IMG/VR virus record: IMGVR_UViG_3300027881_000008
Location: 11,009 to 75,008 of that record
Source of the DNA: a virus
Reading direction: 5' to 3' (one strand)
Length of the DNA: 64,000 nucleotides
Below are positions 1-64,000 of the stretch, piece after piece. Each line of letters starts with the position of its first letter. The first letter of the stretch is position 1. Under the pieces are notes generated by a model. It had not been told where the DNA came from. It ran no database searches and was given only the letters and a program-made list of their open reading frames with translations. The position numbers were made by a program, and so were the translations under genes.

Positions 1-244
1 CGCTGAGAAACTACCCGCTTTGGCTGCTAGCGACCGACGCCGACGAGGCGGGGAGACGCGGCGCCGAGGTTCTCGAACGACGAGCCGCGCGCCTTGGATG
101 CCAGGCGGTTCGCGTCCGCTGGAAGGCGGGAGGCAGCCTTTTCAAGGATGCCAGTGAGGCGTGGGTCGCAGGCGCCCGCCGGGCGACCATGGCCGCCTGC
201 CTTAGTGACGCCTGCCACGCCGCGCTGGGCTACCGGGTCGAGAT

Positions 245-817
245 ATGAGGCCGACGACGCCGGCCCCGCCGCCAGACCCGCCGCTTTCCGTCGAGCAGGA
301 GGACGCCATCAGGCGCGAGCGCCAGCTCGCCGACGACGCTCGGGCTTTGGCGCCAGCTCGGCGGGCGCGCCTTCGGGACCGCCTGAGCATGCGCCCCAAG
401 GAGCAGTTCGTTCGCGACTTCCTCGCTGCGTCGCGAGTGGGGGCCTACCCTGTCGTCGCAGACGAGGTCGCCGATGCCAACGAGGTGGACTACGCGGCTC
501 ACTATCCGGGGGAGTCGCTGGTCACGGTCGTGGAGCGCGAGGTAAGGCGCTGTTACGAGCGCCACCAGTTCCCCGGTCAGTCGGCGCGCTCGGTAGCCTG
601 CGACATCCTAAACAGTTCGTGCGGGTCGTTCCTCTTCTCGTTGCGTGGCTCTCCCGAGACCTCTCTCTCTACGGAGTTGGTCCTGGCCCACCTCGAGACG
701 CTAGGGTTCGGCCTTCCCCCCGCGGTCGCCTTTTCGGTTGCTGTTAGGGTCACACTCGCGCTGCTCAACCGCGACCTGATCAGCGAGGCGAACGGAGAGG
801 ACGCGACGCCGTTTTGA
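245..817 (+). CDS. hypothetical protein
   Basis: 190-aa ORF with normal composition; stop overlaps the next ORF. Confidence 0.6.
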   Translation: MRPTTPAPPPDPPLSVEQEDAIRRERQLADDARALAPARRARLRDRLSMRPKEQFVRDFLAASRVGAYPVVADEVADANEVDYAAHYPGESLVTVVEREVRRCYERHQFPGQSARSVACDILNSSCGSFLFSLRGSPETSLSTELVLAHLETLGFGLPPAVAFSVAVRVTLALLNRDLISEANGEDATPF

Positions 818-1290
818 AGTGGGGGGACCCCAGGGATTTCTTCGCCGAACGCTGTGCTGACACCGAGGACGAGCGGGAGTGGATGAGCGGCGGTACGCTT
901 TACGCGCACTACCGCCGGCGCTGCTTCCGGTGTGGCGTTCGAGCCCTGGGACTGGGGCGCTTCCGCGCCGCGTTGGAGAGGCGCACCGAGGGCGTCGTGG
1001 AAGAGGTCCACGGCCACATCATCTACCCGTTGGAGATTTTGGACGAGGAGCACTGGGAACTCGCCGAGGGACCCCCTACGACGCAGGAGCCCGCTCGCGC
1101 ACGCGCCTCGTTGAGGGTGTTGGTCACTCAGGCGTACCGCGACGTTCCCATGCCAGCGGGGGAGGTGGTGCGGTGGCTTGAGCCCACCTGGGGGGAGAAA
1201 CAACGCTTGGAGCCTGACGACCTGGTGGTGGAGTGGCGGGGTGCTCGGCGCTACATTAAGAGTCGAGCGGCTGAGGTGGTAGACTCGTAG
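814..1290 (+). CDS. winged-helix protein resembling the C-terminal domain of D5/P4-type primase-helicases
   Basis: DFFAERC...LYAHYRRRC..CG...LGLGRFRAAL pattern; coupled to the previous gene. Confidence 0.5.
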   Translation: MKWGDPRDFFAERCADTEDEREWMSGGTLYAHYRRRCFRCGVRALGLGRFRAALERRTEGVVEEVHGHIIYPLEILDEEHWELAEGPPTTQEPARARASLRVLVTQAYRDVPMPAGEVVRWLEPTWGEKQRLEPDDLVVEWRGARRYIKSRAAEVVDS

Positions 1291-1326
1291 CGCCGCGCCG
1301 TGGTACCGCCGTGGTATAGCCACACC

Positions 1327-1818
1327 ATGGGCCAGCTCGTCGACATAGCAAAACGGATTCTTAGCGAGGCGTTCTACCCCGAGGTGGGAGACCTACCTCC
1401 CGCAGACGCATCGCTCGGGGGCGACGTGGCTGACCAGGCCGCCGCCATTTGGGAGCACAAGCGCCTCTCCCGCATCAACGCCGAGTACTTCGTGGTCATT
1501 GAGCGCATGGAGGCAGAGCGCGACGAGTGGAAAGAGATGTTTTTCGAGCAGAGCCGCCAGCACCTTGCGGCCCAGGCTATGTTGTCTCGCCAGCTCGGGG
1601 AATCGCGCCAGCAACTCCGCGCGGCGGTCCAACAACTCAACTTCTACCGAAAATGTGCGGACCACGAGCCGATTAAAGAGCCGGCCGGACTGGATGCGAG
1701 CCCCTCGGCGATCCCCGACGGGTACAAGGCTAAGATGGACGCCCTGGTGGCTGGCGCCCCGGAGCCCACGGACGGGAAAGCTGCGCGCGCCCGCATCGCG
1801 AGCGCTCAAAAGTCTTGA
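1327..1818 (+). CDS. hypothetical coiled-coil protein
   Basis: Helical E/Q/R-rich ORF; ATG 1327 lies 6 nt after GTGGTATAGC (possible leaderless promoter). Confidence 0.65.
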   Translation: MGQLVDIAKRILSEAFYPEVGDLPPADASLGGDVADQAAAIWEHKRLSRINAEYFVVIERMEAERDEWKEMFFEQSRQHLAAQAMLSRQLGESRQQLRAAVQQLNFYRKCADHEPIKEPAGLDASPSAIPDGYKAKMDALVAGAPEPTDGKAARARIASAQKS

Positions 1819-1842
1819 CGGCTGGAGGGAGCCCGGTATGCT
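1815..1842 (+). promoter_or_regulatory. sigma70-like promoter of the structural operon
   Basis: TTGACG (1815-1820), 16 nt spacer, TATGCT (1837-1842). Confidence 0.55.
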
Positions 1843-1860
1843 CGTCACGGATCTACAGTT

Positions 1861-1920
1861 GTTGGCTGCACCTTCGGGTTAAGCGGGGCCAACGCGCTGT
1901 GCCAAGAAAGCACAGGTGCG
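1861..1920 (+). promoter_or_regulatory. structured 5' leader
   Basis: GTTGGC/GCCAAC stem enclosing ACC-TTCG-GGT (cUUCGg tetraloop); second hairpin CTGTGC-CAAGAAA-GCACAG. Confidence 0.5.
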
Positions 1921-1923
1921 TTT

Positions 1924-4335
1924 GTGTCTCGCCGAAGAGCGTTAGCAAAGAAAATTACGCGTAAACAGGCTCGCGCCTACGACCGCACCGTTCCCAATCC
2001 GATGGGCGTCACCGCCATCGCCGCGGTGAACGGCCCGGGTAGCTATGCCCGCCGCTACGAGGCCACTCGCCAGCTTCTTGAGCGCGAGCCCTCCAGCCGA
2101 CGTCGCCCGGTTCGCCCCAACAAGGCCACGCGCCGGCGCATCAAGACTTGGGCCGAGTTCCAAAAGCTGGCGGCCGTGGCCAACGCTCCCCCCAAGAAGC
2201 GCCGGGCGATGTACAGGTCGTACCACCAGAAGCATACCGGCAGGCTCCCGCCCGCCTCGGCTTGGACAGAAGCGAAGCCCAAGGCGAAGCCCAAGGCGAA
2301 GCCCAAGGCCAAGGCCAAGGCCAAGCCCCGGGCGAAAGCGAAGCCCAAGCCTCGCGCAAAGGCTCCCTTGAAGCGAGCCAAGAAGCGCCAGACGAAGGCC
2401 GATTGGGTGCGCATGAAGCGCCGCGAGAAGCCTGGCGCCAGCGACGAGCAACTGAACGCTTGGTGGAACAGCAAAAAAAGAGGAGACGAGCGTCAGCGGG
2501 CTATCAGGGCGTCCAAACAGGGGCGAGCAGCGGTTGCCCGCACTCCCGCTGGCCGTGAGGCCGCGCGTAGGAAGCGGATGCTGGGGGCGCAGAAGAAGAC
2601 CGGCAAGAAGACCGGCAAGAAGACCGGCAAGAAGCGCCAAACGAAGGCCGACTGGGAGCGCGCACAACGGCGCAAACACCCCGGGGTGAGCGACAAGCAG
2701 CTCGCCGCCCGGTGGAAGTTGGGGCAGGCGTCCAAGAAGCGCTACGCAGCTTCAAAGCGCCAGCGAGCCGAGGCCAAGCGAAAGAAGCAGGTCCGGCGCT
2801 ACGGCAAAGGAAAGTTCAAGGCCGCGCGAGCTCGCGTCGGCAGCGGGGTGCCCACCGACTACTGGACCTACATGTACCGGGACAAGGGCGGTCGTATGCG
2901 GAAGATCCCCGTGTGGGCGCTCGCTGGCTACAGCAGTAGCCGCGCCGCGCAGAAGGTACGAGACGAGGGAAGCCCACGCCGCCAAAGGGCGCTGGAGAAG
3001 CGTCTCGAAGCAATCCGAGTACGGCGGGACAAAGCGGTCGCCGTGGCGAAGAGACAGATCGAAAGAGGCACTGGCCGTTACGCCATGTTCTCACCTAACC
3101 AAGAACGCACAATTACCTACGAGGAGTGGGAAGAAGACATGAGAGCAAACAGCCGGCGTCGCCGCCGTAAAAAGTCCACGAAGAAACGGCGCACCCGTCG
3201 CGTTCGCCGCAATCCTGTCCACGCGAGCGCCCGCAAGGCTGCCCCCAAGCGCCGTCGCCGCCGTAAGGCGTCGACCCGCAAGGGAATGGTCCGCACCACG
3301 GCACGTCGAGCTTTCGAGTCGAATCGCCCGAAGCGTAAGCGCAAGCGCAAGAGCACCCGCAAGGGCATGGTGCGCCGCACCTCGCGTCGTGCGTATCGAA
3401 AGAACCAGGCCGCCACGTTCGGTGGGCGCTTCGTAGAGGTGCTTCAGATCGGTGGCGTGGTCGCAGTGGGCTTTGTTGTCCAGAAAGCTGCGACCACCGG
3501 CATCGTGAAGGCAATCGGAGACAAGTTCCCCGAGAGCGTCTTGAAGTTCAAGGGCTCGCTCGTCGGTCTCGGCGTAGCTGCCGCCGGCGTGCTTATTGGG
3601 AGCGGGATGAAGTCCGCGGCGATGCAGAACTTCGCCGCTGGTATGGGCGCCGGCCTCGTGCACACGGTCGCGAAGGAGGCTCTGGCCGCTTTCGCCCCTG
3701 ACTATGCCGACTACCTCGGTGCGCTTCCATCTCAGTACACGAACGCCGAAGGAAACCCGCAGTACAGCGGTTACGGCTCGTATTACGAGTTCAGCCCCCA
3801 TCAGGTTTTTGATGGGGTCGGCGAGTACTACGAGACGGCTCCCGCGGCCGTTCCGACGAGCGGCTTCGGCCAGCTTCCCCAGCTCTACCAGGCTGCGGCG
3901 GCATACGGCCAGGCGCCTCCGGGAATCCCGCAGCTCACGCAACAGGCGGCCGGCTACGGCAACCTGGACGTGAACCAGCTCACGCAGGCGGCAGCTGGAC
4001 TCGGCGCACCGATGCTCACCCAGGCCGCCGCAGGCGCCATGGGCGAGTATGTGGTGAGCGGAGGCAAAGGGATCGGCGAGTACGAGGAGGTCACTCCTGA
4101 ATACCAGAAGCCGACCACCACGGACGAGGGGATCCACCCCGACCTGACGAGCGCCGAATACGCGCTGTCGATTGCGGAAGCGGCGGCTGGCGTCGGCGCG
4201 TTCGGCGACAGCAACGTACCGCTGCAGAGCATCGTCAATCCAACCGGCCACCCCGAGGCCATCCCAGACATGCCAGGCGGCAGCCGAGCTGGCACCTTCG
4301 CTGGCCCCAACGGAGTCTTCGGACCCGGACACTGA
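1924..4335 (+). CDS. Arg/Lys-rich DNA-condensing core-like membrane protein (putative polyprotein)
   Basis: About 490 aa of extremely basic N-terminal sequence (KPKA, KKTG, poly-R), then 2-3 hydrophobic helices, then an acidic Gly/Tyr/Gln-rich C-terminus with repeated GxG motifs. Confidence 0.75.
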   Translation: MSRRRALAKKITRKQARAYDRTVPNPMGVTAIAAVNGPGSYARRYEATRQLLEREPSSRRRPVRPNKATRRRIKTWAEFQKLAAVANAPPKKRRAMYRSYHQKHTGRLPPASAWTEAKPKAKPKAKPKAKAKAKPRAKAKPKPRAKAPLKRAKKRQTKADWVRMKRREKPGASDEQLNAWWNSKKRGDERQRAIRASKQGRAAVARTPAGREAARRKRMLGAQKKTGKKTGKKTGKKRQTKADWERAQRRKHPGVSDKQLAARWKLGQASKKRYAASKRQRAEAKRKKQVRRYGKGKFKAARARVGSGVPTDYWTYMYRDKGGRMRKIPVWALAGYSSSRAAQKVRDEGSPRRQRALEKRLEAIRVRRDKAVAVAKRQIERGTGRYAMFSPNQERTITYEEWEEDMRANSRRRRRKKSTKKRRTRRVRRNPVHASARKAAPKRRRRRKASTRKGMVRTTARRAFESNRPKRKRKRKSTRKGMVRRTSRRAYRKNQAATFGGRFVEVLQIGGVVAVGFVVQKAATTGIVKAIGDKFPESVLKFKGSLVGLGVAAAGVLIGSGMKSAAMQNFAAGMGAGLVHTVAKEALAAFAPDYADYLGALPSQYTNAEGNPQYSGYGSYYEFSPHQVFDGVGEYYETAPAAVPTSGFGQLPQLYQAAAAYGQAPPGIPQLTQQAAGYGNLDVNQLTQAAAGLGAPMLTQAAAGAMGEYVVSGGKGIGEYEEVTPEYQKPTTTDEGIHPDLTSAEYALSIAEAAAGVGAFGDSNVPLQSIVNPTGHPEAIPDMPGGSRAGTFAGPNGVFGPGH
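2272..2349 (+). repeat. coding tandem repeat (AKPK)n
   Basis: GCGAAGCCCAAG x3 followed by degenerate GCCAAG units. Confidence 0.9.
2593..2634 (+). repeat. coding tandem repeat (KKTG)x3
   Basis: AAGAAGACCGGC x3. Confidence 0.9.
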
Positions 4336-4342
4336 AACCACT

Positions 4343-4447
4343 GCGTCCGACGGGGAGCGAGCTGGCCTTACGCTCCTCGTCACATGGCGCAAACAAAAAC
4401 TAGGCCAGGGCCGTAGCGGAACCAGGCCGCTTTATCAACGGAAGCCC
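4343..4447 (+). ncRNA. candidate cis-regulatory RNA with pseudoknot upstream of the putative major capsid gene
   Basis: Stem 4349-4359/4371-4381; loop CTGGCCT (4362-4368) complementary to AGGCCAG (4402-4408) after an A-rich linker; further stem 4408-4447. Confidence 0.45.
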
Positions 4448-4466
4448 AGAGAGAACAGAGAACACC

Positions 4467-5270
4467 ATCCCTAAATTGACAAATGTGCGAGAGCGCGTCC
4501 ATCAGCCCTTTCGCGATACCCTAGTGCGGACGGCCGGTACACAGACCGGTAACGTCAGTGACAACACCAAGCTGTTTACCGTTGCGGGTAAACCAGAAGG
4601 TGCAACGAACTTGCCCAACGGATCGACGCTTCCAAGCGATCAGTCGTTCGTCGTGCTGGCTCTGCGCGTCTTCACATGGTTCCGCAACAGCATCCAGCGT
4701 CCCATGCAGCAGGGCGCGGCCCCAGGCCGGCTCGTCATCCCGCTCCCCGACGGAACCACCATCTTCGCCGGCAACGGCGACTTCAACCTTCCCTTCGGCG
4801 GTGGCCCGGTCACCGGCGCTGCCTTCGCAGCCGTGCTGAACGGGCAGGGAATCGGAGACGTCAACGACGTTCACCGATTGAACTGGCAAGCTGAAGAGCA
4901 GCTCCTATGGAGCTACGGTGCGGGCGATAAATTCTCCCTCACATCCATGCCGTCAGCGTACTTCCCATATGGCGGCGGGCTTCACGGCCAATTGCCCTGT
5001 TCGACGGATTTGATTCTGTGGAACAACGGCATGCCGTCCCAAGAGGGCATCTTGCGTCTGGCAAGAGCAATCTTGATTCCCCCGCGACAGAATATCAAGG
5101 CGGAAGCCAACATTGCGCGCCTCGATACCGGCCCCAATGCGGCGACCCTCGCCACCACCCAGGGAGCGCGTGATATGTTCTCCCTTCGCGACAACCTCAA
5201 TGCCCCGGACCTCATCAACAAGGTTATTAGTCTGACCTTTGACGGCTTGTTCAGCCGCGACGTGCAGTGA
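4467..5270 (+). CDS. putative major capsid protein (single jelly-roll-like); probable ATC start (TTG 4476 alternative)
   Basis: Beta-rich; QPFRDT..LF..TNL..G.LP..QSFVVLALR at the N-terminus and a terminal strand ISLTFDGLFSR; flanked by a structured leader and a terminator; fold is inferred. Confidence 0.5.
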   Translation: MPKLTNVRERVHQPFRDTLVRTAGTQTGNVSDNTKLFTVAGKPEGATNLPNGSTLPSDQSFVVLALRVFTWFRNSIQRPMQQGAAPGRLVIPLPDGTTIFAGNGDFNLPFGGGPVTGAAFAAVLNGQGIGDVNDVHRLNWQAEEQLLWSYGAGDKFSLTSMPSAYFPYGGGLHGQLPCSTDLILWNNGMPSQEGILRLARAILIPPRQNIKAEANIARLDTGPNAATLATTQGARDMFSLRDNLNAPDLINKVISLTFDGLFSRDVQ

Positions 5271-5277
5271 GCCGTTA

Positions 5278-5420
5278 GCAGCGCGCCCGTTTTATATGCA
5301 GCAGAAAAAAAGTAGCAGAACATAACGGCGCGTTGCGCCACACCAAGTCGCCCGGCCTGGCAAGCGCGGGGCCTATTTTCGGGTCCCGACCAAAACCGGG
5401 TCGGGCGCCTCGGTTTTTTT
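5278..5420 (+). terminator. intrinsic terminator/attenuator region
   Basis: Long hairpin 5278-5336; stem AAAACCGGG/CTCGGTTTT running into T7 (5414-5420); competing CCCGACC/GGTCGGG stem. Confidence 0.6.
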
Positions 5421-5482
5421 CTCCGCCTCTTTTGGCGGTGTCGCCCCAGGCAAGACGCGGTCGTGGGGAATGAAGGAGCGTC

Positions 5483-6514
5483 ATGTACGGAAACCAATAC
5501 GACCCAGGCTTCGCCCAAGCAGTGCAGCAGCTGCGCGCAGAGATCAATCGCAACGCGGGCGGCCTTCGCAAGTACACCGACGAGCAGATGGCCAAGATGG
5601 TCGGACGCCTGGACGAGCTGAGCCGCGTGACCAGCGCCATGAGCGCCATCCGCTCGGGGGCCACCAAGGACCCGGGAGTGCGCCTCATCGAGGACATACC
5701 AGGGCGACGGGTGCCCTACGTCATGCTCGTAGATATACCCCTAGGTGCCGACACGACGAGCATTCGAGAAGGGTCCGTCACCATCTCTCAGGAGGGACCG
5801 TTCGTCGCCGTGCGTCGCATGGCCACCTTCCAGTCGGCCTACGAGTTCCAAGTCACCGACCCGGTGAGCAGCCAAGTGGCGCGTTTCGCAGGCCGGTCGT
5901 TCGGGCGCTACCGCCCCATTCACTCTGTCTGTGACACCAACGACAGTCAGCATAATGCGTGGTCCGACGCGAGCCGTTGGTACCTAGCGGCGCTCACCAA
6001 CCCCGACGCGGTGCCAGGCCCCGCGGCCGAACTTCCCTCGGCTGCGCTCAGTCTTCCGAGCAACATGTCGAGCTTCCGCACCATGGAGTTCGATGGGCGT
6101 ATCAGCGTCATCAACGCTGGCTCGAGCTACCCCCGCCAGAACATCAGCGTGCCGTCTAGCTTCTGGGCCAGCGAGTGCAACAGTCCCGTCACCCTAGGCG
6201 CTTTGGACTTCTTCGAGCGCGGTGAAGTGCTGACCGTTCGGGTTCAGCCCAACCATGTGTCGAATCCGCCAGCCGGAAACGTCGATGGCGACTGCATCTT
6301 CCCTAACGCGGCGGCCCCAGGTTGGCCCTTTGTCGAGGGCCAGTACGACTCGCACGAAGGGATTTGTACTCCCGACGCAAGCACCCTCGCTACCATCCGA
6401 CCGTTTGAGCCAGCCCTCATCGCCAACGACCCCGTGGCCCGGCTTCCTGACGGTATCCTCACTATCGCATGGGAAGGCTACCGAATCATTCAGCCTGTTG
6501 GGCCGGTTGGATGA
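5483..6514 (+). CDS. putative second capsid/penton-like jelly-roll protein with N-terminal coiled coil
   Basis: AAGGAG SD; beta-rich GPFVAVRRMATF...FFERGEVLTVRV...LTIAWEGYRII pattern parallels the previous gene. Confidence 0.45.
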   Translation: MYGNQYDPGFAQAVQQLRAEINRNAGGLRKYTDEQMAKMVGRLDELSRVTSAMSAIRSGATKDPGVRLIEDIPGRRVPYVMLVDIPLGADTTSIREGSVTISQEGPFVAVRRMATFQSAYEFQVTDPVSSQVARFAGRSFGRYRPIHSVCDTNDSQHNAWSDASRWYLAALTNPDAVPGPAAELPSAALSLPSNMSSFRTMEFDGRISVINAGSSYPRQNISVPSSFWASECNSPVTLGALDFFERGEVLTVRVQPNHVSNPPAGNVDGDCIFPNAAAPGWPFVEGQYDSHEGICTPDASTLATIRPFEPALIANDPVARLPDGILTIAWEGYRIIQPVGPVG

Positions 6515-7296
6515 GCCATATCCTCGACCGCCGTGCGCCGGAGCAGTTCATCCGTGAGCTGTCCCAAGAGGCGCGCCTCGTCCGTCAGGGCGCGGCAGGA
6601 CAGGAGGCCGGCCCCCCAGGGCTCGGTCCCGAGCCTGCGGTGGTCCATCAGCCGGGGGGCGAGCTCCTCAACAAAATCCAAGACCCGGCGTTCGATACGG
6701 TCGAGCATCTTTTTCGGGCGCTCCCCGAGGACAGTTGGTTCTCCCCTACCACCTCGACCAAGCGCCCCATCAAGTTCGAGTTCGGCGTCTTCACCGTTCC
6801 CCAGAGCCAGTATTTTCTGGTGACCGACTACGAGTTCGTGGCGCTTCGGCAGAGCGGCATCGACCCCTTCGACTTCATGCAGGCGGCGCCGTACCGCTTC
6901 AGCGGCTTCATGGGGTTCGACATCACGCTCGATGGCCGGCGCGTGAGTAACCTCATGTACCAGCTCGACCCCGCCCCAGTGCAGTTCTTCCGTCAGGCGT
7001 TCGCGTCGCCCTTCGATCCTCGCGCGCCCGCCGCGAGCTTCAACCAAGCTGCGGCCAACAGCTTCGGCGCCGTGGCCGGCGAGGGCACGTCGCTCTTGCC
7101 CGTCCGCCCCAACGTACAGGGAAGCCGGAACATGCCCTTCACCATGATCGCCGAGCCTGGCACCAAGGTTGCGCTCTCGTGCGTCATCTTCCGCCGCGTG
7201 ACTGCCGCTCTCGCGGGCCTCCAGGCGAGCGTGTCTGGCTACTCGATCCACGCCAACACTATGAGCGCACTGCTCAACCGAATGAGGCCCAGATGA
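6511..7296 (+). CDS. putative third capsid-like jelly-roll protein
   Basis: ATGA overlap; FEFGVFTVPQSQYFLVTDYEF...PGTKVALSC...ASVSGY beta pattern. Confidence 0.45.
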   Translation: MSHILDRRAPEQFIRELSQEARLVRQGAAGQEAGPPGLGPEPAVVHQPGGELLNKIQDPAFDTVEHLFRALPEDSWFSPTTSTKRPIKFEFGVFTVPQSQYFLVTDYEFVALRQSGIDPFDFMQAAPYRFSGFMGFDITLDGRRVSNLMYQLDPAPVQFFRQAFASPFDPRAPAASFNQAAANSFGAVAGEGTSLLPVRPNVQGSRNMPFTMIAEPGTKVALSCVIFRRVTAALAGLQASVSGYSIHANTMSALLNRMRPR

Positions 7297-7520
7297 TGCA
7301 AGTAGGACCGCCGCCGCGAGGGTTTTATGGGATGGGAACCGACCCGCTTCTGCCGGGAGTCGTCCTCCCTGACTTGCCCGGTTACGTGACCGAGGAAAAA
7401 TGTTCTGCGGCCCAGTTGTCGGCTGAAGAAAAAGCCAAGGGCAGCGTGCTTCCCTGGGCGATTGGCGCCGGAGTCGGCGCCCTGGTTCTAGGACTCGCCA
7501 TAGGAAGGATGAGCAAGTGA
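7293..7520 (+). CDS. small C-terminally anchored membrane protein (FYGMG motif)
   Basis: ATGA overlap; PGYVTEE motif; TM helix then GRMSK. Confidence 0.7.
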   Translation: MMQVGPPPRGFYGMGTDPLLPGVVLPDLPGYVTEEKCSAAQLSAEEKAKGSVLPWAIGAGVGALVLGLAIGRMSK

Positions 7521-7957
7521 TGTACGGACTTGGAGAAAATGGAGCGCCTCCGGGCGGACCACCACCGCCCCCCACCCCCGGTGCCCCACCGGCCATACCC
7601 ACGCCGATCCCCGGGGCCACGGACCAGGCGAGCTGCGCGCAGCACGGCGGAACCTGGCAGGGACTCCCCCCGCCTGCGCCGCCGGGAATGGGCGTGTGTC
7701 TATCGGGCGCGTTGCCCCCCATTCCTGGGGCTCCCCCCGTACCAGGTGGCCTTCCGGCTCTTCCTCCGGGAGTCCAGAAGCCGGAGATCCCGGGATACGT
7801 GACGAAGGAGCACTTAGCCGCGTCGCTTCAGGGCGCCGCCACGCAGTGCAACACCGCGCGCGCCGAATCCAGGCGCATGTCCATCTACGTGGCCGTTGGT
7901 GTCGGCTTGGCGGGCGTGCTCATCGGTGCCGTCGTCGGAAAGAACATGAAGAAGTGA
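7517..7957 (+). CDS. Pro-rich C-terminally anchored membrane protein (MYGLG motif); paralogue of 7293-7520
   Basis: PGYVTKE motif shared with the previous gene; TM helix then KNMKK. Confidence 0.75.
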   Translation: MMYGLGENGAPPGGPPPPPTPGAPPAIPTPIPGATDQASCAQHGGTWQGLPPPAPPGMGVCLSGALPPIPGAPPVPGGLPALPPGVQKPEIPGYVTKEHLAASLQGAATQCNTARAESRRMSIYVAVGVGLAGVLIGAVVGKNMKK

Positions 7958-7959
7958 GA

Positions 7960-8071
7960 TTGACGAGCCGCAAGAGCCGGGCCCTCGGTTTGGTGTTCCG
8001 GGGGCTGTCCGCAAAAGTGATGGCCTTCCTCAGCCGCTCCGGCCGGGAGCTCGACTCTTGCGGCTCGTCGA
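7960..8071 (+). ncRNA. long rod-like intergenic hairpin (RNA-processing site or small RNA)
   Basis: Perfect 15-bp inverted repeat 7962-7976/8055-8069 extended by wobble pairs, with an internal bubble and apical stem-loop. Confidence 0.55.
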
Positions 8072-8090
8072 AACACGCGGGGGAGGCGTA

Positions 8091-9029
8091 ATGTACCGCG
8101 GCATAGGCCGGCCGCTGGGCGCGACCACGCGGGGCCTCGGTGCCCGAGAGTGGGACGACGTCCAGGAGTGGTGTCCTGGGGTGTTTGTGGAGTCCGAGAA
8201 GGACTTCTGTCCTTTTTCGCGCGCGCTTTGGTCGACCGACGAGGTCTACGTCATGCGCTTCCATGTTACTGGACTCGACGGAGGCATTCAGACGGCCTCC
8301 CAGGGGCTCAGGTGGGCGAACGCTTACGGCAACACGCTCATGACGGCGTGCCTGCCCTTCGGCTGTCCTTCCATCGAACGCCAAGACGTCAAGGGGATCG
8401 TGTTTGACAGTCAGGGCGGACCGGGCGTCTACGGCGTCGACCTCGTCGTGACCACGCAGGAGGGCGGTGCGCCCGTCTTTGGTCAGCGGGGGGTGGAAGC
8501 TACCGTTAAGATGCTCAACAAGGACCCGGACCTGCTCAGCGTCTGGCCGAATTTGCACGTAAACGACTTCCAGCCTCTTCTGATGCTCGACGAGACGGCA
8601 GCGCAGAAGGCTAGGATCACCGACTGGCGCGCAGCGCCGACGGTTTGGAGCTGGGAGCTTTGGGAACAGAACGAGGACGCGCCCGAGAGGACCAGGGGAA
8701 AGACCGACGCCTACGGAAAAGGCGAAGGGGTCTGGCTCGGTGGGACGGCGGCGCACCCCCAGGCGCGGCTCAAGCCCAAGGCGCCCACCCCCGTCGGTCC
8801 TCCCACGCCCAAACCTCCCACGCCCAAACCTCCCACGCCCAAGCCTCCCACGCCCAAGCCTCCCGAGCCGGGACCGTTGCCTTCCAAGGCCGGCCTCAAC
8901 GCGGGCACCGTTGCGGGGGTCGCCCTGGTCGCCGGGGTTGGATGGTTCGCTTTCGGCACACGTATTCGAGACCACCTGAGTGGCAAGAAGCAAAAGGAAA
9001 AACAGCATGTCCTACAAAAGCCTTGGTAA
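8091..9029 (+). CDS. virion membrane protein candidate (MYRGIG; PPTPK linker; TM)
   Basis: GGAGG SD; globular domain, (PPTPK)x4, KAGL, TM helix, basic tail. Confidence 0.75.
   Translation: MYRGIGRPLGATTRGLGAREWDDVQEWCPGVFVESEKDFCPFSRALWSTDEVYVMRFHVTGLDGGIQTASQGLRWANAYGNTLMTACLPFGCPSIERQDVKGIVFDSQGGPGVYGVDLVVTTQEGGAPVFGQRGVEATVKMLNKDPDLLSVWPNLHVNDFQPLLMLDETAAQKARITDWRAAPTVWSWELWEQNEDAPERTRGKTDAYGKGEGVWLGGTAAHPQARLKPKAPTPVGPPTPKPPTPKPPTPKPPTPKPPEPGPLPSKAGLNAGTVAGVALVAGVGWFAFGTRIRDHLSGKKQKEKQHVLQKPW
8799..8864 (+). repeat. 15-bp coding tandem repeat (PPTPK)x4
   Basis: CCTCCCACGCCCAAR x4. Confidence 0.9.
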
Positions 9030-9681
9030 CCCGCTCGGGTCTTACTACGAGTTCAGCCCCCACCAGGTTTTCGACGGGGTGGGCGAGTATTACGAAACAG
9101 CGCCCATGAGCGGGCTGGGGTCTTACTACGAGTTCAGCCCCCACCAGGTCTTCGGCGCCTTCGGGGCCGAGACGACCTTCAACGCCCAACAGGTCTGGGC
9201 CGACGCCCAGCTCGGTGGGAGCTGCTTCACGCCGGGAAACCCGAACTGGAAGAACGAGGCGATGCTGGGCACCTGCAACGCCGCTGGCGGGCGCGCCACC
9301 CGCGAAATCCAAGCGGCACTGAACACTCTCGGCTACTCCACTCCGCTCGACGGAAGGTTCCAGGGGGCCACGAGGGCGAACTGGAACAAGTTTATGGCCC
9401 AGCACGGGCTCTCGAGCGCAATCGGAGAGGTGCAGGAGCAGGGTCTCTTGCTTATCGAAGACCAGCTGCGCCAGGGCATCACCCCGGGGCCGGACGAGCC
9501 TAGGAAGACCAAGAAGGTCAACGGCAAGTACATCCCCGTCAACGGCGACTCCAAGGCCGGACTGGGGGCGGTGGCGGCCGTCGCGCTCGTGGGGCTCGCT
9601 GCCTTTGGCGGGTACATGGTCTACAAGAAAAAGAAAGGCGGCGCTAAGTCGCGCCGCCCGTTGGTGAGACTGAAGCCGTGA
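9007..9681 (+). CDS. peptidoglycan-binding-domain membrane protein with two GSYYEFSPHQVF repeats
   Basis: REIQAALNTLGY..LDGRFQGATRA (PG_binding_1-like); KAGL-TM-KKKK. Confidence 0.7.
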   Translation: MSYKSLGNPLGSYYEFSPHQVFDGVGEYYETAPMSGLGSYYEFSPHQVFGAFGAETTFNAQQVWADAQLGGSCFTPGNPNWKNEAMLGTCNAAGGRATREIQAALNTLGYSTPLDGRFQGATRANWNKFMAQHGLSSAIGEVQEQGLLLIEDQLRQGITPGPDEPRKTKKVNGKYIPVNGDSKAGLGAVAAVALVGLAAFGGYMVYKKKKGGAKSRRPLVRLKP

Positions 9682-9687
9682 GAAAGA

Positions 9688-9915
9688 ATGGAAACGAAAC
9701 ACATCATCCAGGTTTTGGAAGCAGCCAACCAGGGCTCGCCTCAGATCCTGCATGCTGCGGGCCGCGTGTTCGGATTGGGCGAGGCGGAGCGGGATGCGCT
9801 GGCGAAGCGGACGTTTCCGGCTTGGGCGGCGGGACTGCTTGGGATCTCGGTGGGGATCCTAGCGGGCGCAGCCATACAGCGGCGTTGGCCGGGGAAGATC
9901 CTTCCGGGGGCCTGA
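9688..9915 (+). CDS. small membrane protein
   Basis: Single TM helix followed by QRRW. Confidence 0.65.
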   Translation: METKHIIQVLEAANQGSPQILHAAGRVFGLGEAERDALAKRTFPAWAAGLLGISVGILAGAAIQRRWPGKILPGA

Positions 9916-9916
9916 T

Positions 9917-10459
9917 ATGAGCTACGTAGGACTAGGAAACGCTTTCGGGTCGACTGTCTCGTTACCAGCAGGGTTCGACGCGGGTAAACTCCCCTATTGC
10001 GGCACTGTGCGGGCCCTTCAAACCACGTTGGGCGGCATCGGCTACGACGTCGGCAAGGTAGACGGTAAGTGGGGGACGAATACGGCCAAGGGGGCCACCG
10101 CCTTCGCGCAGGCTAAGGGTCTGAACGTGAGCGGAGGCATTACCAAGAACTTCTGTCAGGCGCTGCAGAGCGAGTGGGTGGCCTCGATGGCTCCCCCGAC
10201 TCCCTCTGTCCCAGCGCCCCCGGCTCCAGTGCCGGGAGCAAAGGAACCGCCACCGGCGGGAAGGCACCCGGCTCCCCCCGCCGAAAAGGGGGCGGGGCCC
10301 GATCGACTTGACGCCTCGGGTGGCGCGCCCCCACCCCCCGTCAAGGCTGGGCTCTCGACGGGCGCTAAGGTCGCAATTGGCGGCGCGGCGCTCGTGGTCG
10401 TCTTCGGTGTCGTGGCAATCGCCAGCGGCTACGCCGACAAAGGGAGAACATCGCGGTGA
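9917..10459 (+). CDS. peptidoglycan-binding-domain membrane protein (MSYVGLG)
   Basis: VRALQTTLGGIGYDVGKVDGKWGTNT...FAQAKGL; Pro linker; KAGLS-TM. Confidence 0.8.
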   Translation: MSYVGLGNAFGSTVSLPAGFDAGKLPYCGTVRALQTTLGGIGYDVGKVDGKWGTNTAKGATAFAQAKGLNVSGGITKNFCQALQSEWVASMAPPTPSVPAPPAPVPGAKEPPPAGRHPAPPAEKGAGPDRLDASGGAPPPPVKAGLSTGAKVAIGGAALVVVFGVVAIASGYADKGRTSR

Positions 10460-11679
10460 ATTACACAGGAATAGGAATGCCCTTCGGCGCCTTCGGGCGC
10501 GTGCCCGAGGACCAGCCGTGTTGCGAACCGACCTGCGAGCAGCCGTGTCCTTTGGGCACCGGAACGCATTGCGGCAGCGTCTACGCCATGCAGACCATGC
10601 TTGGGGTCTTGGGCTTTCTCCATCCCCTCGACGAGACGAGCATCGACGGAAGGAACGGCCCGAAGACACGCGGGGCCGTGGCGGCCTACGCGCTGGCAAA
10701 AGGGATCCCCGTGGACCCGAACAAGCCGTCGGGCCTCTTCTGCGTGGCCCTGATCGCTGACTACAACGCCTATGTGGATCCTGGTCCCGGTGCGACCGAC
10801 CCCAACGAATGCGCCCCGGGCCAGTGGGGCGCCCCGCCCTTCTGCTTCGGCCAACCGTCGTCGGTGCCGCCCCCCCCCAAGGAGGCTGGCGCCTGCCCCC
10901 CTCCCACCGTGGGGCTCCCGCCTTACTGCGTGACGTTGCCCGGCGGAGGGGCTCCCCCCGTGCCACCGGGCGCCTCGGCGTGTCCACCCGGCACCCTCGG
11001 ACTACCCCCGCATTGTTTCGGCGTGCCTGGTGGCGTCCCTCCCACCACGCCTCCCGGGACTCCGCCAAAGCCCCCCCCAGGGCCAAAGCCCCCAGGGCCA
11101 AAGCCCCCGGGACCCAAGCCCCCGGGACCCAAGCCCCCGGGACCCAAGCCTCCCGCAGGACCCCCGCCCCCGACCCCAGGTCCCGTGCCCGCAAACGGGT
11201 TCTGGGAAAGCCGGAGCGACGGAGAGAAGGCGCTACTGCTAGGCGGCGGCGCTGCTGTCGGCTTGCTCTTGGTGGCTGCTCTGATGTCAGGCAGGCGCCG
11301 AAAGCCCAGCTCTAAGAAGCTCCCCGCGCTGACCTCCAACCCTAGAGGGCGCCGAAAGACGAAGCGCCGCCGGGCAAAGCTGCGCAAGGCTTCCAAGCGC
11401 CGCACCAAACGCCGCACCAAGCGCGTCCGCCGCAAGAAGAAGTGGGCCCAGGCAGTCGACCGGAGCATGCAAGAGCGCGGCACCGTCGGGTCTTTCACCA
11501 AACAGGCCCGCAACGCCGGCTACTCGGACACCATGGAGTTCGCGCGCAAGGTGATGGCCGGCTGGAGAGACGGAAGCAAGACCGTCTACAACAAACGGAC
11601 GCGCCGCAACATGCGGATCACCAAGCGCACCATGTACCGCGCCAACTTCGCTATCAACATCCAGAAGCGTCGGCGTTAG
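10456..11679 (+). CDS. peptidoglycan-binding, Cys/Pro-repeat membrane protein with basic C-terminal domain (MNYTGIG)
   Basis: VYAMQTMLGVLGF...IDGRNGPKTRGAV; three CxPxxxGxPPxC repeats; (KPPGP)n; TM; LTSNP then Arg/Lys-rich domain. Confidence 0.75.
   Translation: MNYTGIGMPFGAFGRVPEDQPCCEPTCEQPCPLGTGTHCGSVYAMQTMLGVLGFLHPLDETSIDGRNGPKTRGAVAAYALAKGIPVDPNKPSGLFCVALIADYNAYVDPGPGATDPNECAPGQWGAPPFCFGQPSSVPPPPKEAGACPPPTVGLPPYCVTLPGGGAPPVPPGASACPPGTLGLPPHCFGVPGGVPPTTPPGTPPKPPPGPKPPGPKPPGPKPPGPKPPGPKPPAGPPPPTPGPVPANGFWESRSDGEKALLLGGGAAVGLLLVAALMSGRRRKPSSKKLPALTSNPRGRRKTKRRRAKLRKASKRRTKRRTKRVRRKKKWAQAVDRSMQERGTVGSFTKQARNAGYSDTMEFARKVMAGWRDGSKTVYNKRTRRNMRITKRTMYRANFAINIQKRRR
11065..11154 (+). repeat. 15-bp coding tandem repeat (KPPGP)n
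   Basis: AAGCCCCCRGGRCCM about 5 copies. Confidence 0.85.
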
Positions 11680-11688
11680 GAGACCCTC

Positions 11689-12378
11689 ATGACCGTACCC
11701 GCATACACCAACATCGCCCACTTTCGAGCCCCTTACAAAAACTCCTACGTCTACACAGGGGTGGGTCAGGACGACGTGCCCGTGGGACCCCCAGGCGGTC
11801 CGCCCCCGCCAGACGATACGGACCCAGCTCAAAAGGAACTGATGAAGCACATCACCGTCGGTAAGAGCGGCGAGCTGAGCTGGAACACCGACACGGCCAA
11901 CCTCATCCGAAAGGCCCTGAAGGGGTACGGAACGGTCCACCTGTCCAACGAGGCGGTCGAGGTTATCCCGTTCACCCCGGTAGAGATCAACGCTGCGATG
12001 ACGGACCCGAAACTGGCCGCCCTCCTCAAGGCCCGTAGCGGGGCCACCTGGGTGGACCAACGCGCCGCAGAAGGGAAGGTGGTCTTCGCCTCCGTGGGGA
12101 TGTTCGTACCAGGCGCAGGGGCCAAGAACCTAGCGGCCCTGGACCCCGGTGACCGCGAGCGAGTGGACGCCACGTCGCGGGTGATGCCCATCGTCGCCCT
12201 GCCTGGCGCCGTCACTCCCCCCACTCCTACGCCAGGAAAGGTTACCCCCACCTCGAAGGCTTCGATCTTCGACAGTCCGACGGCGTTGGCCGTGGGAGTC
12301 GTGGTGGTGGGCACCGTTTCTTTCGTCGTTTACAAGGGCTTCCAGAGTAAGAAGAAGCTCCCCCCCCTCAAGGTTTGA
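11689..12378 (+). CDS. C-terminally anchored membrane protein, paralogue family member 1
   Basis: AGGAG SD; YTGVG motif; Pro/Thr linker; TM; KKK tail. Confidence 0.75.
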   Translation: MTVPAYTNIAHFRAPYKNSYVYTGVGQDDVPVGPPGGPPPPDDTDPAQKELMKHITVGKSGELSWNTDTANLIRKALKGYGTVHLSNEAVEVIPFTPVEINAAMTDPKLAALLKARSGATWVDQRAAEGKVVFASVGMFVPGAGAKNLAALDPGDRERVDATSRVMPIVALPGAVTPPTPTPGKVTPTSKASIFDSPTALAVGVVVVGTVSFVVYKGFQSKKKLPPLKV

Positions 12379-12381
12379 GCC

Positions 12382-13596
12382 ATGGCGTCCCTATCCTCCA
12401 CATCTCGCGCGTCGGACTCCGCTAAGGACGCGGCTGCCCTAGTCGGCCAACTCGTTCAGGTGCGGGCGGAGGGGGCGGCTACGGGGAGCCAAGACGCTGC
12501 GGTCGACGCGGCCATCGGGACCGACTCGAGCCATTGGAGGAAGAATGTGCGCGCCACGTTGGGCCAAACCGTGGCCCAGTCGGGGCGCCAGCAAGCGGCC
12601 GTGACTGCCGGGTACGTGGCGGATACTCTCCGAGGGTCGACGAACATTCCTCAACCCACCGTGGTCGCTATTTTGCGCGCGGACCTAGAGCGAGCCGAGA
12701 GAGAGGTCACCGACGCGGCGGCCGGTGCTTCGCGCTACCAACTGCCGCGCGACTTTGCGAGGGTAAAAATGAAAAACGAAATGACCTCAGAATCAATAGC
12801 TCCAAGCCAGACGGTCGCCACGGCGCGCCTCATCACCCGGCCGTCCACGGTCGCGCTCACCTATCCGGCCACCACCTCAGTACCTTATCCAGGCCCCACA
12901 TCAGACCCCATCGTGGGCGCCAACGGGGGGCTAATCCCCAACGGCAATGGGGGGAGCGACGTCGCTGGGCCCGACCTCAATGGGTTCGAGACCCTCTTCC
13001 CCGGGGGCTTCGCCGCTGGCGTCGTCGAGCCGGCGACGTGCAACGGATTATCCTACATGCGCATCGCTCCAGGTCACGCCGCGGCGGTCGCGCAGACGCT
13101 GAGCCAAGCGATGGCGACCCCCGACTTCTGCTCGGTCGTGCAGTGCCCCCCGGGCAAAGACGGCAAGATCAGCTCGGTGTTCTGTATGGCGGACGCCGAA
13201 GCCATAGCGGCCAACGAGGCGCAGCCGGTCGGACCTCTGCTAGCGAAGCTCCGGGCCGAAGGTCGCGCCTGCGTGCTCATCGCAGCTGAGCCCTTTGGCA
13301 CCTGCCTCGCCGGCGTTCCCCCTACGGGCCTCCCTGACATCGCGGGGAAAGGGTTCCACGCCGTGGTGCTGAGCGAGCCGACGGGGGGCTGGCAGCCGCC
13401 GTGCGGCGGTGCGCCGGTTCCCAAGCCTCCCGCTCCACCGACCCCCACCGCCACAGCGGGGATGAGCACGGGCACGAAGCTCCTCTTGGGGGGGATCGGC
13501 CTGGGCCTGGTGGGCACCGTGGTCTACCTAGCCACCCGCGACATGAAGAAGAAGTCGCCCTCCCTCACCTCCAACCGCCGCCGCCGACGTAGCTGA
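12382..13596 (+). CDS. C-terminally anchored membrane protein, paralogue family member 2
   Basis: Pro linker; AGMS-TM; tail ending LTSNRRRRRS. Confidence 0.75.
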   Translation: MASLSSTSRASDSAKDAAALVGQLVQVRAEGAATGSQDAAVDAAIGTDSSHWRKNVRATLGQTVAQSGRQQAAVTAGYVADTLRGSTNIPQPTVVAILRADLERAEREVTDAAAGASRYQLPRDFARVKMKNEMTSESIAPSQTVATARLITRPSTVALTYPATTSVPYPGPTSDPIVGANGGLIPNGNGGSDVAGPDLNGFETLFPGGFAAGVVEPATCNGLSYMRIAPGHAAAVAQTLSQAMATPDFCSVVQCPPGKDGKISSVFCMADAEAIAANEAQPVGPLLAKLRAEGRACVLIAAEPFGTCLAGVPPTGLPDIAGKGFHAVVLSEPTGGWQPPCGGAPVPKPPAPPTPTATAGMSTGTKLLLGGIGLGLVGTVVYLATRDMKKKSPSLTSNRRRRRS

Positions 13597-13608
13597 TGAA
13601 GGAGTGAG

Positions 13609-14235
13609 GTGAATGTGCATGGGATTGCTGGCATCCAGGGGCTCGGCCAAACGGCGGACCCGAACGCGCGCTTGGGCGCTGCCATGCATTCCGTGGAGCT
13701 TCTCGGACACCAACGCTTTGCCATAAGGCCGAAAGACCGCGACGCGGTCGTCGAGTCCCTGCGGGGGTGGACCCTGGTTAAGACGCTCGACCACGCGGGG
13801 ATAGCGTTCGCGGCTGCCAAACGTGAGGCCCCAGGCGCGTCCCTCTACGAGTGGGCCAGCGGCCAGAACGATACCGGCCGGGGGATCCTTCTGCGGGGAA
13901 ACCCCTTCGCCACGGCACCCAACTCGGAGCTGATGGCGTACGCCACCCGGTACTGGGACCTGGGCTTCGCGGGGCCCGCCGTACCCTACATCCTGCTAGA
14001 CCCTCCCCGGGGGTGGCGCCATAGCAACCTGCCGGACGCCAACGACGACCCTCGGCCGCCCACGTCCCAGGCGGGTGTTGCCTCGGGGCCTAGGTTGGTC
14101 TTCGCGGTGCTCGCCTTCGCCACTGTTGGCTTTTTCGTCTGGGCCTTGGGAAGAACAAAGGGCGCCACCCGAAGCACCTCAGTCAGCACAGGCTCCCGCG
14201 GGGCGCCTCGTTTGAGCCTGACCTGGCCGGCTTGA
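13609..14235 (+). CDS. C-terminally anchored membrane protein, paralogue family member 3
   Basis: AAGGAG SD; IQGLG motif; TM near the C-terminus. Confidence 0.75.
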   Translation: MNVHGIAGIQGLGQTADPNARLGAAMHSVELLGHQRFAIRPKDRDAVVESLRGWTLVKTLDHAGIAFAAAKREAPGASLYEWASGQNDTGRGILLRGNPFATAPNSELMAYATRYWDLGFAGPAVPYILLDPPRGWRHSNLPDANDDPRPPTSQAGVASGPRLVFAVLAFATVGFFVWALGRTKGATRSTSVSTGSRGAPRLSLTWPA

Positions 14236-14265
14236 GCATATCCAGGTAGAAAGAGAAGACTACAA

Positions 14266-14982
14266 ATGCACATCATCGACCGACAACCCGAGCGACACTG
14301 GGGCTCCTACCAGTCCGTTGACCACGGCTACGACAACCGCGTACGCGAGGTGGCCATGGGGACGCCCCCAAGTTTGCCCCCACTGCCGGGGTCGACGCCC
14401 GACCTTAGCGCCCTTGTATCCCCAGAGGTGCGGGGTCAACTCCAGTTCGTCCGCGCCGACCTCCAGCCCCACCTGGTGGCCGCGCTGAACATGACCGACT
14501 TCGTGCCTACGAGCGGGCCCCATGTGACCCAGGGGACGATCCAGCTCACGACTAGCGTGGTGGGCCAGAATTGGCTCCAAGCCGAAGTGGGAGCCGGCGG
14601 GGCCGTCATGGTGGACATCCTCAGCGTCACTCAGGGCCCCGTTACGCCCTCGGGCGGCGCCGCGGGTCCGATGTTCGTGTTGAGCAAGGACCCCCAGGAG
14701 ATCGCCCGCTTCGCGCGGCCAGGTGGTCCTCTCTTGATCGTAGCCATCGCGCCAGGGATGGAGGCCGCTGCCCAGCAGGCGGTTCCCCCCACGCCAGTTC
14801 CCGTGGTCCCGCCGCCCCCGGGCCGGCCCGTGCCCCCTCCGCCAGGGCCGCGCCCCGGTGGACCTCCGGCCCCTCCGCCGCCGTCGGAACTCCCTCCAGC
14901 AGCTATGGTGGGGGGCGGCGTTCTCATCTTGGGCCTCGTCGGCCTCGCCACCTATATGGTCTACACGAGCCGAAGGAAGTAG
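14266..14982 (+). CDS. C-terminally anchored membrane protein, paralogue family member 4
   Basis: Pro-rich linker; TM; SRRK end. Confidence 0.75.
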   Translation: MHIIDRQPERHWGSYQSVDHGYDNRVREVAMGTPPSLPPLPGSTPDLSALVSPEVRGQLQFVRADLQPHLVAALNMTDFVPTSGPHVTQGTIQLTTSVVGQNWLQAEVGAGGAVMVDILSVTQGPVTPSGGAAGPMFVLSKDPQEIARFARPGGPLLIVAIAPGMEAAAQQAVPPTPVPVVPPPPGRPVPPPPGPRPGGPPAPPPPSELPPAAMVGGGVLILGLVGLATYMVYTSRRK

Positions 14983-14988
14983 CCACCC

Positions 14989-15612
14989 GTGATCCAACAG
15001 TTTCTCGGTCAGTTGTTTGGGCAAGCGGCCCAACACGCGGCGCGCCACGGCGGTCTGGAGGACCCCGAGGTACGTCGCGGGTTGCAGGTATTGGGGAATA
15101 TCCAGCAGCACCTCTACGGCCGCTGGCTTCAGGCTCGGTCTACGCGGGTGGCCTGTTCGATCCGCCTCAACCACCCTCAGCACGGGGTGCTCCGCTGCGC
15201 AGAGTCGATGGCTGGCCTGTGCACCGCGTGCGACAATCCCGTGTGCATCGAACACGCTGCCGTCGTGGTGGCGACGGGCGACCCGGTGTGCTTCGCGTGC
15301 ATCGACCTGGCGCGCGCTGCGGTCACCGAGCGCGGACACGCTGTGCCGCCCGGCTCGTCGACCGGCGCGGCTGACGAGATAGACGCCAAGCAACGGACGA
15401 AGCTGCGGCGCAAGTACCTTCGGCGCCTCGGACTGAAAGCCAACGCCGACCAGGCTCAGATAAACGCGGCCTTCAAGAAGAAAGCCGCAGCGGCTCACCC
15501 GGATAAGGCGGCTCCTGGTCCGGCCAGGGACCGAGCGCATGAGCGCTTCGTCGAGCTCGGGCGTGCCCGCGAGTGGCTGCTCGAGGACTTGGAAAAGAGG
15601 GAGGCAGCGTGA
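14989..15612 (+). CDS. zinc-finger plus C-terminal J-domain protein
   Basis: CxxC..CxxH..CxxC cluster; LGL...INAAFKKKAAAAHPDK...FVELGRAREWL (HPD motif). Confidence 0.85.
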   Translation: MIQQFLGQLFGQAAQHAARHGGLEDPEVRRGLQVLGNIQQHLYGRWLQARSTRVACSIRLNHPQHGVLRCAESMAGLCTACDNPVCIEHAAVVVATGDPVCFACIDLARAAVTERGHAVPPGSSTGAADEIDAKQRTKLRRKYLRRLGLKANADQAQINAAFKKKAAAAHPDKAAPGPARDRAHERFVELGRAREWLLEDLEKREAA

Positions 15613-15995
15613 CGAAACGCCGTGCCGAGCTAAAGGATAGTCTGCGCGCAGCGGCCATGTTCCGCGTGTTCCAGCCACTGGACGCGGCGGGGATCGCGCC
15701 GGTTCCCGCACCCATAGGCGTCACCAACTGGGCGGTCTTCGACATCGAGGGATATACGCCCTCGGACGCCGTTGTGACACGCCTCGACGAGCTGGGAATA
15801 GCGACTCTCGATTACGAGCCCCAGCGCGACGACGCCGAGGCGCCTGACGACTTCGACGACTCAGACGCGGCGATTGAAGCGCTTTTGGACGGTTGGTGGC
15901 TGTGCGTCGTGCCCGATACTCTGCGGTCTCCCTATTCCCGCCTCCTGGTGGTGGAGCGGGTGACCCCACCTTCCCGCATAGGAGCGAAACCGTGA
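15609..15995 (+). CDS. hypothetical protein
   Basis: GTGA overlaps at both ends; GGAGG SD. Confidence 0.6.
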   Translation: MTKRRAELKDSLRAAAMFRVFQPLDAAGIAPVPAPIGVTNWAVFDIEGYTPSDAVVTRLDELGIATLDYEPQRDDAEAPDDFDDSDAAIEALLDGWWLCVVPDTLRSPYSRLLVVERVTPPSRIGAKP

Positions 15996-16519
15996 AGTAC
16001 GAATTGTTTTACGCGACCGGCGGCCATGGCGGTCCCTACGAGGGAAAGGCCGCGGCCTTGGAGGCAGCACGCAGACTCGTCGGCGGTGCTAACGGCAGCT
16101 ACATCGACGTCGTCCCCTACTCCCAGCCCTGGGAAGCGACCCCGGTGCGTGACCTGCACCTCCTGCGGGGTGTCGAGCGCGTGTACGCTGCACCTGACGG
16201 CTGGTATTCTGAGGAGTACGAGACTCTAGCCGACAAGATGTTCGCGGAGCGGAACCCAGGCGCGAGAGCGGCGGAGTCCATCTACGTCATGAAGGCCGGG
16301 GAGGGCAACTACTACGCTCGCCGCACCACCAAGCCTCCGAAGTACCTGCGCTGGGAGTTGCAGCTACCCGACCCGCGCTCGTGGGGAGGCGGGATGAAAA
16401 GGGCGCACTACCGCCCGGCCGGCGGAAAGCTCTACTCACGCTCCGGTCTCAGCGCGCGCTTCGAGACCCTCAAAGAGATTAAGAAAGCCTACCCCGGCGA
16501 CTGGCGGAAGGTCCAATGA
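15992..16519 (+). CDS. two-domain hypothetical protein joined by ERNPG
   Basis: AGGAG SD; GTGA overlap. Confidence 0.65.
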   Translation: MKYELFYATGGHGGPYEGKAAALEAARRLVGGANGSYIDVVPYSQPWEATPVRDLHLLRGVERVYAAPDGWYSEEYETLADKMFAERNPGARAAESIYVMKAGEGNYYARRTTKPPKYLRWELQLPDPRSWGGGMKRAHYRPAGGKLYSRSGLSARFETLKEIKKAYPGDWRKVQ

Positions 16520-16794
16520 CCTACTCCCACCAGCAGCAGCAGCAGCACCAGCCCTACGGCCAAATCCCTGGTCTCCCCGTCCCCGGCGCTCCGGTGGGGG
16601 ACGAGGTCTTGAAGGACGTCTCGGTGCGAGCGTTCGAGCATATCTGGCCGCTAATGGAGACGCGCCTCGACGAGAAGCTCGCGCGGGAGCGGTACGTGAC
16701 GTTTGCGATGAGCGGGCTCGCCATGGCGGGATATTTTGCACTGCTGTGGGCGGTGGGCGTCAAGCTCCCGTGGCAGCGGAAATGGCGACGATAG
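16516..16794 (+). CDS. small membrane protein
   Basis: Poly-Q N-terminus, TM, basic C-terminus. Confidence 0.7.
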   Translation: MTYSHQQQQQHQPYGQIPGLPVPGAPVGDEVLKDVSVRAFEHIWPLMETRLDEKLARERYVTFAMSGLAMAGYFALLWAVGVKLPWQRKWRR

Positions 16795-17184
16795 ATGGCA
16801 TCGTACCGACCCAACTACTGGAACAACTACCCCGAGCCTTTCTACGCGGACTGGCAGCAGGAACCGATCCCCGGGTGGGGCGCCCGCCCGGTCATGGCGG
16901 GCCCAGCTCGCGTGGGGGTGGGCGCCATGATCAGCTTGGCCAAAGAGCAGAAGCTTTCGTCGCACCTTACGTTGGCCAGGATAAAGCCCCACACGTTGGC
17001 CAGGATAAATCCCCACGCGATTGTGCGGCTGCCCGGATTCGTGGGAAAGCCGCCGGCCGACGAGGGAGGAGGCGGAACCACCCCTTCAGAGCCGTCGTCC
17101 GGTCTGCGCTGGTTTATCGCGGGTGCGCTCGTCTTGTCGGTCGGCGGCATCGGCTTCTACCGTGGATGGAAGGGAAAGCGATGA
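16795..17184 (+). CDS. C-terminally anchored membrane protein
   Basis: YRPN and VGVG motifs; TM then YRGWKGKR. Confidence 0.7.
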   Translation: MASYRPNYWNNYPEPFYADWQQEPIPGWGARPVMAGPARVGVGAMISLAKEQKLSSHLTLARIKPHTLARINPHAIVRLPGFVGKPPADEGGGGTTPSEPSSGLRWFIAGALVLSVGGIGFYRGWKGKR

Positions 17185-18542
17185 GCTACCAGGGGATAGG
17201 CGCGCCGCCGGGGATGACACTGCTAGGCGGCGGCGCTGGCGCAGTAGGGCGCCGTGACCTCGGCGCAGTCGATGACCGGCCGGGGATGGCACTGCTAGGC
17301 GGCGGCGCTGGCGCAGGCTGTTCGCTCGGGTACGAGCTGTCGGGGATGGACCCGCAGAGCGCTTCGTGCCCCGGGGGCGGTTGCGACTCGGATTATTGCT
17401 GCTCTCCCCGAGACTGGCGCGACTCGGTTTATTGGAAGCTCAAGGGCGCGGTAAACTACGCGTACTTTCAAGAGGCATCTATCCGCAAATCTCTCTACCA
17501 GCTCCTCGACGTCCCTACCCCCACCGGGTTTCCGAGTCGTCTGGACGAGTACGCCTACGACGCCTGCGGGGACGAAGAGGGCCCAGCCTTTACGCAGAGT
17601 CTCGAGGCGCTGCGGGCGCGCCTCAAGCGCGCCGGGTTTAACCTGTGGAATATCTTGCCCCCCGACCGCTGGTCCCGCGAAAAGAAAGGGGTGCGCTCGG
17701 AGTGCCAGAGCGACGGCTGGCTCAGCCAGATGCGTGCTCCCTATCCCTACAAGATCAGCGGCGGGGGCTTCATGGCGCGGTTGGCCTACTGGCGCGACGG
17801 CCCCATCGAGGGAGAGCGGGCGAAGTCCGTCTACAACGTTACGGGCGGCCATCCTGGCGCCTTCAAGGACTGGCTGGCCGACAAGGCGATTCCCCTGATC
17901 GCGACTTCGCCGACGAGCACTCGTATCGAGAACTCGTCCTTCAACCCGGATGGATACGACTCTGGCGGCGACCCTAGGTGGAAGGCCAAGGCGCCGTGGG
18001 CGCTGGTGGACCGTTGGATAGGCACCACCGCGCCGGCAGAGATAGCCCCGCTCATGCTCACCTGCGGTCCCAACTCCCGCCTGGGGGGCTGCTCCGGGTG
18101 CGAGGCCCCACCCGACCGTTGGGCGGCGCAGCACGGCGGCGACCCAGGCAACCGAGTCACGATGCGCGATATGGGGAAAGCCCCCTCGATGCGCTGGTGG
18201 GCTCGCTTCTTGGACGTGTTCGCCCCTTTGCCCGACGTGGGCTGGGAGCCTGCGACGAAGGCCGGTCGCGCTGCCCAACAAAGCCGCTTCGTTCTCGCTA
18301 AAACGCCGGGGCGGGTGGCGGCCCACAGCGCTTCTCTTCCTTCGCTGATGGCGGTTAGGAAGCCAGCCCCTAGGTTCGTGGCTTCGGACGAAGGGATCGA
18401 GCGGCGCGTCGGGGGCGGCACCCCGCCGGCACCGCCGGGCAAAAGCGCCACACAAGGAGCTGTCCCATGGGTCCTGGCGGGACTTGTTGGGGCGGGCTTG
18501 GTTGGCGGCGGCGTGTGGTATTGGAGGAGCAGGGATGTATAG
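17181..18542 (+). CDS. Cys-rich surface/spike-like membrane protein, paralogue A (MSYQGIG)
   Basis: ATGA overlap; C-terminal TM + WYWR; near-identical blocks shared with the next gene. Confidence 0.75.
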   Translation: MSYQGIGAPPGMTLLGGGAGAVGRRDLGAVDDRPGMALLGGGAGAGCSLGYELSGMDPQSASCPGGGCDSDYCCSPRDWRDSVYWKLKGAVNYAYFQEASIRKSLYQLLDVPTPTGFPSRLDEYAYDACGDEEGPAFTQSLEALRARLKRAGFNLWNILPPDRWSREKKGVRSECQSDGWLSQMRAPYPYKISGGGFMARLAYWRDGPIEGERAKSVYNVTGGHPGAFKDWLADKAIPLIATSPTSTRIENSSFNPDGYDSGGDPRWKAKAPWALVDRWIGTTAPAEIAPLMLTCGPNSRLGGCSGCEAPPDRWAAQHGGDPGNRVTMRDMGKAPSMRWWARFLDVFAPLPDVGWEPATKAGRAAQQSRFVLAKTPGRVAAHSASLPSLMAVRKPAPRFVASDEGIERRVGGGTPPAPPGKSATQGAVPWVLAGLVGAGLVGGGVWYWRSRDV

Positions 18543-18955
18543 AGCAGTGGGAAAGCCGCCAGGGGTCGGTTTGGGATCGTTTGGTCCCGGCACCGCAGGC
18601 GCAGGCCCCGGCTGCAGCTTGGGCTACGAGAGGGGGGGGATGGAGCCCGAGAGCAAGGACTGCCCTACCGGGGGGTGCGACAGCGAGTTCGGCGACGCGA
18701 GGGACTGTTGCGGCGTCTCACATTGGCGAGATTCTGTCTACCACAGGATCAAGGGGGGGCAAGCCTATCAGTACTTCCAAGAGGCGGCCATTCGGAGGGC
18801 CCTTTACGACCTGCTCGACGTCCCTACCCCCACCGGGTTTCCGAGTCGTCTGGACGAGTACGCCTACGACGCTTGCGGGGACGAAGAGGGCCCAGCCTTT
18901 ACGCAGAGTCTCGAGGCGCTGCGCGCGCGCCTCAAGCGCGCCGGGTTTAACCTGT
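17505..18955 (+). repeat. 142-bp near-identical direct repeat (17505-17646 and 18814-18955)
   Basis: CTCGACGTCCCTACC...TTTAACCTGT with 2 mismatches by eye. Confidence 0.9.
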
Positions 18956-20097
18956 TCTCGATCCTTCCCCATAGCCGATGGTTCGTGGACGCCACCGGGA
19001 CCAAGAGTCCCAAAGCCATCGACGTCGTGCACTTGGCCCCGTGTAGCGACTCTCAAGAAGACGGCTGGTACAGCAAGCGTCGCGTGTACCCCTACCTGAA
19101 CGACGACTTCGTTCGGGTCAAGGTGAAAGGAAACGACGGCAAGTACCGGTGGGTCGTGAAGCCTCGCGGCACGACGACGGAAAACAAGAAGTATCCGTGG
19201 GACACGGGAGAAAGGGAAGGGGGGGAGCCCGTTTGCGCCCGGCAGGACGGGGGTTGGACCGCGCACCCCGCCATGTCCACCATACCCGGTGGGAGTAATC
19301 TGTTCGGCCCTGAAAACTCGGAACTCAAAAAGGGCTTCAAGAACCCCTGCATCGGGGGCGCGCCGACCGTCAACAAAGAGATGGCGATATTTAACGTCAC
19401 GGGCGGCAAGCCGGCCAAGTTCTGGGACTGGTGGGAGGACTTCGGAAAACCCCTCATTCGTTTCTCCCCCATCAGCAGCAGGGAACACCACTATGGGGGA
19501 CACCGAGACGCCTCTGCGACGCCGCGCTGGAAAGCGTGGAACCCCGAGCAAACGGAGAAACGGTTCACGGGCACCGTAGGTCCGGCTGAGGTGGCCCACC
19601 TCATGCTCACCTGCGGGCCCAGTTCGCGCTATGGAGCCTGCTCCGGGTGCGAGGCGCCAGCCGACCGTTGGGCGGCGCAGCACGGCGGAGACCCAGGCAA
19701 CCGAGTCACGATGCGCGACATGGGGAAAGACATCTCGATGCGCTGGTGGTCGAGGTTCTTGGACGTTTTCGCCCCTATGCCTGACGTGGGCGGCGGCGCC
19801 CCGAAAATCGACACGAGCAAGCTGAAGGCCGGGCTGAAGTTGTTCACCGCGCCGAAGAAGGGAGCGACTGGGATTTCTATCCACGGGCAGATCGCTCCAG
19901 GTGCATTAAAAGCTGCGAGCATGGCTGTTTCGAGGCGGCCTGCCCCGGTGTTAGTGGCCCACGACGAGGGCTCCGTAGACGCCCCTCCACTGCCCCCAGC
20001 GCCTGCTCCCAAAAGCAACGTCCCCTACATTCTGGGTGGCATCACGGCGGTCGGCCTGGTCAGCGTAGGGGTCTGGTATTGGAGGAAGGATGTATAA
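18535..20097 (+). CDS. Cys-rich surface/spike-like membrane protein, paralogue B (MYRAVG...GLG)
   Basis: GGAGG SD; same constant blocks; longer variable middle; TM + WYWR. Confidence 0.75.
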   Translation: MYRAVGKPPGVGLGSFGPGTAGAGPGCSLGYERGGMEPESKDCPTGGCDSEFGDARDCCGVSHWRDSVYHRIKGGQAYQYFQEAAIRRALYDLLDVPTPTGFPSRLDEYAYDACGDEEGPAFTQSLEALRARLKRAGFNLFSILPHSRWFVDATGTKSPKAIDVVHLAPCSDSQEDGWYSKRRVYPYLNDDFVRVKVKGNDGKYRWVVKPRGTTTENKKYPWDTGEREGGEPVCARQDGGWTAHPAMSTIPGGSNLFGPENSELKKGFKNPCIGGAPTVNKEMAIFNVTGGKPAKFWDWWEDFGKPLIRFSPISSREHHYGGHRDASATPRWKAWNPEQTEKRFTGTVGPAEVAHLMLTCGPSSRYGACSGCEAPADRWAAQHGGDPGNRVTMRDMGKDISMRWWSRFLDVFAPMPDVGGGAPKIDTSKLKAGLKLFTAPKKGATGISIHGQIAPGALKAASMAVSRRPAPVLVAHDEGSVDAPPLPPAPAPKSNVPYILGGITAVGLVSVGVWYWRKDV

Positions 20098-21787
20098 AGG
20101 TATCTGGGTGCCGCCGGGGATGGGCGCGTACGACGACTCTCCCGACGAGGCGGACTGGGGACATCGCAAGGTGCCCTCGCCAGCCTACCCTTGGGACGGG
20201 TGGGACAAAACTGGCAAGCACCCTGACGCGGCGGACTTCGGCTACGACACCGCCTCGGCCTATAGCCTTCTTGACGACGGCTTCCTCAACGAACAGACGA
20301 AGATCGCGCTACCCGGGATGCCAAACACCGGCGAGTTGATACAGCTGGTGGGACCACCTTCCCAGTCTGCGGTTCTCGGCGTCAGGTCGGCTCTCGAAGG
20401 GGCGACGGGGCTGCCCGTGGACAAGATCGCTTCTACCATGGGGGTCGACCTCGGCCTCATGGGGTCGATGGTGGGCAATCTGGTAAGAGGAGAGACCGAG
20501 GTCGCCCAACAACAGGCGCTCCAAATGGGAAAGGGGATCCTGAAGGCGGGGCTAGACCTCGCCTTTGGAAACATCCCAATCGTCGGGCAGATCGTAGGGA
20601 TCGCCGCCGACGTCGTGTTCGCTTTGCTGGGAAACGCGGCGAAGTTCCAAGCGGAAAAAATTCACAAGGCGACGCTCGATCAGGTGAGGAAAGAGCTGCA
20701 GAGCCGCTGCGACACGCTTTACTCGATAGGCCAAAATCCCGTGAAGACGGGGATCTCACTAGGGGACGGTTCCCTGATGGCCACGCCCTCCGACTTGTTC
20801 CGCCCGGTGAGGGAAGCCTACGAATCTGGGAGCGGCGTATTGCCGATGACACCCGCGTCTGTCTACGTGCTCCTGTGCGGCGCGGAGAGCCAAGGGTTTG
20901 GCTTCTCCCGCCAGGAATGGGAACAAAAGAACGCGGGCTACGGCATCACAATACCGCCCCCGGTCCAGCGGCGGATGTGGAAGTGCATCAAAGCGATCTT
21001 CTCAGCGGTCCAACATCCCAGTGCGCAGTACGTTCCGGGCGACGGCGGCAAGTCGTCTTACATGGTCGTCCAAGAACTGGTGCGTACGCAGAGGGAGTCA
21101 AACAACTTCTCCGAAAGATCGATCTGGATGCTCGCCACCGAGCTCGCCGCCCGCGTCACCTATTGGCACCCTGACCCCAAGAAGGAAGAATGGGGCCCTT
21201 CAGGAGCCGGCGAGTACAACCGATACTACGGGGGAAACTGCTCCGGCACCGTGATGTGGCACGGCGCGGGCGGTCAGGGGGAGGAGTGCTTCAAGCGTGG
21301 CGGCTGCCAGACCCCCCAGGTGGTCTTCAAGAAGACGCGCGGGCGCTACATGGAGTGGGAGAAGGCCGAGAAAATCTCGGGCCCGACCGATTTCGCAGTA
21401 GCTCCTCTCGTGCGCGCCATAGCATCTCCTCAGACGGGCACCTTCTGGGTCGGTCAGGGCAAGTGGGCCGCGCTCATGCGCGAAGCTTACAGGGACCCCA
21501 AAAGCGGGCGCTTGGGCCTTTACCCGAACGAGAAGTTCGTGGCCGCACAGGGTCTCGACCAGCCCCGGGAGGCCAACAGCAAGCTGACTTTGAGCCTCGC
21601 GGGCACCCAACACCTCGTCATGAACCTGAAGAAGTCCATCGACGTTCAGGACGAGGGAGCCGAGGGGGAAGAGGAAGGCCCCAGCTTGGTTCCGTGGGTG
21701 TTGGGCACCGCCGTTCTTGGCACCGGAGCCTACTTCGGGGCCCGACAGCTGGGGCGGATGGGACGGAAAAAGGGCTGGGGGAGATAA
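20090..21787 (+). CDS. large membrane-anchored protein with internal hydrophobic hairpin (possible membrane-penetration/ejection protein)
   Basis: MYKGI..PGMG start; NIPIVGQIVGIAADVVFALLG segment; C-terminal TM. Confidence 0.65.
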   Translation: MYKGIWVPPGMGAYDDSPDEADWGHRKVPSPAYPWDGWDKTGKHPDAADFGYDTASAYSLLDDGFLNEQTKIALPGMPNTGELIQLVGPPSQSAVLGVRSALEGATGLPVDKIASTMGVDLGLMGSMVGNLVRGETEVAQQQALQMGKGILKAGLDLAFGNIPIVGQIVGIAADVVFALLGNAAKFQAEKIHKATLDQVRKELQSRCDTLYSIGQNPVKTGISLGDGSLMATPSDLFRPVREAYESGSGVLPMTPASVYVLLCGAESQGFGFSRQEWEQKNAGYGITIPPPVQRRMWKCIKAIFSAVQHPSAQYVPGDGGKSSYMVVQELVRTQRESNNFSERSIWMLATELAARVTYWHPDPKKEEWGPSGAGEYNRYYGGNCSGTVMWHGAGGQGEECFKRGGCQTPQVVFKKTRGRYMEWEKAEKISGPTDFAVAPLVRAIASPQTGTFWVGQGKWAALMREAYRDPKSGRLGLYPNEKFVAAQGLDQPREANSKLTLSLAGTQHLVMNLKKSIDVQDEGAEGEEEGPSLVPWVLGTAVLGTGAYFGARQLGRMGRKKGWGR

Positions 21788-21811
21788 CCAACCACCTGTA
21801 AGGAGCGAACA

Positions 21812-22054
21812 ATGAGCGAAAAAATGAACTGGATACAAAAGCTGTCACATAGGAAAGACCCGGGGCGAGACGCCTTCGACGCGGCCCAGAAGGCGGCCCA
21901 GGAGGCGGCCGGTAAGGCGCCTGTCCAAGAGGCCGAGGCTGACCCTGTCGTGGTAGCCGAGCCCGATCCGGCTCCCGAGCCCGAACCCCCAGTTGAGGTG
22001 GCGCCCGAGCCCGAGCCCGAAAAGCCCAAGCGCGGCAGGTCGCGAAGGCGGTGA
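21812..22054 (+). CDS. small Glu/Pro-rich protein with basic tail
   Basis: AAGGAG SD; EPEP repeats; KPKRGRSRRR. Confidence 0.7.
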   Translation: MSEKMNWIQKLSHRKDPGRDAFDAAQKAAQEAAGKAPVQEAEADPVVVAEPDPAPEPEPPVEVAPEPEPEKPKRGRSRRR

Positions 22055-22590
22055 GTTACGTCGGAGTGGGCAAGCCCCCCGGCGGCGGTGGCCGTGGCGG
22101 CGGTGGCCGTGGCGGCGGTGGCCGTGGCGGTGGAGGGCACGCGGGTATGGGTCCCGGTCCTGGTCCTGGGCCGCATCCTGGGCCCCATCCTCACCCTCAC
22201 CCTCATCCCGGGCCCGGCCCCCATCCTCACCCGGGCCCTCACCACCGGCCTGGCTGGGGTAGGCGCCGTCGGCGGCTACGGTGGGGCGGCTATGCGCCGC
22301 CTGGCTACTACGACACCACGCCGTGGTACTTCACAACCGGCGACCAGTGCAGCTACTACGGAGGCCGGAAACAATGCGTATTGGCGGGTCCCAACGACTA
22401 CGGGGGCGACCCCTTCTGCGACCCTGGTTGGGTGAGGCGGTGCATCGTACCGCTCGGCAGTTGCGCCAGTCTGGGCGGGTACAAGCAGTGCATCCCTCTC
22501 CTTGCCGGCGACCCGCCTGATCCTCTATGTCCAACCGGGAACTCACGCCAGTGCGTGCTCCCTCCGCTTCGAGGCGGCTACACATGGTAG
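22051..22590 (+). CDS. Gly/Arg, His/Pro and Cys-repeat protein (MSYVGVG)
   Basis: (GGGGR)x3, (GPHP)n, poly-R, two C..GG.KQC...DP.C..G..R.C repeats. Confidence 0.7.
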   Translation: MSYVGVGKPPGGGGRGGGGRGGGGRGGGGHAGMGPGPGPGPHPGPHPHPHPHPGPGPHPHPGPHHRPGWGRRRRRLRWGGYAPPGYYDTTPWYFTTGDQCSYYGGRKQCVLAGPNDYGGDPFCDPGWVRRCIVPLGSCASLGGYKQCIPLLAGDPPDPLCPTGNSRQCVLPPLRGGYTW

Positions 22591-22603
22591 GAAGGCCGAA
22601 AAG

Positions 22604-23218
22604 ATGAAACCAGCCGGTCCCACCGCCTCCTACCGGGCCTACATCCGAGGGCTCCAGAAGCAGGCCGCACAGCTGGAGGCGTCCCTGGTGGACCTCGGCG
22701 CTCGCCGCCCCCGCCCCCCGCCGGGACTGGGGGTGCCTTGGTTGGGGGAGGCATACCAAAAAGTGAGGGAAGCAGGGGCGTACCTGGAACTGGAAGCGAC
22801 GATGGGCCAGCCCGGCGACTACGACGAGGACACGCCTGCTCGGGAAGAGTACTGGGACCAGGTCGGAGAAGCCGAGCGCGCAGAGGAGGCGGTTCGCGCG
22901 GCCATGATACGCCTGCGCCCCAAAAACCCGAAGAGCCGCACGGTCCATCCCATCAAGCCGGCCACTATTCGGTCCCAGGTATTCTCCTCTTGGCTATTCC
23001 CGTACCGTGGGCACGGCGCCGTCGAGCCCACGCCGCTTGTCGTCTACGTGTTCACGGAGTCGGGGAACCTCCGCGACCCCTACAGCTACGGCCTAGCGCC
23101 CTACTTCGGCCGGGTAGCGGAGGCCCTCCGAAAGGACCCTCTCTATGGAGACGCTGGGTGGGACAGCGTCAACGCCGCCATCAGCTACTTCTGGCTTGAG
23201 CCGGAGGCGCTCGCGTGA
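22604..23218 (+). CDS. two-domain hypothetical protein joined by RPKNP
   Basis: ORF with normal composition; coupled to the next gene. Confidence 0.6.
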   Translation: MKPAGPTASYRAYIRGLQKQAAQLEASLVDLGARRPRPPPGLGVPWLGEAYQKVREAGAYLELEATMGQPGDYDEDTPAREEYWDQVGEAERAEEAVRAAMIRLRPKNPKSRTVHPIKPATIRSQVFSSWLFPYRGHGAVEPTPLVVYVFTESGNLRDPYSYGLAPYFGRVAEALRKDPLYGDAGWDSVNAAISYFWLEPEALA

Positions 23219-23403
23219 CCAAGAAGGAGCTGAAAGAGATTGCGATCACCGCCGCCATCACGGCCGCCGCCTCGAGCGTGGCCTCGATCATAGCTAGCGG
23301 CGCAGTGGCCTACTTCATAACGCGGGCCAGCGCGAAAAAGGAGGAGGCGCGCGCGGCCCAGATGACCACCGAAGGAATGTGGCCTGAATGGCCGCCGGGC
23401 TGA
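23215..23403 (+). CDS. small membrane protein
   Basis: GGAGG SD; Ala/Ile hydrophobic stretch. Confidence 0.65.
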   Translation: MTKKELKEIAITAAITAAASSVASIIASGAVAYFITRASAKKEEARAAQMTTEGMWPEWPPG

Positions 23404-24068
23404 TCGCGCGCGCCCTGGTGCGCAACGACGCGGGCCTGGTACTAGCCGTGGCCCCGCACCGCCGGCCAGGGCGCCTTACGCTACCCGGAGGGTTCGTGGA
23501 CCCCGGCGAGTCGGTAGCTGAGGCCGCAGCGCGTGAGCTTCACGAGGAAACGGGGCTTGTCGCTGAGTCGATGGAGCCGCTGCTAGTGGTCGAGACCGCC
23601 CGGCGCCACACCGTGTTTTTCGCGGTAGCCGCTCGGGGGCGGTTACGCGGGAGCCCAGAAGGGCGCCCGGTCTGGGTGGAGCCAGCCAAGCTTCTGGGCA
23701 CCAACCGTTACGCTGCATCGCACCGCGCGGTCTTCGACGCAGCTGGCATGCGCCCCAACCCGGGACGCGTGCGCGGCTACAAGGTTATGGCGCTGGCGGG
23801 CGACCGCCTGGTGTCGGGGGCGAACGCGCGTCTTTCCTTCCCAGCGCGAGAGGGGGCGGTCTTGAGAATGCCGGGCAACGGAATCTACCTCAGCCCCAAC
23901 AGGGACTACGTGCTCGATTACTACAGCGGCTTGGCGGAGGACGAGGTGCTGCTCACCCTCGGCTTCCGAACGGCCGACATAAAGTGGGGGAACCTCTCGG
24001 ACCGAGAGTCCGAAGTGGGAGTTAGCCCCGTCACCGTTATCTCCATCGAGCGCATAGACCCAGGCTAA
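23388..24068 (+). CDS. Nudix hydrolase fused to a second domain
   Basis: Nudix box LPGGFVDPGESVAEAAARELHEETGL; MRPNP junction. Confidence 0.9.
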   Translation: MAAGLIARALVRNDAGLVLAVAPHRRPGRLTLPGGFVDPGESVAEAAARELHEETGLVAESMEPLLVVETARRHTVFFAVAARGRLRGSPEGRPVWVEPAKLLGTNRYAASHRAVFDAAGMRPNPGRVRGYKVMALAGDRLVSGANARLSFPAREGAVLRMPGNGIYLSPNRDYVLDYYSGLAEDEVLLTLGFRTADIKWGNLSDRESEVGVSPVTVISIERIDPG

Positions 24069-24073
24069 GCGGG

Positions 24074-24104
24074 GTTGACTTGGTGGCAACTGCTGAGGCA
24101 TTCT
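24074..24104 (+). promoter_or_regulatory. promoter overlapped by a 17-bp operator-like palindrome
   Basis: TTGACT-18 nt-CATTCT, 7 nt before ATG; GTTGAC-TTGGT-GGCAAC at 24074-24090. Confidence 0.55.
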
Positions 24105-24111
24105 GCGGGCC

Positions 24112-24843
24112 ATGGCTGAACACCTCACGGATACGGCGCCCGACGCCGCTGACACCGAGCCCTCTTTGCGGGAGCCCGACTTTGACATACCCGAAGGTGA
24201 GCACCCGGATTTGGCCCTCACGCCCGGCGAGCTCGCTGCAGCGACGGCGCATCTGAGCGGCGACACCTCCACTCCCATCCCTGACGCGAAGCGCGGGCCC
24301 GACGTGTTCGTCAAGTTCGCGTCAGCCACCACCAGCGCACACGACGACATGATGTCCGCTGCTGTCGAAGACGGCGACCGCCGGCGGGCTGAAGCCGACG
24401 CCGAGCGCGCCACCGCACGCGCGAAGGGGTTGGGCAACGACCCGAACGAAGTCGCGAGCCAACACACCAGCCTCTTCACTGATCATCCCGAGGTCGAGGA
24501 AGGGAAGGTGCATCTGTTTTACATCTCCCGCTTCGGCACCGAGGTGGAGTTCGAGGGGGTCGGCGACATCGTCATCCCCGACGAGCCGGCGTTCGAGGGC
24601 GAGCGGATGCTCATGCTCTTCTGTCCGCGCTGCCTAGAGAGGTACCCGGCAGCTCACTGCATCATCCAGGTGCGGCAGAGCAACAGGTTCTGGGCCCTAG
24701 ACGAGAAGACCACGGGCGACCCTTTCGTGTTTGAGGACGAGCACTACGTGAGCGCGGGCATGATCATGGAATCGGAGGAGTTCACCTGCGGTCGGTGCTC
24801 GTGGGCAGCGAATATCGACAAAAACCGAGTGAGGCCGCGATGA
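24112..24843 (+). CDS. acidic protein with C-terminal zinc ribbon
   Basis: CPRC ... CGRC pairs. Confidence 0.7.
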   Translation: MAEHLTDTAPDAADTEPSLREPDFDIPEGEHPDLALTPGELAAATAHLSGDTSTPIPDAKRGPDVFVKFASATTSAHDDMMSAAVEDGDRRRAEADAERATARAKGLGNDPNEVASQHTSLFTDHPEVEEGKVHLFYISRFGTEVEFEGVGDIVIPDEPAFEGERMLMLFCPRCLERYPAAHCIIQVRQSNRFWALDEKTTGDPFVFEDEHYVSAGMIMESEEFTCGRCSWAANIDKNRVRPR

Positions 24844-26144
24844 CTGACCCGCAGGCCGCCGATGTTGGCGTCGTCGAACAGATGGCTCCCTACGCCCAGG
24901 CAGAGGCAAACGTGGGTTTCATCATGAAAGAGGGCACCCCCGCTACGCACGACCGCGGCGTCCTCTTCTTGGGTCCGTGGCAGAAGGCAGGCGACGGCTT
25001 TTCCGAGCACGTCCGTCGGCAAGCTCGGGCGCTCTCTTTGGCCGACGTGCCCGTCCACCTGCGCGCCCCAGCCGCCCGGGTGCAGGAGACGACGAAGGAT
25101 GAGCGGGCGCTGATGGCCGCTTACCAGGACTTGGCGATGAAAAGCGTAGGCACCTACGGCGCACAGGTGAACATGGTGGTGCCCCACAGCGACTACCTGA
25201 CCAAGCTGGTGCGCGGCTCGCTGCGCCACTACTCCGTCGACCAGCAGGCCCACATCAACGCCCACCGAGCGGTCTATACGGTTTGGGAGCGCCAAGCCGG
25301 GATGTCCCCCGGCGACGTCGCCGCGTTCAACGCTTGCGGTCAGGCGTGGGTAGCTAGCAACCAGGCTAAGGCGCTGCTGGCCAGTTCGGGCGTTGAAACC
25401 GACACTCGGGTCTTCCCGTGCCCCTTCTTTCCTGACGACCCACATCTCGCATTCAACGAGAGGGAGCGTTCTCGGGGCCCAGTGACCTTCTACCACGTCG
25501 GCAAGTGGGAGCCGCGTAAGGCTCAACACCAGATGCTCGGGAGCTTCTTGAGGGCTGTGAAGCCCGGCGAGGCGCTGTTTGTGCTCAAGACCTCCTCCCG
25601 CTTCCCCGTTACCGACGGCGAGTACCCTGACAGCCCCGCCGATAGCCTCGCTCATTGGCTCGATAACGACGCGGCGGTGAGAGCGAACGGCTGGTCCCGA
25701 GAGAGCATCAATAGGGGGGTCATCCTGATCGCCAGTTTCATCTCCGAGGAGAAGATGCTCGCACTTCACCGCACTGGCGACGTCTACCTCACGTTGAGTC
25801 GCGGCGAGGGGTTCGACATGCCGGCCTTCGACGCCAAGCTCTCGGGCAACCTCATGGTTTACACGCCGAGCGGTGGCCCACAAGACTTCGCGGGCGAACT
25901 GGACCAGCGGGTAGAGTCCACCGGAACGGTGCCGGCCGACCCTTTTTACGACTGGCCCGAAGACGCTACCTACCTCGACTACGACATGGACGCGGCTGCC
26001 GCAGCGATCCAGGCAGCCATGAAAGAGGTGCGTGACGGGCGCCGGATCCGGGGCGTCTCGCTAGCCGGTTTCGAGGCGCACTCGGTAGGGGCCGCGATGG
26101 CGCGCGCCTTGGACGAGATAGGGTGGCGAGGGGATCCAGGGTGA
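24840..26144 (+). CDS. glycosyltransferase, GT-B/GT4-like
   Basis: FYHVGKWEPRK; DVYLTLSRGEGFDMPAFDA. Confidence 0.9.
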   Translation: MTDPQAADVGVVEQMAPYAQAEANVGFIMKEGTPATHDRGVLFLGPWQKAGDGFSEHVRRQARALSLADVPVHLRAPAARVQETTKDERALMAAYQDLAMKSVGTYGAQVNMVVPHSDYLTKLVRGSLRHYSVDQQAHINAHRAVYTVWERQAGMSPGDVAAFNACGQAWVASNQAKALLASSGVETDTRVFPCPFFPDDPHLAFNERERSRGPVTFYHVGKWEPRKAQHQMLGSFLRAVKPGEALFVLKTSSRFPVTDGEYPDSPADSLAHWLDNDAAVRANGWSRESINRGVILIASFISEEKMLALHRTGDVYLTLSRGEGFDMPAFDAKLSGNLMVYTPSGGPQDFAGELDQRVESTGTVPADPFYDWPEDATYLDYDMDAAAAAIQAAMKEVRDGRRIRGVSLAGFEAHSVGAAMARALDEIGWRGDPG

Positions 26145-27910
26145 CAGGCGATCACGTTCCCGTGCGTGTGGCGATGATGGCGTGCGACCGTGAGGGGGCG
26201 TACGTGGCCGAGAGCCTGCGGGGAATTTTTGCGGCCGAGCCGTCCCTCCGGCAGGTGGACATAGTCATCGACGGCGCGGACGCCGCCTTTCTGGGGCGCT
26301 GGGCCACGGACAAGCGCGTGGTGCTCCACCTCCTCGACGACCTTCCACGCGACGATGAGGGAACAGAGTGGAGGACCGTACGCACCTTTCGCCGCTGTTT
26401 GGAGCTTCACCAATCCAAGCAGGACGCGGCGCACCCCGCCTGGCGAGGCCACCACCTGGTGGTGGTCCAAGACGACGTCGAGTTCGCGCCGGGATGGTTA
26501 ACGAAGACGCGCGCTGGCCTGTCCTGGTGCGAGAACAACGCACCTAACGCTGCCCCTTGGGTTCTCCAGGTCTACACGCCCTTTGGCCTGCACGACCTCC
26601 CTGTTCACCAGCTCGACGTCGACCTTTATTATGCCAACGTCGGCTTAGCGATCCCCTGTGGGATTGTAGGCTCCCTGATGGAGCATGTCGGCGCCCCGGG
26701 CGTCCCCCGCGCTGACGACATGGCGGTGGCCCATTACCTGAAGGTGAAGGGCGGCGCGTACCTGGCCCTTAATCCGAGCGTGGTCCAGCATACAGGCGAC
26801 GTGAGCGCCCAGGTGGGGAGAGAAGAAGAGGACTTCGGGCCCCGCCGGAGCCCGACATTTGGGCCTCTACCCAGCCGGCCTTCGTTCCGCGTTTACGGGT
26901 TGACCAAGGGGCACGGAAGCTTCCGGCGTCTCACCGACGGGGTCGTTGGCGCGCTCGGGAAGCTCGAACGGGGCGGCGAGCTTTTTGCCTACGACGACCT
27001 CGACGGTAACGCCTCCGAGGGGGCCGCCCACCCTTGCGGTATCTTAGTGGGACCAGCGGGTTGCGTGGGCGCCATGACGAGCCGAGGGCGGCACCGTCGC
27101 CAGTTTGCCGTGGTCGCCCCCAACAGCGAGTGGCTCCCCCGCAAGCTCATGGAGAGCGTGGACTCCCATGCCCAGCTCGTAGCGCCCAGCGAATGGGGCG
27201 CGCAGGTGTTGGCGCGGTACGTTAGCGGCGGGCGCCAAGTCCCCCCGTTCCGTCACGGAGTAGACGGCGCCTTCAGGCCGGACCCGGACGCTGTCAGGGA
27301 CCCGGAGTCCTTCCGGGTGCTTCATCTGTCGTCCACCGACCGCGAGCGCAAGAGCACGCGCGAGCTTCTGGAGGCGTGGGTGCAGCTCGTCGACAGCGGG
27401 GCGTTGGTGTCCCCGCGCCCGCTCCTCACTGCGGTTGTCGACGCGGCCACCGGCACCTACGGGGCCCTGGGTGAGCACCCGGCCGTGAACCTTGTCTACC
27501 GGCATCTCAACCTAGACCACGAGGGCATGGCCGCCCTGTATCGGAGCGTGGACGTGGTGTGCCAGCCTAGCCGGGCCGAGGGTTTCGGCTTGTGTCCCCT
27601 TGAGGCGCGGGCGTGCGGGACCGTTGTGGTGGCTACGGCCTGCACGGGTCACGCCGACCACATCGCTCCTGGCGACCCGGGCGTGGTGGTCGTGCCCCAC
27701 GGCCCTCACGCCCCCATCGACGACGCGCCGAGCCGGGCGGCCACCGCTCCGACCGTGCGGGTGGACGACATTGCCTCGGCGTTGCTACAGGCGCACGAGC
27801 GCTTCGCCGAACTCGACGTCGAAGCCAAAGCCGCCGCCGCCGCCATAGGAGAAAAGTGGGCGTGGCCGGTAGTGACCAGGCAGTGGCTTCAAGAGATGGA
27901 TCTCTGGTGA
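26141..27910 (+). CDS. GT-A (GT2-like) plus GT4 glycosyltransferase fusion
   Basis: VVVQDDV and PSVVQHTG in the N-half; DVVCQPSRAEGFGLCPLEARACG in the C-half. Confidence 0.85.
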   Translation: MTGDHVPVRVAMMACDREGAYVAESLRGIFAAEPSLRQVDIVIDGADAAFLGRWATDKRVVLHLLDDLPRDDEGTEWRTVRTFRRCLELHQSKQDAAHPAWRGHHLVVVQDDVEFAPGWLTKTRAGLSWCENNAPNAAPWVLQVYTPFGLHDLPVHQLDVDLYYANVGLAIPCGIVGSLMEHVGAPGVPRADDMAVAHYLKVKGGAYLALNPSVVQHTGDVSAQVGREEEDFGPRRSPTFGPLPSRPSFRVYGLTKGHGSFRRLTDGVVGALGKLERGGELFAYDDLDGNASEGAAHPCGILVGPAGCVGAMTSRGRHRRQFAVVAPNSEWLPRKLMESVDSHAQLVAPSEWGAQVLARYVSGGRQVPPFRHGVDGAFRPDPDAVRDPESFRVLHLSSTDRERKSTRELLEAWVQLVDSGALVSPRPLLTAVVDAATGTYGALGEHPAVNLVYRHLNLDHEGMAALYRSVDVVCQPSRAEGFGLCPLEARACGTVVVATACTGHADHIAPGDPGVVVVPHGPHAPIDDAPSRAATAPTVRVDDIASALLQAHERFAELDVEAKAAAAAIGEKWAWPVVTRQWLQEMDLW

Positions 27911-28362
27911 GAGACAACCGGCTGACCAGGAGCGCCAGCGTGGTAGCGCCACGGCTCCTTCAAGGAGGGCGTGCCCCCACGGGCGGGTCCATCGCAGAAG
28001 CGGGGGTGGACCTTTTGGTCCTCGCTGCCCGTGAGCACCAGCCCCCCGCCTCGAGCTTCCCCGGAGTGGACGTCATCCACGTCCCGCTCGACGACGTGAA
28101 CCGTCCCCTTACGCAGCGCCAGCGGCTGGCGGTCAGGCGGGCCAGTCACGAGGTCGCCGAGCGCCTCAAGGCCGGCGAGCGAGTGCTCGTTACCTGCCAG
28201 ATGGGGCTGAACCGCAGCGGGCTTATCGCCGCCGCCGCGTTGACCGAAGCCTACGAACTTCCCCCGTGCGTGGTAGTCGCCCAGATCCGGTCTAGGCGCA
28301 GTTCTTTTGCGCTCAGCAACCGCGCCTTCGTCCGCGAGCTCACCGGCGGGCGCGACTGTTAG
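27907..28362 (+). CDS. dual-specificity (Cys-based) protein phosphatase
   Basis: HVPLDD acid loop; VLVTCQMGLNRSG CX5R motif. Confidence 0.9.
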   Translation: MRDNRLTRSASVVAPRLLQGGRAPTGGSIAEAGVDLLVLAAREHQPPASSFPGVDVIHVPLDDVNRPLTQRQRLAVRRASHEVAERLKAGERVLVTCQMGLNRSGLIAAAALTEAYELPPCVVVAQIRSRRSSFALSNRAFVRELTGGRDC

Positions 28363-28393
28363 TCCCAACTCCAGCGAACCTCGGAGTTGACTT

Positions 28394-28930
28394 TCAGTCC
28401 ACCCAGGCGATGCCCGTATGAGGGACGGAAAACGAGTTGTGGCCTTGCCAGAGGTGGGGAGACGGGGCGACTGGCCAGCGGTGGGAGGGAGCGGGTGAAA
28501 TCTTCCGCCACATGGGCGGACTATGGGGAGCAAGGTTGCGCTTTGCCCATGCCTCCACGAGGCGGGGCGGCTCGTAGGAGGTGTCGAAAATGGCGAAGGT
28601 GGTGCCGCTCGACGCGAACGTCGAGTAGCTCGAGTAGAGGTCGCTCTTACCAGGTACAAACGGGTAGGGGTTCTTGGCGTTTCCGCTGGCAGGATTGAGC
28701 CACGCTTCGACGTCCTTGGCAGGCGGTGGCGCGTGGAAAAACCACACGGCTCCCCGTCCCTTTGGTCGCCCGAGACCATTGAGCCAGGTGGGCTCCTCGA
28801 AGACCGCCATGTAACGCGCAGGGGGACGGCGCCGGAGCGACGGTTTTCCCCAACGCGACATAACGCTGAAGGGGACGCCGCGTCGGCGCGGCTTGCGGGG
28901 AAGGTGCGAAAAGCGAAAAGGGAACGGCAT
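28394..28930 (-). CDS. hypothetical protein
   Basis: AGGA SD; follows the transglycosylase gene; contains NGLG and KNP. Confidence 0.5.
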   Translation of the reverse strand: MPFPFRFSHLPRKPRRRGVPFSVMSRWGKPSLRRRPPARYMAVFEEPTWLNGLGRPKGRGAVWFFHAPPPAKDVEAWLNPASGNAKNPYPFVPGKSDLYSSYSTFASSGTTFAIFDTSYEPPRLVEAWAKRNLAPHSPPMWRKISPAPSHRWPVAPSPHLWQGHNSFSVPHTGIAWVD

Positions 28931-28939
28931 GGGGAGGTC

Positions 28940-29845
28940 CTATTGGGTAGACGCGCGTCCGGGCGCGCCGGATGCGAGTGAGTCCCACAGTTCGGCCGCT
29001 GCGTAGCCCAGCAGAGCGGCTGCGGCGACGACTGCGACGTCGCGGCCAAGGTCGGCCACCGGGATGGGGGGCGCCGCGGGAGGAGGTAGCGGGGGCGGCT
29101 TGGGTTCGGGTGGTTTAGGGAGGGGCGCGCCGATGAAATTGGTCACCGCGGAGTTGTTCATCTTCATCGCGTTGAGAGGATAGTTGACCGCGCAGTTGAA
29201 CTTTCCCGGTACCGCCGCGCTGGGCGCGCAGACGAGGCTCTTGGCAGGCGTGTTGCGCCTGACGCACCCTTGAACCACCCCGAACTGGTCACGCGGGCAC
29301 GGCTCTTTGGGGGCGCTGAAGGTGGTGCTTCCCCCGCACCGGATACTACCCGCGTTGTAGGCCACCGCCCCGTGGACGAAGTCGCCGCCGTAACGGTCCA
29401 TTTGGTGGCGTAGGTACTTCGCTCCGAGGTCGACGTTGAGGTCGTTGTTGTTGCGCAGCTCGTGTTCCGTCAGCCCCTGGCCGTCGTTCATGAACTTGGC
29501 CGTCGTGAGCGTGACGGCCATGAGGCCCATCCCCTCGCGGTGGTTGCACTGGCCGCCGTGGTTGCAGCCTGCCACTCCTTCGCGGTTCTTTGGGCATTTG
29601 AGGCAGAGTCCAGGTCGACCCCCGCTTTCGATCCCCATCACTGCCGCGAGCTGGTGGGGCTGAAGCCCGTGTTTCGCGGCCTTTTCGTTGATGAGGTCGC
29701 GCCACTGGTTGATCTCGGGCGGCCAGCTTCGGTCGGGGAAAGAACCGTCGAGCTCGACGCGCCCGTCGTTGGTGTAGCGCCAGCGGCCATCCCCGCACTT
29801 TTGGCCCTTGTCGTTGGCGAAACTGACGAAGTCTGTGGCTGCCAT
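28940..29845 (-). CDS. lytic transglycosylase (SLT) with C-terminal membrane anchor
   Basis: LAAVMGIESGG, GMGLM, NVDLGAKYL, AVAYNAG motifs; Pro linker + TM. Confidence 0.9.
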   Translation of the reverse strand: MAATDFVSFANDKGQKCGDGRWRYTNDGRVELDGSFPDRSWPPEINQWRDLINEKAAKHGLQPHQLAAVMGIESGGRPGLCLKCPKNREGVAGCNHGGQCNHREGMGLMAVTLTTAKFMNDGQGLTEHELRNNNDLNVDLGAKYLRHQMDRYGGDFVHGAVAYNAGSIRCGGSTTFSAPKEPCPRDQFGVVQGCVRRNTPAKSLVCAPSAAVPGKFNCAVNYPLNAMKMNNSAVTNFIGAPLPKPPEPKPPPLPPPAAPPIPVADLGRDVAVVAAAALLGYAAAELWDSLASGAPGRASTQ

Positions 29846-29870
29846 GGTGCCATGGTAGGCTACCACGGCT

Positions 29871-30398
29871 TTGGAGCCGCAGAAACGAAACTGGATCTAC
29901 GGCGGCCTGGCGCACCCTCCGAGCGTGGCTCTGGCCCACCCTCGCACGCGCCGAAGGCTGCCGCCGGGGAGCACCCTGCTCGTGGCGGGCGACGACCATG
30001 CGTGGGGTCTTGCTCCTTTTCTCAAGCGGCTGGGGGACGACTCGAAGGTGACCACCGTGGTGGACGTCCAGCCCCAGGGGGCCGAACTGCGCGCCTGGAC
30101 CAAGTCGGGCCGCCTGGGGGCGGTGGCTACGCGCACGCAGCCTACCATCATCTTGTTGAGCCTCCCTTTTGCTGCTTCTTGCGAGGCGGACCTGGCCGAG
30201 CTTCGGCGCCAAGCGGGTGCGGCCACTCTGGTCTGGGTACGGCCGCCAGGGAGCGAGCCGGGGCTCCGCCGGGCGCTCGACCGGGCGAAGGTCCCTTCTT
30301 TCCATTCCGAGGCCCTTCCCATCCCCACCGCAGGCAGCGCCGTCACTGCTCGTGGGTACGCGGGATGGGCCGGCGCCCTTTGGCGTTGGATCGGGTAA
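29871..30398 (+). CDS. SGNH/GDSL-fold-like protein, apparently degenerate
   Basis: LLVAGDDHAWGL (GDS motif altered), PTIILLSL, LVWVRPP, TARGYAGWA. Confidence 0.55.
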   Translation: MEPQKRNWIYGGLAHPPSVALAHPRTRRRLPPGSTLLVAGDDHAWGLAPFLKRLGDDSKVTTVVDVQPQGAELRAWTKSGRLGAVATRTQPTIILLSLPFAASCEADLAELRRQAGAATLVWVRPPGSEPGLRRALDRAKVPSFHSEALPIPTAGSAVTARGYAGWAGALWRWIG

Positions 30399-30745
30399 TC
30401 CCCCTGCGACCTCTCGGCAACGCCACCGGAATGCGCTACGATGCGGCTCGCATGGACAATTGTGGGCCAGACGGGCGCTACCGGCCCGGAGACAGCCAGG
30501 CCCCGGTCGACATATGGACTGGTTGGCACGCGGCCATCGGGGTGGCGTACGGAGCCGTAGGGGTGCCGTGGGAGTACGCGTTGGGCGCTTCGGTCCTGTG
30601 GGAGGTGGTGGAAAACCCCCTGAAGGACCGGCTGCCGGAGGTCTTCCCCGACGCTTGCCACGACACGCTCGGCAACGCGGTAGCCGATGTGGCGGCCGTG
30701 ATGGTAGGATACGCTCTGGGGCGGTATTGGAGAAAAGGACGCTGA
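30398..30745 (+). CDS. small integral membrane protein (possible ATC start; ATG alternatives downstream)
   Basis: DIWTGWH...LWEVVE...GNAVADV H/E/D-containing helices; TAATC overlap. Confidence 0.6.
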   Translation: MPLRPLGNATGMRYDAARMDNCGPDGRYRPGDSQAPVDIWTGWHAAIGVAYGAVGVPWEYALGASVLWEVVENPLKDRLPEVFPDACHDTLGNAVADVAAVMVGYALGRYWRKGR

Positions 30746-30987
30746 TGGCAACGATAGGCACTGTGACGCGGACGATGGGCGACACCTACGCCAGTTCTAC
30801 GCAGACATTCCAGGGCAACAGGGGCGCCTTTGTCGCGCGCAACGCCGCCGGAGTGACTATCGGGTTCTTTCGATCTGCTGCGGGGGCTCAGGCGGCGGTT
30901 TCAGCCGGACACGGGATCCTCCTGCGATGGACGCGCAAGGACCTGCGTGGCGACATCGAACAGTACATCGCCGACGACGGTTCATGA
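30745..30987 (+). CDS. hypothetical protein
   Basis: TGATG overlap; AAGGA SD. Confidence 0.6.
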   Translation: MATIGTVTRTMGDTYASSTQTFQGNRGAFVARNAAGVTIGFFRSAAGAQAAVSAGHGILLRWTRKDLRGDIEQYIADDGS

Positions 30988-31544
30988 CGGCGCAGCGGCT
31001 CATCGTGCCCGACGGCACCGACGTCTTCTTCAAGGAGGGAATGATCTACCTGGCGGCTATCGACAGCCCCCCTTCGATCATCGCGTCCGAAGAGGACATC
31101 GTCGAGGAACTCGAGAAGCGCCGCTTTCAGGTCATCAATTTCTGGGAGTGCGAAGGCCAGGGAGCCCCCTTCAGGGCGCCCGGAAAATGCGGCGATGAGT
31201 ACGACTACCTCGGACTGGCGCGCAAGCTCGCGCCGTCGGAGATGCTCCCTGTGCCCGACCTCGGGGTAGCGGGTGGCGTGGCCTGGATCATGGAGATGGA
31301 TCCCGCGCCTCCTCCTCAGCCGCCAGGCCCTCAGCCGCCAGGCCCTCAGCCGCCAGGCCCTCAGCCGCCAGGCCCTCAGCCGCCAGGCCCCCAGCCCTCA
31401 GGCCCTCAGCCCTCAGGCCCTCAGCCGACGGCCCCGGTCCGCGTATCCCTTGCGGGGCCCGCGAGCGCTCGGATCCTTGTGTTCGGAGTTGGAGCGGCCG
31501 TCGCCTACGGCGCGCTAGGGATGCGGCAGCGGAGGTCGCGCTGA
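30984..31544 (+). CDS. C-terminally anchored membrane protein with (PQPPG)n linker
   Basis: ATGA overlap; 15-bp repeat; TM + RQRRSR. Confidence 0.75.
   Translation: MTAQRLIVPDGTDVFFKEGMIYLAAIDSPPSIIASEEDIVEELEKRRFQVINFWECEGQGAPFRAPGKCGDEYDYLGLARKLAPSEMLPVPDLGVAGGVAWIMEMDPAPPPQPPGPQPPGPQPPGPQPPGPQPPGPQPSGPQPSGPQPTAPVRVSLAGPASARILVFGVGAAVAYGALGMRQRRSR
31314..31427 (+). repeat. 15-bp coding tandem repeat (PQPPG/PQPSG) x7
   Basis: CCTCAGCCGCCAGGC x5 plus 2 variants. Confidence 0.9.
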
Positions 31545-31627
31545 TGTGGCTGTTGCCGGTCCTCGGGTTCGTGTTGGTGGTGTGGGGTACGTGGGCGGTG
31601 TTCCGCTACGAAGGGAGCGATGGATGA
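31544..31627 (+). CDS. 27-aa membrane peptide (absent from the ORF track)
   Basis: MWLLPVLGFVLVVWGTWAVFRYEGSDG; GGAGG SD; TGATG and ATGA overlaps. Confidence 0.6.
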   Translation: MWLLPVLGFVLVVWGTWAVFRYEGSDG

Positions 31628-31776
31628 ATTTCGAGATGCCAAAATACGACCTGGGGCGTTTTCACCCCTTTCTCAAGGGCACGGATGCCGTCAATTTGGC
31701 GGTGATCGCTCTGACCAGCGTGTTTGGGGTAATGATCATCACCGGGGACTTCCCCTGGGACCAAAAGGGCTACTAG
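31624..31776 (+). CDS. 50-aa membrane protein
   Basis: MNFEMPK...; GGGAG SD; one TM. Confidence 0.6.
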   Translation: MNFEMPKYDLGRFHPFLKGTDAVNLAVIALTSVFGVMIITGDFPWDQKGY

Positions 31777-31777
31777 C

Positions 31778-31993
31778 GTGAACGGAAAAGGTTCAAAACA
31801 GCGCCCCCGAGCGGTGTGCCGTAACCAGTGGGAGCGAAACTGGAACGCGGCCTTCGGCCAACTGACGTGCGCCGCGTGCAAAGGAACGGGCACGGTAAGC
31901 GCTGGCGGGTGGCGTGGCGCTCGCGCTGGGTGTCAAGAGTGCCGCCAAGCGGGCGCGGGCGAGAAGCGCGGACACGGCGGCGACGCCTCCTGA
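31778..31993 (+). CDS. small phage-type protein with zinc finger
   Basis: GKGSKQRP...NWNAAFG plus CAACKGTG..CQEC. Confidence 0.55.
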   Translation: MNGKGSKQRPRAVCRNQWERNWNAAFGQLTCAACKGTGTVSAGGWRGARAGCQECRQAGAGEKRGHGGDAS

Positions 31994-32034
31994 GCTACGC
32001 CGTTCTTGGCCAGCTATGACCTGGTCTGTCATAC

Positions 32035-32727
32035 CTAGCAGAGGCCGTAAACGGCGCACGCATCGCCGTACCATGCGGCGAAGTCGTCGAGAGAGTCGCT
32101 CACCACGACGCCGTCCTCAAGCTGGCGGTGGTGCGCGACGCCCCAGGCGTTGTCGGCCTCCGAGAGGCCCCCTGTTTGGTACGCGCAGAACAAGAGCAGC
32201 GGGTCGCCGCGGAGGTCCAGGCGAGCGCTGGCGTCCCGCGCCCACGCGGCAGCGAGCGCGAGCGCGGTTGTGGGGTCGCGGAGGATCCCTCGCCACACCT
32301 CTGGAGCCCCTCCGGCGGGCACCGGTTCCGGCGTTACAGTGGGGAACTCGTGCGGGCGGCTCCGGGCGGTCTTGCGCGCCGTGGCTGTCCGCATTTTGGC
32401 CAGGCCGATCCCCCAGTCTTTGGCTCTTTCGTCGAGCTTCTCTGCGCGCTCGTCACCTCGGCTCTGGGTAGCGACCAGAGCGGCCAGGAACTGTTCGCTG
32501 ACGGCGAAACGGTCGGCGCAGGCCAGGATGATGTCGGCGTGGGCCTCGACGACCTTGCGCATCAGGAGCGGCTCTCCCGGGCTGCGCCTCACGTCGCCCT
32601 CGCCGAACACCAGGATCCCCTCGTCGAGGACGCGCCAATGGTTCCAATCCTCGTCCTCGGCCGCGAGCTCGCGGCCATGGAAGCGGCTTGGCTCCCAATC
32701 GTCACTGTCGGCCAGCTCGATCCTCAC
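32035..32727 (-). CDS. SLT-fold protein lacking the catalytic Glu
   Basis: LAALVATQSRG (Q for E), GIGLAKM, LRDP...LAAAW, CAYQTG. Confidence 0.65.
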   Translation of the reverse strand: MRIELADSDDWEPSRFHGRELAAEDEDWNHWRVLDEGILVFGEGDVRRSPGEPLLMRKVVEAHADIILACADRFAVSEQFLAALVATQSRGDERAEKLDERAKDWGIGLAKMRTATARKTARSRPHEFPTVTPEPVPAGGAPEVWRGILRDPTTALALAAAWARDASARLDLRGDPLLLFCAYQTGGLSEADNAWGVAHHRQLEDGVVVSDSLDDFAAWYGDACAVYGLC

Positions 32728-32751
32728 GCGGCCGTGTTAGCACGGCCCGGC

Positions 32752-33006
32752 TTAGTCGTCGCCTAACACGCCCGGGTAGCGCTCCTTGAGCACGGCGATC
32801 ATCGCCGCGTGGCCGTTGTCCTCGGCCGACCCCAAGGCCGCCTGCATCCGTGCGACGGTGTCCTGGGCGTACGCGGCGCGTGCGGCCTGGAGGGCCTCCT
32901 CGCGCCTCTCCTCTTCGGAGGTTGGCTGGGGGGTTGAGCGGTTCCAGCAGCCGCTCGTACGGCAACACTCGTGCAGCCCAACCCCGAAGCAGAAGCCGCA
33001 GGTCAT
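32752..33006 (-). CDS. hypothetical Cys-containing protein
   Basis: GAGG SD; ATGA overlap. Confidence 0.5.
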   Translation of the reverse strand: MTCGFCFGVGLHECCRTSGCWNRSTPQPTSEEERREEALQAARAAYAQDTVARMQAALGSAEDNGHAAMIAVLKERYPGVLGDD

Positions 33007-33614
33007 GGGGCCTCTCCCGGCTCATCGGCGACCACGGCCCACTCCGCCCAATAGGCGTCTACGCCTTGAGCCCGTGAGCGGATCTCGTCCGCGCTCCACT
33101 CCAACGCCTCGCGGTTGCCGCCGGCGAGGTTGGACACGAACCGCTCAGAAGAGAGCGGGGACGGGGGGCCCGACGAGGCGAGCACGGCGACGACGACGTG
33201 GGTGACGCCATCCTCTACGTGCTCAACGAACTCCTCGCCCTCCGCGTCGACATCCGGGTCGGCCCCGTAGGCGTCCAGGCTGTAGACGACAACGGCCAAG
33301 CTGTCCGTCTGGGCGGCGTGGGCCCGGCGGAGGAAGGCGTCCGTCCGCCCCCGGTGCTCCCGCACCACGAAGTCGGCCGGGTCGCGCCCGACGCGGCTCC
33401 CAACGCCGGCCGAAACCGCTCGGTGCGCGCGCTCTGGGAGTGGCAGGAAGTGCTGGCCCGGGACGCGGTCCTCGCTCGGGTCGTGCGCCTCCAGCGCGAG
33501 CGCCAACTCGCCAAAAAAAGCGGCCCGGTCGACGACCCGACTCCCGACGACGCTCGCGTCGAAAGCTGAGCAAACGGAACTGACTCCGAAGCTGAAACGG
33601 TGCTGGTCGGTCAC
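33003..33614 (-). CDS. conserved hypothetical protein (DUF3228-like)
   Basis: AGGAGG SD; LAVVVYS...THVVVAVLA...FVSNLAGGN. Confidence 0.55.
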   Translation of the reverse strand: MTDQHRFSFGVSSVCSAFDASVVGSRVVDRAAFFGELALALEAHDPSEDRVPGQHFLPLPERAHRAVSAGVGSRVGRDPADFVVREHRGRTDAFLRRAHAAQTDSLAVVVYSLDAYGADPDVDAEGEEFVEHVEDGVTHVVVAVLASSGPPSPLSSERFVSNLAGGNREALEWSADEIRSRAQGVDAYWAEWAVVADEPGEAP

Positions 33615-33862
33615 GACGCCACCTCCTGTGGGAGCAGCGAAGAGCCGGGGAAAGCGCGGCGCAGGCGCCGCTGCTGGGGCGCGCTCAACTCCCCCCACTG
33701 CCGCCAGCGTCGGCCAGCGCAGTAGAGCGAGTGCCCGTCCGAATTGGTGTTCACCGCGACCGCGACGAACTGCGCCCGCGGCCCGTAGCGCTGCCACCGA
33801 GGCAGGCGCGCGCCGCAGTCCATGGGCCGCCCCAGGCCCCCGTAGAAGACGTCGTAGAGCAT
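33611..33862 (-). CDS. hypothetical protein
   Basis: AGGAGG SD; TGATG overlap. Confidence 0.55.
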   Translation of the reverse strand: MLYDVFYGGLGRPMDCGARLPRWQRYGPRAQFVAVAVNTNSDGHSLYCAGRRWRQWGELSAPQQRRLRRAFPGSSLLPQEVAS

Positions 33863-34143
33863 CAGGACCCCTCCTGGGGAGGGAAGCCGTGAAGTAGGCC
33901 CTCCAAGGCCGACTCGGACAGGACGCTGTTGCGCTCGACGAGAGCCTCCCACTCGTCGTCGCTGAGCCCAGCGCCAGCGTCGGGGGCGCCCCCGAAGGGG
34001 TGGTCCTGTTGGGCCGCTCCTGGGAGCGGCACCTCGCCGTGCAGGTCCACCCGGAGGCCGGCAGCCAGGAGCGGCCGGAGCATGTCGCCCAGGTCGCGCG
34101 CGTTGAAGCGCGCGTACTCGGCGGTTAGGTCTTCTTCAGTCAT
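33862..34143 (-). CDS. hypothetical protein
   Basis: AGGAG SD; ATGA overlap. Confidence 0.6.
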   Translation of the reverse strand: MTEEDLTAEYARFNARDLGDMLRPLLAAGLRVDLHGEVPLPGAAQQDHPFGGAPDAGAGLSDDEWEALVERNSVLSESALEGLLHGFPPQEGS

Positions 34144-34448
34144 TCGTTCGTGGTCTCCTGCCTACTAGACGTCGCGTCGGCCGCTTTCTGACACCCTAAC
34201 GTGATTTTTTTGTAGAGCCGCTCGATGCCGCAGTCGTTGCACTGCGAGCGGGGCAGCTGGTGGTCGATGCGCCGCCCGGCGGCGTCGGTCAGGGTGTAGC
34301 CGGTGCGCTTGCCGGGGTAGTAGTTGCCGCGCCGGTAGCGCGAGGGCTGCTCGGCGTAGCGCTCGCGGGCCTCGATGGGGAGACCCAGCGAGCCGCAACG
34401 AGGGCATTGACGGCGCACCGTCACCAGGCGGTCGATCTCAGTGGGCAC
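34140..34448 (-). CDS. zinc-ribbon protein
   Basis: CPRC ... CNDC; GAGGAG SD. Confidence 0.6.
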   Translation of the reverse strand: MPTEIDRLVTVRRQCPRCGSLGLPIEARERYAEQPSRYRRGNYYPGKRTGYTLTDAAGRRIDHQLPRSQCNDCGIERLYKKITLGCQKAADATSSRQETTNE

Positions 34449-34677
34449 AGTAGTGCTCCTCGGCCACCTCGGCCACCTCGGCCACCTCGGCCTCGTCGTC
34501 GTGCCAGTCCGTCGGGGCGGTCGCCCCAGCAGCTGGCGGCGCGGTCGTTGGCAGGGGCAGAACGGTGGGCAGATGGGCTGCAGCCCGCGCCTTGGGAGCG
34601 GGGGGCGGCGACGCCATGAGCAGGGCTCCCACGGCCCCTAGCGCCAGCGCTAGGACGGCTAGCGGGCGCGCTAGCAC
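34438..34677 (-). CDS. small exported/membrane protein
   Basis: GTG start after GGAGG; hydrophobic N-terminus; (AEV)x3 repeat. Confidence 0.5.
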   Translation of the reverse strand: MLARPLAVLALALGAVGALLMASPPPAPKARAAAHLPTVLPLPTTAPPAAGATAPTDWHDDEAEVAEVAEVAEEHYCAH

Positions 34678-35030
34678 TGTCCCCCCTCCAGCTCGGCGCG
34701 TCGCGGCAGACCGCGCGCGAGAGCCTCGTCTGTGTCCGCCTCTACGCATGCGTGCAGGCCAGAATGATAGCGCGGCTCCTGGCAAGCCTCAAAGCGGAGG
34801 CGGTCGGTTACGGCCAGCAGCCGCCAGGCGGCGCACTCGTCCTCGGCGCGCGCCACGGTGGCCACGTACGAGTAGTCGTACGCTTCCGGGGCCGTAGTCC
34901 ACCACCAGCTGAGTTCGGGCCCCAGCTCGGGCTGCAGCTCGCGCACGCTCACGAGAGCACCTCTTCCACCCGCACGGCGTTCGATGGCGACGGCCGCGTC
35001 GAAATCGGGGTGGTGGTAGAGGCGGCTCAT
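34671..35030 (-). CDS. hypothetical protein (MSRLYHHPDF)
   Basis: GAGGAGG SD; ATGA overlap. Confidence 0.65.
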   Translation of the reverse strand: MSRLYHHPDFDAAVAIERRAGGRGALVSVRELQPELGPELSWWWTTAPEAYDYSYVATVARAEDECAAWRLLAVTDRLRFEACQEPRYHSGLHACVEADTDEALARGLPRRAELEGGQC

Positions 35031-35479
35031 GGCGCCTCCTCGTGAGCCCCGGGCACCTCGGGCACGTCGCGCACCACCTCCATCTCAAGTGGAAGCAGCG
35101 CTTGCGCGAGCGCCGCGTAAAAGTGCTCGCTGGCGTCGTCCGCGCGTTTCGCGGCTACGAGGCGCCACGCGCCCGCCTTGAGCTGCAGATCGAACAGGGC
35201 GTAGTGGGCGCCGCTTGTCCACCATTCGACGGTCGCGTGCCCCGCCACTGGGGGGCCCTCGGTGCAGAGCCGCACACGCATGCTCGCGGGGCGACCGAAC
35301 GCGCACTCTGCTGTAATGACGGCGCTCACCTCGGCCCCGTAGGGGGACTTCCCCACTTCAAGGAGTCGCGTCACGGTCTCCCAGTCGGTCAACCGGCAGC
35401 ACCACGGCAGCTGGAACTCCTCGCTGAGGAGTCCTGCCGCCTCTTCCCAGGCGGGGTGGTTTCGGTGCGTGTTATCCAT
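35027..35479 (-). CDS. hypothetical protein
   Basis: GGAG SD; ends EVPGAHEEAP as does 36451-36723. Confidence 0.6.
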   Translation of the reverse strand: MDNTHRNHPAWEEAAGLLSEEFQLPWCCRLTDWETVTRLLEVGKSPYGAEVSAVITAECAFGRPASMRVRLCTEGPPVAGHATVEWWTSGAHYALFDLQLKAGAWRLVAAKRADDASEHFYAALAQALLPLEMEVVRDVPEVPGAHEEAP

Positions 35480-35504
35480 ATCTTTGCTCCGGTGAGTTGT
35501 GGTC

Positions 35505-35533
35505 GGGGCGCGGCCCGCGGTGAGCCGCGCCCC
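35505..35533. other. GC-rich hairpin
   Basis: GGGGCGCGGC/GCCGCGCCCC 10-bp inverted repeat in an intergenic gap. Confidence 0.6.
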
Positions 35534-35543
35534 TAGGGGGTGG

Positions 35544-36392
35544 TCAGGCGTTGAGCAGCGCGGGCGAGCCCCACGCGAGCAGGATGCCCGCCTCCTGCAC
35601 GTCGGTGACCTTGCTCTTGCCCGCTGCGATTAGTCTTGCAGCGAGGTCGCGCGCGGCCGTCAGGGGCCTCGGTCGCGGCTTTCGGCCGACCGAGGCGAGG
35701 ATCTTGTTGCTGTCGCAGCTGAGCACCAAGCCGGGCGCCAGCTCGGCGACGAGCGCTTGGATGCGGGGCAGGCGCCGGTTGCGCTCGCCCAGGCCCAGGA
35801 GGTGCAGGGCTCGGGGCGGTCGCTCGGTGAGCAGCTCGCGCACCTCAGCGTCCGTCGTAGCGCCCTTCTTGCAGGGCAGGGCGCGGACGAAATCGAAGCC
35901 AAGCTCCGCTTCGCAGCACCGGTCCATCTCGCTCAGACTGAGCAGGCCGCGCTGCAGGGCGACGAGGACGTGCGCTCCCAGTTCGTGCAGCTCGCGCACC
36001 TCGTCGGCGTAGTCGTGCAGGCGCACCAGCGTGGACGCTTGGCAGCCGACGAGGTCGGGTGCGACGACGTGGAGCTGGCTGCCCAGAGCCACCGCGAGGC
36101 GGCGGTAGAGGGCGAGCGTACGGACCCAGCGTTCGTGGGTGTAGGGCTTCACGACGACGAGCCGGCCCGCGTGGGGGCAGAACTGCACCTCGCCGAACGC
36201 GCCGCTGTCCACGAACACGGGGACGCCCGTGCCGGCCAACGCGACGAGCGCGGCCTCGGCGCTGGGTCCGACCTCGGTCGCGGCCACGCCGATGGGCTGG
36301 CCGAGGCGCGAGAAGGCGCGGATTTCGCAGGCCCGGTTGGAGCCGGACGCGAAGTAGAGTGGTGGAGCAGGGTGGTTTCGGTGCTGGTTCAT
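35544..36392 (-). CDS. TGT/DpdA-like base-exchange transglycosylase (putative DNA deazaguanine modification)
   Basis: VFVDSGAF, VAPDLVG, LVALQ, LHLLG, SCDS motifs in TGT-barrel order. Confidence 0.7.
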   Translation of the reverse strand: MNQHRNHPAPPLYFASGSNRACEIRAFSRLGQPIGVAATEVGPSAEAALVALAGTGVPVFVDSGAFGEVQFCPHAGRLVVVKPYTHERWVRTLALYRRLAVALGSQLHVVAPDLVGCQASTLVRLHDYADEVRELHELGAHVLVALQRGLLSLSEMDRCCEAELGFDFVRALPCKKGATTDAEVRELLTERPPRALHLLGLGERNRRLPRIQALVAELAPGLVLSCDSNKILASVGRKPRPRPLTAARDLAARLIAAGKSKVTDVQEAGILLAWGSPALLNA

Positions 36393-36454
36393 CGGTCGGT
36401 CCCTTCGATGGCGACCGCCGCGTCGAAATCGGGGTGGTGGTAGAGGCGGCTCAT
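36389..36454 (-). pseudogene. truncated copy of the 34671-35030 N-terminus (MSRLYHHPDFDAAVAIEGTDR)
   Basis: 21-codon remnant inside the 84-bp repeat; ATGA-coupled to the DpdA-like gene. Confidence 0.7.
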
Positions 36455-36723
36455 GGCGCCTCCTCGTGAGCCCCGGGCACCTCGGGCTGCAGCGCTGCCA
36501 AGGCGTGGCCGACAAGATCGACGAAGTTCCTGTCGAGCACGCTTCCTTCTTTCATGACCTCAAGAGCGTCATCCTCTGTGTCGCAGATTGCGATCACGGG
36601 AGCAGCCTGTAAGACTTCCCATGACCAATTCTTGTTGTAGGCCCGGACAATCCAAGCCTGATTAATGGGTGAGTACTGAGCTATCTGCCCGCTCAAGTAC
36701 AGGCTGCGTCGTTTGCGTGTCAT
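36451..36723 (-). CDS. hypothetical protein, first gene of the leftward block
   Basis: AAGGA SD; visibly lower GC than neighbours. Confidence 0.7.
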   Translation of the reverse strand: MTRKRRSLYLSGQIAQYSPINQAWIVRAYNKNWSWEVLQAAPVIAICDTEDDALEVMKEGSVLDRNFVDLVGHALAALQPEVPGAHEEAP

Positions 36724-36823
36724 GTTGTGTCCTTCTGCCCCTCCCTCGTTCGCCGAGGGGGGTGTCGAGCCAGCCTCGAGTTGAGGTGGCTCTACCTATT
36801 GGTCATTCGCGTAGGGGGACCAT

Positions 36824-36899
36824 TTAGCGTACGGATAATTAAAAAATATCCGTACGCTAAGAATAGGTGCGTACGGATAATAGGGTATTATCCGTACGC
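36824..36899. promoter_or_regulatory. twin palindromic sites GCGTACGGATA-N9-TATCCGTACGC at the divergence point
   Basis: Copies at 36827-36857 and 36869-36899; AT-rich spacers; 42-bp period. Confidence 0.85.
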
Positions 36900-37260
36900 T
36901 GCTAGAGGGTCGCCGCGAGCCAACACTGGTTGAGGCCGCTGCCACGATGCAGCCGCCCACCGAGCTCCTCTCAATTCGGAGGCGAGCCGGTCCCAGACAC
37001 CCCACAGGAGGTGGAGCAGAGTCGCTGTGCCGCACCGGGCCCCATGGCCACGGTAACCCGGCGCAAGCTAGCCAACGAGGAGACCTCTCCGGGCCATCGT
37101 TGTCGACCGAACGCCTAGCCGCCAGCTCCCGGGAGCTGGCCCCGCCAAGGCACAACCGACGACGGCGCCGAGAGCCCCCACGGCTACCGGGCACAGCGAC
37201 TCTGCTCCGCACCCTGACCAGACCCCCACCGCGAACCACCACCAGGCAGGAGACCCCGCC

Positions 37261-37650
37261 ATGAACAGCGACAGACACGACAAGACGCGCCCCCTTCGAT
37301 GGGGCCTGCAGCCCCCGACCCAGGCCCCCGCCCCGGGCGACCCCCAACCGACCAACCAGCTCAGCGCGGTCGGCCTGGTCCGCCGCGTCGCCGCCTTGCT
37401 CCGCGAGGCCGCCGCCACCCACCGCGACCCCTTCTTTCTGGTGGGCGAGGTGGCTAGCCTGGGTCGCCAGGCACGCCGCCGCGCCGAGTACCGCGGCAGC
37501 GCGGACTTCGCGGACGCCGCCGACGCTGCGGCCGACGCATGTCGCGCGCTGCTGGAGTGCGCCTCGCACTCGGCTCCGCTGGCTGCCCACGCCCGGGTGG
37601 GGTGCGGCCTTCTCGCCGCCTCCTTCGACCGGCTTTGGGGGGCGTCATGA
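37261..37650 (+). CDS. hypothetical protein
   Basis: AGGAG SD; coupled to the methyltransferase. Confidence 0.55.
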   Translation: MNSDRHDKTRPLRWGLQPPTQAPAPGDPQPTNQLSAVGLVRRVAALLREAAATHRDPFFLVGEVASLGRQARRRAEYRGSADFADAADAAADACRALLECASHSAPLAAHARVGCGLLAASFDRLWGAS

Positions 37651-38585
37651 TGCGCACGGCGGATCTCTTCGCCGGGGCCGGCGGCTTCACCGCTGGGGCC
37701 GCGCTGGCGGGCGCCACCCCTGTGTACGCGGCCAACCACCTGCCGTTTGCCGTGGCCACACACAGCCTCAATCACCCCGGCGAGCACGTCTGCCAAGACC
37801 TGCGCCAGGCGGACTGGGCGGCGCTACCGGAGTACGACGTGCTGCTCGCCAGCCCGGCGTGCCAAGGCCACAGCAACGCGAGCCAGCCCAACAGGCGGCG
37901 GCGTCACTCGCAGGACCGGGCGACCGCTTGGGCGGTCATCGACTGCGCCGAGGTCACGGCGCCCTACGCCATCCTGATCGAGAACGTGCCGCAGTTTGCC
38001 GACTGGAAGCTGTACCCGCGCTGGCGGGCGTGCCTCGAAGACATCGGCTATCACGTCGAGACGCACGTCCTCGACGCGGCCAACTTCGGCGTCCCTCAGC
38101 GAAGGCGGCGCCTGTTCGTAGCGGCTACGCTCGACCGCTTCGGTCCCCTCAGCTACGCCCCACCAACGGGAGTGGAGCAGCCGTTTGGCCCCTGCATCGA
38201 CTGGGACGCGGACGCCCGCTGGCTGCGTGTCGCCGACGCGACTGACGGTATCCAGGCCCGCATCGCAAAGGGCAGGCGCAACCACGGCGCCGTCTTCCTT
38301 TCTCAGCATGTCACCGGCCACCCCGGCGTCAGCCTGGATCAGAGCATCCGAACGGTGACGACAAAGGCGCAGTGGAACGTGGTGCGCGGGTCGGTGTACC
38401 GTCCGCTCACCGTGCTCGAACACGCCCGAGCCATGGGCTTCGCCGACGACTACCGCTGGCCGCGGGGCGCCAGCAAGACGGACTGCATCAAGGGACTGGG
38501 CAACGCAGTTTGCCCCCCCGTCGCCGCGTCGCTGGTCGGCGCGCTCGCCGACCACCTGCAACTGAACCTGGCCGCTGCGGCCTGA
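37647..38585 (+). CDS. C5-cytosine DNA methyltransferase
   Basis: DLFAGAGG, SPACQGHS, ENV, GVPQRRRR, LGNAV motifs. Confidence 0.95.
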   Translation: MMRTADLFAGAGGFTAGAALAGATPVYAANHLPFAVATHSLNHPGEHVCQDLRQADWAALPEYDVLLASPACQGHSNASQPNRRRRHSQDRATAWAVIDCAEVTAPYAILIENVPQFADWKLYPRWRACLEDIGYHVETHVLDAANFGVPQRRRRLFVAATLDRFGPLSYAPPTGVEQPFGPCIDWDADARWLRVADATDGIQARIAKGRRNHGAVFLSQHVTGHPGVSLDQSIRTVTTKAQWNVVRGSVYRPLTVLEHARAMGFADDYRWPRGASKTDCIKGLGNAVCPPVAASLVGALADHLQLNLAAAA

Positions 38586-38596
38586 AAGGACACACG

Positions 38597-38770
38597 ATGA
38601 TAGGGAAGACAAAGGCCGTCGCGGTTCCGTGCGACGAGGAGGACGAGGCTGGTGGCCCCGTCCGCACCTGGGACGTCGTCTACCGCGACCGCGTCGTTGA
38701 GCAGGGCTACCGCACCCGTCGCCAGGCGCGGGCGGCAGCAGCGGCTTTCGCCAGGGGGGCGAGGCCGTGA
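38597..38770 (+). CDS. small hypothetical protein (MIGKTK...)
   Basis: AAGGA SD; GTGA overlap with the next gene. Confidence 0.55.
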   Translation: MIGKTKAVAVPCDEEDEAGGPVRTWDVVYRDRVVEQGYRTRRQARAAAAAFARGARP

Positions 38771-39579
38771 TCACCAACGTCAACCAGCGCTGGCGCGAGC
38801 GCCGCGCGAGCTACCGCCCGGCGGGCGAGCCCATCGATACCTCGCGCTTCGAGGTGGGGCCCCTGCAGGCCGACCTGGCCGAGGCTCGCGCCTTCGTCGG
38901 GCGCCATCACTACCAGCGGACGTGGCCAGCTGCGCGTGAGAGCTTCGGGCTCTACCGCTCCGACCAACTCGTGGGCGTGGCCGTCTTTGGTGTGCCCATG
39001 CAGTCAAAAGTGATCACCGGGTGCCTGCCTGGCGACCCCCTCGACCACGTCGAGCTGAGCCGCTTCGTGCTGCTCGACGAAGTGCCGGGCAACGGCGAGA
39101 GCTGGTTCCTCGCGCGTTGCTTCGCCCTACTCCGCCTCCACGGGTACCGGGGCGTCGTCAGCTTCTCCGACCCGCTGCCCCGCAGCGACAGCGCAGGCCG
39201 GGTCACGACGCCTGGGCACGTCGGGTGCATCTATCAGGCGCACAACGCCGTCTACCTCGGGCAGCGAGCGCGCAAGACGATCTACGTGCTCCCCGACGGA
39301 CGCACGTTCAACGGCCGAACGATGAGCAAGCTCCGGGGAGGCGAACAGGGGTGGCGCGGAGCCGCCCGGCAGCTCCAAGCCTACGGCGCCCCCGAACTGG
39401 GGCGCAGGCCCAGCGACAGCGCGCGACGCGCCTGGGCAACGCGCTGGCTCGGCCAGCTCACGACCCGGGTGCGTCACCCCGGTAACCACAAATACGCCTG
39501 GGGCCTCGACCGCGTCACCAAGCGCCACCTCCCCCAGTCCCTCCCCTACCCAAAGCGGCACGCTTCTCTAGCGGCCTGA
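38767..39579 (+). CDS. Mom-family (GNAT) adenine DNA-modification protein
   Basis: FVGRHHY, LVGVAVFGVP, ELSRFVL, ESWFLARC, VVSFSDP, HVGCIYQAHN. Confidence 0.85.
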   Translation: MITNVNQRWRERRASYRPAGEPIDTSRFEVGPLQADLAEARAFVGRHHYQRTWPAARESFGLYRSDQLVGVAVFGVPMQSKVITGCLPGDPLDHVELSRFVLLDEVPGNGESWFLARCFALLRLHGYRGVVSFSDPLPRSDSAGRVTTPGHVGCIYQAHNAVYLGQRARKTIYVLPDGRTFNGRTMSKLRGGEQGWRGAARQLQAYGAPELGRRPSDSARRAWATRWLGQLTTRVRHPGNHKYAWGLDRVTKRHLPQSLPYPKRHASLAA

Positions 39580-39590
39580 AAGGACACACC

Positions 39591-39818
39591 ATGACGTTTT
39601 ATCTCATCTACGCGGCGGACGGCGCCCCCGTGCGCCTTTGTCGTCCGCTCGCCCTCACCTTCGCGTCGGCCGACGAGGCCAACGCTGCCTGCGAGCGCGT
39701 CTTCGGCGCTGCAGCCGTCAACAACACCGTGCTCGTGGCGGCCTTCGGCGACGACGAGGACGAGGCCCCGAGCCCGAGCCGCGAGCAGTGGCTTGCCCTG
39801 GCGGGAGGTGCGTCATGA
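39591..39818 (+). CDS. hypothetical protein
   Basis: AAGGA SD. Confidence 0.6.
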   Translation: MTFYLIYAADGAPVRLCRPLALTFASADEANAACERVFGAAAVNNTVLVAAFGDDEDEAPSPSREQWLALAGGAS

Positions 39819-40633
39819 GCCTCCACGAATGGGAGGTGGGGGAACGCCCGCGCCGGGTGCGCCGCCGCCTCGAACGGGGCGACCAGCCGCTTACTGTGCT
39901 GCTCGCCGAGGGCGCCCACCGCGCCAACATCAAGCGGCACGTGCGCGACCAGGCGCTACGCCTCCTGGCCTGCGAGCGCGTCCCGCGCGGTCTGCTGCCG
40001 CGTCTGCACGCAGCCCGCGAACTGTGGCTGCAGCGCGAGGCCGTCCGCCACGCGCGCCGAGACCCCCTAGCCGAGCCGGCCGCAACGCGGCTCCCGCGTC
40101 TGCTGCTCGCGGTGCTCACCGGCGAGGTGGAGCGGCGCGGCGGTGAGACCACCATCGACGAGGAGCGCCGCACGGTGCATCTGGCCGTCGTGGGCTCTCC
40201 ACAGCTCACGCCGACGGGGCGCGCGTACTTGCTCCGGTGCGAGGGGTGGCGCCACTACAGCGGTCGCTTCGGCGCGCGCCGAGCCACGCTGGCCTACCTC
40301 GCGGGCCGCGACGACGGAGGCCGCTGGGCCGCCCGCGTGCCCGGGACGATGGGGTCGGCAGCCGAGGCCCTCGCTTGGTTGGAGCCCGCCGCCGTCCGCA
40401 AGGCCCGCCAGGCGGGGCGCCGGGTCGTGCGCCAGGGGGACGTCTACGCCGTCGAGACCACCTCGGCGCACGACGGCAAGGGCGAGCTGCCCGAGGACCA
40501 CCATTGGGACGCCGAGCGGCGCACCCTGACTCACCACACCCACCACCACCTGCGCATCGAACACCCGGTGCGTTTTTTCGCCCAGTCCGTACTGGCCATG
40601 GGCCGCACTGGCGGCCGACAACGAGGAGACTGA
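39815..40633 (+). CDS. hypothetical phage protein (RQGDV and His motifs)
   Basis: GGAGG SD; ATGA overlap. Confidence 0.65.
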   Translation: MSLHEWEVGERPRRVRRRLERGDQPLTVLLAEGAHRANIKRHVRDQALRLLACERVPRGLLPRLHAARELWLQREAVRHARRDPLAEPAATRLPRLLLAVLTGEVERRGGETTIDEERRTVHLAVVGSPQLTPTGRAYLLRCEGWRHYSGRFGARRATLAYLAGRDDGGRWAARVPGTMGSAAEALAWLEPAAVRKARQAGRRVVRQGDVYAVETTSAHDGKGELPEDHHWDAERRTLTHHTHHHLRIEHPVRFFAQSVLAMGRTGGRQRGD

Positions 40634-40634
40634 A

Positions 40635-41066
40635 ATGAATCTCACCACGCTCATCCGAATGCTGCAGGCCCATCGCGACAAGGGCCACGGAGACGTCCCC
40701 GTCGCCGTTCACGTCTCGGCCGAGGCCGGCTGGGGGCTGGTTCCGCTGCTCGACCAAGTCGGCGCGCTGGGTAGCCTCGACGAGCCCGACGCCATCCTGC
40801 TGGCGGCGCAGGCCGACCAGCTCAACCCCTACGACGACGCCGACCCGCCGTCGGGCACCGCGCGGCTCATCCGCGACGCCCTCGCGCGCTGCGAGTCCTG
40901 CAGTCTCGACGACCCCGCCGACCTGGAGCGCGTCGCGCAGGTCGTCGAGAACATCTTCGCCGAGCTGGTGGACGCCCAGGCCAAGGAGCGCGTCGCGGAG
41001 CTGCGCGCTATCGAGTGCGCGTTGCCCGAGCCGCACGGGCACTGGTGCTGCGGGGGGAGGGCGTGA
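40635..41066 (+). CDS. hypothetical protein
   Basis: AGGAG SD; MNLTTLIRMLQ...GDVPV phage-like start. Confidence 0.65.
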   Translation: MNLTTLIRMLQAHRDKGHGDVPVAVHVSAEAGWGLVPLLDQVGALGSLDEPDAILLAAQADQLNPYDDADPPSGTARLIRDALARCESCSLDDPADLERVAQVVENIFAELVDAQAKERVAELRAIECALPEPHGHWCCGGRA

Positions 41067-41227
41067 GCGCCTCCCGGGGGCTCGACTGGGCCCAGGCCGT
41101 GGACGGCGCGCTAGCCGTGGCCGCCGCCGAGCTGGCGGCGCTAGGGCCCCAGGGGTGGGTGCAGCTTGGCTGCATCGCCGTCGTGTCGTGGCTGGGCACT
41201 CGCGCGATCACGGGGAGCGCCCGATGA
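41063..41227 (+). CDS. small membrane protein
   Basis: GTGA/ATGA overlaps; hydrophobic. Confidence 0.45.
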   Translation: MSASRGLDWAQAVDGALAVAAAELAALGPQGWVQLGCIAVVSWLGTRAITGSAR

Positions 41228-41478
41228 CCGAGCGCCGCTACCGCGGTCGCGTCTACGTCCAGATCGACCCCGGCGAGCTGGTCGAGGGCGACGTGGTCGA
41301 GTACCAGGACCGCGGCTTCCGCGTCGGCCGCGTCGAGGCCGTCCACCACGGCCGGAAGCGCCACTGGGTCCGGGTGGCGGCCATCACCTACAACGGCGCG
41401 GTGGTGCGCCCCCGGCGCAAGTTAGAGCTGCGCGAGGTGCAGACCGCCTGGCGGCGCCGGACGGAGGCGGGGTCGTGA
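41224..41478 (+). CDS. small beta-barrel hypothetical protein
   Basis: GGGAG SD; ELVEGDVV motif. Confidence 0.55.
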   Translation: MTERRYRGRVYVQIDPGELVEGDVVEYQDRGFRVGRVEAVHHGRKRHWVRVAAITYNGAVVRPRRKLELREVQTAWRRRTEAGS

Positions 41479-42239
41479 GCATCGTCGACAAAGTGGCTGC
41501 CCTCCTGCGTCTCGCCGAGGGGCGCGGGACCACCGCAGCGGAAGCAGCGACGGCCGCGAGCGTCGCCCAGCTGCTCATGGCGCGGCACCGCATCACGCGG
41601 GCCGAACTTCACAGCGGTGACCCGGACCCGATCCGCCACCACCTCGAGCCCCTGCACGAAGGCGCGCGGCTGGTGAGCTGGCGCCGCCGGCTGATCGCAG
41701 GGATAGCTCGAATAAACGGATGCCGCGTCGTCATACGCCAGCGTGGCAGCTGGCGCTCGCTCGAACTCGTGGGGCGCGACGGCGACGCCAAGGTCGCTCG
41801 GTATCTGGTGGAATACGTCGCCCGCGAAATCGACCGCCTCGCCCGTCGAGCTGTCGCCGAGCGGCGCGAACTGGGGGCGGCGGGAGGCGCACGCGCCTTT
41901 GGCAGCAGCTTCCGCCTTGCCGCTGTCGCCGAAGTGGTGGGGCGGCTGGAGCGCGACACCCGCGCAGCGCCGGCGGGCACGTGCGTAGCGATCATAAACG
42001 TCGCGAGGGACGGAGAGGCGCTCGACAAGTTCGTCGCGTCGGTGGCGACCGGCACCGAGGCGCGATGGTCCCCCAGCGGCGAACAGGACCGGGGCGGACG
42101 CGCCGCTGGCCGCAGAGCAGGCCGTTCGCTCCCGCTTCGCCGCGGGGTCCCCGGCGGCGACGACGCACCGCCACGGCCGCTTCTTCCGCAGAAGTGTTGC
42201 CCCCCTGGCAACACTTGCGATACAAGGGGTGAGTCATGA
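41475..42239 (+). CDS. DUF2786-domain protein
   Basis: DKVAALLRLAE...EAATAASVAQLLMARHRI. Confidence 0.85.
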   Translation: MSIVDKVAALLRLAEGRGTTAAEAATAASVAQLLMARHRITRAELHSGDPDPIRHHLEPLHEGARLVSWRRRLIAGIARINGCRVVIRQRGSWRSLELVGRDGDAKVARYLVEYVAREIDRLARRAVAERRELGAAGGARAFGSSFRLAAVAEVVGRLERDTRAAPAGTCVAIINVARDGEALDKFVASVATGTEARWSPSGEQDRGGRAAGRRAGRSLPLRRGVPGGDDAPPRPLLPQKCCPPGNTCDTRGES

Positions 42240-42469
42240 GCTACTCCGAATGCCCCAGCTGCCAGCGCAAGGGCTGGCACCGCCCGTCCGCAGCAAAGGC
42301 CCAGCGCGCATGGGGCGCCGTAAGCGGGGCCCCGCAGTTCAGGCGTTGCCGCTACTGCGGGCACGACAACCGCCTGCTGCTCGCCGAGCGAGCGCTCCAG
42401 GCCACTTTCGATGCCGCGCATCGAAAGCTCGCCCGGACGTTAGACAAGAATAAGGAGAACGGAAAATGA
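42236..42469 (+). CDS. zinc-ribbon protein
   Basis: CPSC ... CRYC. Confidence 0.6.
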   Translation: MSYSECPSCQRKGWHRPSAAKAQRAWGAVSGAPQFRRCRYCGHDNRLLLAERALQATFDAAHRKLARTLDKNKENGK

Positions 42470-42666
42470 GAAAACCAAGAACATTCCACTTGCGTTACGT
42501 CACGGCCGTCGACCCCGGAGAGGTGGTGGAACAGACCGTCACGGCCGTCGACCCCGCATGCGCTCTCGGCCTGTTGCTCGACGAGTCCGACGAGGACGAC
42601 CTGCAGCTGAAGTGGGTCGCGATCAGCCGAGAGCCCTTCAGGCACTGGCCAGAGGAGACATTATGA
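42466..42666 (+). CDS. hypothetical protein
   Basis: AAGGAG SD. Confidence 0.6.
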   Translation: MRKPRTFHLRYVTAVDPGEVVEQTVTAVDPACALGLLLDESDEDDLQLKWVAISREPFRHWPEETL

Positions 42667-43067
42667 GCGACATGGAACAAGTAGCACGGCGAGCAGTGGA
42701 CTGTGAGGGCTGGCGCTGTATGCGAGGTATGCTGTGTCTCACCGACGAGGACGGATACGCAGCGCGAATACTTCACGTCAGCCGTTTCAGCTACCACGCT
42801 GCTCTGCCCGACCTCGCCGACCCTGCAACGCTCGGGTGCCTTCTCCATTTGGTTAGAGAGGCGTGGAAGGATGAAGGGCTCACCGCCGTGGTTGCCAACT
42901 ACGATCACGAGAATGGGTATCAATGGCGGGTTGTCGGTGGTCATCACCATGGCTCAACCTTCATGGCAATGGGCCAAAAAAGGTATTCGACCGAAGCAGA
43001 GGCCTTGGTCACAGCGCTGGAGGCAGCAGTTGCGCTCGACGCAAGAGAACGGGTTGAATCCGCATGA
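42663..43067 (+). CDS. hypothetical phage protein
   Basis: GAGGAG SD; LPDLADPATLGCLLHLVREAW...TEAEALVTALEAA. Confidence 0.7.
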   Translation: MSDMEQVARRAVDCEGWRCMRGMLCLTDEDGYAARILHVSRFSYHAALPDLADPATLGCLLHLVREAWKDEGLTAVVANYDHENGYQWRVVGGHHHGSTFMAMGQKRYSTEAEALVTALEAAVALDARERVESA

Positions 43068-43169
43068 ATGGCTGGTCTGTCCCCGCCAAACGCACCCAGG
43101 CCCCCTCTCGGCGCCGTTCCGCCGCGAGCGACGATTGGATCTAGCCCGAGATTGGGTTAGGGATGTACC

Positions 43170-43367
43170 GTGAAACGGTTTGTCGTGCGCGGTAAAGTGA
43201 CGCTCGACGTCTCTACGATGGTGGAGGCGGACGACCAGGAGCGGGCCGTGGACGAGGCTGTTTGCGCGTTGGTGGCAGAGCGCGTCCGCGGGATGGGGTA
43301 TCCTACCGACATGGTCGTCGAAGCTACCGCGATGCGAGCGCGCGAAATCCCGCCGCGCCCCAGGTGA
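43170..43367 (+). CDS. hypothetical protein
   Basis: GTGA-coupled to the helicase. Confidence 0.5.
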   Translation: MKRFVVRGKVTLDVSTMVEADDQERAVDEAVCALVAERVRGMGYPTDMVVEATAMRAREIPPRPR

Positions 43368-45061
43368 GCAGTGTCGCCCGGGTGACCGGGCGCGTCGTGC
43401 TCGTTCGGCCCGACCAGCTTGGCTCGAGTTTCTCGGTCACCGTTGGTCCGCCGCCCGATCTGTTCTGGTTCCGCTGTTCGCGCAAGCCCCCCAAGCTGGG
43501 GCAGAAGGTGCGGGTAACCGGCGAGCTGGGCGACAAGAGGGACATCGGCACCAGCTCCGTGCCCGCGTCGATCACGACTCTCCACCATGCGCGCCACGAG
43601 GTGCTGCCCGACGCGCACGACACGCGCGTCGTTCCCCCGGCGTGGCTCAAGCGCGTACAGGATGTGATGGCGCGCCCGCTCTATCCTTACCAAGCCGAGG
43701 GCGCCGGCTGGATCTGCTCTCGCCTGTCGAGCGGCGGAGCTATCCTTGGCGACGACCCCGGCCTCGGAAAGAGCGCGCAGACCGTGGCGGCCATCTGCGC
43801 CATGCGCTCGTTCCCCGTCGTCGTCTGCTGCCCCAGCTCGCTCAAGCCGCACTGGGCACGCGAGTTCGGGTTCGCCAATGACGTGCCCCAGATCCAGGTC
43901 GTACACGGGAAAAAGGGGCCCCTGTACCAGGCGGACGTTTACGTCATCAACTACGAGCTGCTCCGCTCCCGCGAGGCCGAGCTCAAAGCCTTGAGGCCGC
44001 GCTTGTACGTCTTCGACGAGGCCCAGGCCCTCAAGTCCCCGCTCGCGCGCGGCAAACATCGAGCGGCAGTCGCGACCCGGCTCGTGCGTGAGACGCGCGG
44101 AGCGGTGCTGCTCTCGGGCACTCCCGTGGTCAACAGGCCCAACGAACTGTGGAGGCTGCTTCACCTCTGCGACCCCAAGGAGTGGCCGTCGTTCGCCGAC
44201 TACAAACACCGGTACCTGGAGGGGCGCAAAGGCAAAGAGGTGGGGCGTTCGGTGAGGACCGCAGCGGGCAAGGTCGAGCGCCTCGACGAGCTGCACGCCA
44301 AGGTCGGCCCCTTCCTCTTGCGGCGCCTCAAGAGCCAGGTGCTCACCGACCTGCCGCCCAAGAGTCGCCGGAGCGCGCTGGTGCGGCTGGCGGAGGCGGA
44401 TATGGCTCACTACCGGCGCGCGGAGAAGGACGTCGTAGGTTGGCTTCGGTCCATAGGGCACCTGCGCCGGGCGGCCAACGCTCAACGCGCCGAGAGCATC
44501 GTGCGGCTGACGATGCTGCGGCGCATAGCCGCCATGGGCAAGCTCCGCACCGCCATCCCCAATTACCTGCGCACCTGGTTCGCGCGCAGCGAGGCGGCTC
44601 CGCTCGTCCTCTTCGGCTATCACCGCGAGGTGATCAAGGGCCTTTGGCGCATCTGTCAGTCGATGGGACTCCGCGTCACGGGGATCGGAGGAGCGGAGGG
44701 GCCTGACAAGCGCCAGCGCCAGGTTGACGCGTTCATGGACGGACTGGCCGACGTGTTCATCGCCCCGATTGCAACGGCCGGAGTTGGACTCAATCTGCAG
44801 CGCGCGGCCGACGCTCTCTTCGTGGAGCGAATTTGGACCCCGAGCGGGATGATCCAAGCGGAGGACCGCATCTGGCGCCTGGGGCAGCGTCGCCCGGTTA
44901 CAATCACCTACCTGGACGCTGCCGGCACGGTAGACGAACACGTCGCCCAGGTGATCGATGCAAAGCAGCGTTTGATCAACGCCATCGTCGAAGACGCAGG
45001 GGGCGCGGAGTCCATGAAAACGGTCGCGGAGGTCGCTCAGAGGCTCCAAGAGGCGAGCTGA
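43364..45061 (+). CDS. SNF2-family (SMARCAL1/HARP-like) helicase
   Basis: LYPYQ, GDDPGLGKS, FDEAQ, LSGTP, GVGLNL, QAEDRIWRLGQ. Confidence 0.93.
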   Translation: MSSVARVTGRVVLVRPDQLGSSFSVTVGPPPDLFWFRCSRKPPKLGQKVRVTGELGDKRDIGTSSVPASITTLHHARHEVLPDAHDTRVVPPAWLKRVQDVMARPLYPYQAEGAGWICSRLSSGGAILGDDPGLGKSAQTVAAICAMRSFPVVVCCPSSLKPHWAREFGFANDVPQIQVVHGKKGPLYQADVYVINYELLRSREAELKALRPRLYVFDEAQALKSPLARGKHRAAVATRLVRETRGAVLLSGTPVVNRPNELWRLLHLCDPKEWPSFADYKHRYLEGRKGKEVGRSVRTAAGKVERLDELHAKVGPFLLRRLKSQVLTDLPPKSRRSALVRLAEADMAHYRRAEKDVVGWLRSIGHLRRAANAQRAESIVRLTMLRRIAAMGKLRTAIPNYLRTWFARSEAAPLVLFGYHREVIKGLWRICQSMGLRVTGIGGAEGPDKRQRQVDAFMDGLADVFIAPIATAGVGLNLQRAADALFVERIWTPSGMIQAEDRIWRLGQRRPVTITYLDAAGTVDEHVAQVIDAKQRLINAIVEDAGGAESMKTVAEVAQRLQEAS

Positions 45062-45162
45062 GCTTACGTCGCTTAGGTCGCTTACGTCGCTTAGGTCGCT
45101 TAGGTCGCTTCCGTCGCTTACGTCGCTTACGTCGCTTAGGGGCTCCAAGAGGCGAGCTGAGC
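45042..45162. repeat. 9-bp tandem array (GCTTASGTC x8+) bracketed by a 22-bp direct repeat
   Basis: Units at 45062-45140; GGCTCCAAGAGGCGAGCTGAGC at 45042-45063 and 45141-45162. Confidence 0.95.
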
Positions 45163-45178
45163 GTGGTAAGCTTCGCCC

Positions 45179-45841
45179 ATGGCCGAACTAGTCCTTTACG
45201 CGAACCCGTACGAATACGGCGCGAGCGGGTTCTACTTTCGCTCCGCTGAGGAGTACGAGAAGGCGTTCGACAAGCACCGCCCCGTCGAGGAGTATTCGCT
45301 GGAGTTCATCAACGGGTCGAGCGAAGACGTGGACCTGTTCAAGGTGCTCGAGGTGGACGCCTCCAACCTCGAACAGTTCTTCACGTTCGCCGAGGACATG
45401 GACGACAGCCAAAAGGCCGCCCTGTTTTACCTGATCGCCCACCGCGGGAAGGGTCCTGGGGAGACGGTGGACGACCTCATCGAGAAGTCGGAAGACGTGA
45501 GTGTACACCCCGGAGACGTGGGCGACTGGGCCGAGAGCTTCATCGAAGACCAGGGAGGAGTTGCGGAGTTCCCGCGCGAGTTCATCGAGCAACACTTCGA
45601 CTACGCGGCCTACGGAAAGCTCATCAAAGAGGACATGGAAGAGGGCGACTACCGCGCGGATATGAGCGACGAGGATGCGGGGTACGAGTTCGTGGACGAC
45701 GTTGGGATCAAAAACATCCCCAAAGCGGACCTCGAATACCACTTCGACGTCGACTCGTGGGTGAGGGACCTCGCTGCGGGCAGCGACGTAACCGCGTTCG
45801 AGTTCGGCGGGGCGCAATACGCCACCGACTACTCCGGCTGA
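45179..45841 (+). CDS. ardA: ArdA-like antirestriction protein (acidic DNA mimic)
   Basis: Very acidic; LYANPY..G.SGFYF, EEYSLEFING, HFDYAAYG and YHFDVDSWVRDL. Confidence 0.75.
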   Translation: MAELVLYANPYEYGASGFYFRSAEEYEKAFDKHRPVEEYSLEFINGSSEDVDLFKVLEVDASNLEQFFTFAEDMDDSQKAALFYLIAHRGKGPGETVDDLIEKSEDVSVHPGDVGDWAESFIEDQGGVAEFPREFIEQHFDYAAYGKLIKEDMEEGDYRADMSDEDAGYEFVDDVGIKNIPKADLEYHFDVDSWVRDLAAGSDVTAFEFGGAQYATDYSG

Positions 45842-46743
45842 GGCACCGTCCACGCCAGCCGCACGATGCCCCCATCAAGACCGATTTGGGCCTCGCCGAC
45901 CAAAATCCTCTGACCGAAATTAAATCGGACACCGCCCGTGCTTGTCCTTTCAGCCCAACGTGGCGAAACGCAGGCGCGCCAGCGGCGACGGCCTCGTTCG
46001 CGAGCAGCCCTATTACGTCTATCACGAGCGTCCCTTAGGCGTGCCTTCATCGTAGCCGCGAAACGCGCGGACGAGCGACCCAACGGCCCGCTACGCGCCA
46101 GCGAGCACTTTTCGGCATTCCAGGCATTCCATTCGGCGTCGCTACGGCGACGGCCGTGGTATCCCTCTTCCACGCACCTGGGACAAGGGCGCTTGCGCGT
46201 GAGACGTGACGTGGGTTCCCAGTTGAAAGGGTCGTCCACCGCAGCGCTCGCTCGGATCTCAGCTAAGGGAACCCCTTCAAGTGCGCGAGCCTTCCCGTCG
46301 TCCACCGGGTGGGTGTGGTAAATCTCCACGGCTGCCTGGATGTGGCCGCCCTTTAGAACGGCGACATCTACGACCCTTGCGTTTGGAAGCCGGTGCTCCA
46401 CCGCGACCACGCTTGAAGCGGCGGGTCGAAAATCCGAGGTCCAACTGCCTCCGCACCCGTGTTCGGAGCAGCTGCGGCGGACGCGGATGGCTTCGCCCCC
46501 GTCTCGGGCCACCTCAAGCGCCCAGGCCACCCGCATCTTCGCAACCCGGTGGACGATGCTCTCGTGCGAGCAACCCGAGCCGAGGTGAGCGAAGTGTCGA
46601 CACACCTGCGTATCCGGGCCCCCTCGTACCATGAGCTTGCAGCGGCAAGCAGGACATACCAGCTCCTCGGTGTCGCGACTGTCCCCAGGAGGGACAAGGG
46701 TTCCGAGAGAGTCGAGCCCAAATGGAACCTTTAGCTCCTTCAT
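45829..46743 (-). CDS. CoiA-like PD-(D/E)xK nuclease with zinc finger
   Basis: CPAC...HFAH...C.HESIVH; VEHRL..RVVDVAV...AVEI. Confidence 0.8.
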   Translation of the reverse strand: MKELKVPFGLDSLGTLVPPGDSRDTEELVCPACRCKLMVRGGPDTQVCRHFAHLGSGCSHESIVHRVAKMRVAWALEVARDGGEAIRVRRSCSEHGCGGSWTSDFRPAASSVVAVEHRLPNARVVDVAVLKGGHIQAAVEIYHTHPVDDGKARALEGVPLAEIRASAAVDDPFNWEPTSRLTRKRPCPRCVEEGYHGRRRSDAEWNAWNAEKCSLARSGPLGRSSARFAATMKARLRDARDRRNRAARERGRRRWRACVSPRWAERTSTGGVRFNFGQRILVGEAQIGLDGGIVRLAWTVPQPE

Positions 46744-46747
46744 TTTC

Positions 46748-46960
46748 TTATGACGACCCCCTCTGGGCGAACCCCTGGGGCCGGAGCCTGCGCACTACGC
46801 AGGGGGGCATCGCGCGAACTACCTCCTCGAACGCTTCGGCCTCCGCCTGCTCGCGCGGAGTCCCGCTCTCCTGCTTTATCGCGGCGCGCTCCTCCAGCAG
46901 GTACGCGAGCTCGGCCTCGTCGTGGGACCGGACCACGTCCGGCGAAAGCTGGCGCGTCAC
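46748..46960 (-). CDS. small hypothetical protein (EERAAI motif)
   Basis: LLEERAAIKQESGTPREQAEAEA; AGGAG SD. Confidence 0.65.
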   Translation of the reverse strand: MTRQLSPDVVRSHDEAELAYLLEERAAIKQESGTPREQAEAEAFEEVVRAMPPCVVRRLRPQGFAQRGSS

Positions 46961-47511
46961 CAGAGCGACTCCTGGCTACCGGGCGCCGGGGTTCCGCTTT
47001 CTAGGGCCGACACGACGGCTTCGTGAGCGTCGCGAGCGGCGGAGCCCTTGCAACAAGTCTTGAACGACGCGGCTGCACCTAGGAGGGCGCCGCGCAGGTC
47101 GTCCTCCGAGGCATCCGGGTCAAGAGCGAGCATGGCCCACGCATCGACGTCGGTCCGCGCCGGCAGTTCGGGGCACGCGGCAGCGAAATAGACGGACGCC
47201 TGTGGGCCGCGCTCCCACGAGCCGAGACGTTGGCAGAAAGGGCTCATCCTCTCCCCGCACTTCGGGCACGCGACGACGACGCCCAGGGCTATCTTTACTA
47301 CTGCTGGGGGCGCGGGCGGCGCGGGCGCTACGGGCGGCGGCGGCGGCTTCGCAAACGCTGGCGCTCGCCTTATCTGCTCGCTGCAGCCATCGGCCGCCCG
47401 CGCCGCGCTTCGGCGCGCTGCGCTGGGCGCGGGCGCTGCGGTGGACGGCCACTCGTGGGGCGCCTCCATCCGGCGGCGCGGGCGACCGCCCCTGTTGGAA
47501 AAAGCGGTCAT
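46957..47511 (-). CDS. hypothetical zinc-finger protein
   Basis: Pro/Ala linker, CPKC; GTGA-coupled to the next gene. Confidence 0.5.
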   Translation of the reverse strand: MTAFSNRGGRPRRRMEAPHEWPSTAAPAPSAARRSAARAADGCSEQIRRAPAFAKPPPPPVAPAPPAPPAVVKIALGVVVACPKCGERMSPFCQRLGSWERGPQASVYFAAACPELPARTDVDAWAMLALDPDASEDDLRGALLGAAASFKTCCKGSAARDAHEAVVSALESGTPAPGSQESLW

Positions 47512-47522
47512 GTGACGTTTCT

Positions 47523-47912
47523 TCACTTCCGGTCCCCGCACACCACGCCGAAAAAGGTGCCCGGCACGGCAGGAGGGAACGGTGAAACCGAGCACATTAC
47601 CGCAGCGACCGGCGCCGCAATAAGGACGTGGCCGCCGGTAGGTGGGCGTTTTACGACGTCGCCCTCTCGCCGTCGGCCTCTTCCAGCCTGCACCTGAGAG
47701 ACTGAGCGCACAGTGGGAGGGACACCGGCGAGGTGCCGGAGACGGCTTTTGTAATACCACTTCTCCTCGCGTGGAGCGCAGTCGATGCACCCGCCGCCCG
47801 CGTCCCCGCAGCTGAAGCAAAGAGGCTCCTCGTCGCGAAAAGCGAACGGCTCTTCGCGCAGAAAGGCCGCCGCGCGTTCGACGCAGTCCTTGGGTACCTC
47901 GCTCAAATCCAC
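47523..47912 (-). CDS. hypothetical Cys-rich protein
   Basis: CFSC...CIDC; overlaps the XRE gene end. Confidence 0.5.
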   Translation of the reverse strand: MDLSEVPKDCVERAAAFLREEPFAFRDEEPLCFSCGDAGGGCIDCAPREEKWYYKSRLRHLAGVPPTVRSVSQVQAGRGRRREGDVVKRPPTGGHVLIAAPVAAVMCSVSPFPPAVPGTFFGVVCGDRK

Positions 47913-48112
47913 ACCTCGGAACTGACCTGCAACAGGCTGCGCAGGCTCCCCATGTGCTGGCGATCAGGAACGCGGGTGCCCGCCAGCCACCGGGTGACGG
48001 TGGAGGGGGACACCTCAAGCCGGCGGGCCAGCTCGCGCTGACTCCACCCTTTTTGTTGTAGAGCCAGCGCGAGCGCCTTAGCCCCGGCGTTGGTGTTTTC
48101 TGGTTCAGCCAC
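47903..48112 (-). CDS. XRE/Cro-family helix-turn-helix regulator
   Basis: KGWSQRELARRLEVSPSTVTRWLAGTRVP. Confidence 0.92.
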   Translation of the reverse strand: MAEPENTNAGAKALALALQQKGWSQRELARRLEVSPSTVTRWLAGTRVPDRQHMGSLRSLLQVSSEVWI

Positions 48113-48117
48113 GCCCC

Positions 48118-48197
48118 ATGGTGCCCAGTTGTTGCCTTCAGGTCAACAACCTTGACCTCGGCGATCTCTAGGTCCATGATGTTGCCTTGGTGGCAAC
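48118..48197. promoter_or_regulatory. divergent promoters with two 17-bp operators
   Basis: + strand TTGACC(48152)-17-CATGAT; - strand TTGACC(48146)-17-CACCAT; GTTGCC-N5-GKCAAC at 48131-48147 and 48181-48197. Confidence 0.7.
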
Positions 48198-48243
48198 GCC
48201 GGTCGCGAGCCGCCCACACAACCGCAAAGAATGGAGCCTGAAA

Positions 48244-48834
48244 ATGAAAATGGAATTGATGTTCCCCTCGAAATATCTGCGCGCTGTCGACCTCGACGGC
48301 GAGCGCCTGGTAACAATCGCCGACGTCGTCATGGATGAACTCGTCATGCGAGGAGGTCGGCGGGAGGAAAAGCCGGTCATCCACCTGAAGGGGGACGACA
48401 AGATGCTCGTCCTCAACAAGACGAACGCAGAGACCATCGCCGGCTTGTACGGAGGCGAGAGCGACGAGTGGCGAGGGAAGGAACTCGTTCTTTTCCCGAC
48501 CGACGTCACGTTTGGTCGCGAGCGGGTGCTCGCGATCCGGGTGCGCGCTCCTGGGGGCGCAAAGCAGGCCGAGAGCGGCGCTCCTTTTGGCGCCGACGAG
48601 GACGACTGGGCGGCTGCCGACGCCGAGGGGGCGCCTGACTGGTTCGGAGAGGTGGCCGCGTCCCTTTGGCTGCCGTTGGCCGCCGCCTTCGACGCAGACG
48701 AACTCGCGCGCACGGGGAGCGCCGTGAAAGAGGCTTGGGGGCGCAAGCGGATCAACCAGAACGAGCGCGACGCGCTCAAGAAGAAGTTCGTGGAGGTGCG
48801 CCGCGCTCTCCACAATGAGAGAAACTCCGCGTAG
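48244..48834 (+). CDS. putative phage ssDNA-binding (OB-fold-like) protein
   Basis: FPSKYLRAVDL...LVLNKTNAETIAGLYG...W.GK...AIRVR; acidic linker; function inferred. Confidence 0.6.
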   Translation: MKMELMFPSKYLRAVDLDGERLVTIADVVMDELVMRGGRREEKPVIHLKGDDKMLVLNKTNAETIAGLYGGESDEWRGKELVLFPTDVTFGRERVLAIRVRAPGGAKQAESGAPFGADEDDWAAADAEGAPDWFGEVAASLWLPLAAAFDADELARTGSAVKEAWGRKRINQNERDALKKKFVEVRRALHNERNSA

Positions 48835-48854
48835 GAGGTGGTAGGCTGGCTTTC

Positions 48855-51800
48855 GTGAGCCAAGCCGCTATCGACATCCACCGCCCCGAGGCGCAGTTAA
48901 GCCGCACGGTGTTGGAGCTAAAGCAGCTCGCGACCGTGTGGGGGAGGAGCGCCAAGGGGCGGAGCTATGTGGAGGCACTTCTCACGTTCCTCAACCGAAA
49001 GCAGAACCACAACACTCAGCGGGCGTACGCTTTTGGTCTTCTTGAGTTCTTCGGCTGGTACGAGCTGAAAAAGGGACGGACGCCCCTGCCCGAAGAGGTA
49101 CGGCGCGTAGACGCGTATGCGTTCAGCGATTACCTGCAGAAGCGAGACATTGGGCTCGACGAGCAGCGCCTTGCCCAGGACCCGGACCACGCGCTTGACC
49201 TCGCCATCTACCGTTACGTCAAGGGTCACCCGTCGGCGCGGATTAGCGCCATCCGCAAGAAGCTCGTCGCGGACCACCGGTTCACCCAGACTGTCGAGTT
49301 CGAGGCTGGGGGCCGCAAACAGAGCCTGCGGGTGCTCAGCATCGAGGCCGATGACCTTCGTGGCGACGCCTTGGCGGCCTACGTTGCGAAGCACGGCTTC
49401 GCTCCGCCGGACCCCCTCGACGAGCGCCTCGCGTGCATGGTCGACCACAACCTCTTGCGCAGGACCCCGACGATACGCCGCGTACGAAGCGGCGACGCCG
49501 GACTCGGCCTGGAGCACCCGAGCCGCGCCCAGCTCGACTTCCGTGTCGACCCCGAGGTTTTCTCGTATTTTGTGGACGTCCACACCACCGCGTCTGGCGC
49601 CGAGCGCGCCAATAGCGTAGTGACCCGGCTCAGTGCGTTAGCGAGCTTCTGGACCTACCTGATCACCGAATCAGCGGAGAACGCCGCGGGGAGCGAGCCC
49701 CTCCTCAAACACAACATTTGGACCGAGCCCCGCGCGCAGCTCATGGGCGCAGCCAAGAGCCGCAGCCGTGCCTCGCGCGAGCTGAAGACGCCGTCTCGTG
49801 AGCTGTTTTTAAGGGTCTTGGCGACGACGTTCGTGCGCAGTCACGAGGGCCAGGAGCTGCAGGCGGCCAGCGCGTTTCTCGAAGGCGCCGACGTCAGCGG
49901 GTCTTCCAGCGGGGAGGCCGGCATTTACGACCTGCGTGACCGGGCGCTGATGGTTTTCGCCTATTGGACCGGCGCGCGCGCCGAGGAGATGCGGTCGCTG
50001 TCTCGCGACGCGGTGCAGCCTGACGGCCTCGTAACGGTGCTGGGGAAAGGAGACAAAACCCGTTCTTTTGCCGTGCCCCCTCCGGCTCTGCGCGCGATCT
50101 CCGACTTCCAGGCAGAGCTTGACGCAAGGTCCGAGGGTTCGTCCGACCCCAATGCCCTGGTCCACAAGCTCACCGCGTCCGCGGCGCCGCTGTTCCCGCC
50201 CCTGAAGCTTTGGGGCCACAACCGAGGAGCCCAGTTGGTGGGACTCTCCGCCGACTCTTTCTCGAAGATGATGCGGCACCGGGGCCTCCGCGCAGGGGTG
50301 GGGCGACAGAGCGCCGAGTGGAAGAAGCTCCACGCCCATGGGGTGCGACACCTGGCCGCGCTCGAAGCCCGGCAAAGGGGGGTCGACCTCGCCACCATCC
50401 AGGGCACCCTCGGTCACTCCAGCCTGTCCACCACGGGGATCTACATCGAGGTGCGCGACCCCCTGAAACGGTCTCTCATGCCTGCGCGCTCCGCCCCCGG
50501 CGGCGCTCCCCCCTTCCAGCGGCGCGCCCCAGGGCACGAGCACCCCGAGGCGGAGGAGGTGATCGAGGAGATAGAGATCGACGAAGAGCCGGGGCTGGTC
50601 GGGGTGGGCGGCCAACCCGAGGTCCCACCTGGCCTCTACGAGGAGGACGAGGAAGCTGGCGACGAGCCTTTCCCACTTGATGAAGAGGAAGAGGAGGCGC
50701 CCGAAGAGGACGCCCTGACGCTCGTCCACCGGGACGCCGAAGAACTCGTGGCGGAGACCGATGCGGTCGAGAAGCTTCTCCAGGTCTACCGGAGCAACTG
50801 GGGCGAAACGGGGAAGCGGGCCAAGCTGGTGGATGCGAAGGGCCTGTTGGGGAGCACGTACGCGGGGCGACCTACGGGGCTTCCGTGGTGGCAGGGCGCG
50901 GCGGGCGCTATGAACGCCTCCTACTCCTACGTTCCCAACGAGGCAGAGACGACGAAGTTCCCGGCCATGCCAGTGATAGGGCCCCAGCAATTCGTGATGG
51001 AAGCCGGGTGGGGCGAAGAAGACTGCGACGAGCCTCTCTGCCAGGCGCTCGGCGAGCTTTATTCGCAGTGGCTCCAGGACCCCGAGCGCGGGCCCACAGC
51101 CGCGGCGGCGTTGACAGAATGGATCTTCACCTCAGCGATGGTGACGCTCGAAGTGGATGCGGTGGTGCGCGAGCGGTCAGGCCACTGGGTGGCGTTCGAC
51201 TCCCCGCTCGAAGACACAAAGAGCGGCCAGGGAAAGCCTCGGGTGTTGCGCGAGCACCTCAACGACGCTGTGGTGAGCTGGTTCGAGCGGACGGCATGGC
51301 AGTTCCGCCGCAGCGCCGACAGCGCCACCGCTCGCGGCTCCGAGCTCACCGTCCCTGCCTGGTACTCAAAGAAAGACCCGCTGCTCGACATCCCCGCTCC
51401 TGAGCGCGCCGAACTCATCGACTGGCTGCAGGTTTTCGTGGGCCTTCCCCCACTCGACAAGACGCCGCGCTTCGACCACGGCGCCTCGCGGGCCAAGGTG
51501 GGAAAGCTGCTGGGCACCCTGTGCGCGTACGACACTCTGGCGACCGACCCCGACCGCACCCGCAAGCGCGAGCAAAAAGAGATCCTCAGCGCCGTGGAAG
51601 ATCAGATCACCGCCGACGTGAAGCGAGCAACCAAGGGGCGCGTCGCGGATTTCCGCTACGGCGACACCAAGAAGCGCCGCAAGATCGAAACCGTCCAGGC
51701 CGAAATGGCGCGCGAAAAATCCAAGAGAGAGGGCAGCGAAGAAGCCGCCGAGGCTTCTACCAAATACTCGAAATACCTTGCGACCCACCTCATGGAGGTC

Positions 51801-52451
51801 GTGGGAGAGGTCTTCGGAAAGAAGGCAGCTGAAGACCCAATCCTCAGCCTATACGCTCTATGCACGGCCGGAGCGCCGCTCAAGTCGCGCGCCGACAAGT
51901 ACAAACCACTGTTCCGGGCGGGGGGCGGAACCATCGAGCACACTCCCGAGTTCGCCGAGCAGTTCGCCCAGGAGACGGGCACTCACTCCGAATGCGTGGC
52001 GCGCCGTCTGGCGCGGCACATCTACGAGGAGGGACGCGCCCCCAAATGGTACAAGCTCCGCAACTGGCCGCGTGACGTTATCCCTTACCTCGAGTCGCTT
52101 TCCGCCTACCGCGTTCCGTGCCCGTCGAGCCAAGAACACGAACTCCGAAAGCGACTCAAAAGCGAAGAGCCACTTCCCGTCTACAGGCGGTGGCGCGAGG
52201 CTAGCCAGCGACTTCTGGGGACATCGGTTCCAGAGTCCACCGAGGTGGAAGAGATGTTCGCGGAGGAGGCGGGGCGGGGAGCGCCCATCCAGGCTTTCCG
52301 CCCGAGGGACGCAGAGGACTACGAGACGCGTCAGGTCTCCTCCGAAGAGAGCGCCGGGGGCCCAGGCGTGGTGGTTCGCCGCCGCCTCGCGACCCCCAAC
52401 GGGATGCAGCTGCTCCCGCTCTTGTTCGCGATGAAAAGGGCACGAGGATGA
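48855..52451 (+). CDS. giant tyrosine recombinase/integrase with long unknown C-terminal region
   Basis: RDRAL...TGARAEE (R), GKGDKTR (K), HGVRH (HxxR), LGHSSLSTTGIY (H, Y). Confidence 0.9.
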   Translation: MSQAAIDIHRPEAQLSRTVLELKQLATVWGRSAKGRSYVEALLTFLNRKQNHNTQRAYAFGLLEFFGWYELKKGRTPLPEEVRRVDAYAFSDYLQKRDIGLDEQRLAQDPDHALDLAIYRYVKGHPSARISAIRKKLVADHRFTQTVEFEAGGRKQSLRVLSIEADDLRGDALAAYVAKHGFAPPDPLDERLACMVDHNLLRRTPTIRRVRSGDAGLGLEHPSRAQLDFRVDPEVFSYFVDVHTTASGAERANSVVTRLSALASFWTYLITESAENAAGSEPLLKHNIWTEPRAQLMGAAKSRSRASRELKTPSRELFLRVLATTFVRSHEGQELQAASAFLEGADVSGSSSGEAGIYDLRDRALMVFAYWTGARAEEMRSLSRDAVQPDGLVTVLGKGDKTRSFAVPPPALRAISDFQAELDARSEGSSDPNALVHKLTASAAPLFPPLKLWGHNRGAQLVGLSADSFSKMMRHRGLRAGVGRQSAEWKKLHAHGVRHLAALEARQRGVDLATIQGTLGHSSLSTTGIYIEVRDPLKRSLMPARSAPGGAPPFQRRAPGHEHPEAEEVIEEIEIDEEPGLVGVGGQPEVPPGLYEEDEEAGDEPFPLDEEEEEAPEEDALTLVHRDAEELVAETDAVEKLLQVYRSNWGETGKRAKLVDAKGLLGSTYAGRPTGLPWWQGAAGAMNASYSYVPNEAETTKFPAMPVIGPQQFVMEAGWGEEDCDEPLCQALGELYSQWLQDPERGPTAAAALTEWIFTSAMVTLEVDAVVRERSGHWVAFDSPLEDTKSGQGKPRVLREHLNDAVVSWFERTAWQFRRSADSATARGSELTVPAWYSKKDPLLDIPAPERAELIDWLQVFVGLPPLDKTPRFDHGASRAKVGKLLGTLCAYDTLATDPDRTRKREQKEILSAVEDQITADVKRATKGRVADFRYGDTKKRRKIETVQAEMAREKSKREGSEEAAEASTKYSKYLATHLMEVVGEVFGKKAAEDPILSLYALCTAGAPLKSRADKYKPLFRAGGGTIEHTPEFAEQFAQETGTHSECVARRLARHIYEEGRAPKWYKLRNWPRDVIPYLESLSAYRVPCPSSQEHELRKRLKSEEPLPVYRRWREASQRLLGTSVPESTEVEEMFAEEAGRGAPIQAFRPRDAEDYETRQVSSEESAGGPGVVVRRRLATPNGMQLLPLLFAMKRARG

Positions 52452-52924
52452 GACGCGGGTACCTGCGCCTCTACGTCTACGCCAAGAACGGCGAGCGCAT
52501 CGTCGCCAGCCCGATTTTGTCGGCGGCGCTTCTTCCCTCTACCACCATCCCTGGGCTTCCCGGCGAAGCTTGGGAGCTGGCCGATAGGAACGAGGAGGGC
52601 CTCCGGCGCGCGGCCGTCGAGCTGCTCGTCCACCGCCGCAAGCGCTCCAACAGCCGCGTGTACGGGATAGCCTTGGTAAAAGGCCCCGCAAGAAGGAACT
52701 CCGCCTACCTCTCGCGGGCCGCGGGCCGCCCGGTGAGCCTCACTGCAACGAACAGTTACATTGCCGCGTTCGCGGCTGTCGGCGACAGCAACACCGTGTG
52801 GGCCGGGGATGCGCAACGAGAGACGCTTAGCGACCTGGTGACCCACCTGGGGCGCTGCGTCCGGCACGTACGTACCGAAGAGACCCAGGAGCCCGGGATG
52901 TTCGCGCCTGCTCTGGAGAGATGA
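52448..52924 (+). CDS. hypothetical protein coupled to the recombinase
   Basis: ATGA overlap. Confidence 0.65.
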   Translation: MRRGYLRLYVYAKNGERIVASPILSAALLPSTTIPGLPGEAWELADRNEEGLRRAAVELLVHRRKRSNSRVYGIALVKGPARRNSAYLSRAAGRPVSLTATNSYIAAFAAVGDSNTVWAGDAQRETLSDLVTHLGRCVRHVRTEETQEPGMFAPALER

Positions 52925-52982
52925 AGGTGGAGCCCTGGACGCGAGGCAATCGGACAGGCTTTTGAGCGCGCTCCGAGAGCAC

Positions 52983-53414
52983 TCACGGGAGTGCGGAGGA
53001 GTGGTGGTTGGCGATCTGCCAATGGCCCGTGCGGGAGGGGTCGACGAGGACGTAAGAGAACCTGGCGGCTGCGCTGTTCGATGGAGGCCAGCGAAAGTGG
53101 TAGAGCCCGGAGACCACCACCGCCCCGCCGGGTAGCGACTGCACGACCACCGTCGTCGGGTCGATGGCGCCGCACAGGCCGGGACGCTCACCCAGGAAAC
53201 GGACGAAGTATGCCCCGATGGCCCGGTGCCCCTGAAGGACCTCAGACCCGAAGGTAGGGATGAGAACGGCGCGCCGGCCGTACAGGCTCAGGGGCGAAGC
53301 CGGGTCGCCGCTGCACACCGCGCGCATCCACCGCGAGAGGAACGCAGTGGCGGCCTCCTCCCGCTGTCCCTGGTTGTGGAGGAGCACTCCCTGCCTTCCG
53401 TATGTGGCGCTCAT
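52983..53414 (-). CDS. NTF2-like (DUF4440/CaMKII-association-domain-like) protein
   Basis: W..AV.SGDP...LY...AVLIPTF...IGAYFVRFL...SGLYHF...ARFSYV...WQIANHHSSALP. Confidence 0.85.
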   Translation of the reverse strand: MSATYGRQGVLLHNQGQREEAATAFLSRWMRAVCSGDPASPLSLYGRRAVLIPTFGSEVLQGHRAIGAYFVRFLGERPGLCGAIDPTTVVVQSLPGGAVVVSGLYHFRWPPSNSAAARFSYVLVDPSRTGHWQIANHHSSALP

Positions 53415-55009
53415 TTCTCCGCCTCTTCGCGCACCATTCCTAGGAACTGCTCCCAGGGGAAGTTGGGCCCGGGATCGTAGTGGTCGCTTTTGCCAAAAGC
53501 CTTGGTGCCGTCTACGTGGCCGCAGAAGCCGCTCTTTCCCGAGCGCATGTCGGTGGGTCCGATCTTCTCGATAGGGATCCCCCACCGCGTGGCAGCGTCG
53601 GAGGCCACCTTGGCCGCGCGCCGGAGCATCTTCTGGCTGAAGTCGTCCGACCAATCCTCGGCCGATTGTTTTGCGTATCCCGCGAGCTCGATGTGCACGG
53701 AATAAGTATTTGCGCCGCCACAACCATAGGCAATATCATGCTCGAAAACGCAGCCGATGGTGTTCTCGGAGTCCAGGCACCAATGAGCACTGGCAACAGG
53801 CGCCGAGGCGCCGGACGCAAACCACCTACTTACCGCGAGAGCAGTCGATGGCTTCTCGCTTGCCTCCATGGTGTGGCACATGAGCCAGCGCACGTCGGTG
53901 CGGTTTGCCGGGCGGTAGTTCGTGGCCTGGATGAACTGGTCAGCGTTTTCGTCGGGTCCCTCCGGGTCGCCAAAGAGAGCCGCCCGAGTGGCTGCTCCTA
54001 CGACACCGTCGACCACCAAAGAGGGGGTCTGTACCGCCTGGAACTCGCGCACGCGGGAGTCAGTGAGCGCTCCAAAGTCACCGTCCGCGCCGTAAGGGCT
54101 GAGGTCGTACCCCAGCTCCGAAAGCCGCTCCTGAAGGTCCTTCACGTCGTCGCCCTTCATCCCCTTTTTGAGCGGGCTGCGCCAATCGGCGCCAGGCTCA
54201 GGCTCGGGCGTAGGCCCAGGAGGAGGCGGGTCCGGATTGTCCGGGTGCCCGGGGCCGTGGGTGGCCGTCCGCGGGTAAGTGGTCCCCGGGAGGGGGCCCT
54301 CGCTGGAGACGAGGCCAGCAAGGTCGGGGTCGACCAGGATGTCCGCGAGGTCGGCCTCAGCGCCGTCGAGGTAACACCGGCGGCGAACGAGCCCTGTCAC
54401 GAGCTGCGAATAGTCGGCGAACGTGTCCACATGCGCTGTAGCGAGGGGCTGCAGCACTAGGACACCTGGGGTCACACCTGTGTACTTGCTCCCGCTCTCG
54501 ACGTGCCAACCGTAGTTTGCCGCCTTGCCCTCGCCGGTCCCGAAGACGCGGGGTGAAAGGACGAAGGACTTCCCGACGGTCCAGAGGAGCCCGCACCGGC
54601 CGGCGCGCTCCTGGTCGATGGACTTACTCTCCTCTACGAAGCGGCTGGTGTACGCCATCTCGGCGTCCGGCGTCTGGGTGCAGGGCCTAAGAACCACCCC
54701 GCCACCACCTCTGACGCGCATCCAGATTAGGTCGCAAATCTTGGCGGTGGGGAGCAGGCAGTCGAGCTGCTCCGCGATTGCGCTGGCCGTCAAGGCGTTG
54801 CAGGCGACCCGCACGCTGTCCCCCGGCACGCCTATCTGGAGCGCGTCGGTGGCGACGTCCAAGCGCAGGGTGTGGCCGTCGGCTACCACTTCGAGGGGGG
54901 TGAACATCACGAGCGCGCCGCCTTCAAGGACCGCGTCGAAGATCTGGTCCTCGCGTTGCTGGCCGGGTTGTTCGGGGAGAGTAGGGATCCATGCGCTCGC
55001 GGTAATCAT
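53411..55009 (-). CDS. modular endolysin: unknown N-domain + peptidoglycan-binding + Amidase_2
   Basis: LKKGMKGDDVKDLQERL...DGDFGALT; CHTME, SAHW, IELAG, CGHVD, HYDPG. Confidence 0.9.
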   Translation of the reverse strand: MITASAWIPTLPEQPGQQREDQIFDAVLEGGALVMFTPLEVVADGHTLRLDVATDALQIGVPGDSVRVACNALTASAIAEQLDCLLPTAKICDLIWMRVRGGGGVVLRPCTQTPDAEMAYTSRFVEESKSIDQERAGRCGLLWTVGKSFVLSPRVFGTGEGKAANYGWHVESGSKYTGVTPGVLVLQPLATAHVDTFADYSQLVTGLVRRRCYLDGAEADLADILVDPDLAGLVSSEGPLPGTTYPRTATHGPGHPDNPDPPPPGPTPEPEPGADWRSPLKKGMKGDDVKDLQERLSELGYDLSPYGADGDFGALTDSRVREFQAVQTPSLVVDGVVGAATRAALFGDPEGPDENADQFIQATNYRPANRTDVRWLMCHTMEASEKPSTALAVSRWFASGASAPVASAHWCLDSENTIGCVFEHDIAYGCGGANTYSVHIELAGYAKQSAEDWSDDFSQKMLRRAAKVASDAATRWGIPIEKIGPTDMRSGKSGFCGHVDGTKAFGKSDHYDPGPNFPWEQFLGMVREEAEK

Positions 55010-55695
55010 CGCGAGGAAGAGTACAACGACGAGGCCACGTAGCCAATGGCCACCCCTAGGACCAAGGGCACAAAGAAGGGAAGGGGCGCCTCGGAGCCCG
55101 GCGGGGGAGACACAGGAGGGCCGGGCTGAGGCGGCACGGGGGGAGTCGGCCCGGGGGCGCCGAGATGGGGGTAGAGCGACGTCTCAGCTGCGGCGCCGGA
55201 AGGCGAGAAGGTGATGTGGACGTGGTCGCGATGGGGGCTGGGGCCGTTGTAGGGGCGCCACTCTTTGGAACCGGCGCTCCAAATGCGACGGTCCCAGATG
55301 ACGTACCGAATGCCTGCTCGACGGAGGTTAGCGTGGGGCTCCCCGTTAGGGCCTGGAGCGAAGAGCCAGTGGAAGAAGAGGTTCACCCGCTCGACGTCGG
55401 CAGGGTTGTTTACGTTGACTTTCCAGTCCCAGGCGCGCCCCTCGTTGTGCTCGCTCTTTGCGGGCTTCCCCTCGCACCCGCGACAAATCCCGCTGTCGCC
55501 ACCGCCTAGGTGTTCCAAGATGAACTTGCGGAAGAGCACAGCGCCGGGCTGGGGTCCCTTGAGACACTTCGTAGCCTTCACCGACGTGGCGTACCCGTCC
55601 ACGGGCCCCGGGAACGAAGGAAGGGCTCCCGTGGGGGCGAGCCCGACCAAATCCTTGGGGAAGAACATGCAAGCTGGTCGGGAAAGGTCGGGCAT
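55006..55695 (-). CDS. zinc-peptidase-like (M15-type) cell-wall hydrolase with C-terminal TM
   Basis: SEHNEGRAWDW (HxxxxxxD), HRDHVH; Pro linker + TM; AGGAGGA SD. Confidence 0.75.
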   Translation of the reverse strand: MPDLSRPACMFFPKDLVGLAPTGALPSFPGPVDGYATSVKATKCLKGPQPGAVLFRKFILEHLGGGDSGICRGCEGKPAKSEHNEGRAWDWKVNVNNPADVERVNLFFHWLFAPGPNGEPHANLRRAGIRYVIWDRRIWSAGSKEWRPYNGPSPHRDHVHITFSPSGAAAETSLYPHLGAPGPTPPVPPQPGPPVSPPPGSEAPLPFFVPLVLGVAIGYVASSLYSSSR

Positions 55696-55704
55696 TGCTC
55701 CTCC

Positions 55705-58275
55705 TTAAAACAGGTCTGCGTCCACCCACTCGATTGTGGGGAACGCCCGCTGACGGGGGTTCTGGCTCATTTCGGCCAGCCCATCAGTGAGCCCAAACAT
55801 TCGCCCAAACACGTAGTCCTCGGCTTCGTCCTGCGTGAGGTCGAGTCCGTCGATCCGCTCGGCGATGGTCGCCTGTTTGTCGACCAGCATGGCGGCGATC
55901 ACCCCGTCCACCGTGTTCTCTGCCTGGATATAGGTGATAGTGCATTTGTTCTCCTGCCCGATCCTCCAGATACGGTCCTCGGCCTGCACCTGGTCCATGG
56001 GCCGCCAGGTACGCTCGAGGAACAGAGTCTCGCTAGCGGCGGTGAGAGTGAGCCCCGCGCCCGCCGCGGGTATCGAGCAAACCAACACGTCGAGTTCGCC
56101 GGCTTGGAAGGCGTCCTTGTACGCCGTACGGCGAGCTTCCGCGACGCCTCCAATGATCTGGCCGACGCGGAGCTTTCGGGTGACCCCGGCGTGCTCGACC
56201 TCCGTCTCCTTCAAGAGCTTGGTCAGGCCCTCGGTGACGTCGCGGTGGTAGGCCATCACCACCAACGGTCGGCCCGTGGATTCGTAGTGGCCCGTGATCC
56301 ACTCGACCGCGTAGGGGATCTTTCCCACGGCGGCGAGCTTGCGCAGAGCGGTCATCTTGGTGATCGCTTGAGCGCGCATGTGTTTCTCCACCGCCTCGGG
56401 ACCGCCTTTGGTTCCCACCCAGTCGATGAAATCCTTAGCCGCCCGCTTGTACTCTTTAGCGGTCTTAGGCTCCAACGCGATGAGCTTGGTCTGGCGTGAC
56501 TTAGGAGGAAGGGGCAAGATGTCCTTGGTCCTGCGCAACATGTAGTTCTCCGTCAGCACCGAGAACAGTTCCTTGCCGTTGCTGGCGCCGTCGAAGTTCC
56601 ACGTCTTGATGATGCGCCCGCCCCGGCAACGGCTGCGTGCGCAGGAGGCGGGAGGCTTGAAGCAGCGCCCGCATTTTGTTTCGAGGACGCCGTCGCAATA
56701 GCGAAGACCGAATTTTTGGTAGCTATCCCACCGCTCAGCGTCCAAAAAGTGCAAAAGAGGCCAAAGCTCCTTGGGACGGTTCATGAGCGGGGTAGCCGTG
56801 AGTAGGAAGACGCGCCCGGCGTCCTGCGACAGCTCGATGAACGCCTTGGCTCGATTGCTTCCCACGTATTTGCCGCGCTGCTGGCGGAGAGTCTTTAGGT
56901 AATGCGCCTCGTCAGCGATGAGGGTGGCGATCCGAAGCTTGCCCAACATTTTTGCGTGGGATGGGAGCACGTCGTAATTGATGACCACAACGTCAGCGGC
57001 CTTGTACTTGGCCAGCTTGTAGGGTTTGCGCCCCGCCACCACCATTACCGAAAATTCGCTGCGCCACTTCCCCATCTCGCGAAGCCATTCGACTCGTAGG
57101 GTGGCGGGGCACACCACGACCACGGGGGCGTCGGCTGCGACGCAAGCTTGGAGCGTCTTGCCTAGACCCGGCTCGTCGGCCAACAGCCCGCTGCGCTTCT
57201 TGTCGAGCCAGCTGATCCCTTCGACCTGGTACGGAAAGGCCACAGATGGAACGGAGCGGGCAGGAGCAGACGGCGCCGGCGCTGGCGCGTTTTCTTTCTT
57301 AGCGTCGGCGGAGGCCGCCTTCAGTTCGGACTTCTGGTCCTTGTCGTTGGAGACCATCTTCAGCTCGCGGTACGAGAAGAAGGTGAGCCCCCCGCTCACG
57401 CCCTTGTAGCCGAGACCCACGCGGGGCGACCCGTCGCGGTTCGTCCCCACCCATCGCACTACGCCCTCGCGGCCCTCGGGGTCGATTACCCGCTCCCCCT
57501 TCTGGAGGGCCTTGCGGGCCTCCTCGATGGTCCAGGCGTCGGTCTCGTTGGTGGCGCTCGTCGGAGGCCCCGCAGGAGGCGTCACAGGCGGAGGAAACTG
57601 CACGTCCCGGGGCACCACCGCCATGTTCCCCTCGAGGTCAAGCATGAGCTGGCCCGCGAAGGCGACGCTAAGAGCGGCGATGAGGTGGTCGATCTTATCT
57701 TCAGGTACGCACCACACCTTCTGGTGGCCCACCCACACGCGCCCGGGAACCGACTTCACCGCCTTGATGAAATCGGCGTTGAAGGGAGTCTTCGCACAAA
57801 TCCTTCCGGGCCCGACACGCACCAGCTTGATCTCGGAACCGGCGCGCTGGCCTTCGACGTAAAAGGAACGAAAGCGCCCAGCCGTTGCCCAGAAGCCGCA
57901 CCCCGCGGCGACCTTCTCGGCGGCGGCCACGACCACCTTCCAGTCGGGCCCCGTGTAGCTCGCCGCCATCGCCGCGTGCCAGATCGCTTTGTTGGTTGCC
58001 GCGCGGTAGTCGCCGACCGAGGCGGCGCTCGCAATGGAGGCTCGCATCTCCTCGGGAGCCATCGCGATCCCCTGGGCCAAGAGGTCCAGGTCCGGAGACC
58101 CCACCTCGCCGGCCTCCACCCCGAACTTCTCCTCGCAGATCGGGCCGATGCCCAGTTCGACGCTTCGCGCGTCGCGGAGCGGCCGGTTGCACATGCAGCA
58201 GTGAGTCGCCAGGAGCTTGGTCGATACAGCGTCCTCGTAGCCGTTTGGAGTGTAGGGGGCCTGCGTCACTGTCAT
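55705..58275 (-). CDS. SNF2/SMARCAL1-like helicase with N-terminal DUF6011-like zinc finger and HARP-like domain
   Basis: CCMCNRPLRDARSVELGIGPIC; PFNADFIKAVKSVPGRVW; ADEPGLGKT, DEAH, QAEDRIWRIGQ. Confidence 0.92.
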   Translation of the reverse strand: MTVTQAPYTPNGYEDAVSTKLLATHCCMCNRPLRDARSVELGIGPICEEKFGVEAGEVGSPDLDLLAQGIAMAPEEMRASIASAASVGDYRAATNKAIWHAAMAASYTGPDWKVVVAAAEKVAAGCGFWATAGRFRSFYVEGQRAGSEIKLVRVGPGRICAKTPFNADFIKAVKSVPGRVWVGHQKVWCVPEDKIDHLIAALSVAFAGQLMLDLEGNMAVVPRDVQFPPPVTPPAGPPTSATNETDAWTIEEARKALQKGERVIDPEGREGVVRWVGTNRDGSPRVGLGYKGVSGGLTFFSYRELKMVSNDKDQKSELKAASADAKKENAPAPAPSAPARSVPSVAFPYQVEGISWLDKKRSGLLADEPGLGKTLQACVAADAPVVVVCPATLRVEWLREMGKWRSEFSVMVVAGRKPYKLAKYKAADVVVINYDVLPSHAKMLGKLRIATLIADEAHYLKTLRQQRGKYVGSNRAKAFIELSQDAGRVFLLTATPLMNRPKELWPLLHFLDAERWDSYQKFGLRYCDGVLETKCGRCFKPPASCARSRCRGGRIIKTWNFDGASNGKELFSVLTENYMLRRTKDILPLPPKSRQTKLIALEPKTAKEYKRAAKDFIDWVGTKGGPEAVEKHMRAQAITKMTALRKLAAVGKIPYAVEWITGHYESTGRPLVVMAYHRDVTEGLTKLLKETEVEHAGVTRKLRVGQIIGGVAEARRTAYKDAFQAGELDVLVCSIPAAGAGLTLTAASETLFLERTWRPMDQVQAEDRIWRIGQENKCTITYIQAENTVDGVIAAMLVDKQATIAERIDGLDLTQDEAEDYVFGRMFGLTDGLAEMSQNPRQRAFPTIEWVDADLF

Positions 58276-58592
58276 ACCCCGTTGTTTTTGGCGACGACGA
58301 ATGCGGCGTACAGTTGTTCGTAGACGCCGAGCAAAAGGTTGGCGTCCTTGAGCAGGTCCCCGCCGCGAGGACTGTCGCCCTTGATGCGAGCGGAAGCTTC
58401 GGCCTTGGACCCCGCCGCGGTCAGGACGGCATCGCAGAGCGCCAGGATAGGCTCGGCGAAGCCGTGGGCGTCCCCGTCGCGATGGAGCGCAGCGGCCAGC
58501 TCCCGCACCCGCTTGGGGCGGCTGGCGAGGAGCGTCTCGTTTACCCGGAGGGCCTGGGTGATCTGGGACGAGGTGTTGCGGGTGTCGACCAT
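58272..58592 (-). CDS. hypothetical helical protein
   Basis: ATGA-coupled to the helicase. Confidence 0.6.
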   Translation of the reverse strand: MVDTRNTSSQITQALRVNETLLASRPKRVRELAAALHRDGDAHGFAEPILALCDAVLTAAGSKAEASARIKGDSPRGGDLLKDANLLLGVYEQLYAAFVVAKNNGV

Positions 58593-58594
58593 GG

Positions 58595-59068
58595 CTAAAT
58601 GTCGATCACTTCCCAGGGGACGTCCACCCCCACGCCGTCGTCCCCCACCACGGGAGACCCAAAGGCGCTGCGGAGGTCCCTAGAAATGGCTCGGGAGAGG
58701 AGGACGAGCTGGAGCATCTCGGGGTCGCTGAGGCCCCCGGCTCCGAGCGCCCCGGTGCGCTCGTTCATGTAGTTGGTCCCCCAGATGACGTTGAACTCGA
58801 TGTTCTGCCGCTTGGGAGCGCTCAGCTTCACCTTGGCGAGCGCGCCGAAGATGGCGCCTCTAGCCATCACCATGCGGGCGCCTATCCACCGAGCGGCGCA
58901 GGACTCGAAGGTGCCCGCGTGAACGGCGGGGGGCGCGCGGAACGAAAAACGACGAGCCGGGGGTTGGCGAAGCGCCGGCGCAGCGAGAGAGCGCCACGGT
59001 GAGCTTCGCGGGCGGGCCAAATGGAGAGCCATCTTGTGCTTAGTCGGGATGGGCAGGATAGGGACCAT
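58595..59068 (-). CDS. hypothetical protein
   Basis: AAGGA SD; fills the operon gap. Confidence 0.5.
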   Translation of the reverse strand: MVPILPIPTKHKMALHLARPRSSPWRSLAAPALRQPPARRFSFRAPPAVHAGTFESCAARWIGARMVMARGAIFGALAKVKLSAPKRQNIEFNVIWGTNYMNERTGALGAGGLSDPEMLQLVLLSRAISRDLRSAFGSPVVGDDGVGVDVPWEVIDI

Positions 59069-60026
59069 GAGCTTTCCTTTCGCGCCTTGTAGCAGGCGCA
59101 GAGTCGCGGACCAGGGGGACGTCCAGACCTAGCCATTGCGGAGAGATCACCACCATGTTCCCTGGGTCGGTGATGGCGAAGTCCCAGTCGTCAGGGTCGG
59201 CGTAGTCGCCTGTTGCTTCGTCCCAATCGTCCCCCACCTCTCCCACGTTGCCGGGATGGACATCGGAGAGGACCATCCCCTTGTCTAAGTAGTAGCGAAG
59301 GGCGGTGCCAACGGACGACCCGAGAACGAGTTTCGTCATCATCTCGCTCACCTGATAGAGGCGGTGAACCTCCCAAGCGAGCCTATCAGTGAGGGCCAGG
59401 AACTCCGCGTTTGTGGGGTGGTCTAGGTCCATGATGTCCAGCGAGACAAACGGGCGCTCAGGGGGCGCCGCCTCTTGCACGCGCTCCCAGAGCCGGCGCA
59501 CAAGGGGCTCCCGTTCCGGCCACGCCAACATCAAGTCAAAGACGTTGCCCGCGTGGGCCAAGAAATCGTAGAGCAGGGCGACGAAGGCGCCTACCGATTT
59601 GGGGCCCGCCGTATTTTTGTATTGCCTCACACGCTTCCCGGCCGCCCCAAGAACGCCCACGTTGAAAGCCTCTTCGCGCCATACCAGAAACACAGGCCGG
59701 TGCTCGAACTTCTCGGGAAGCGCCAGCGCCGTGTAGTACTCCACGATCCCCGGAGGCCAGATCCCCTCAGCGCGTGCAAGCTCCATTGCGCCCTGGGCGA
59801 AGAACGCTTCGCTGCCGTCGGTCGTGATCTTGAGGACGGTCCCGGGGTCGCCCGTCGCCAAGACGCACCCGTAGGCGCCGCAGCCGAGTTCTTCCATCAC
59901 CCCGCCGGTCTCGACGGGCAGCGGCCCCGCCTCGGCAGACGCAACGATGGCGTCCCAGTTGCGCGCGAGCATCTGGTCCACCCAGTCGGGGTTGGGCTTC
60001 GCCCTTTTCTTCTTCCGCTTGGGGAT
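59040..60026 (-). CDS. protein-kinase-like (PK/APH fold) enzyme; probable ATC start
   Basis: LGCGAYGCV, VLKIT..SE, SDVHPGNVG, ITDPG; GAGGAG SD 6 nt before ATC 60026. Confidence 0.8.
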   Translation of the reverse strand: MPKRKKKRAKPNPDWVDQMLARNWDAIVASAEAGPLPVETGGVMEELGCGAYGCVLATGDPGTVLKITTDGSEAFFAQGAMELARAEGIWPPGIVEYYTALALPEKFEHRPVFLVWREEAFNVGVLGAAGKRVRQYKNTAGPKSVGAFVALLYDFLAHAGNVFDLMLAWPEREPLVRRLWERVQEAAPPERPFVSLDIMDLDHPTNAEFLALTDRLAWEVHRLYQVSEMMTKLVLGSSVGTALRYYLDKGMVLSDVHPGNVGEVGDDWDEATGDYADPDDWDFAITDPGNMVVISPQWLGLDVPLVRDSAPATRRERKAHGPYPAHPD

Positions 60027-60027
60027 G

Positions 60028-60294
60028 TCAAGCTCCTCGCTCGGAGGCCATCTTTCGGATGCATGCCGCCAAACGTGGGTGGTTGTTGAGCTCGGCGGCA
60101 CGAGCGGTGGCAAGCATATCGGCGACCGAGGTCCCCTTCCCCTTCCCCGCCAGGTACGCTTTCACCGTGGGCAGTTCTTCGGGCTTGATGTTGGTGTCCA
60201 GGCACCCGGCCGCTGAGCCCTTGCGGGTAAGCAGCAGGCCGACTCCCACCACCGCTCCAGCCAGGAGCAAAAGAGACATGTTGCGTTGGTCCAT
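60028..60294 (-). CDS. small N-terminally anchored membrane protein
   Basis: LLLLAGAVVGVGLLLTRK. Confidence 0.65.
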   Translation of the reverse strand: MDQRNMSLLLLAGAVVGVGLLLTRKGSAAGCLDTNIKPEELPTVKAYLAGKGKGTSVADMLATARAAELNNHPRLAACIRKMASERGA

Positions 60295-60299
60295 GGGGC

Positions 60300-60593
60300 T
60301 CACGAGACTACCGTCAGTTCGTTGTCGACGATGCCCCAAGCAGCGAGCTGCGCGAGGTAGTCACCCATCTCGTCTGGGTGGACGTCGAATTTTTCCTCCA
60401 AGATTTCTCGCCAGTCGTCCTCCGAGTAGCGCGAGACGTCGCCCCCCGAGGTCTGGAACTGGACCATGAACTCCGAAAGAGCGGCGCCGCTGTCCACCAC
60501 TTCGACCACGCAGCTCTTCGCCCGGTTCGGGGTGTAGTCCGAGCCCCCGTGAAAAAATTGACCCACCAAAGTATCCAGTTCTTTTGACGCCAT
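60300..60593 (-). CDS. hypothetical acidic protein
   Basis: GAGGAG SD; YTPN motif. Confidence 0.65.
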   Translation of the reverse strand: MASKELDTLVGQFFHGGSDYTPNRAKSCVVEVVDSGAALSEFMVQFQTSGGDVSRYSEDDWREILEEKFDVHPDEMGDYLAQLAAWGIVDNELTVVS

Positions 60594-60595
60594 GA

Positions 60596-62407
60596 CTAAT
60601 GCTCCTCGTAAAACACGACCAAGTCGTGGTAGCGGCCGTCGCTCCCGTTCCAGCAAGCGCGGCAACCGTGCTCCCCGTCGGGGCCCAGCGCAGTGATGCA
60701 CGTTCCCCCCACGCCCTTCTGGCTCCGAGGGTCGAGGCGAATGGCTCCCCCGCCGCCGGTCCAGTGCTCATAAGCTGGGCACTTGTAGTCATTTTTGGTC
60801 GGCGTCTCCGGGGCCGACCCGCTCGCCGCCGAAAGACCTCCCCCGCGCCCTTTCTTGAAGGCGGGGAGCTTGAGGGTGTTGTGGAGGTACGCGGACGTCG
60901 GAGCCTCGTCGCGGAAGTGGAGCGTGGACGGACGCAGGGCGAGGTTCTCCGGCACCTCCTTGAGGGTGACGTCCCGAAGCGTCCCCGCGAACGCCCACAT
61001 CCGCGTGGGCGCCCAGAACCTCACGTCATCCGCAAAATGCCTGCACACGTCCAGCCACGCCCGGAAGTAGGGGTCGCTGTACATGTCGCCGGCGTCGTGA
61101 ATGCGGAAATAGCCTGGGTCGGGTAGCTGCCAGTCAGCATAGAGCTTCTTGTACTTGGGGCGCGTGGACGTGAACTCGTCAACCGAGGCGTTGGCGAGGA
61201 CGACGTCCGCCGCGATCTGGGCCTTCAGCTTGGCGCGAGCTTTTCCGGCGGACTTCGGCAGCTTTTTGAGGCTGCGCTTCACGCGTTTCTTTGCCCAGTG
61301 CCACGTCTCGATGTCTTGCGTGCGCTGGTACTCGGCCGCGGTGTACTTGAAGTGTTTGAGCTTCGCGCGCCGCTCGCTCACCTTTATGCGCGCCTCCGTG
61401 AAGGCCGCGACGATCAACTCGCTAAACGACACCGCTAAGGGCTGGCACGCGCCTTCGGCCAAGTCGGGGTAGGTGGCGCCGAAGGTTCCGCTCTTCAACA
61501 CCCTTCCCGTCTTGCCTCGGGGTTTCGCGGCGCGGTAGTCCTCAGCGGACACAACGAATAAATTTTTCTGGGCCTCCCGAGACGACGGTCCCTTCCCCTC
61601 GTTCTTCATCAGCTTCTCGACGAGGTACAGGCGGATCCCCATCTCCAATACGATGGAGGGATTGCCGTAGGCGTTCTTGATAGCGTAACAGCCGTTGCAG
61701 ATGAACGTCTCCGGGTCGATGACGACGTTCTTGTCCCGCTTGCCCTTCTGAGCCTTGAGCAGCTCACCCACCGGGCTGTACATGAACCCTATGGTAGACG
61801 CCGGACACGTCCCGCCTAGCTTGGGGGGACCGGCGGGCAGGTTGAAGGAGTAGCACCCCATTTTACTGGTGTTGGTGAGCAGCCCAATGGTCCCCATGGC
61901 CGTGTCGGGCTCCTTCGGGACCTTCGTGGGGTACCCGGCGCGCTCGAACATCTGCTGTACATCGCCGCGCGTGAAGGGGGGCACGACGGCGACCCGGACG
62001 GGCTGGTCGAGGTCGCGGTCCATGTAGACCACCACGTCGCGGTCCTTCAGCTCTTTCTCGATCTGGTCGCGGATGCTCACCGCAGACGCTGGCGCGTCCC
62101 ACTGAGTGGCGGCGACGTGCCTGTTGAGGCTCATCATGCTCGTACGAGCGCCCGGAGGAAGAGGCACGTCCGCTGCCCCGCTCACCTGGAGCATCTTGAG
62201 GCGCACCTTGTATTTCGAGTTGTAGTCGCGGGGGAGGATGAGCGCGTCGGCCAACACCAGCTTGGGATCGAGCTTCTTGGGGCGCCCTGAAGAGGTGGTA
62301 AGCGTCGGGAGCAGCAGGCCCTTGGTGCGCTTGACGGCCTCGTCGTAACGGTATCCGAGGGCATCCTCGCCCTCCTGGGGGTGCTTGTTGGGGCGATATG
62401 GGCTCAT
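60596..62407 (-). CDS. Gp88-like (radical-SAM-related) Fe-S protein with insertions
   Basis: TSKMGCYSFNLPA, TCP...CNGCYA, YFRIHDAGD, FWAPTR, CPAY...CRACW. Confidence 0.7.
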   Translation of the reverse strand: MSPYRPNKHPQEGEDALGYRYDEAVKRTKGLLLPTLTTSSGRPKKLDPKLVLADALILPRDYNSKYKVRLKMLQVSGAADVPLPPGARTSMMSLNRHVAATQWDAPASAVSIRDQIEKELKDRDVVVYMDRDLDQPVRVAVVPPFTRGDVQQMFERAGYPTKVPKEPDTAMGTIGLLTNTSKMGCYSFNLPAGPPKLGGTCPASTIGFMYSPVGELLKAQKGKRDKNVVIDPETFICNGCYAIKNAYGNPSIVLEMGIRLYLVEKLMKNEGKGPSSREAQKNLFVVSAEDYRAAKPRGKTGRVLKSGTFGATYPDLAEGACQPLAVSFSELIVAAFTEARIKVSERRAKLKHFKYTAAEYQRTQDIETWHWAKKRVKRSLKKLPKSAGKARAKLKAQIAADVVLANASVDEFTSTRPKYKKLYADWQLPDPGYFRIHDAGDMYSDPYFRAWLDVCRHFADDVRFWAPTRMWAFAGTLRDVTLKEVPENLALRPSTLHFRDEAPTSAYLHNTLKLPAFKKGRGGGLSAASGSAPETPTKNDYKCPAYEHWTGGGGAIRLDPRSQKGVGGTCITALGPDGEHGCRACWNGSDGRYHDLVVFYEEH

Positions 62408-63264
62408 GCGTATTCTCCTGCTAGTTTCTCTACCACTAAAACCGTCCCGTACCCGATGGCGCCGCCGACAATCAGCGCGGCGACGACCATGTAGGGCTCG
62501 GCCGGGGGACGCGAAAGCAGCGGCGGCAAGACCGGGACCGGCGGGGCGGGCGGAACAGGGGGCACCGGGGGCGCGTGGCGATCCTTGACCCAGGGCTGCA
62601 GCACCTGTTTCCAAAAGTCGGGCGCCATCTTGGGGTGGTGCTTGTGGCCGCCGCCAATCCCCCCATAGGTGGCGAAAATGACGTTGCCGTTGGGCGACGT
62701 GTGAAGCTCCAGCGGCTGGTCCGGCACGGGAAGAGAGCCGCCGGTGCGAAAAGCAACGCCACTGCGCTCTTCGATTTCCCGCCGCGTCGCGGCTAGCACC
62801 TGGTCTGCGGATCCCCGAGTGCCATTGGGCGACGAGCTCGACGTGGCCACGAACAGTTTGTTCGGGTCGCTCATGACATCGAGGGCGTATTTGGTAAACT
62901 CCTCGATGGGCTTGGGGTTCTTGATGCTCCCCCCCGAGTAGGTGGCGTCGTGGAGCATGAGCGCGGTGATCTTAGCTCGGTCGGCGGGGTGCTTGAGTAC
63001 GTGCTTCCAGGTCGACCCTCCCGCGCTGAAAGCGCCCAGGTAGATGTCGCCGACCTCCTCTTCGGTCAGGCCGAGGACCGCGAGAAGCTGGGGTAGCGCT
63101 CGCCCCTCGGCGTCCACCCAACTGCGTCCGAGCGACGGGCAATGCACATGCGGCCCTTGGTCGCCCCGGCACGAAAGAAAAACCTCCTTGGCGCCAGGTA
63201 CCGTCGCCCCGGGCACCTGGTAATTCGCCACGGGGCCCGCCCAAAGAACGAGGTCCTGCTTCAC
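62404..63264 (-). CDS. alpha/beta-hydrolase-like protein with Pro linker and C-terminal TM
   Basis: LGAFSAGG nucleophile elbow, LHDATY, HKHH; TM. Confidence 0.75.
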   Translation of the reverse strand: MKQDLVLWAGPVANYQVPGATVPGAKEVFLSCRGDQGPHVHCPSLGRSWVDAEGRALPQLLAVLGLTEEEVGDIYLGAFSAGGSTWKHVLKHPADRAKITALMLHDATYSGGSIKNPKPIEEFTKYALDVMSDPNKLFVATSSSSPNGTRGSADQVLAATRREIEERSGVAFRTGGSLPVPDQPLELHTSPNGNVIFATYGGIGGGHKHHPKMAPDFWKQVLQPWVKDRHAPPVPPVPPAPPVPVLPPLLSRPPAEPYMVVAALIVGGAIGYGTVLVVEKLAGEYA

Positions 63265-63461
63265 TTGGCCACCCGACCACGAAGCCCATGGGAGTGCAGC
63301 TGGGCGTACCGCAGCACCCACTGGTTCGTTCGCTCGGGCCGGAAGCATTGTTTGCGCCAGCGGTCCCCACAGTGGCTGCAAGCGCAGTGGATCCACCACT
63401 GGCCCGTGTTGTCTGGGCCCGCCTGGTAGGTGGCGTAAGGGTGATTAGGTACGGGTTGCAT
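63261..63461 (-). CDS. small zinc-finger protein
   Basis: CSHC...C...H; GTGA-coupled. Confidence 0.6.
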   Translation of the reverse strand: MQPVPNHPYATYQAGPDNTGQWWIHCACSHCGDRWRKQCFRPERTNQWVLRYAQLHSHGLRGRVAK

Positions 63462-63473
63462 TAGGGCTGGTCG

Positions 63474-63998
63474 CTATGAGAGCCGGTAATAGCTGTCGTC
63501 GAGGCTGCCGAGCACGTCCTGCACGTCGCTCGCCGCCCAGAACGCTCGCCTCCCGGAGTCCTGGATGGCCTCGTGGCTCTGCAGGTCACCCAACAAGAAG
63601 TCCTGCAGGCGATTGTTGCGCCACCGGAGAATGGCGACCACGTCGTCGCCTACATCCCGGCCCTTCATCTTCGCGCCAGCTCCAATGGGCAGCGTGAACA
63701 CCGCGTCGCCGTCGTCGTCGAGACGGAACGGTAGCACGTACGACCCGCCGCCCCAGTCAGCGACCACCTCGTTCGCCTGACGGCGCGTCTTGGTATAAAG
63801 CGGAGCCACCTCCCAGGGCTCTTGGACAGCCAGGAAGCGGTAGCCCTTTGAGTACATCTGCCGGCGCTCATCCGGGTTAAGCTTGTACTGGCTGAGCCAG
63901 TGCTTCGCGCCCTTCATCATCTTCCAGGTGCCAGCGCCCTGCCGATAGCTGCGTCCCTTGCGGCGCTGCTTGTAGATGAACTGGTCGCGCGTAACGGG
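63474..63998 (-). CDS. hypothetical protein, 5' end beyond the window
   Basis: Frame is open upstream of ATG 63920 to the window edge (PVTRDQFIYKQRRK...). Confidence 0.6.
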   Translation of the reverse strand, partial: PVTRDQFIYKQRRKGRSYRQGAGTWKMMKGAKHWLSQYKLNPDERRQMYSKGYRFLAVQEPWEVAPLYTKTRRQANEVVADWGGGSYVLPFRLDDDGDAVFTLPIGAGAKMKGRDVGDDVVAILRWRNNRLQDFLLGDLQSHEAIQDSGRRAFWAASDVQDVLGSLDDSYYRLS

Positions 63999-64000
63999 GT

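Follow-up and report, generated by a model that had tools for sequence, protein, structure and literature searches.

Why do so many proteins encoded by a single stretch of viral DNA begin with almost the same handful of residues, and what could this peptide do? The window considered here covers 64,000 nucleotides of a virus record (IMGVR_UViG_3300027881_000008, hereafter G000) and was compared with two complete relatives, G001 and G004. All 13 sites of a shared N-terminal leader listed in the initial annotation read as they had been given. Nine genes start with M(S/N)Y-x-G/A/S-Φ-G/W, Φ being hydrophobic (7520–22590), and four further genes carry the core motif at no more than 45 residues from their start (Table 1). 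The consensus tag, (M)(S)Y-x-G-Φ-G, occupies the N-terminus of many tail-anchored virion membrane proteins and is often trailed by more Φ-G or aromatic units. The MYGLG gene starts at ATG 7520, one codon past the GTG 7517 of the earlier list. A Shine-Dalgarno-like purine run lies 7–11 nt upstream of most of the nine tagged starts; it is weak at 9917, where the start directly abuts the upstream stop. Glycine is encoded by GGA, GGC, GGG or GGT, tyrosine by TAC or TAT and Φ by CTA, ATA, CTT, GTG or ATC. Since the tag codons vary, selection acts on the peptide.

Table 1. Genes of the tagged array and its surroundings (window coordinates; products are cited in the text as gp followed by the start position)
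Product	Coordinates	Strand	Start or motif	Remarks
'Core' protein, 777 aa	2002..4335	+		14 relatives compared
Putative capsid protein 1, jelly-roll-like	4476..5270	+		proposed partner of the tag
Putative capsid protein 2, 343 aa	5483..6514	+	MYGNQYDPGF	
Third conserved structural protein, encoded behind both capsid genes	6511..7296	+		34–44% identical in G001, G004; without Pfam
75-aa tail-anchored protein	7293..7520	+	FYGMG, residues 11–15	C-terminal TM 52–70, 5-aa tail
145-aa Pro-rich tail-anchored protein	7520..7957	+	MYGLG	GGAAGGA 8–11 nt upstream
312-aa tail-anchored protein	8091..9029	+	MYRGIGRPLG..RGLG	PTPKP stalk, TM, basic tail; GGAGG 7 nt upstream
224-aa tail-anchored protein	9007..9681	+	MSYKSLGNPLG	PG_binding_1-like head; G001 orthologue starts MSYGGVGSYYTLPG
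180-aa tail-anchored protein	9917..10459	+	MSYVGLGNAFG	PG_binding_1 head (Pfam E 6.6e-6); G001 orthologue starts MYAGLG
407-aa protein	10456..11679	+	(GTG)NYTGIGMPFGAFG; tag NYTGIG	PG-binding and Cys-loop head, TM 259–277, 130-aa very basic tail
229-aa tail-anchored protein	11689..12378	+	SYVYTGVG, residues 19–26 (YTGVG 22–26)	G001 orthologue starts MYSGVPAYTEISHFRAPYKN
208-aa anchored protein	13609..14235	+	GIQGLG, residues 9–14 (IQGLG 10–14)	
J-domain protein, within array	14989..15612	+	untagged	Cys-rich N-terminal half; Pfam DnaJ E 1.8e-9; conserved in G001, G004
92-aa tail-anchored protein	16516..16794	+	MTY	
129-aa tail-anchored protein	16795..17184	+	MASY; ARVGVG, residues 38–43 (RVGVG 39–43)	conserved in G001, G004
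453-aa tail-anchored protein	17181..18542	+	MSYQGIGAPPG	10 Cys in head
520-aa paralogue of gp17181	18535..20097	+	MYRAVGKPPGVGLG; tag MYRAVG	12 Cys in head; GGAGG 8 nt upstream
565-aa tail-anchored protein	20090..21787	+	MYKGIWVPPGMG; tag MYKGIW	G001 orthologue starts MYGLGVPP
179-aa Gly/Pro/His-rich, Cys-rich ORF	22051..22590	+	(GTG)SYVGVGKPPG	no TM; uncertain gene (gene caller chose another frame there)

Both controls place the motif far in excess of a Gly-rich background. Using the pattern ^M[SN]?Y.{1,2}[LIVMAF][GW] on gene calls blind to the motif, 6 matches were counted in G000, 7 in G001 and 5 in G004, against 0.31, 0.86 and 0.74 expected from the internal frequency of the motif. Shuffling residues 2–40 of 368 anchored proteins 2000 times yielded 1.5 +/- 1.2 motifs (maximum 8), as opposed to 35 observed. 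The motif is also concentrated in anchored proteins instead of being equally frequent in other genes: it is present in 15 of the 115 C-terminally anchored proteins and in 3 of 424 others (Fisher 1.8e-8). At 17 further loci, M[STN]?Y begins 55/228 anchored and 6/213 other proteins (8e-12), and across 24 related records Tyr stands at residue 2 or 3 in 109/368 C-terminally anchored proteins versus 32/683 others. Throughout the family, this tyrosine is better conserved than any other element, G-Φ-G included. Per 100 residues, anchored proteins have 1.58 G-Φ-G within their first 10 aa and 0.28 past residue 160, a level close to that of other proteins (about 0.3). The tag is not obligatory, as only some 25–40% of anchored proteins have the N-terminal Tyr and about one third a G-Φ-G within 30 residues. 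It is kept in orthologues at 28–60% identity: P0275, 47% identical to gp17181, likewise starts MSYQGIG (MSYQGIGMPFG), and orthologues in G001 start MSYGGVG, MYAGLG and MYGLGV. The virus-wide tag proposed at the outset is a family-wide peptide, confined to membrane-anchored structural proteins.

These figures bear on the simplest explanation, that the tag has no dedicated function and is a relic of the common ancestry of duplicated genes, combined with translational-coupling constraints at ATGA/GTGA overlaps. Several carriers are indeed paralogous, 5' codons are A/T-rich, and Ser at residue 2 is AGC or AGT in 44 of 55 MSY genes, a by-product of the start overlapping a TGA stop. However, Tyr is found at residue 3 in only 27 of 683 non-anchored neighbours, many of them presumably in the same coupled-start context, the tip persists in orthologues at 28–47% identity while heads have diverged beyond recognition, the shuffled sequences fall well short of the observed count, and start-site constraints cannot produce the internal repeats of the core protein. 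We regard this explanation as highly improbable.

Tag carriers have Pro-rich stalks, a single C-terminal TM, short basic tails and even cysteine counts (140 heads even and 58 odd, versus 189 and 290 in other proteins). They have no Sec-type signal peptide, as initially described, and an N-terminal hydrophobic window of any kind occurs in only 14 of 356 anchored proteins. The accompanying statement that their heads are unrelated holds in part, gp17181 and gp18535 being paralogues and PG_binding_1 being common to three carriers. In anchored proteins the N-side flank of the TM has a mean of +0.17 and the C-side flank one of +2.08, which by the positive-inside rule leaves the C-tail inside. In gp10456, one TM separates the tagged head from the basic tail, and we infer that the tag faces away from basic, presumably DNA-binding, segments. 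The positive-inside rule, the even cysteine counts and the peptidoglycan-binding heads fit exported heads equally and thus favour an export or insertion signal. The tag, possibly read with the J-domain protein and host DnaK, would then send signal-peptide-less proteins to the membrane, either by promoting translocation of the head across the cell membrane or by handing the C-terminal anchor to an insertase. The heads look extracytoplasmic, the conserved J-domain gene within the array may encode a chaperone adaptor for anchored proteins, and an extreme N-terminal position suits a signal read during chain emergence. Yet the tag is missing from many anchored proteins, disulfides could arise once particles are released, and the internal G-Φ-G of the core tails would be left unexplained by an N-terminal signal. 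To our knowledge, no bacterial export route uses a non-hydrophobic N-terminal signal of 6–7 residues, and we consider this possibility unlikely.

The core protein is very basic over its first 470 aa, which are followed by 2–3 weakly hydrophobic helices (about residues 475–560); the membrane side of its tail is uncertain because the helix count may be two or three. This acidic and aromatic tail (about nt 3700–4335) contains some eight G-Φ-G copies (YSGYG, FDGVG, SGFG, AGYG, AGLG, GAMG, KGIG and AGVGAFG), including every one claimed for it beforehand. Among the 14 relatives, 4–11 copies are found in the last 330 aa and 0–2 in the basic half. The repeat units are [LFY]xQAAAG-Φ-G, with an invariant Gln, and G-Φ-G-E-Y-[FY]; the tips are Tyr/Gly-rich and of low complexity (GSYYEF, GEYF). 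In every relative, tandem copies are 5–12 low-complexity residues apart, and such short spacers fit avidity binding to a lattice and not domain release. The units QAAAGMGE, GMGEYFA and AAGLGEY are common to core tails and to N-terminal regions of anchored proteins, and residues 11–33 of gp9007 are an identical 23-mer of the G000 core tail.

Maturation by a protease of the adenain or I7 type had been suggested by analogy. Adenovirus is a jelly-roll virus, and the (M/I/L)XGX-G sites in several of its virion precursors do have an X-G-X-G core in common with the tag, but the latter is located at residues 2–7 with Tyr, not Met, Ile or Leu, at P4, a cut would remove only 5–7 residues and Pro comes next in 10 of 90 cases. 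PF02902, PF00770 and PF04586 are absent from G000 and the two complete relatives, and four records gave no hit to Peptidase_C5 or C48. As it stood, the analogy is not supported. It is true that the window shows no protease, and adenain, Ulp1 and HK97 proteases were sought without success; the contig does, however, encode a papain-fold (transglutaminase-like) Cys-His-Asp enzyme of 208 aa, 8.1–8.8 kb upstream of the window (genome 2255–2881, minus strand), so that processing may occur all the same. Its gene is conserved and adjoins anchored-gene arrays in G001 and G004, its D-C-D...H...D residues are invariant, and its homologues match Transglut_core in 46 of 59 cases and Peptidase_C93 in only one of the 59. 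The AF2 model (pLDDT 90.7) matches a putative protease (Z 12.8), factor XIII, TG2 and TG3 (Z 11–12) and LapG (Z 9.0).

Papain-fold enzymes prefer a hydrophobic P2 and a small P1, both of which G-Φ-G offers. The motif could therefore mark cut sites of this enzyme, which would then trim off the N-terminal hexapeptides and cut the core tail into pieces, and vaccinia A17 provides a case of a protein both docked and cleaved. LapG, near the enzyme in size and fold, cuts LapA between two Ala (Ala-Ala-Gly site) in the N-terminal retention module of this surface protein, leaving AGPSAAG, formally like QAAA-G-Φ-G (PMC3032545). In contrast, LapG is located in the periplasm, depends on calcium and has LapD as its partner, and other transglutaminase-fold proteins match the enzyme better. 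The enzyme shares its fold just as much with cross-linking transglutaminases, with PNGase and with PeiP, a cell-wall isopeptidase, so that its protease activity is only putative. Cleavage at the tag, where Pro follows in about one case in nine, would have no obvious purpose for so few residues, would not account for the conservation of Tyr or for the constant position at the N-terminus, and would find no domains to separate in the tandem repeats of the core tail; we judge it quite unlikely. The similarity to factor XIII, TG2 and TG3 would suit cross-linking, with the Gln of QAAAG-Φ-G and free N-terminal amines as transglutaminase substrates, or else the Tyr/Gly-rich tips might self-associate into a matrix layer. 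The invariant Gln of the core repeats and the low complexity of the tips agree with such schemes; however, Gln and Lys are usually missing from N-terminal tags and nothing indicates which partner would supply the amine, which makes them improbable.

We tentatively favour, while holding it somewhat short of probable, a peptide that serves in docking or sorting on the side of the virion membrane that faces the capsid. Among the options first put forward, capsid docking is preferred by analogy with vaccinia virus, in which the MSYLRYYN tail of A17 plugs into the double-jelly-roll scaffold D13: at the base of the trimer, on the side towards the membrane, its tyrosines fill a cavity and tether shell to membrane (PMC13672803), and A17 processing, by I7 cleavage, later frees the scaffold (PMC8971458). 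Here too, membrane proteins bear (M)SY tips, the capsid genes are jelly-roll-like and there is a candidate cysteine enzyme. Unlike in vaccinia, the host is bacterial, the likeness is without shown sequence homology to A17, D13 or I7, about 10–20 tail-anchored carriers and tandem internal copies replace one two-pass protein, the A17 tail has no G-Φ-G, and the candidate enzyme is transglutaminase-like and not Ulp1-like.

According to the docking model, virion membrane proteins would be made without signal peptide and anchored by one C-terminal helix and a short basic tail, their free N-terminal tip emerging on the membrane face away from the DNA-binding segments. Tags and core-tail G-Φ-G would insert Tyr or hydrophobic side chains, exposed by flanking glycines, into pockets of a common multivalent partner, most likely the base, on the membrane side, of a jelly-roll lattice formed by capsid or scaffold. 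Docking would gather anchored proteins into a virus-specific membrane and tether it to the shell, and at a later stage the tethers may be trimmed or fixed by the transglutaminase-like enzyme. Capsid protein 1 has more than 633 metagenome homologues and no Pfam match; its AF2 model is beta-rich but of middling confidence (pLDDT 66.8), with best structural matches to the SPV1 capsid protein (Z 6.3), P23-77 VP17 (Z 5.0) and HCIV-1 (Z 4.4), weak scores in a range that the tool rates as common. It is a putative jelly roll akin to capsid proteins of membrane-containing viruses. Putative capsid protein 2, without Pfam or PHROG match, is 43–57% identical in G001–G004 and always encoded beside it. Neither a packaging ATPase nor a terminase or portal was recognised, so that even the architecture of the virion is a deduction; these viruses form a new, undescribed family of large (75–180 kb) viruses of bacteria, probably tailless and membrane-containing.

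Short targeting peptides are known elsewhere. The first 10 aa of T4 IPIII constitute a capsid targeting sequence, sufficient for incorporation and then cut off by the head protease (PMC9026906). IPIII, IPII and IPI, like the tag carriers, are otherwise unrelated virion proteins sharing an N-terminal peptide of about 10 residues; in T4, however, soluble proteins are brought to the scaffold core of an HK97-fold head and cut at L/I-x-E, whereas here membrane proteins carry another sequence, and no prohead protease was found. Encapsulin cargo peptides are C-terminal, need no Tyr and direct soluble cargo to a non-viral HK97-fold shell, but they too are short Gly/hydrophobic (L-G-I) peptides: in their consensus, DGSLGIGSLKG, which contains a literal G-I-G, two hydrophobic residues split by Gly occupy a shell pocket (PMC7925596).

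Every site of the motif listed in the initial annotation is present in the sequence. The form M(S/N)Y-x-[G/A/S]-Φ-[G/W], where Φ is hydrophobic, opens nine genes (7520, 8091, 9007, 9917, 10456, 17181, 18535, 20090 and 22051), and the core of the motif, G-Φ-G, lies within the first 45 residues encoded by four further genes (7293, 11689, 13609 and 16795). A Shine-Dalgarno-like purine run precedes most of the nine starts by 7-11 nt; gene 9917 has a weak purine run only and starts directly after the upstream stop.

With genes called by a self-trained codon model that is blind to the motif, the N-terminal pattern was compared with the number expected from its internal frequency, giving 6 versus 0.31 in the present record (G000), and 7 versus 0.86 and 5 versus 0.74 in the related virus records G001 and G004. 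Fifteen of these 18 matches are proteins with a C-terminal transmembrane (TM) helix, referred to here as anchored proteins (pooled Fisher 1.8e-8). M[STN]?Y starts were found in 17 further loci on 55 of 228 anchored proteins versus 6 of 213 others (8e-12). Over 24 records, Tyr occupies residue 2 in 35 of 368 anchored and 5 of 683 other proteins, residue 3 in 74 and 27, and either position in 109 and 32, while the overall Tyr content of anchored proteins is 3.1%. When residues 2-40 were shuffled within every anchored protein, 1.5 +/- 1.2 full motifs resulted, versus 35 observed. The logo aligned on Tyr reads Y - x - G/A/S - V/L/I/M - G - A/N/G/P - G/P - P/G - G. Within anchored proteins, the density of G-Φ-G is 1.58 per 100 residues over the first ten positions and drops to 0.28 past residue 160, as against roughly 0.3 all along other proteins. 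The pattern counts and the shuffling therefore speak against a mere Gly-rich background, and the tag is rarer in genes for non-anchored proteins rather than equally frequent there.

Conservation in orthologues was likewise confirmed. The homologue P0275, 47% identical to gp17181 (the product of gene 17181), starts with MSYQGIG, and the G001 orthologues of gp9007, gp9917 and gp20090 start with MSYGGVG, MYAGLG and MYGLGV at 27-46% identity: the heads, which precede the membrane helix, diverge and the tip is kept. Word-based searches retrieved one or two relatives each for gp20090 and gp17181, among these few the N-terminally truncated P0122. The codons for the motif residues vary among genes, which indicates that constraint acts on the peptide. 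In 44 of 55 MSY genes, an overlap of the start codon with a TGA stop (ATGA) dictates AGC or AGT as the codon of Ser-2; this Ser therefore arises in part from translational coupling, and selection falls on Tyr. The same overlaps weaken the idea that Ser-2 was selected so that Met excision would align the mature N-termini. That the tag itself is a relic of paralogy and start-site constraints is highly improbable. An upstream TTG start of gene 18535 at 18484, which would provide a lipobox-like leader, was rejected since it entails a 59-nt overlap with the previous gene, whereas GGAGG stands 8 nt before the ATG at 18535. Overlaps of 8 nt link the paralogous genes 17181, 18535 and 20090 in a chain (ATGTATAG at 18535-18542 and ATGTATAA at 20090-20097), with GGAGG placed in the codons for the W-Y-W-R tail of the gene upstream.

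The tag carriers are built alike: a variable head (50-540 aa) is followed by a Pro-rich stalk, in which Pro makes up 11% of the 40 residues preceding the helix, then by a single C-terminal hydrophobic helix and a short basic tail. Having one TM helix no more than about 30 residues from the C-terminus and lacking an N-terminal signal, they correspond to tail-anchored proteins, TM calls being made with a Kyte-Doolittle window, a rough predictor. On average, the helix is flanked by a charge of +0.17 N-terminally and +2.08 C-terminally. The lack of a Sec signal peptide on the carriers, proposed from the sequence, was borne out: no array protein of G000 has a TM-like window in its first 40 aa, and family-wide a hydrophobic N-terminal window was encountered in only 14 of 356 anchored proteins, by a test for the 10-15-residue hydrophobic h-region of Sec, Tat and lipoprotein signal peptides alone. 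Among Cys-containing heads, 140 have even and 58 odd counts, as compared with 189 even and 290 odd for other proteins of the same records. These even counts point to disulfide-bonded heads exposed to an oxidising environment, despite the absent signal peptide. Peptidoglycan-binding domains occur in three heads. The exception to the short-tail layout is gp10456, in which the single helix separates the tagged head from a 130-residue Arg/Lys-rich tail; we infer from this arrangement that the tag marks the membrane face opposite the presumed DNA-binding segments.

These features bear on the possibility that the tag is an export or insertion signal. The extracytoplasmic appearance of the heads agrees with such a role, as does the J-domain gene of the array, whose product may bring host DnaK to anchored proteins that lack a signal. 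Internal repeats of the motif fit poorly with a signal of this kind, which we regard as unlikely.

Coordinates of the features discussed
Feature	Position	Strand	Remarks
Transglutaminase-like (papain-fold) enzyme, 208 aa	genome (L005) 2255-2881	-	8.1-8.8 kb upstream of window
J-domain protein	window 14989-15612	+	untagged array member, Cys-rich (CxxC-type) N-terminal half, kept in G001 and G004
Core protein, 777 aa	window 2002-4335		basic
Capsid-like gene 1	window 4476-5270		
Capsid-like gene 2	window 5483-6514		
1198-aa protein	window 48855-52451	+	phage-integrase domain in middle only; kept in G001 and G004
342-aa protein	genome 799-1827	-	outside window; no membrane anchor
Higher-GC block	window 32000-42000		70-73% GC, many small genes

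Internal repeats are found in the core protein: its acidic/aromatic tail holds about eight G-Φ-G copies, its basic half none. In every relative examined, the last 330 residues hold 4-11 copies and the remainder 0-2. The copies form tandem units, [LFY]xQAAAG-Φ-G and G-Φ-G-E-Y-[FY], spaced 5-12 residues apart, and units of this type (QAAAGMGE, GMGEYFA, AAGLGEY) also appear in N-terminal regions of anchored proteins. The core tail (window ~3775-3843) and residues 11-33 of gp9007 (window ~9037-9105) contain the 23-aa peptide GSYYEFSPHQVFDGVGEYYETAP in identical form; in G001, the core tail and the gp9007 counterpart have GSYYTLP in common. A comparison of core tails with N-terminal tags for concerted evolution gave no general within-genome excess over 12 records (mean common peptide 5.25 versus 4.96 aa), and the identical 23-mer of G000 is a special case. 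The 342-aa protein also bears AAAGLGN, SGMGEYT and a C-terminal ASGFGSGPDGLGQ; BLAST returned no orthologue of it in G001 or G004.

The initial annotation had likened the motif to the cleavage sites of adenovirus and poxvirus proteases. This analogy was not supported, and no C5 or C48 protease was found in G000, G001, G002 (a third related record) or G004: PF02902 and PF00770 had no match at E<=0.1 in these four records, of which G001 and G004 are complete. The adenain consensus, (M/I/L)-X-G-X|G or (M/I/L)-X-G-G|X, does not describe the motif either, since P4 is Tyr in the tags and the core repeats read A-A-A-G-Φ-G. The HK97-type prohead protease PF04586 is absent, and no peptidase family stands among the 25 Pfam families listed of 42 for G000 and of 50 for G001, where a weak match could be hidden. 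The search of the contig for a protease thus ended without adenain, Ulp1 or HK97 types, and with one candidate upstream of the window, a transglutaminase-like Cys-His-Asp enzyme.

This 208-aa enzyme has 367 homologues and an invariant D-C-D...H...D. Its invariant triad (C136, H168 and D185) together with its predicted papain-like fold places it in the Transglutaminase-like superfamily. Pfam Transglut_core (PF01841) is matched by 46 of 59 homologues, the G000 protein itself falling below the Pfam threshold. The AF2 model (pLDDT 90.7) retrieved transglutaminase-like proteins with a Foldseek probability of 1.0, and its VIA Z scores were 12.8 to the putative protease 3kd4 (137 residues aligned, rmsd 2.9), 11-12 to factor XIII, TG2 and TG3, 10 to PNGase, 9.0 to LapG and 8.9 to PeiP. 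The enzyme is kept in G001 (60% identity) and G004 (45%), adjoining the anchored-gene arrays. Its chemistry may be that of a protease, a cross-linker, an amidase or a cell-wall isopeptidase. If it is a protease, the motifs could be its maturation-cleavage sites, for which LapG, which cuts an Ala-Ala-Gly site, offers a precedent (PMC3032545). Cleavage would remove only 5-7 residues and would leave the conserved Tyr and the fixed position unexplained, so that we consider this use of the tag decidedly unlikely. A cross-linking or cohesive motif appears improbable.

Besides this enzyme and the J-domain protein, the capsid-like proteins are candidate readers of the tag. Capsid-like gene 1 has >633 metagenome homologues, none named and none with a Pfam domain. 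Its product was modelled by AF2 as a beta sandwich (pLDDT 66.8), which comes structurally closest to the SPV1 capsid protein (Z 6.3 over 127 residues), P23-77 VP17 (Z 5.0) and HCIV-1 (Z 4.4), among other jelly rolls. Foldseek gave nothing for this model at E<=0.001, its match list being merely thematically rich in jelly-roll capsid proteins. These matches are weak yet agree with a jelly-roll shell of the type that covers internal membranes. Capsid-like gene 2 had no match by tblastn against a phage collection, and in the ESM Atlas only viral clusters without a name.

Three known targeting systems provide analogies, not homologies. In T4, ten N-terminal residues address unrelated proteins to the head (PMC9026906), and the tag likewise consists of about ten N-terminal residues common to otherwise different virion proteins; T4 has a prohead protease that cleaves at L/I-x-E, and a look for one here with PF04586 and among the listed Pfam families gave no match. 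The vaccinia membrane protein A17 resembles the carriers in its Tyr-bearing N-terminal MSY tail (PMC13672803). An artificial MSYYHHHHHH end also fills the base cavity of D13 (PMC13672803), and processing of A17 later frees the scaffold (PMC8971458). D13 is a jelly-roll trimer with a tail-binding base cavity; the shell candidate here is a single jelly-roll-like model with weak matches. Pfam searches gave no match of the A17, D13 or I7 kind. Encapsulin targeting peptides, in which two hydrophobic residues split by Gly suffice to hold cargo in a shell pocket (PMC7925596), are C-terminal and act in an HK97-fold shell, unlike the N-terminal tag and the jelly-roll model described here.

By analogy with these systems, we tentatively favour a docking or sorting peptide, which may well be the function of the tag although our confidence stays limited. 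This reading is preferred because the tandem, domain-free copies in the core tail resemble avidity binding to a lattice, because the tag would always lie on the non-DNA membrane face and is confined to structural membrane proteins, and because of the close functional precedent in vaccinia, while encapsulin peptides and the T4 capsid targeting sequence indicate that short peptides suffice. Docking and subsequent trimming are compatible with each other. In a fuller scheme, the Tyr-based N-terminal tips and the tandem G-Φ-G repeats would plug into the base of jelly-roll capsomers; the growing shell would thereby select its own membrane proteins and draw a membrane patch around the genome, and the transglutaminase-fold cysteine enzyme would subsequently cut or lock the tethers. 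Such a coat-cargo sorting code in a prokaryotic virus is a possible but doubtful proposition when taken as a whole.

The question addressed is how membrane-containing phages choose their virion membrane proteins and couple shell to membrane. A sorting signal has, as far as we know, yet to be described for PRD1-, PM2- or sphaerolipovirus-type particles, and literature searches found none for them. If true, the scheme would represent the first known sorting signal for virion membrane proteins of any membrane-containing phage and, in bacterial viruses, a counterpart of the poxvirus A17-D13-I7 mechanism, whether by convergence or by common ancestry. The likeness to the MSY tail of A17 may point to a general mechanism by which jelly-roll lattices are tied to membranes. 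A portable tag of 6-12 residues on dozens of proteins makes the sorting question testable with peptides and fusion proteins, and could serve to load foreign proteins onto such particles. Short virion-targeting peptides are of a known kind; the tag sequence, its tail-anchored placement and the virus family have no description in the literature searched, which yielded no paper on this family and none on the tag.

The family is widespread, with genomes of up to about 180 kb. G000 is a single linear record of 75,008 bp (CheckV completeness 52%, GC 65%), and the window spans its bases 11009-75008. The two capsid-like genes served to retrieve its relatives, IMG/VR contigs 95-182 kb long, among which G001 (143.7 kb) and G004 (136.2 kb) bear direct terminal repeats and were rated as complete. 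Within the plus-strand block at 1.9-23 kb, most genes lack a Pfam or PHROG family, and PG_binding_1 and DnaJ are the only such matches on array proteins. Searches of G000, G001, G002 and G004, representing viruses of 136-182 kb with direct terminal repeats, recovered no family of terminases, portals, A32-type ATPases or prohead proteases; in these records the Peptidase_C48, C5, S78, Pox_A32 and Terminase_6N profiles were all empty. Elsewhere, G000 encodes DnaB- and Toprim-type replication proteins, SNF2 helicases, a PG_binding_1 + Amidase_2 lysin, an SLT protein, GT4 glycosyltransferases, NUDIX, a C5 methylase and a Mom-like protein. This gene content, with its replication, lysin, SLT, glycosyltransferase and methylase genes, points to a virus of bacteria. 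Capsid-gene homologues (L021-L026) lie on contigs binned into MAGs of Pirellulales (2), Pseudomonadota, Gemmatimonadota and Methanomicrobiales, labels that probably reflect mis-binning. The 1198-aa protein with the integrase domain is unusually large for a tyrosine recombinase, and the higher-GC block may be a separately acquired module.

Follow-up and report, generated by a model that had tools for sequence, protein, structure and literature searches.

A large phage tyrosine recombinase with a predicted winged-helix insertion and a family-specific C-terminal domain

Known tyrosine recombinases and the present locus

XerC/XerD, XerA, XerH and Cre share a fold made of a core-binding (CB) and a catalytic (CAT) domain, use an R-K-HxxR-H-Y active site and have no arm-binding domain. 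Phage P1 encodes a simple recombinase, Cre, which acts on the P1 genome itself to circularise and resolve it. The protelomerases are phage-encoded enzymes of the tyrosine recombinase fold with large extra domains at the N- and C-termini, and the phage proteins MrpR/YopR and SroF have lost the catalytic residues and act as repressors. In addition, a small HTH gene beside a recombinase is the classic layout of an integrase with its regulator or excisionase. Simple recombinases are known to gain subgroup-specific insertions with the core retained: RitA has two CB domains, RitC an extra C-terminal helix, and Tn554 TnpA carries insertions (Smyshlyaev et al. 2021; PMC8138268).

The window analysed here is a stretch of 64,000 nt from IMG/VR virus record IMGVR_UViG_3300027881_000008. 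Its recombinase gene (P0001; 48855..52451, plus strand; 1198 aa) was delimited by its ORF and translation, codon-position GC and full-length homologues. It starts with GTG, and AGGAGGTGG lies about 13 nt upstream of this codon. The partner gene P0002 (52448..52924, plus strand; 158 aa) overlaps the recombinase stop codon by an ATGA and is translationally coupled to it. At 14 loci a P0002 homologue lies directly 3' of the recombinase, and the overlap frequently recurs there; P0002 itself gave no lead in Pfam, PHROG, NCBIfam or the Atlas. The range 48855-52924 given in the first-pass annotation holds two genes; the 1198-aa recombinase, one uninterrupted frame, and the coupled 158-aa gene that it described were both recovered.

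Domain architecture of the recombinase

In the AF2 model, the N-terminal approximately 550 residues adopt a core fold of the Xer/Cre/lambda-Int type (Z 16-19 against solved structures), with matches to XerA (Z 18.8), lambda Int (residues 75-356; Z 17.7, rmsd 3.8, 273 residues), Cre (Z about 17), XerH, IntI and Tn1549 Int. The CB domain comes in two halves, residues ~17-100 (48903..49154, plus strand; pLDDT 93.8), assigned from the model and from integrase CB alignments, and residues ~246-305, which include the CB-CAT linker (49590..49769, plus strand; AF2 model and structure alignments). The catalytic domain (residues ~306-550; 49770..50504, plus strand) was placed by PF00589 and by isolated catalytic domains, which align from residues ~305-311; those of lambda Int, HP1, P2 and XerD align at Z 12-14, and type IB topoisomerases at Z about 10. 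The PF00589 match itself covers residues 359-534 (E 6e-16; 59.1 bits, cut-off 27.1). As first annotated, the catalytic set is complete, and its six residues, R375, K398, H495, R498, H521 and Y530 (codons checked on the plus strand, starting at 49977, 50046, 50337, 50346, 50415 and 50442), are invariant in 61 aligned homologues. This separates the family from the repressors MrpR/YopR of SPbeta and SroF of phi3T, which are also phage-encoded and share the fold (Z 11-13).

The nearest matches by sequence are the XerC, XerA and XerD profiles and, in the PDB, XerD and XerA chains. The NCBIfam Xer scores lie under the equivalog cut-offs (XerC, 78.1 vs 335 bits; XerD, 63.5 vs 330; XerA, 67.4 vs 220), and PHROG integrase families match the core at E 1e-18 to 8e-20. 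The alignments of XerA, IntI and Cre start at model residues 24-34, and in that of lambda Int the first residue aligned is its residue 74, at model residue 34. With about 16-30 residues ahead of the CB domain, there is no space for an arm-binding domain of about 60 residues. By the model, the core is of the 'simple' Xer/Cre type, CB plus CAT, and lacks an N-terminal arm-binding domain. The whole protein departs from the 'simple' class, defined by CB and CAT only, in having a winged-helix insert and a 580-residue C-terminal region; compared with Xer and Cre, it is four times larger. The enzyme class is clear.

Between the CB halves, residues ~105-245 (49167..49589, plus strand) were examined by a wide structure search. 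About 20 winged-helix proteins, among them MarR, MexR, Z-alpha, IclR and MecI, align to model residues 109-243 (Z 7.0-7.9, rmsd 1.2-3.2, 54-72 residues), with most of each target covered. Meanwhile, when stand-alone CB domains from lambda Int or other integrases are aligned, they cover residues ~33-100 and 246-300 and skip the middle; the model range spanned is 32-308. A beta-hairpin/helix excursion is nested within the insertion; it (residues ~143-185) is missing from two distant homologues (P0010, P0011). For the insertion, Pfam holds no HTH match, and sequence profiles lend no support. Judged from the model, residues ~105-245 have a winged-helix fold and are a presumptive DNA-binding domain. 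A wHTH-like insertion of roughly 160 aa splitting the CB domain had been noticed before; the winged helix inside the CB domain stands, and the length is revised to about 140 aa.

The catalytic domain is followed by a linker of variable length (residues ~551-618; 50505..50708, plus strand), delimited by composition, alignment and pLDDT, which drops to 53-72 at residues 540-560 of the AF2 model. The linker, earlier called Glu-rich, is acidic in Asp and Glu together (20-21 per 100 residues), and its length differs among homologues. The family-specific C-terminal domain (residues 619-1143; 50709..52283, plus strand) is mostly helical and was defined from its AF2 model and invariant columns. Modelling and structure search, suggested at first pass as a check on this region, gave a confident model (pLDDT 86, pTM 0.83) and no match at whole-model level in PDB or BFVD. 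In addition, the region has no Pfam, PHROG or NCBIfam match, so that the worry that it might be a known common domain was not borne out. A similarity to the HD-like domain III of exopolyphosphatase (PPX) appeared in an hmmsearch against PDB (E 5e-4 over 86 residues) and was rejected: the metal-binding His is not conserved, and hhalign against E. coli PPX gave a probability of 0.7%.

Invariant positions of the C-terminal domain are W678, W679, G681, P706, Q712, W756, R799, H801, W809, P842, H1029, S1045, C1047, R1050, R1051 and C1089, while H1044 is kept in at least 90% of the sequences; the signature motif is HSECVARRxAR. This pattern of conservation suggests that H1029, H1044, C1047 and C1089 probably bind a metal as a His2Cys2 site next to the basic ARRxAR helix. 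Both conserved Cys are lost together in P0083, a protein that appears to consist of the C-terminal domain alone. The protein ends (52284..52448, plus strand; pLDDT and alignment) in a disordered tail (residues 1144-1180; pLDDT 36-38) and a terminal hydrophobic helix (residues 1181-1198; 565-579 in C-domain numbering). Its terminal peptide carries a P-N-(P/G) motif, in which P1181 is invariant and N1182, like L1186, nearly so; the stand-alone C-domain proteins carry the same tail. In the text of Smyshlyaev et al. (PMC8138268), a search found no variant with a winged helix set into the CB domain or with several hundred extra residues forming a domain behind CAT.

Genomic neighbourhood, lineage and role

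The first gene of the recombinase operon (48244..48834, plus strand; ~196 aa) matches phrog_21613, of unknown function, and is not kept in related loci. Upstream of it, an XRE-type HTH protein of 69 aa (47903..48112, minus strand; HTH_3, E 9e-12) is divergent from the operon. The stretch between them (48113..48243) reads as a putative control region for divergent transcription; it holds a promoter-like site, TTGACC-17-CATGAT, at 48152-48180 and short palindromes, GTTGTTG..CAACAAC and GTTGCC-N5-GGCAAC (48183-48199). In the related loci L010, L012 and L017/L026, the gene immediately preceding the recombinase, and co-oriented with it, is the XRE-HTH homologue; in L004 the homologue is close by. 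Farther out are a SNF2-family helicase (43262..45061, plus strand), whose synteny with the recombinase holds in 13 related loci, a 229-aa protein of unknown family (55006..55695, minus strand; unmatched in Pfam, PHROG and NCBIfam), which is likewise conserved in 13 related loci, 3' of the recombinase and on the other strand, and a second SNF2 helicase with a DUF6011 N-terminus (55705..58275, minus strand), also syntenic. Synteny of the recombinase with SNF2, UvrD, the 229-aa gene and P0002 extends over 13-14 loci. The neighbours of the recombinase include genes for replication and recombination (SNF2, UvrD).

Every homologue seen was on a phage-like metagenomic contig, and these contigs belong to one syntenic lineage, a result that bears on the earlier question whether the homologues are confined to this virus group. 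The recombinase belongs to an uncultured lineage of large, high-GC phages, with contigs of about 90-180 kb, in which it is present as a single copy; each of four virus records has one PF00589 gene above the Pfam cut-off. The records of the lineage are fragments, with no complete genome among them. Identities of the recombinase and of SNF2 across loci fall in similar order; divergence that tracks the neighbouring SNF2 helicase reads as vertical inheritance of the recombinase within the lineage.

We tentatively favour a lineage-core recombinase that may govern which form the phage genome takes, through multimer resolution or circularisation as Cre and Xer do. According to this proposal, four subunits would synapse two short inverted-arm sites on the phage DNA, and Y530 would form a 3'-phosphotyrosyl link, as in Cre or XerCD. 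The enzyme would resolve replication multimers or circularise incoming DNA, like Cre for P1. We infer only that the winged helix and the C-terminal domain would supply extra site recognition and control, for which the equivalents elsewhere are arm-binding domains, Xis or FtsK. Unlike the Xer and Cre systems, the present one includes a coupled small partner gene, and no recombination site, dif- or lox-like or otherwise, was identified.

Lambda-type insertion into the host chromosome seems less likely but comes close behind. The locus could encode the lysogeny integrase of a temperate phage that inserts its genome into a host attB, which we consider less likely than not; in that reading, the winged helix and C-terminal domain would stand in for the arm-binding domain, with the HTH protein and/or P0002 as regulator or directionality factor. 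The CAT and CB domains superpose on those of lambda-type integrases, PHROG names the core 'integrase', and no second tyrosine recombinase passes the Pfam cut-off in any of the four records. The adjoining small HTH gene, a feature in common with lambda-type systems, gives an xis-int-like layout where it lies upstream on the same strand in several relatives, and the conserved small downstream partner would also fit. In addition, near-identical DNA is present in runs labelled with organisms (coded A-C), which could be hosts with a prophage elsewhere in the element. Some phages do integrate by simple recombinases, e.g. those of the Brujita type; however, simple enzymes are a minority among phage integrases, with 27 simple against 410 arm-binding enzymes in the 437 phages with a tyrosine recombinase (PMC8138268).

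Other evidence also goes against integration. A scan of 185,579 reference species genomes with two short peptide patterns, which can miss members, found none of the family, and no related IMG/VR record is flagged as provirus. The helicase synteny is kept over deep divergence, unlike that of exchangeable integration modules. The operon is flanked by spacers of only about 20 nt and 58 nt, which would leave no room for an adjacent attP, and no attP-sized non-coding region was seen beside it. Near-identical contigs from other runs are collinear over 47.5-56.5 kb and pass straight through. In contrast to lambda-type integrases, neither a prophage copy nor an attP was found by the pattern scan, the IMG/VR labels and the operon flanks, and there is no arm-binding domain, the extra domains lying inside the CB domain and at the C-terminus.

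Remaining alternatives and the place of the family

Another programmed rearrangement, such as inversion or deletion of a segment, or a topoisomerase-like relaxation of DNA together with the SNF2 and UvrD helicases, is very unlikely. Two inverted repeats in the window are unexpectedly long (38 nt, 97%, 17244-17281 / 37930-37967; 25 nt, 100%, 35136-35160 / 46050-46074), the catalytic domain aligns to type IB topoisomerases, and helicases surround the gene. However, neither repeat has a clear arm-spacer-arm look of a core site, and one arm of the 25-nt repeat falls in a 923-bp segment absent from near-identical relatives. No strand-switch joints were seen in 36.5-56.5 kb of the contigs, which drop rare variants, and by sequence the protein's relatives are recombinases rather than topoisomerase IB.

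A role at genome ends, proposed by the first-pass annotation, is disfavoured. The enzyme would then be a telomere resolvase sealing hairpin ends at a palindrome such as 36824-36899, with extra domains comparable to the TelK muzzle and stirrup, and we regard this as highly improbable. Like TelK, TelN, TelA and ResT, the protein is an enlarged version of the fold, and its genome has palindromes: positions 36824-36899 hold two adjacent 11-9-11 palindromes built on GCGTACGGATA, found once in the window, where the half-sites number 4 against 0.65 expected. The related IMG/VR records are also all classed as 'linear', a label that mostly means a fragment. However, Pfam searched at E up to 0.1 gives only PF00589, and the best profiles are those of XerC, XerA and XerD rather than of any protelomerase. 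The matches listed in two structure searches (Z at least 7.0) include Xer, Cre, lambda Int, IntI, topoisomerase IB, Flp and SSV1 integrase, and no protelomerase is among them; unlike the protelomerases, the present enzyme has an extra C-terminal domain with no detected similarity to solved structures. Moreover, the gene is 12 kb away from the palindromes, and nothing ties them to the enzyme. The two are distinct tandem sites, and the AT-rich island around them has the divergent, promoter-like character that is usual for operators; a seawater contig of 100% identity also continues across them without a break.

That the gene is an assembly or annotation artefact joining an integrase to an unrelated downstream gene, a possibility raised at first pass and suggested by two cluster representatives (P0058, P0083) that have the look of a C-domain on its own, starting with MTKKK, so that the halves can exist apart, has a negligible probability and is ruled out by fused homologues, codon bias and independent runs. 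Fusion is the rule: more than 60 independent fused full-length homologues come from many samples, and 10 full-length relatives measure 1174-1385 aa. Among 1.84 billion proteins, about 100 cluster representatives carry the C-terminal domain, located at residues ~600-1200, and nearly all are 1100-1470 aa long; a search limited to shorter proteins returned only fragments, on contigs of 1.4-3 kb. GC3 (~0.8) and GC2 (~0.45-0.5) are even from end to end of the ORF, a single continuous signal that leaves no hidden frameshift. In independent runs, the region recurs at 99-100% identity, and no indel inside the gene is among those listed. From its sequence, the protein is very probably an active tyrosine recombinase with native extra domains, a multi-domain enzyme as first annotated and as its PF00589 match, catalytic set and fold indicate.

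The family joins a known recombinase core to a C-terminal domain that resembles nothing known at whole-model level (Pfam, PDB, BFVD). It is conceivable, though on balance unlikely, that it represents a third architectural class of tyrosine recombinase, in which strand exchange would be linked to the replication or helicase machinery of an undescribed large-phage lineage with almost no recognisable structural genes. The link would be provided by the winged helix together with a metal-binding control domain of new fold, to which a docking peptide would be tethered. If so, the enzyme would be self-contained, carrying its own accessory DNA-binding module, and would stand beside the 'simple' and 'complex' classes.

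The recombinase gene, its core and its winged-helix insertion

The recombinase gene, P0001, lies at 48855-52451 on the + strand of the window, which comprises bases 11009-75008 of a 75,008-bp IMG/VR virus record. The record is classed 'linear' and has a completeness of 52% by CheckV estimate. The gene has a GTG start preceded by AGGAGGTGG and encodes 1198 aa. Codon-position GC is even from end to end of the ORF (GC3 about 0.8, GC2 about 0.45-0.5); therefore it represents a single coding frame and not an erroneous join of two genes. The range given in the first-pass annotation, 48855-52924, covers two genes, the recombinase and a 158-aa ORF, P0002 (52448-52924, + strand), whose ATG overlaps the recombinase stop as ATGA. 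A small NTF2/SnoaL-like gene (CaMKII_AD, DUF4440; 52983-53408, - strand), located after an amidase/PG-binding lysin gene, converges on the P0002 gene, with about 58 nt separating the stops. On the upstream side, a 618-aa ORF (46957-48813, - strand) looks spurious: it is Arg/Gly-rich, has a GC3 of 0.69 and has no homologue in related loci. An Rfam scan of 44.5-53.6 kb gave no match, and the sole tRNA gene of the window is at 3955-4031, with none near the recombinase.

Pfam recognizes only PF00589 in the recombinase, at residues 359-534, and its PHROG matches are named integrase. Among NCBIfam profiles it comes closest to XerC, XerA and XerD, with scores far under their cut-offs, and the closest PDB chains by sequence are XerD and XerA. 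Aligned with one another, 61 homologues show no variation at R375, K398, H495, R498, H521 or Y530. Residues 1-560 were modelled confidently with AlphaFold2 from the same alignment (pLDDT 93.8, pTM 0.88), and in structure searches the model matched XerA (Z 18.8), residues 75-356 of lambda Int (Z 17.7, rmsd 3.8, 273 residues) and Cre (Z about 17); XerH, IntI and Tn1549 Int also superpose. These superpositions span some 520 residues, of which only about 270-300 align.

A winged-helix-like insertion splitting the core-binding domain had been proposed from the sequence. In a search against representatives, stand-alone core-binding domains match model residues about 33-100 and 246-300, while residues 109-243 match about twenty winged-helix proteins, including MarR, MexR, Z-alpha, IclR, MecI and ArsR-type proteins, with Z of 7.0-7.9, rmsd of 1.2-3.2 and most of each target covered. 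The proposal is right, because core-binding domains match on both sides and winged helices in between; the insertion is, however, about 140 aa long and not roughly 160 aa as first given. Nested within it is a hairpin/helix excursion that is absent from two distant homologues in the alignment. The core has no arm-binding domain and is of the 'simple' type under the published scheme (PMC8138268). The variations of recombinases catalogued in that work include none like the winged-helix insertion or the C-terminal addition described here. Literature searches for phage tyrosine recombinases of large size or with extensions gave no matching description.

The C-terminal domain

An acidic linker (residues about 551-618), variable in length among homologues, precedes the C-terminal domain (C-domain, residues 619-1143). 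Searched exhaustively with HMMER, 1.84 billion representatives yielded 100 clusters matching the C-domain at E up to 0.001. Nearly all of them are 1100-1470 aa long and match at about residues 600-1200, which is incompatible with a fusion whose homologues are always split. In addition, the C-terminal region is not a common domain, since Pfam, PHROG and NCBIfam give no match to it, and relaxing the threshold to E 1 for 24 members changed nothing. These results bear out the first-pass annotation in both respects: the homologues are fused and their C-terminal part contains no known common domain. Most of the shorter matches begin mid-domain and are fragments. Two cluster representatives, P0058 and P0083, begin with MTKKK immediately before the C-domain and look like genuine stand-alone proteins, so the C-domain would be an autonomous module. 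The enzyme class of the recombinase is known, and its architecture is a new variant limited to one uncultured phage lineage.

The C-domain was modelled with good confidence from an alignment of 67 sequences (pLDDT 86, pTM 0.83). The model consists mostly of helices with small beta elements, followed by about 38 disordered residues and a last helix. At the whole-model level, Foldseek found no match below E 0.1 in the PDB and none below 0.04 in BFVD, and a wide VIA search gave only generic helical matches within model residues 247-387, the best of them at Z 5.9. The ESM Atlas gave no usable match for the C-domain or for P0002. We therefore describe the modelled C-domain as having no fold match at the whole-model level in the PDB and BFVD, and do not claim a new fold. 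A weak profile match to domain III of exopolyphosphatase (PPX/HD) failed under hhalign. A predicted complex between P0002 and the C-domain scored 0.01, which speaks neither for nor against an interaction.

Conserved positions of the C-domain include several Trp, R799, H801, the signature HSECVARRxAR, H1029, H1044, C1047 and C1089. Both cysteines are missing together in P0083, as would be expected if the two act jointly, for instance at a metal site. All members keep P-N-(P/G) followed by a hydrophobic stretch at the extreme C-terminus, which resembles a tethered docking peptide. The motif SECVARRxAR also makes a convenient probe for the phage lineage; one scan with it yielded 39 related metagenome loci.

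Related loci, gene neighbourhood and variable segments

Scanning collections of viral and metagenome sequences recovered 4 + 39 related loci on contigs of up to 144 kb, and the P0020 cluster of homologues is on a 182-kb contig. The P0002 family is immediately 3' of the recombinase in 14 loci, often with the stop/start overlap kept. Also conserved near the recombinase are SNF2 helicases (in 13 related loci), a gene on the other strand for a 229-aa protein (in 13 related loci) and a UvrD-type helicase (in 11 loci). The identity of the recombinase and that of SNF2 fall off across loci in similar order, and each of the four virus records (4/4) carries a single PF00589 gene above the Pfam cut-off. 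In the window, a 69-aa XRE-type HTH gene (47903-48112, - strand; HTH_3 at E 9e-12) diverges from the recombinase operon, and the 131 bp between the two contain a promoter-like site and short palindromes; in loci L010, L012 and L017/L026 its homologue immediately precedes the recombinase and shares its strand.

The rest of the record codes for a DnaB-like helicase, C5-methyltransferase, Mom-like, ArdA-like and lysis proteins. Across the whole record (the window plus L051), the majority of large ORFs lack a PHROG match, including those of a co-directional 20-kb block at 1.9-22 kb. The ORFs tested gave no terminase, portal or capsid family, an absence that carries little weight on its own because the record is only about half a genome. 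ParB_N has no match in the record and two matches in one relative only, an uninformative pattern.

Several repeats and variable segments were also observed. At 17207-17316, a 35-nt segment lies between two 38-nt direct repeats (97% identical) and matches exactly, in reverse complement, a stretch in the phage's own C5-methyltransferase gene (37930-37967). The arrangement resembles repeat-spacer-repeat, yet it is in frame within an ORF starting at 17181 (…PGMTLLGGGAGA-VGRRDLGAVDDR-PGMALLGGGAGA…). An 84-nt direct repeat (99%; 34980-35063 and 36404-36487, 1.4 kb apart) spans the apparent starts of two genes (…CATGGCGCCTCCTC…). A perfect 25-nt inverted repeat, far beyond chance, has its arms 10.9 kb apart (35136-35160 and 46050-46074), one of them within a 923-bp segment (45845-46767) holding a 304-aa ORF with a weak CoiA_N/DUF7830 match. 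Three other runs, with DNA that is otherwise roughly 95-99% identical, lack precisely this segment, and an identical seawater contig contains it; the segment has the appearance of a mobile insertion, e.g. a homing-type nuclease gene. About ten tandem 9-bp units GCTTA(C/G)GTC (45044-45151) form an iteron-like array that separates the SNF2 helicase gene from the ArdA-like gene, is bordered by a 41-nt direct repeat and varies in copy number between runs. Among near-identical relatives found in other runs, the methyltransferase/Mom-like region at 37650-40060 has been replaced or has diverged strongly, against 99% identity in the recombinase region; the former is a hot spot for exchange of anti-restriction genes.

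Possible role of the recombinase

A Cre/Xer-like function acting on the DNA of the phage itself is somewhat favoured by evidence that is indirect at each point: the observations against integration, the core-gene behaviour of the recombinase and its simple-type core. A close rival is that the enzyme is an integrase inserting the phage into a host genome. However, scanning 185,579 reference genomes by sequence pattern returned only unrelated integrase domains, no related IMG/VR record carries a provirus label, and no non-coding stretch fit for attP adjoins the operon. DNA of 99-100% identity to this region occurs in at least 13 studies, comprising seawater and marine metagenomes and three coded organisms, and contigs of four runs are collinear over 47.5-56.5 kb. 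Compared over 36.5-56.5 kb, the contigs of four runs show indels and divergence, with no junction indicating a recombination site.

A protelomerase role has no positive support: there is no profile match, no protelomerase structure appears among the matches listed, and the two adjacent palindromes at 36827-36899 (11-bp arms, GCGTACGGATA, each with a 9-bp spacer) are 12 kb from the gene, in an AT-rich, operator-like island between divergent genes, where an identical seawater contig continues straight across them. Their half-site GCGTACGGATA occurs nowhere else within the window, and they are probably an operator.

Tyrosine recombinases are central to mobile-element biology, and Cre, Flp and lambda Int are widely used in genome engineering. 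To our knowledge, the known architectures comprise only the core-binding and catalytic domains, with or without an arm-binding domain. The present family combines an intact catalytic core with two large conserved modules, one a DNA-binding-type fold inside the core-binding domain and the other without a detectable relative. It marks a widespread uncultured phage lineage with contigs of 90-180 kb and most genes unassigned; metagenome runs from seawater, marine and cold-seep sources contain DNA matching the window. With two modules added to an intact core, the family could therefore reveal a new way of controlling site choice or directionality without host factors.
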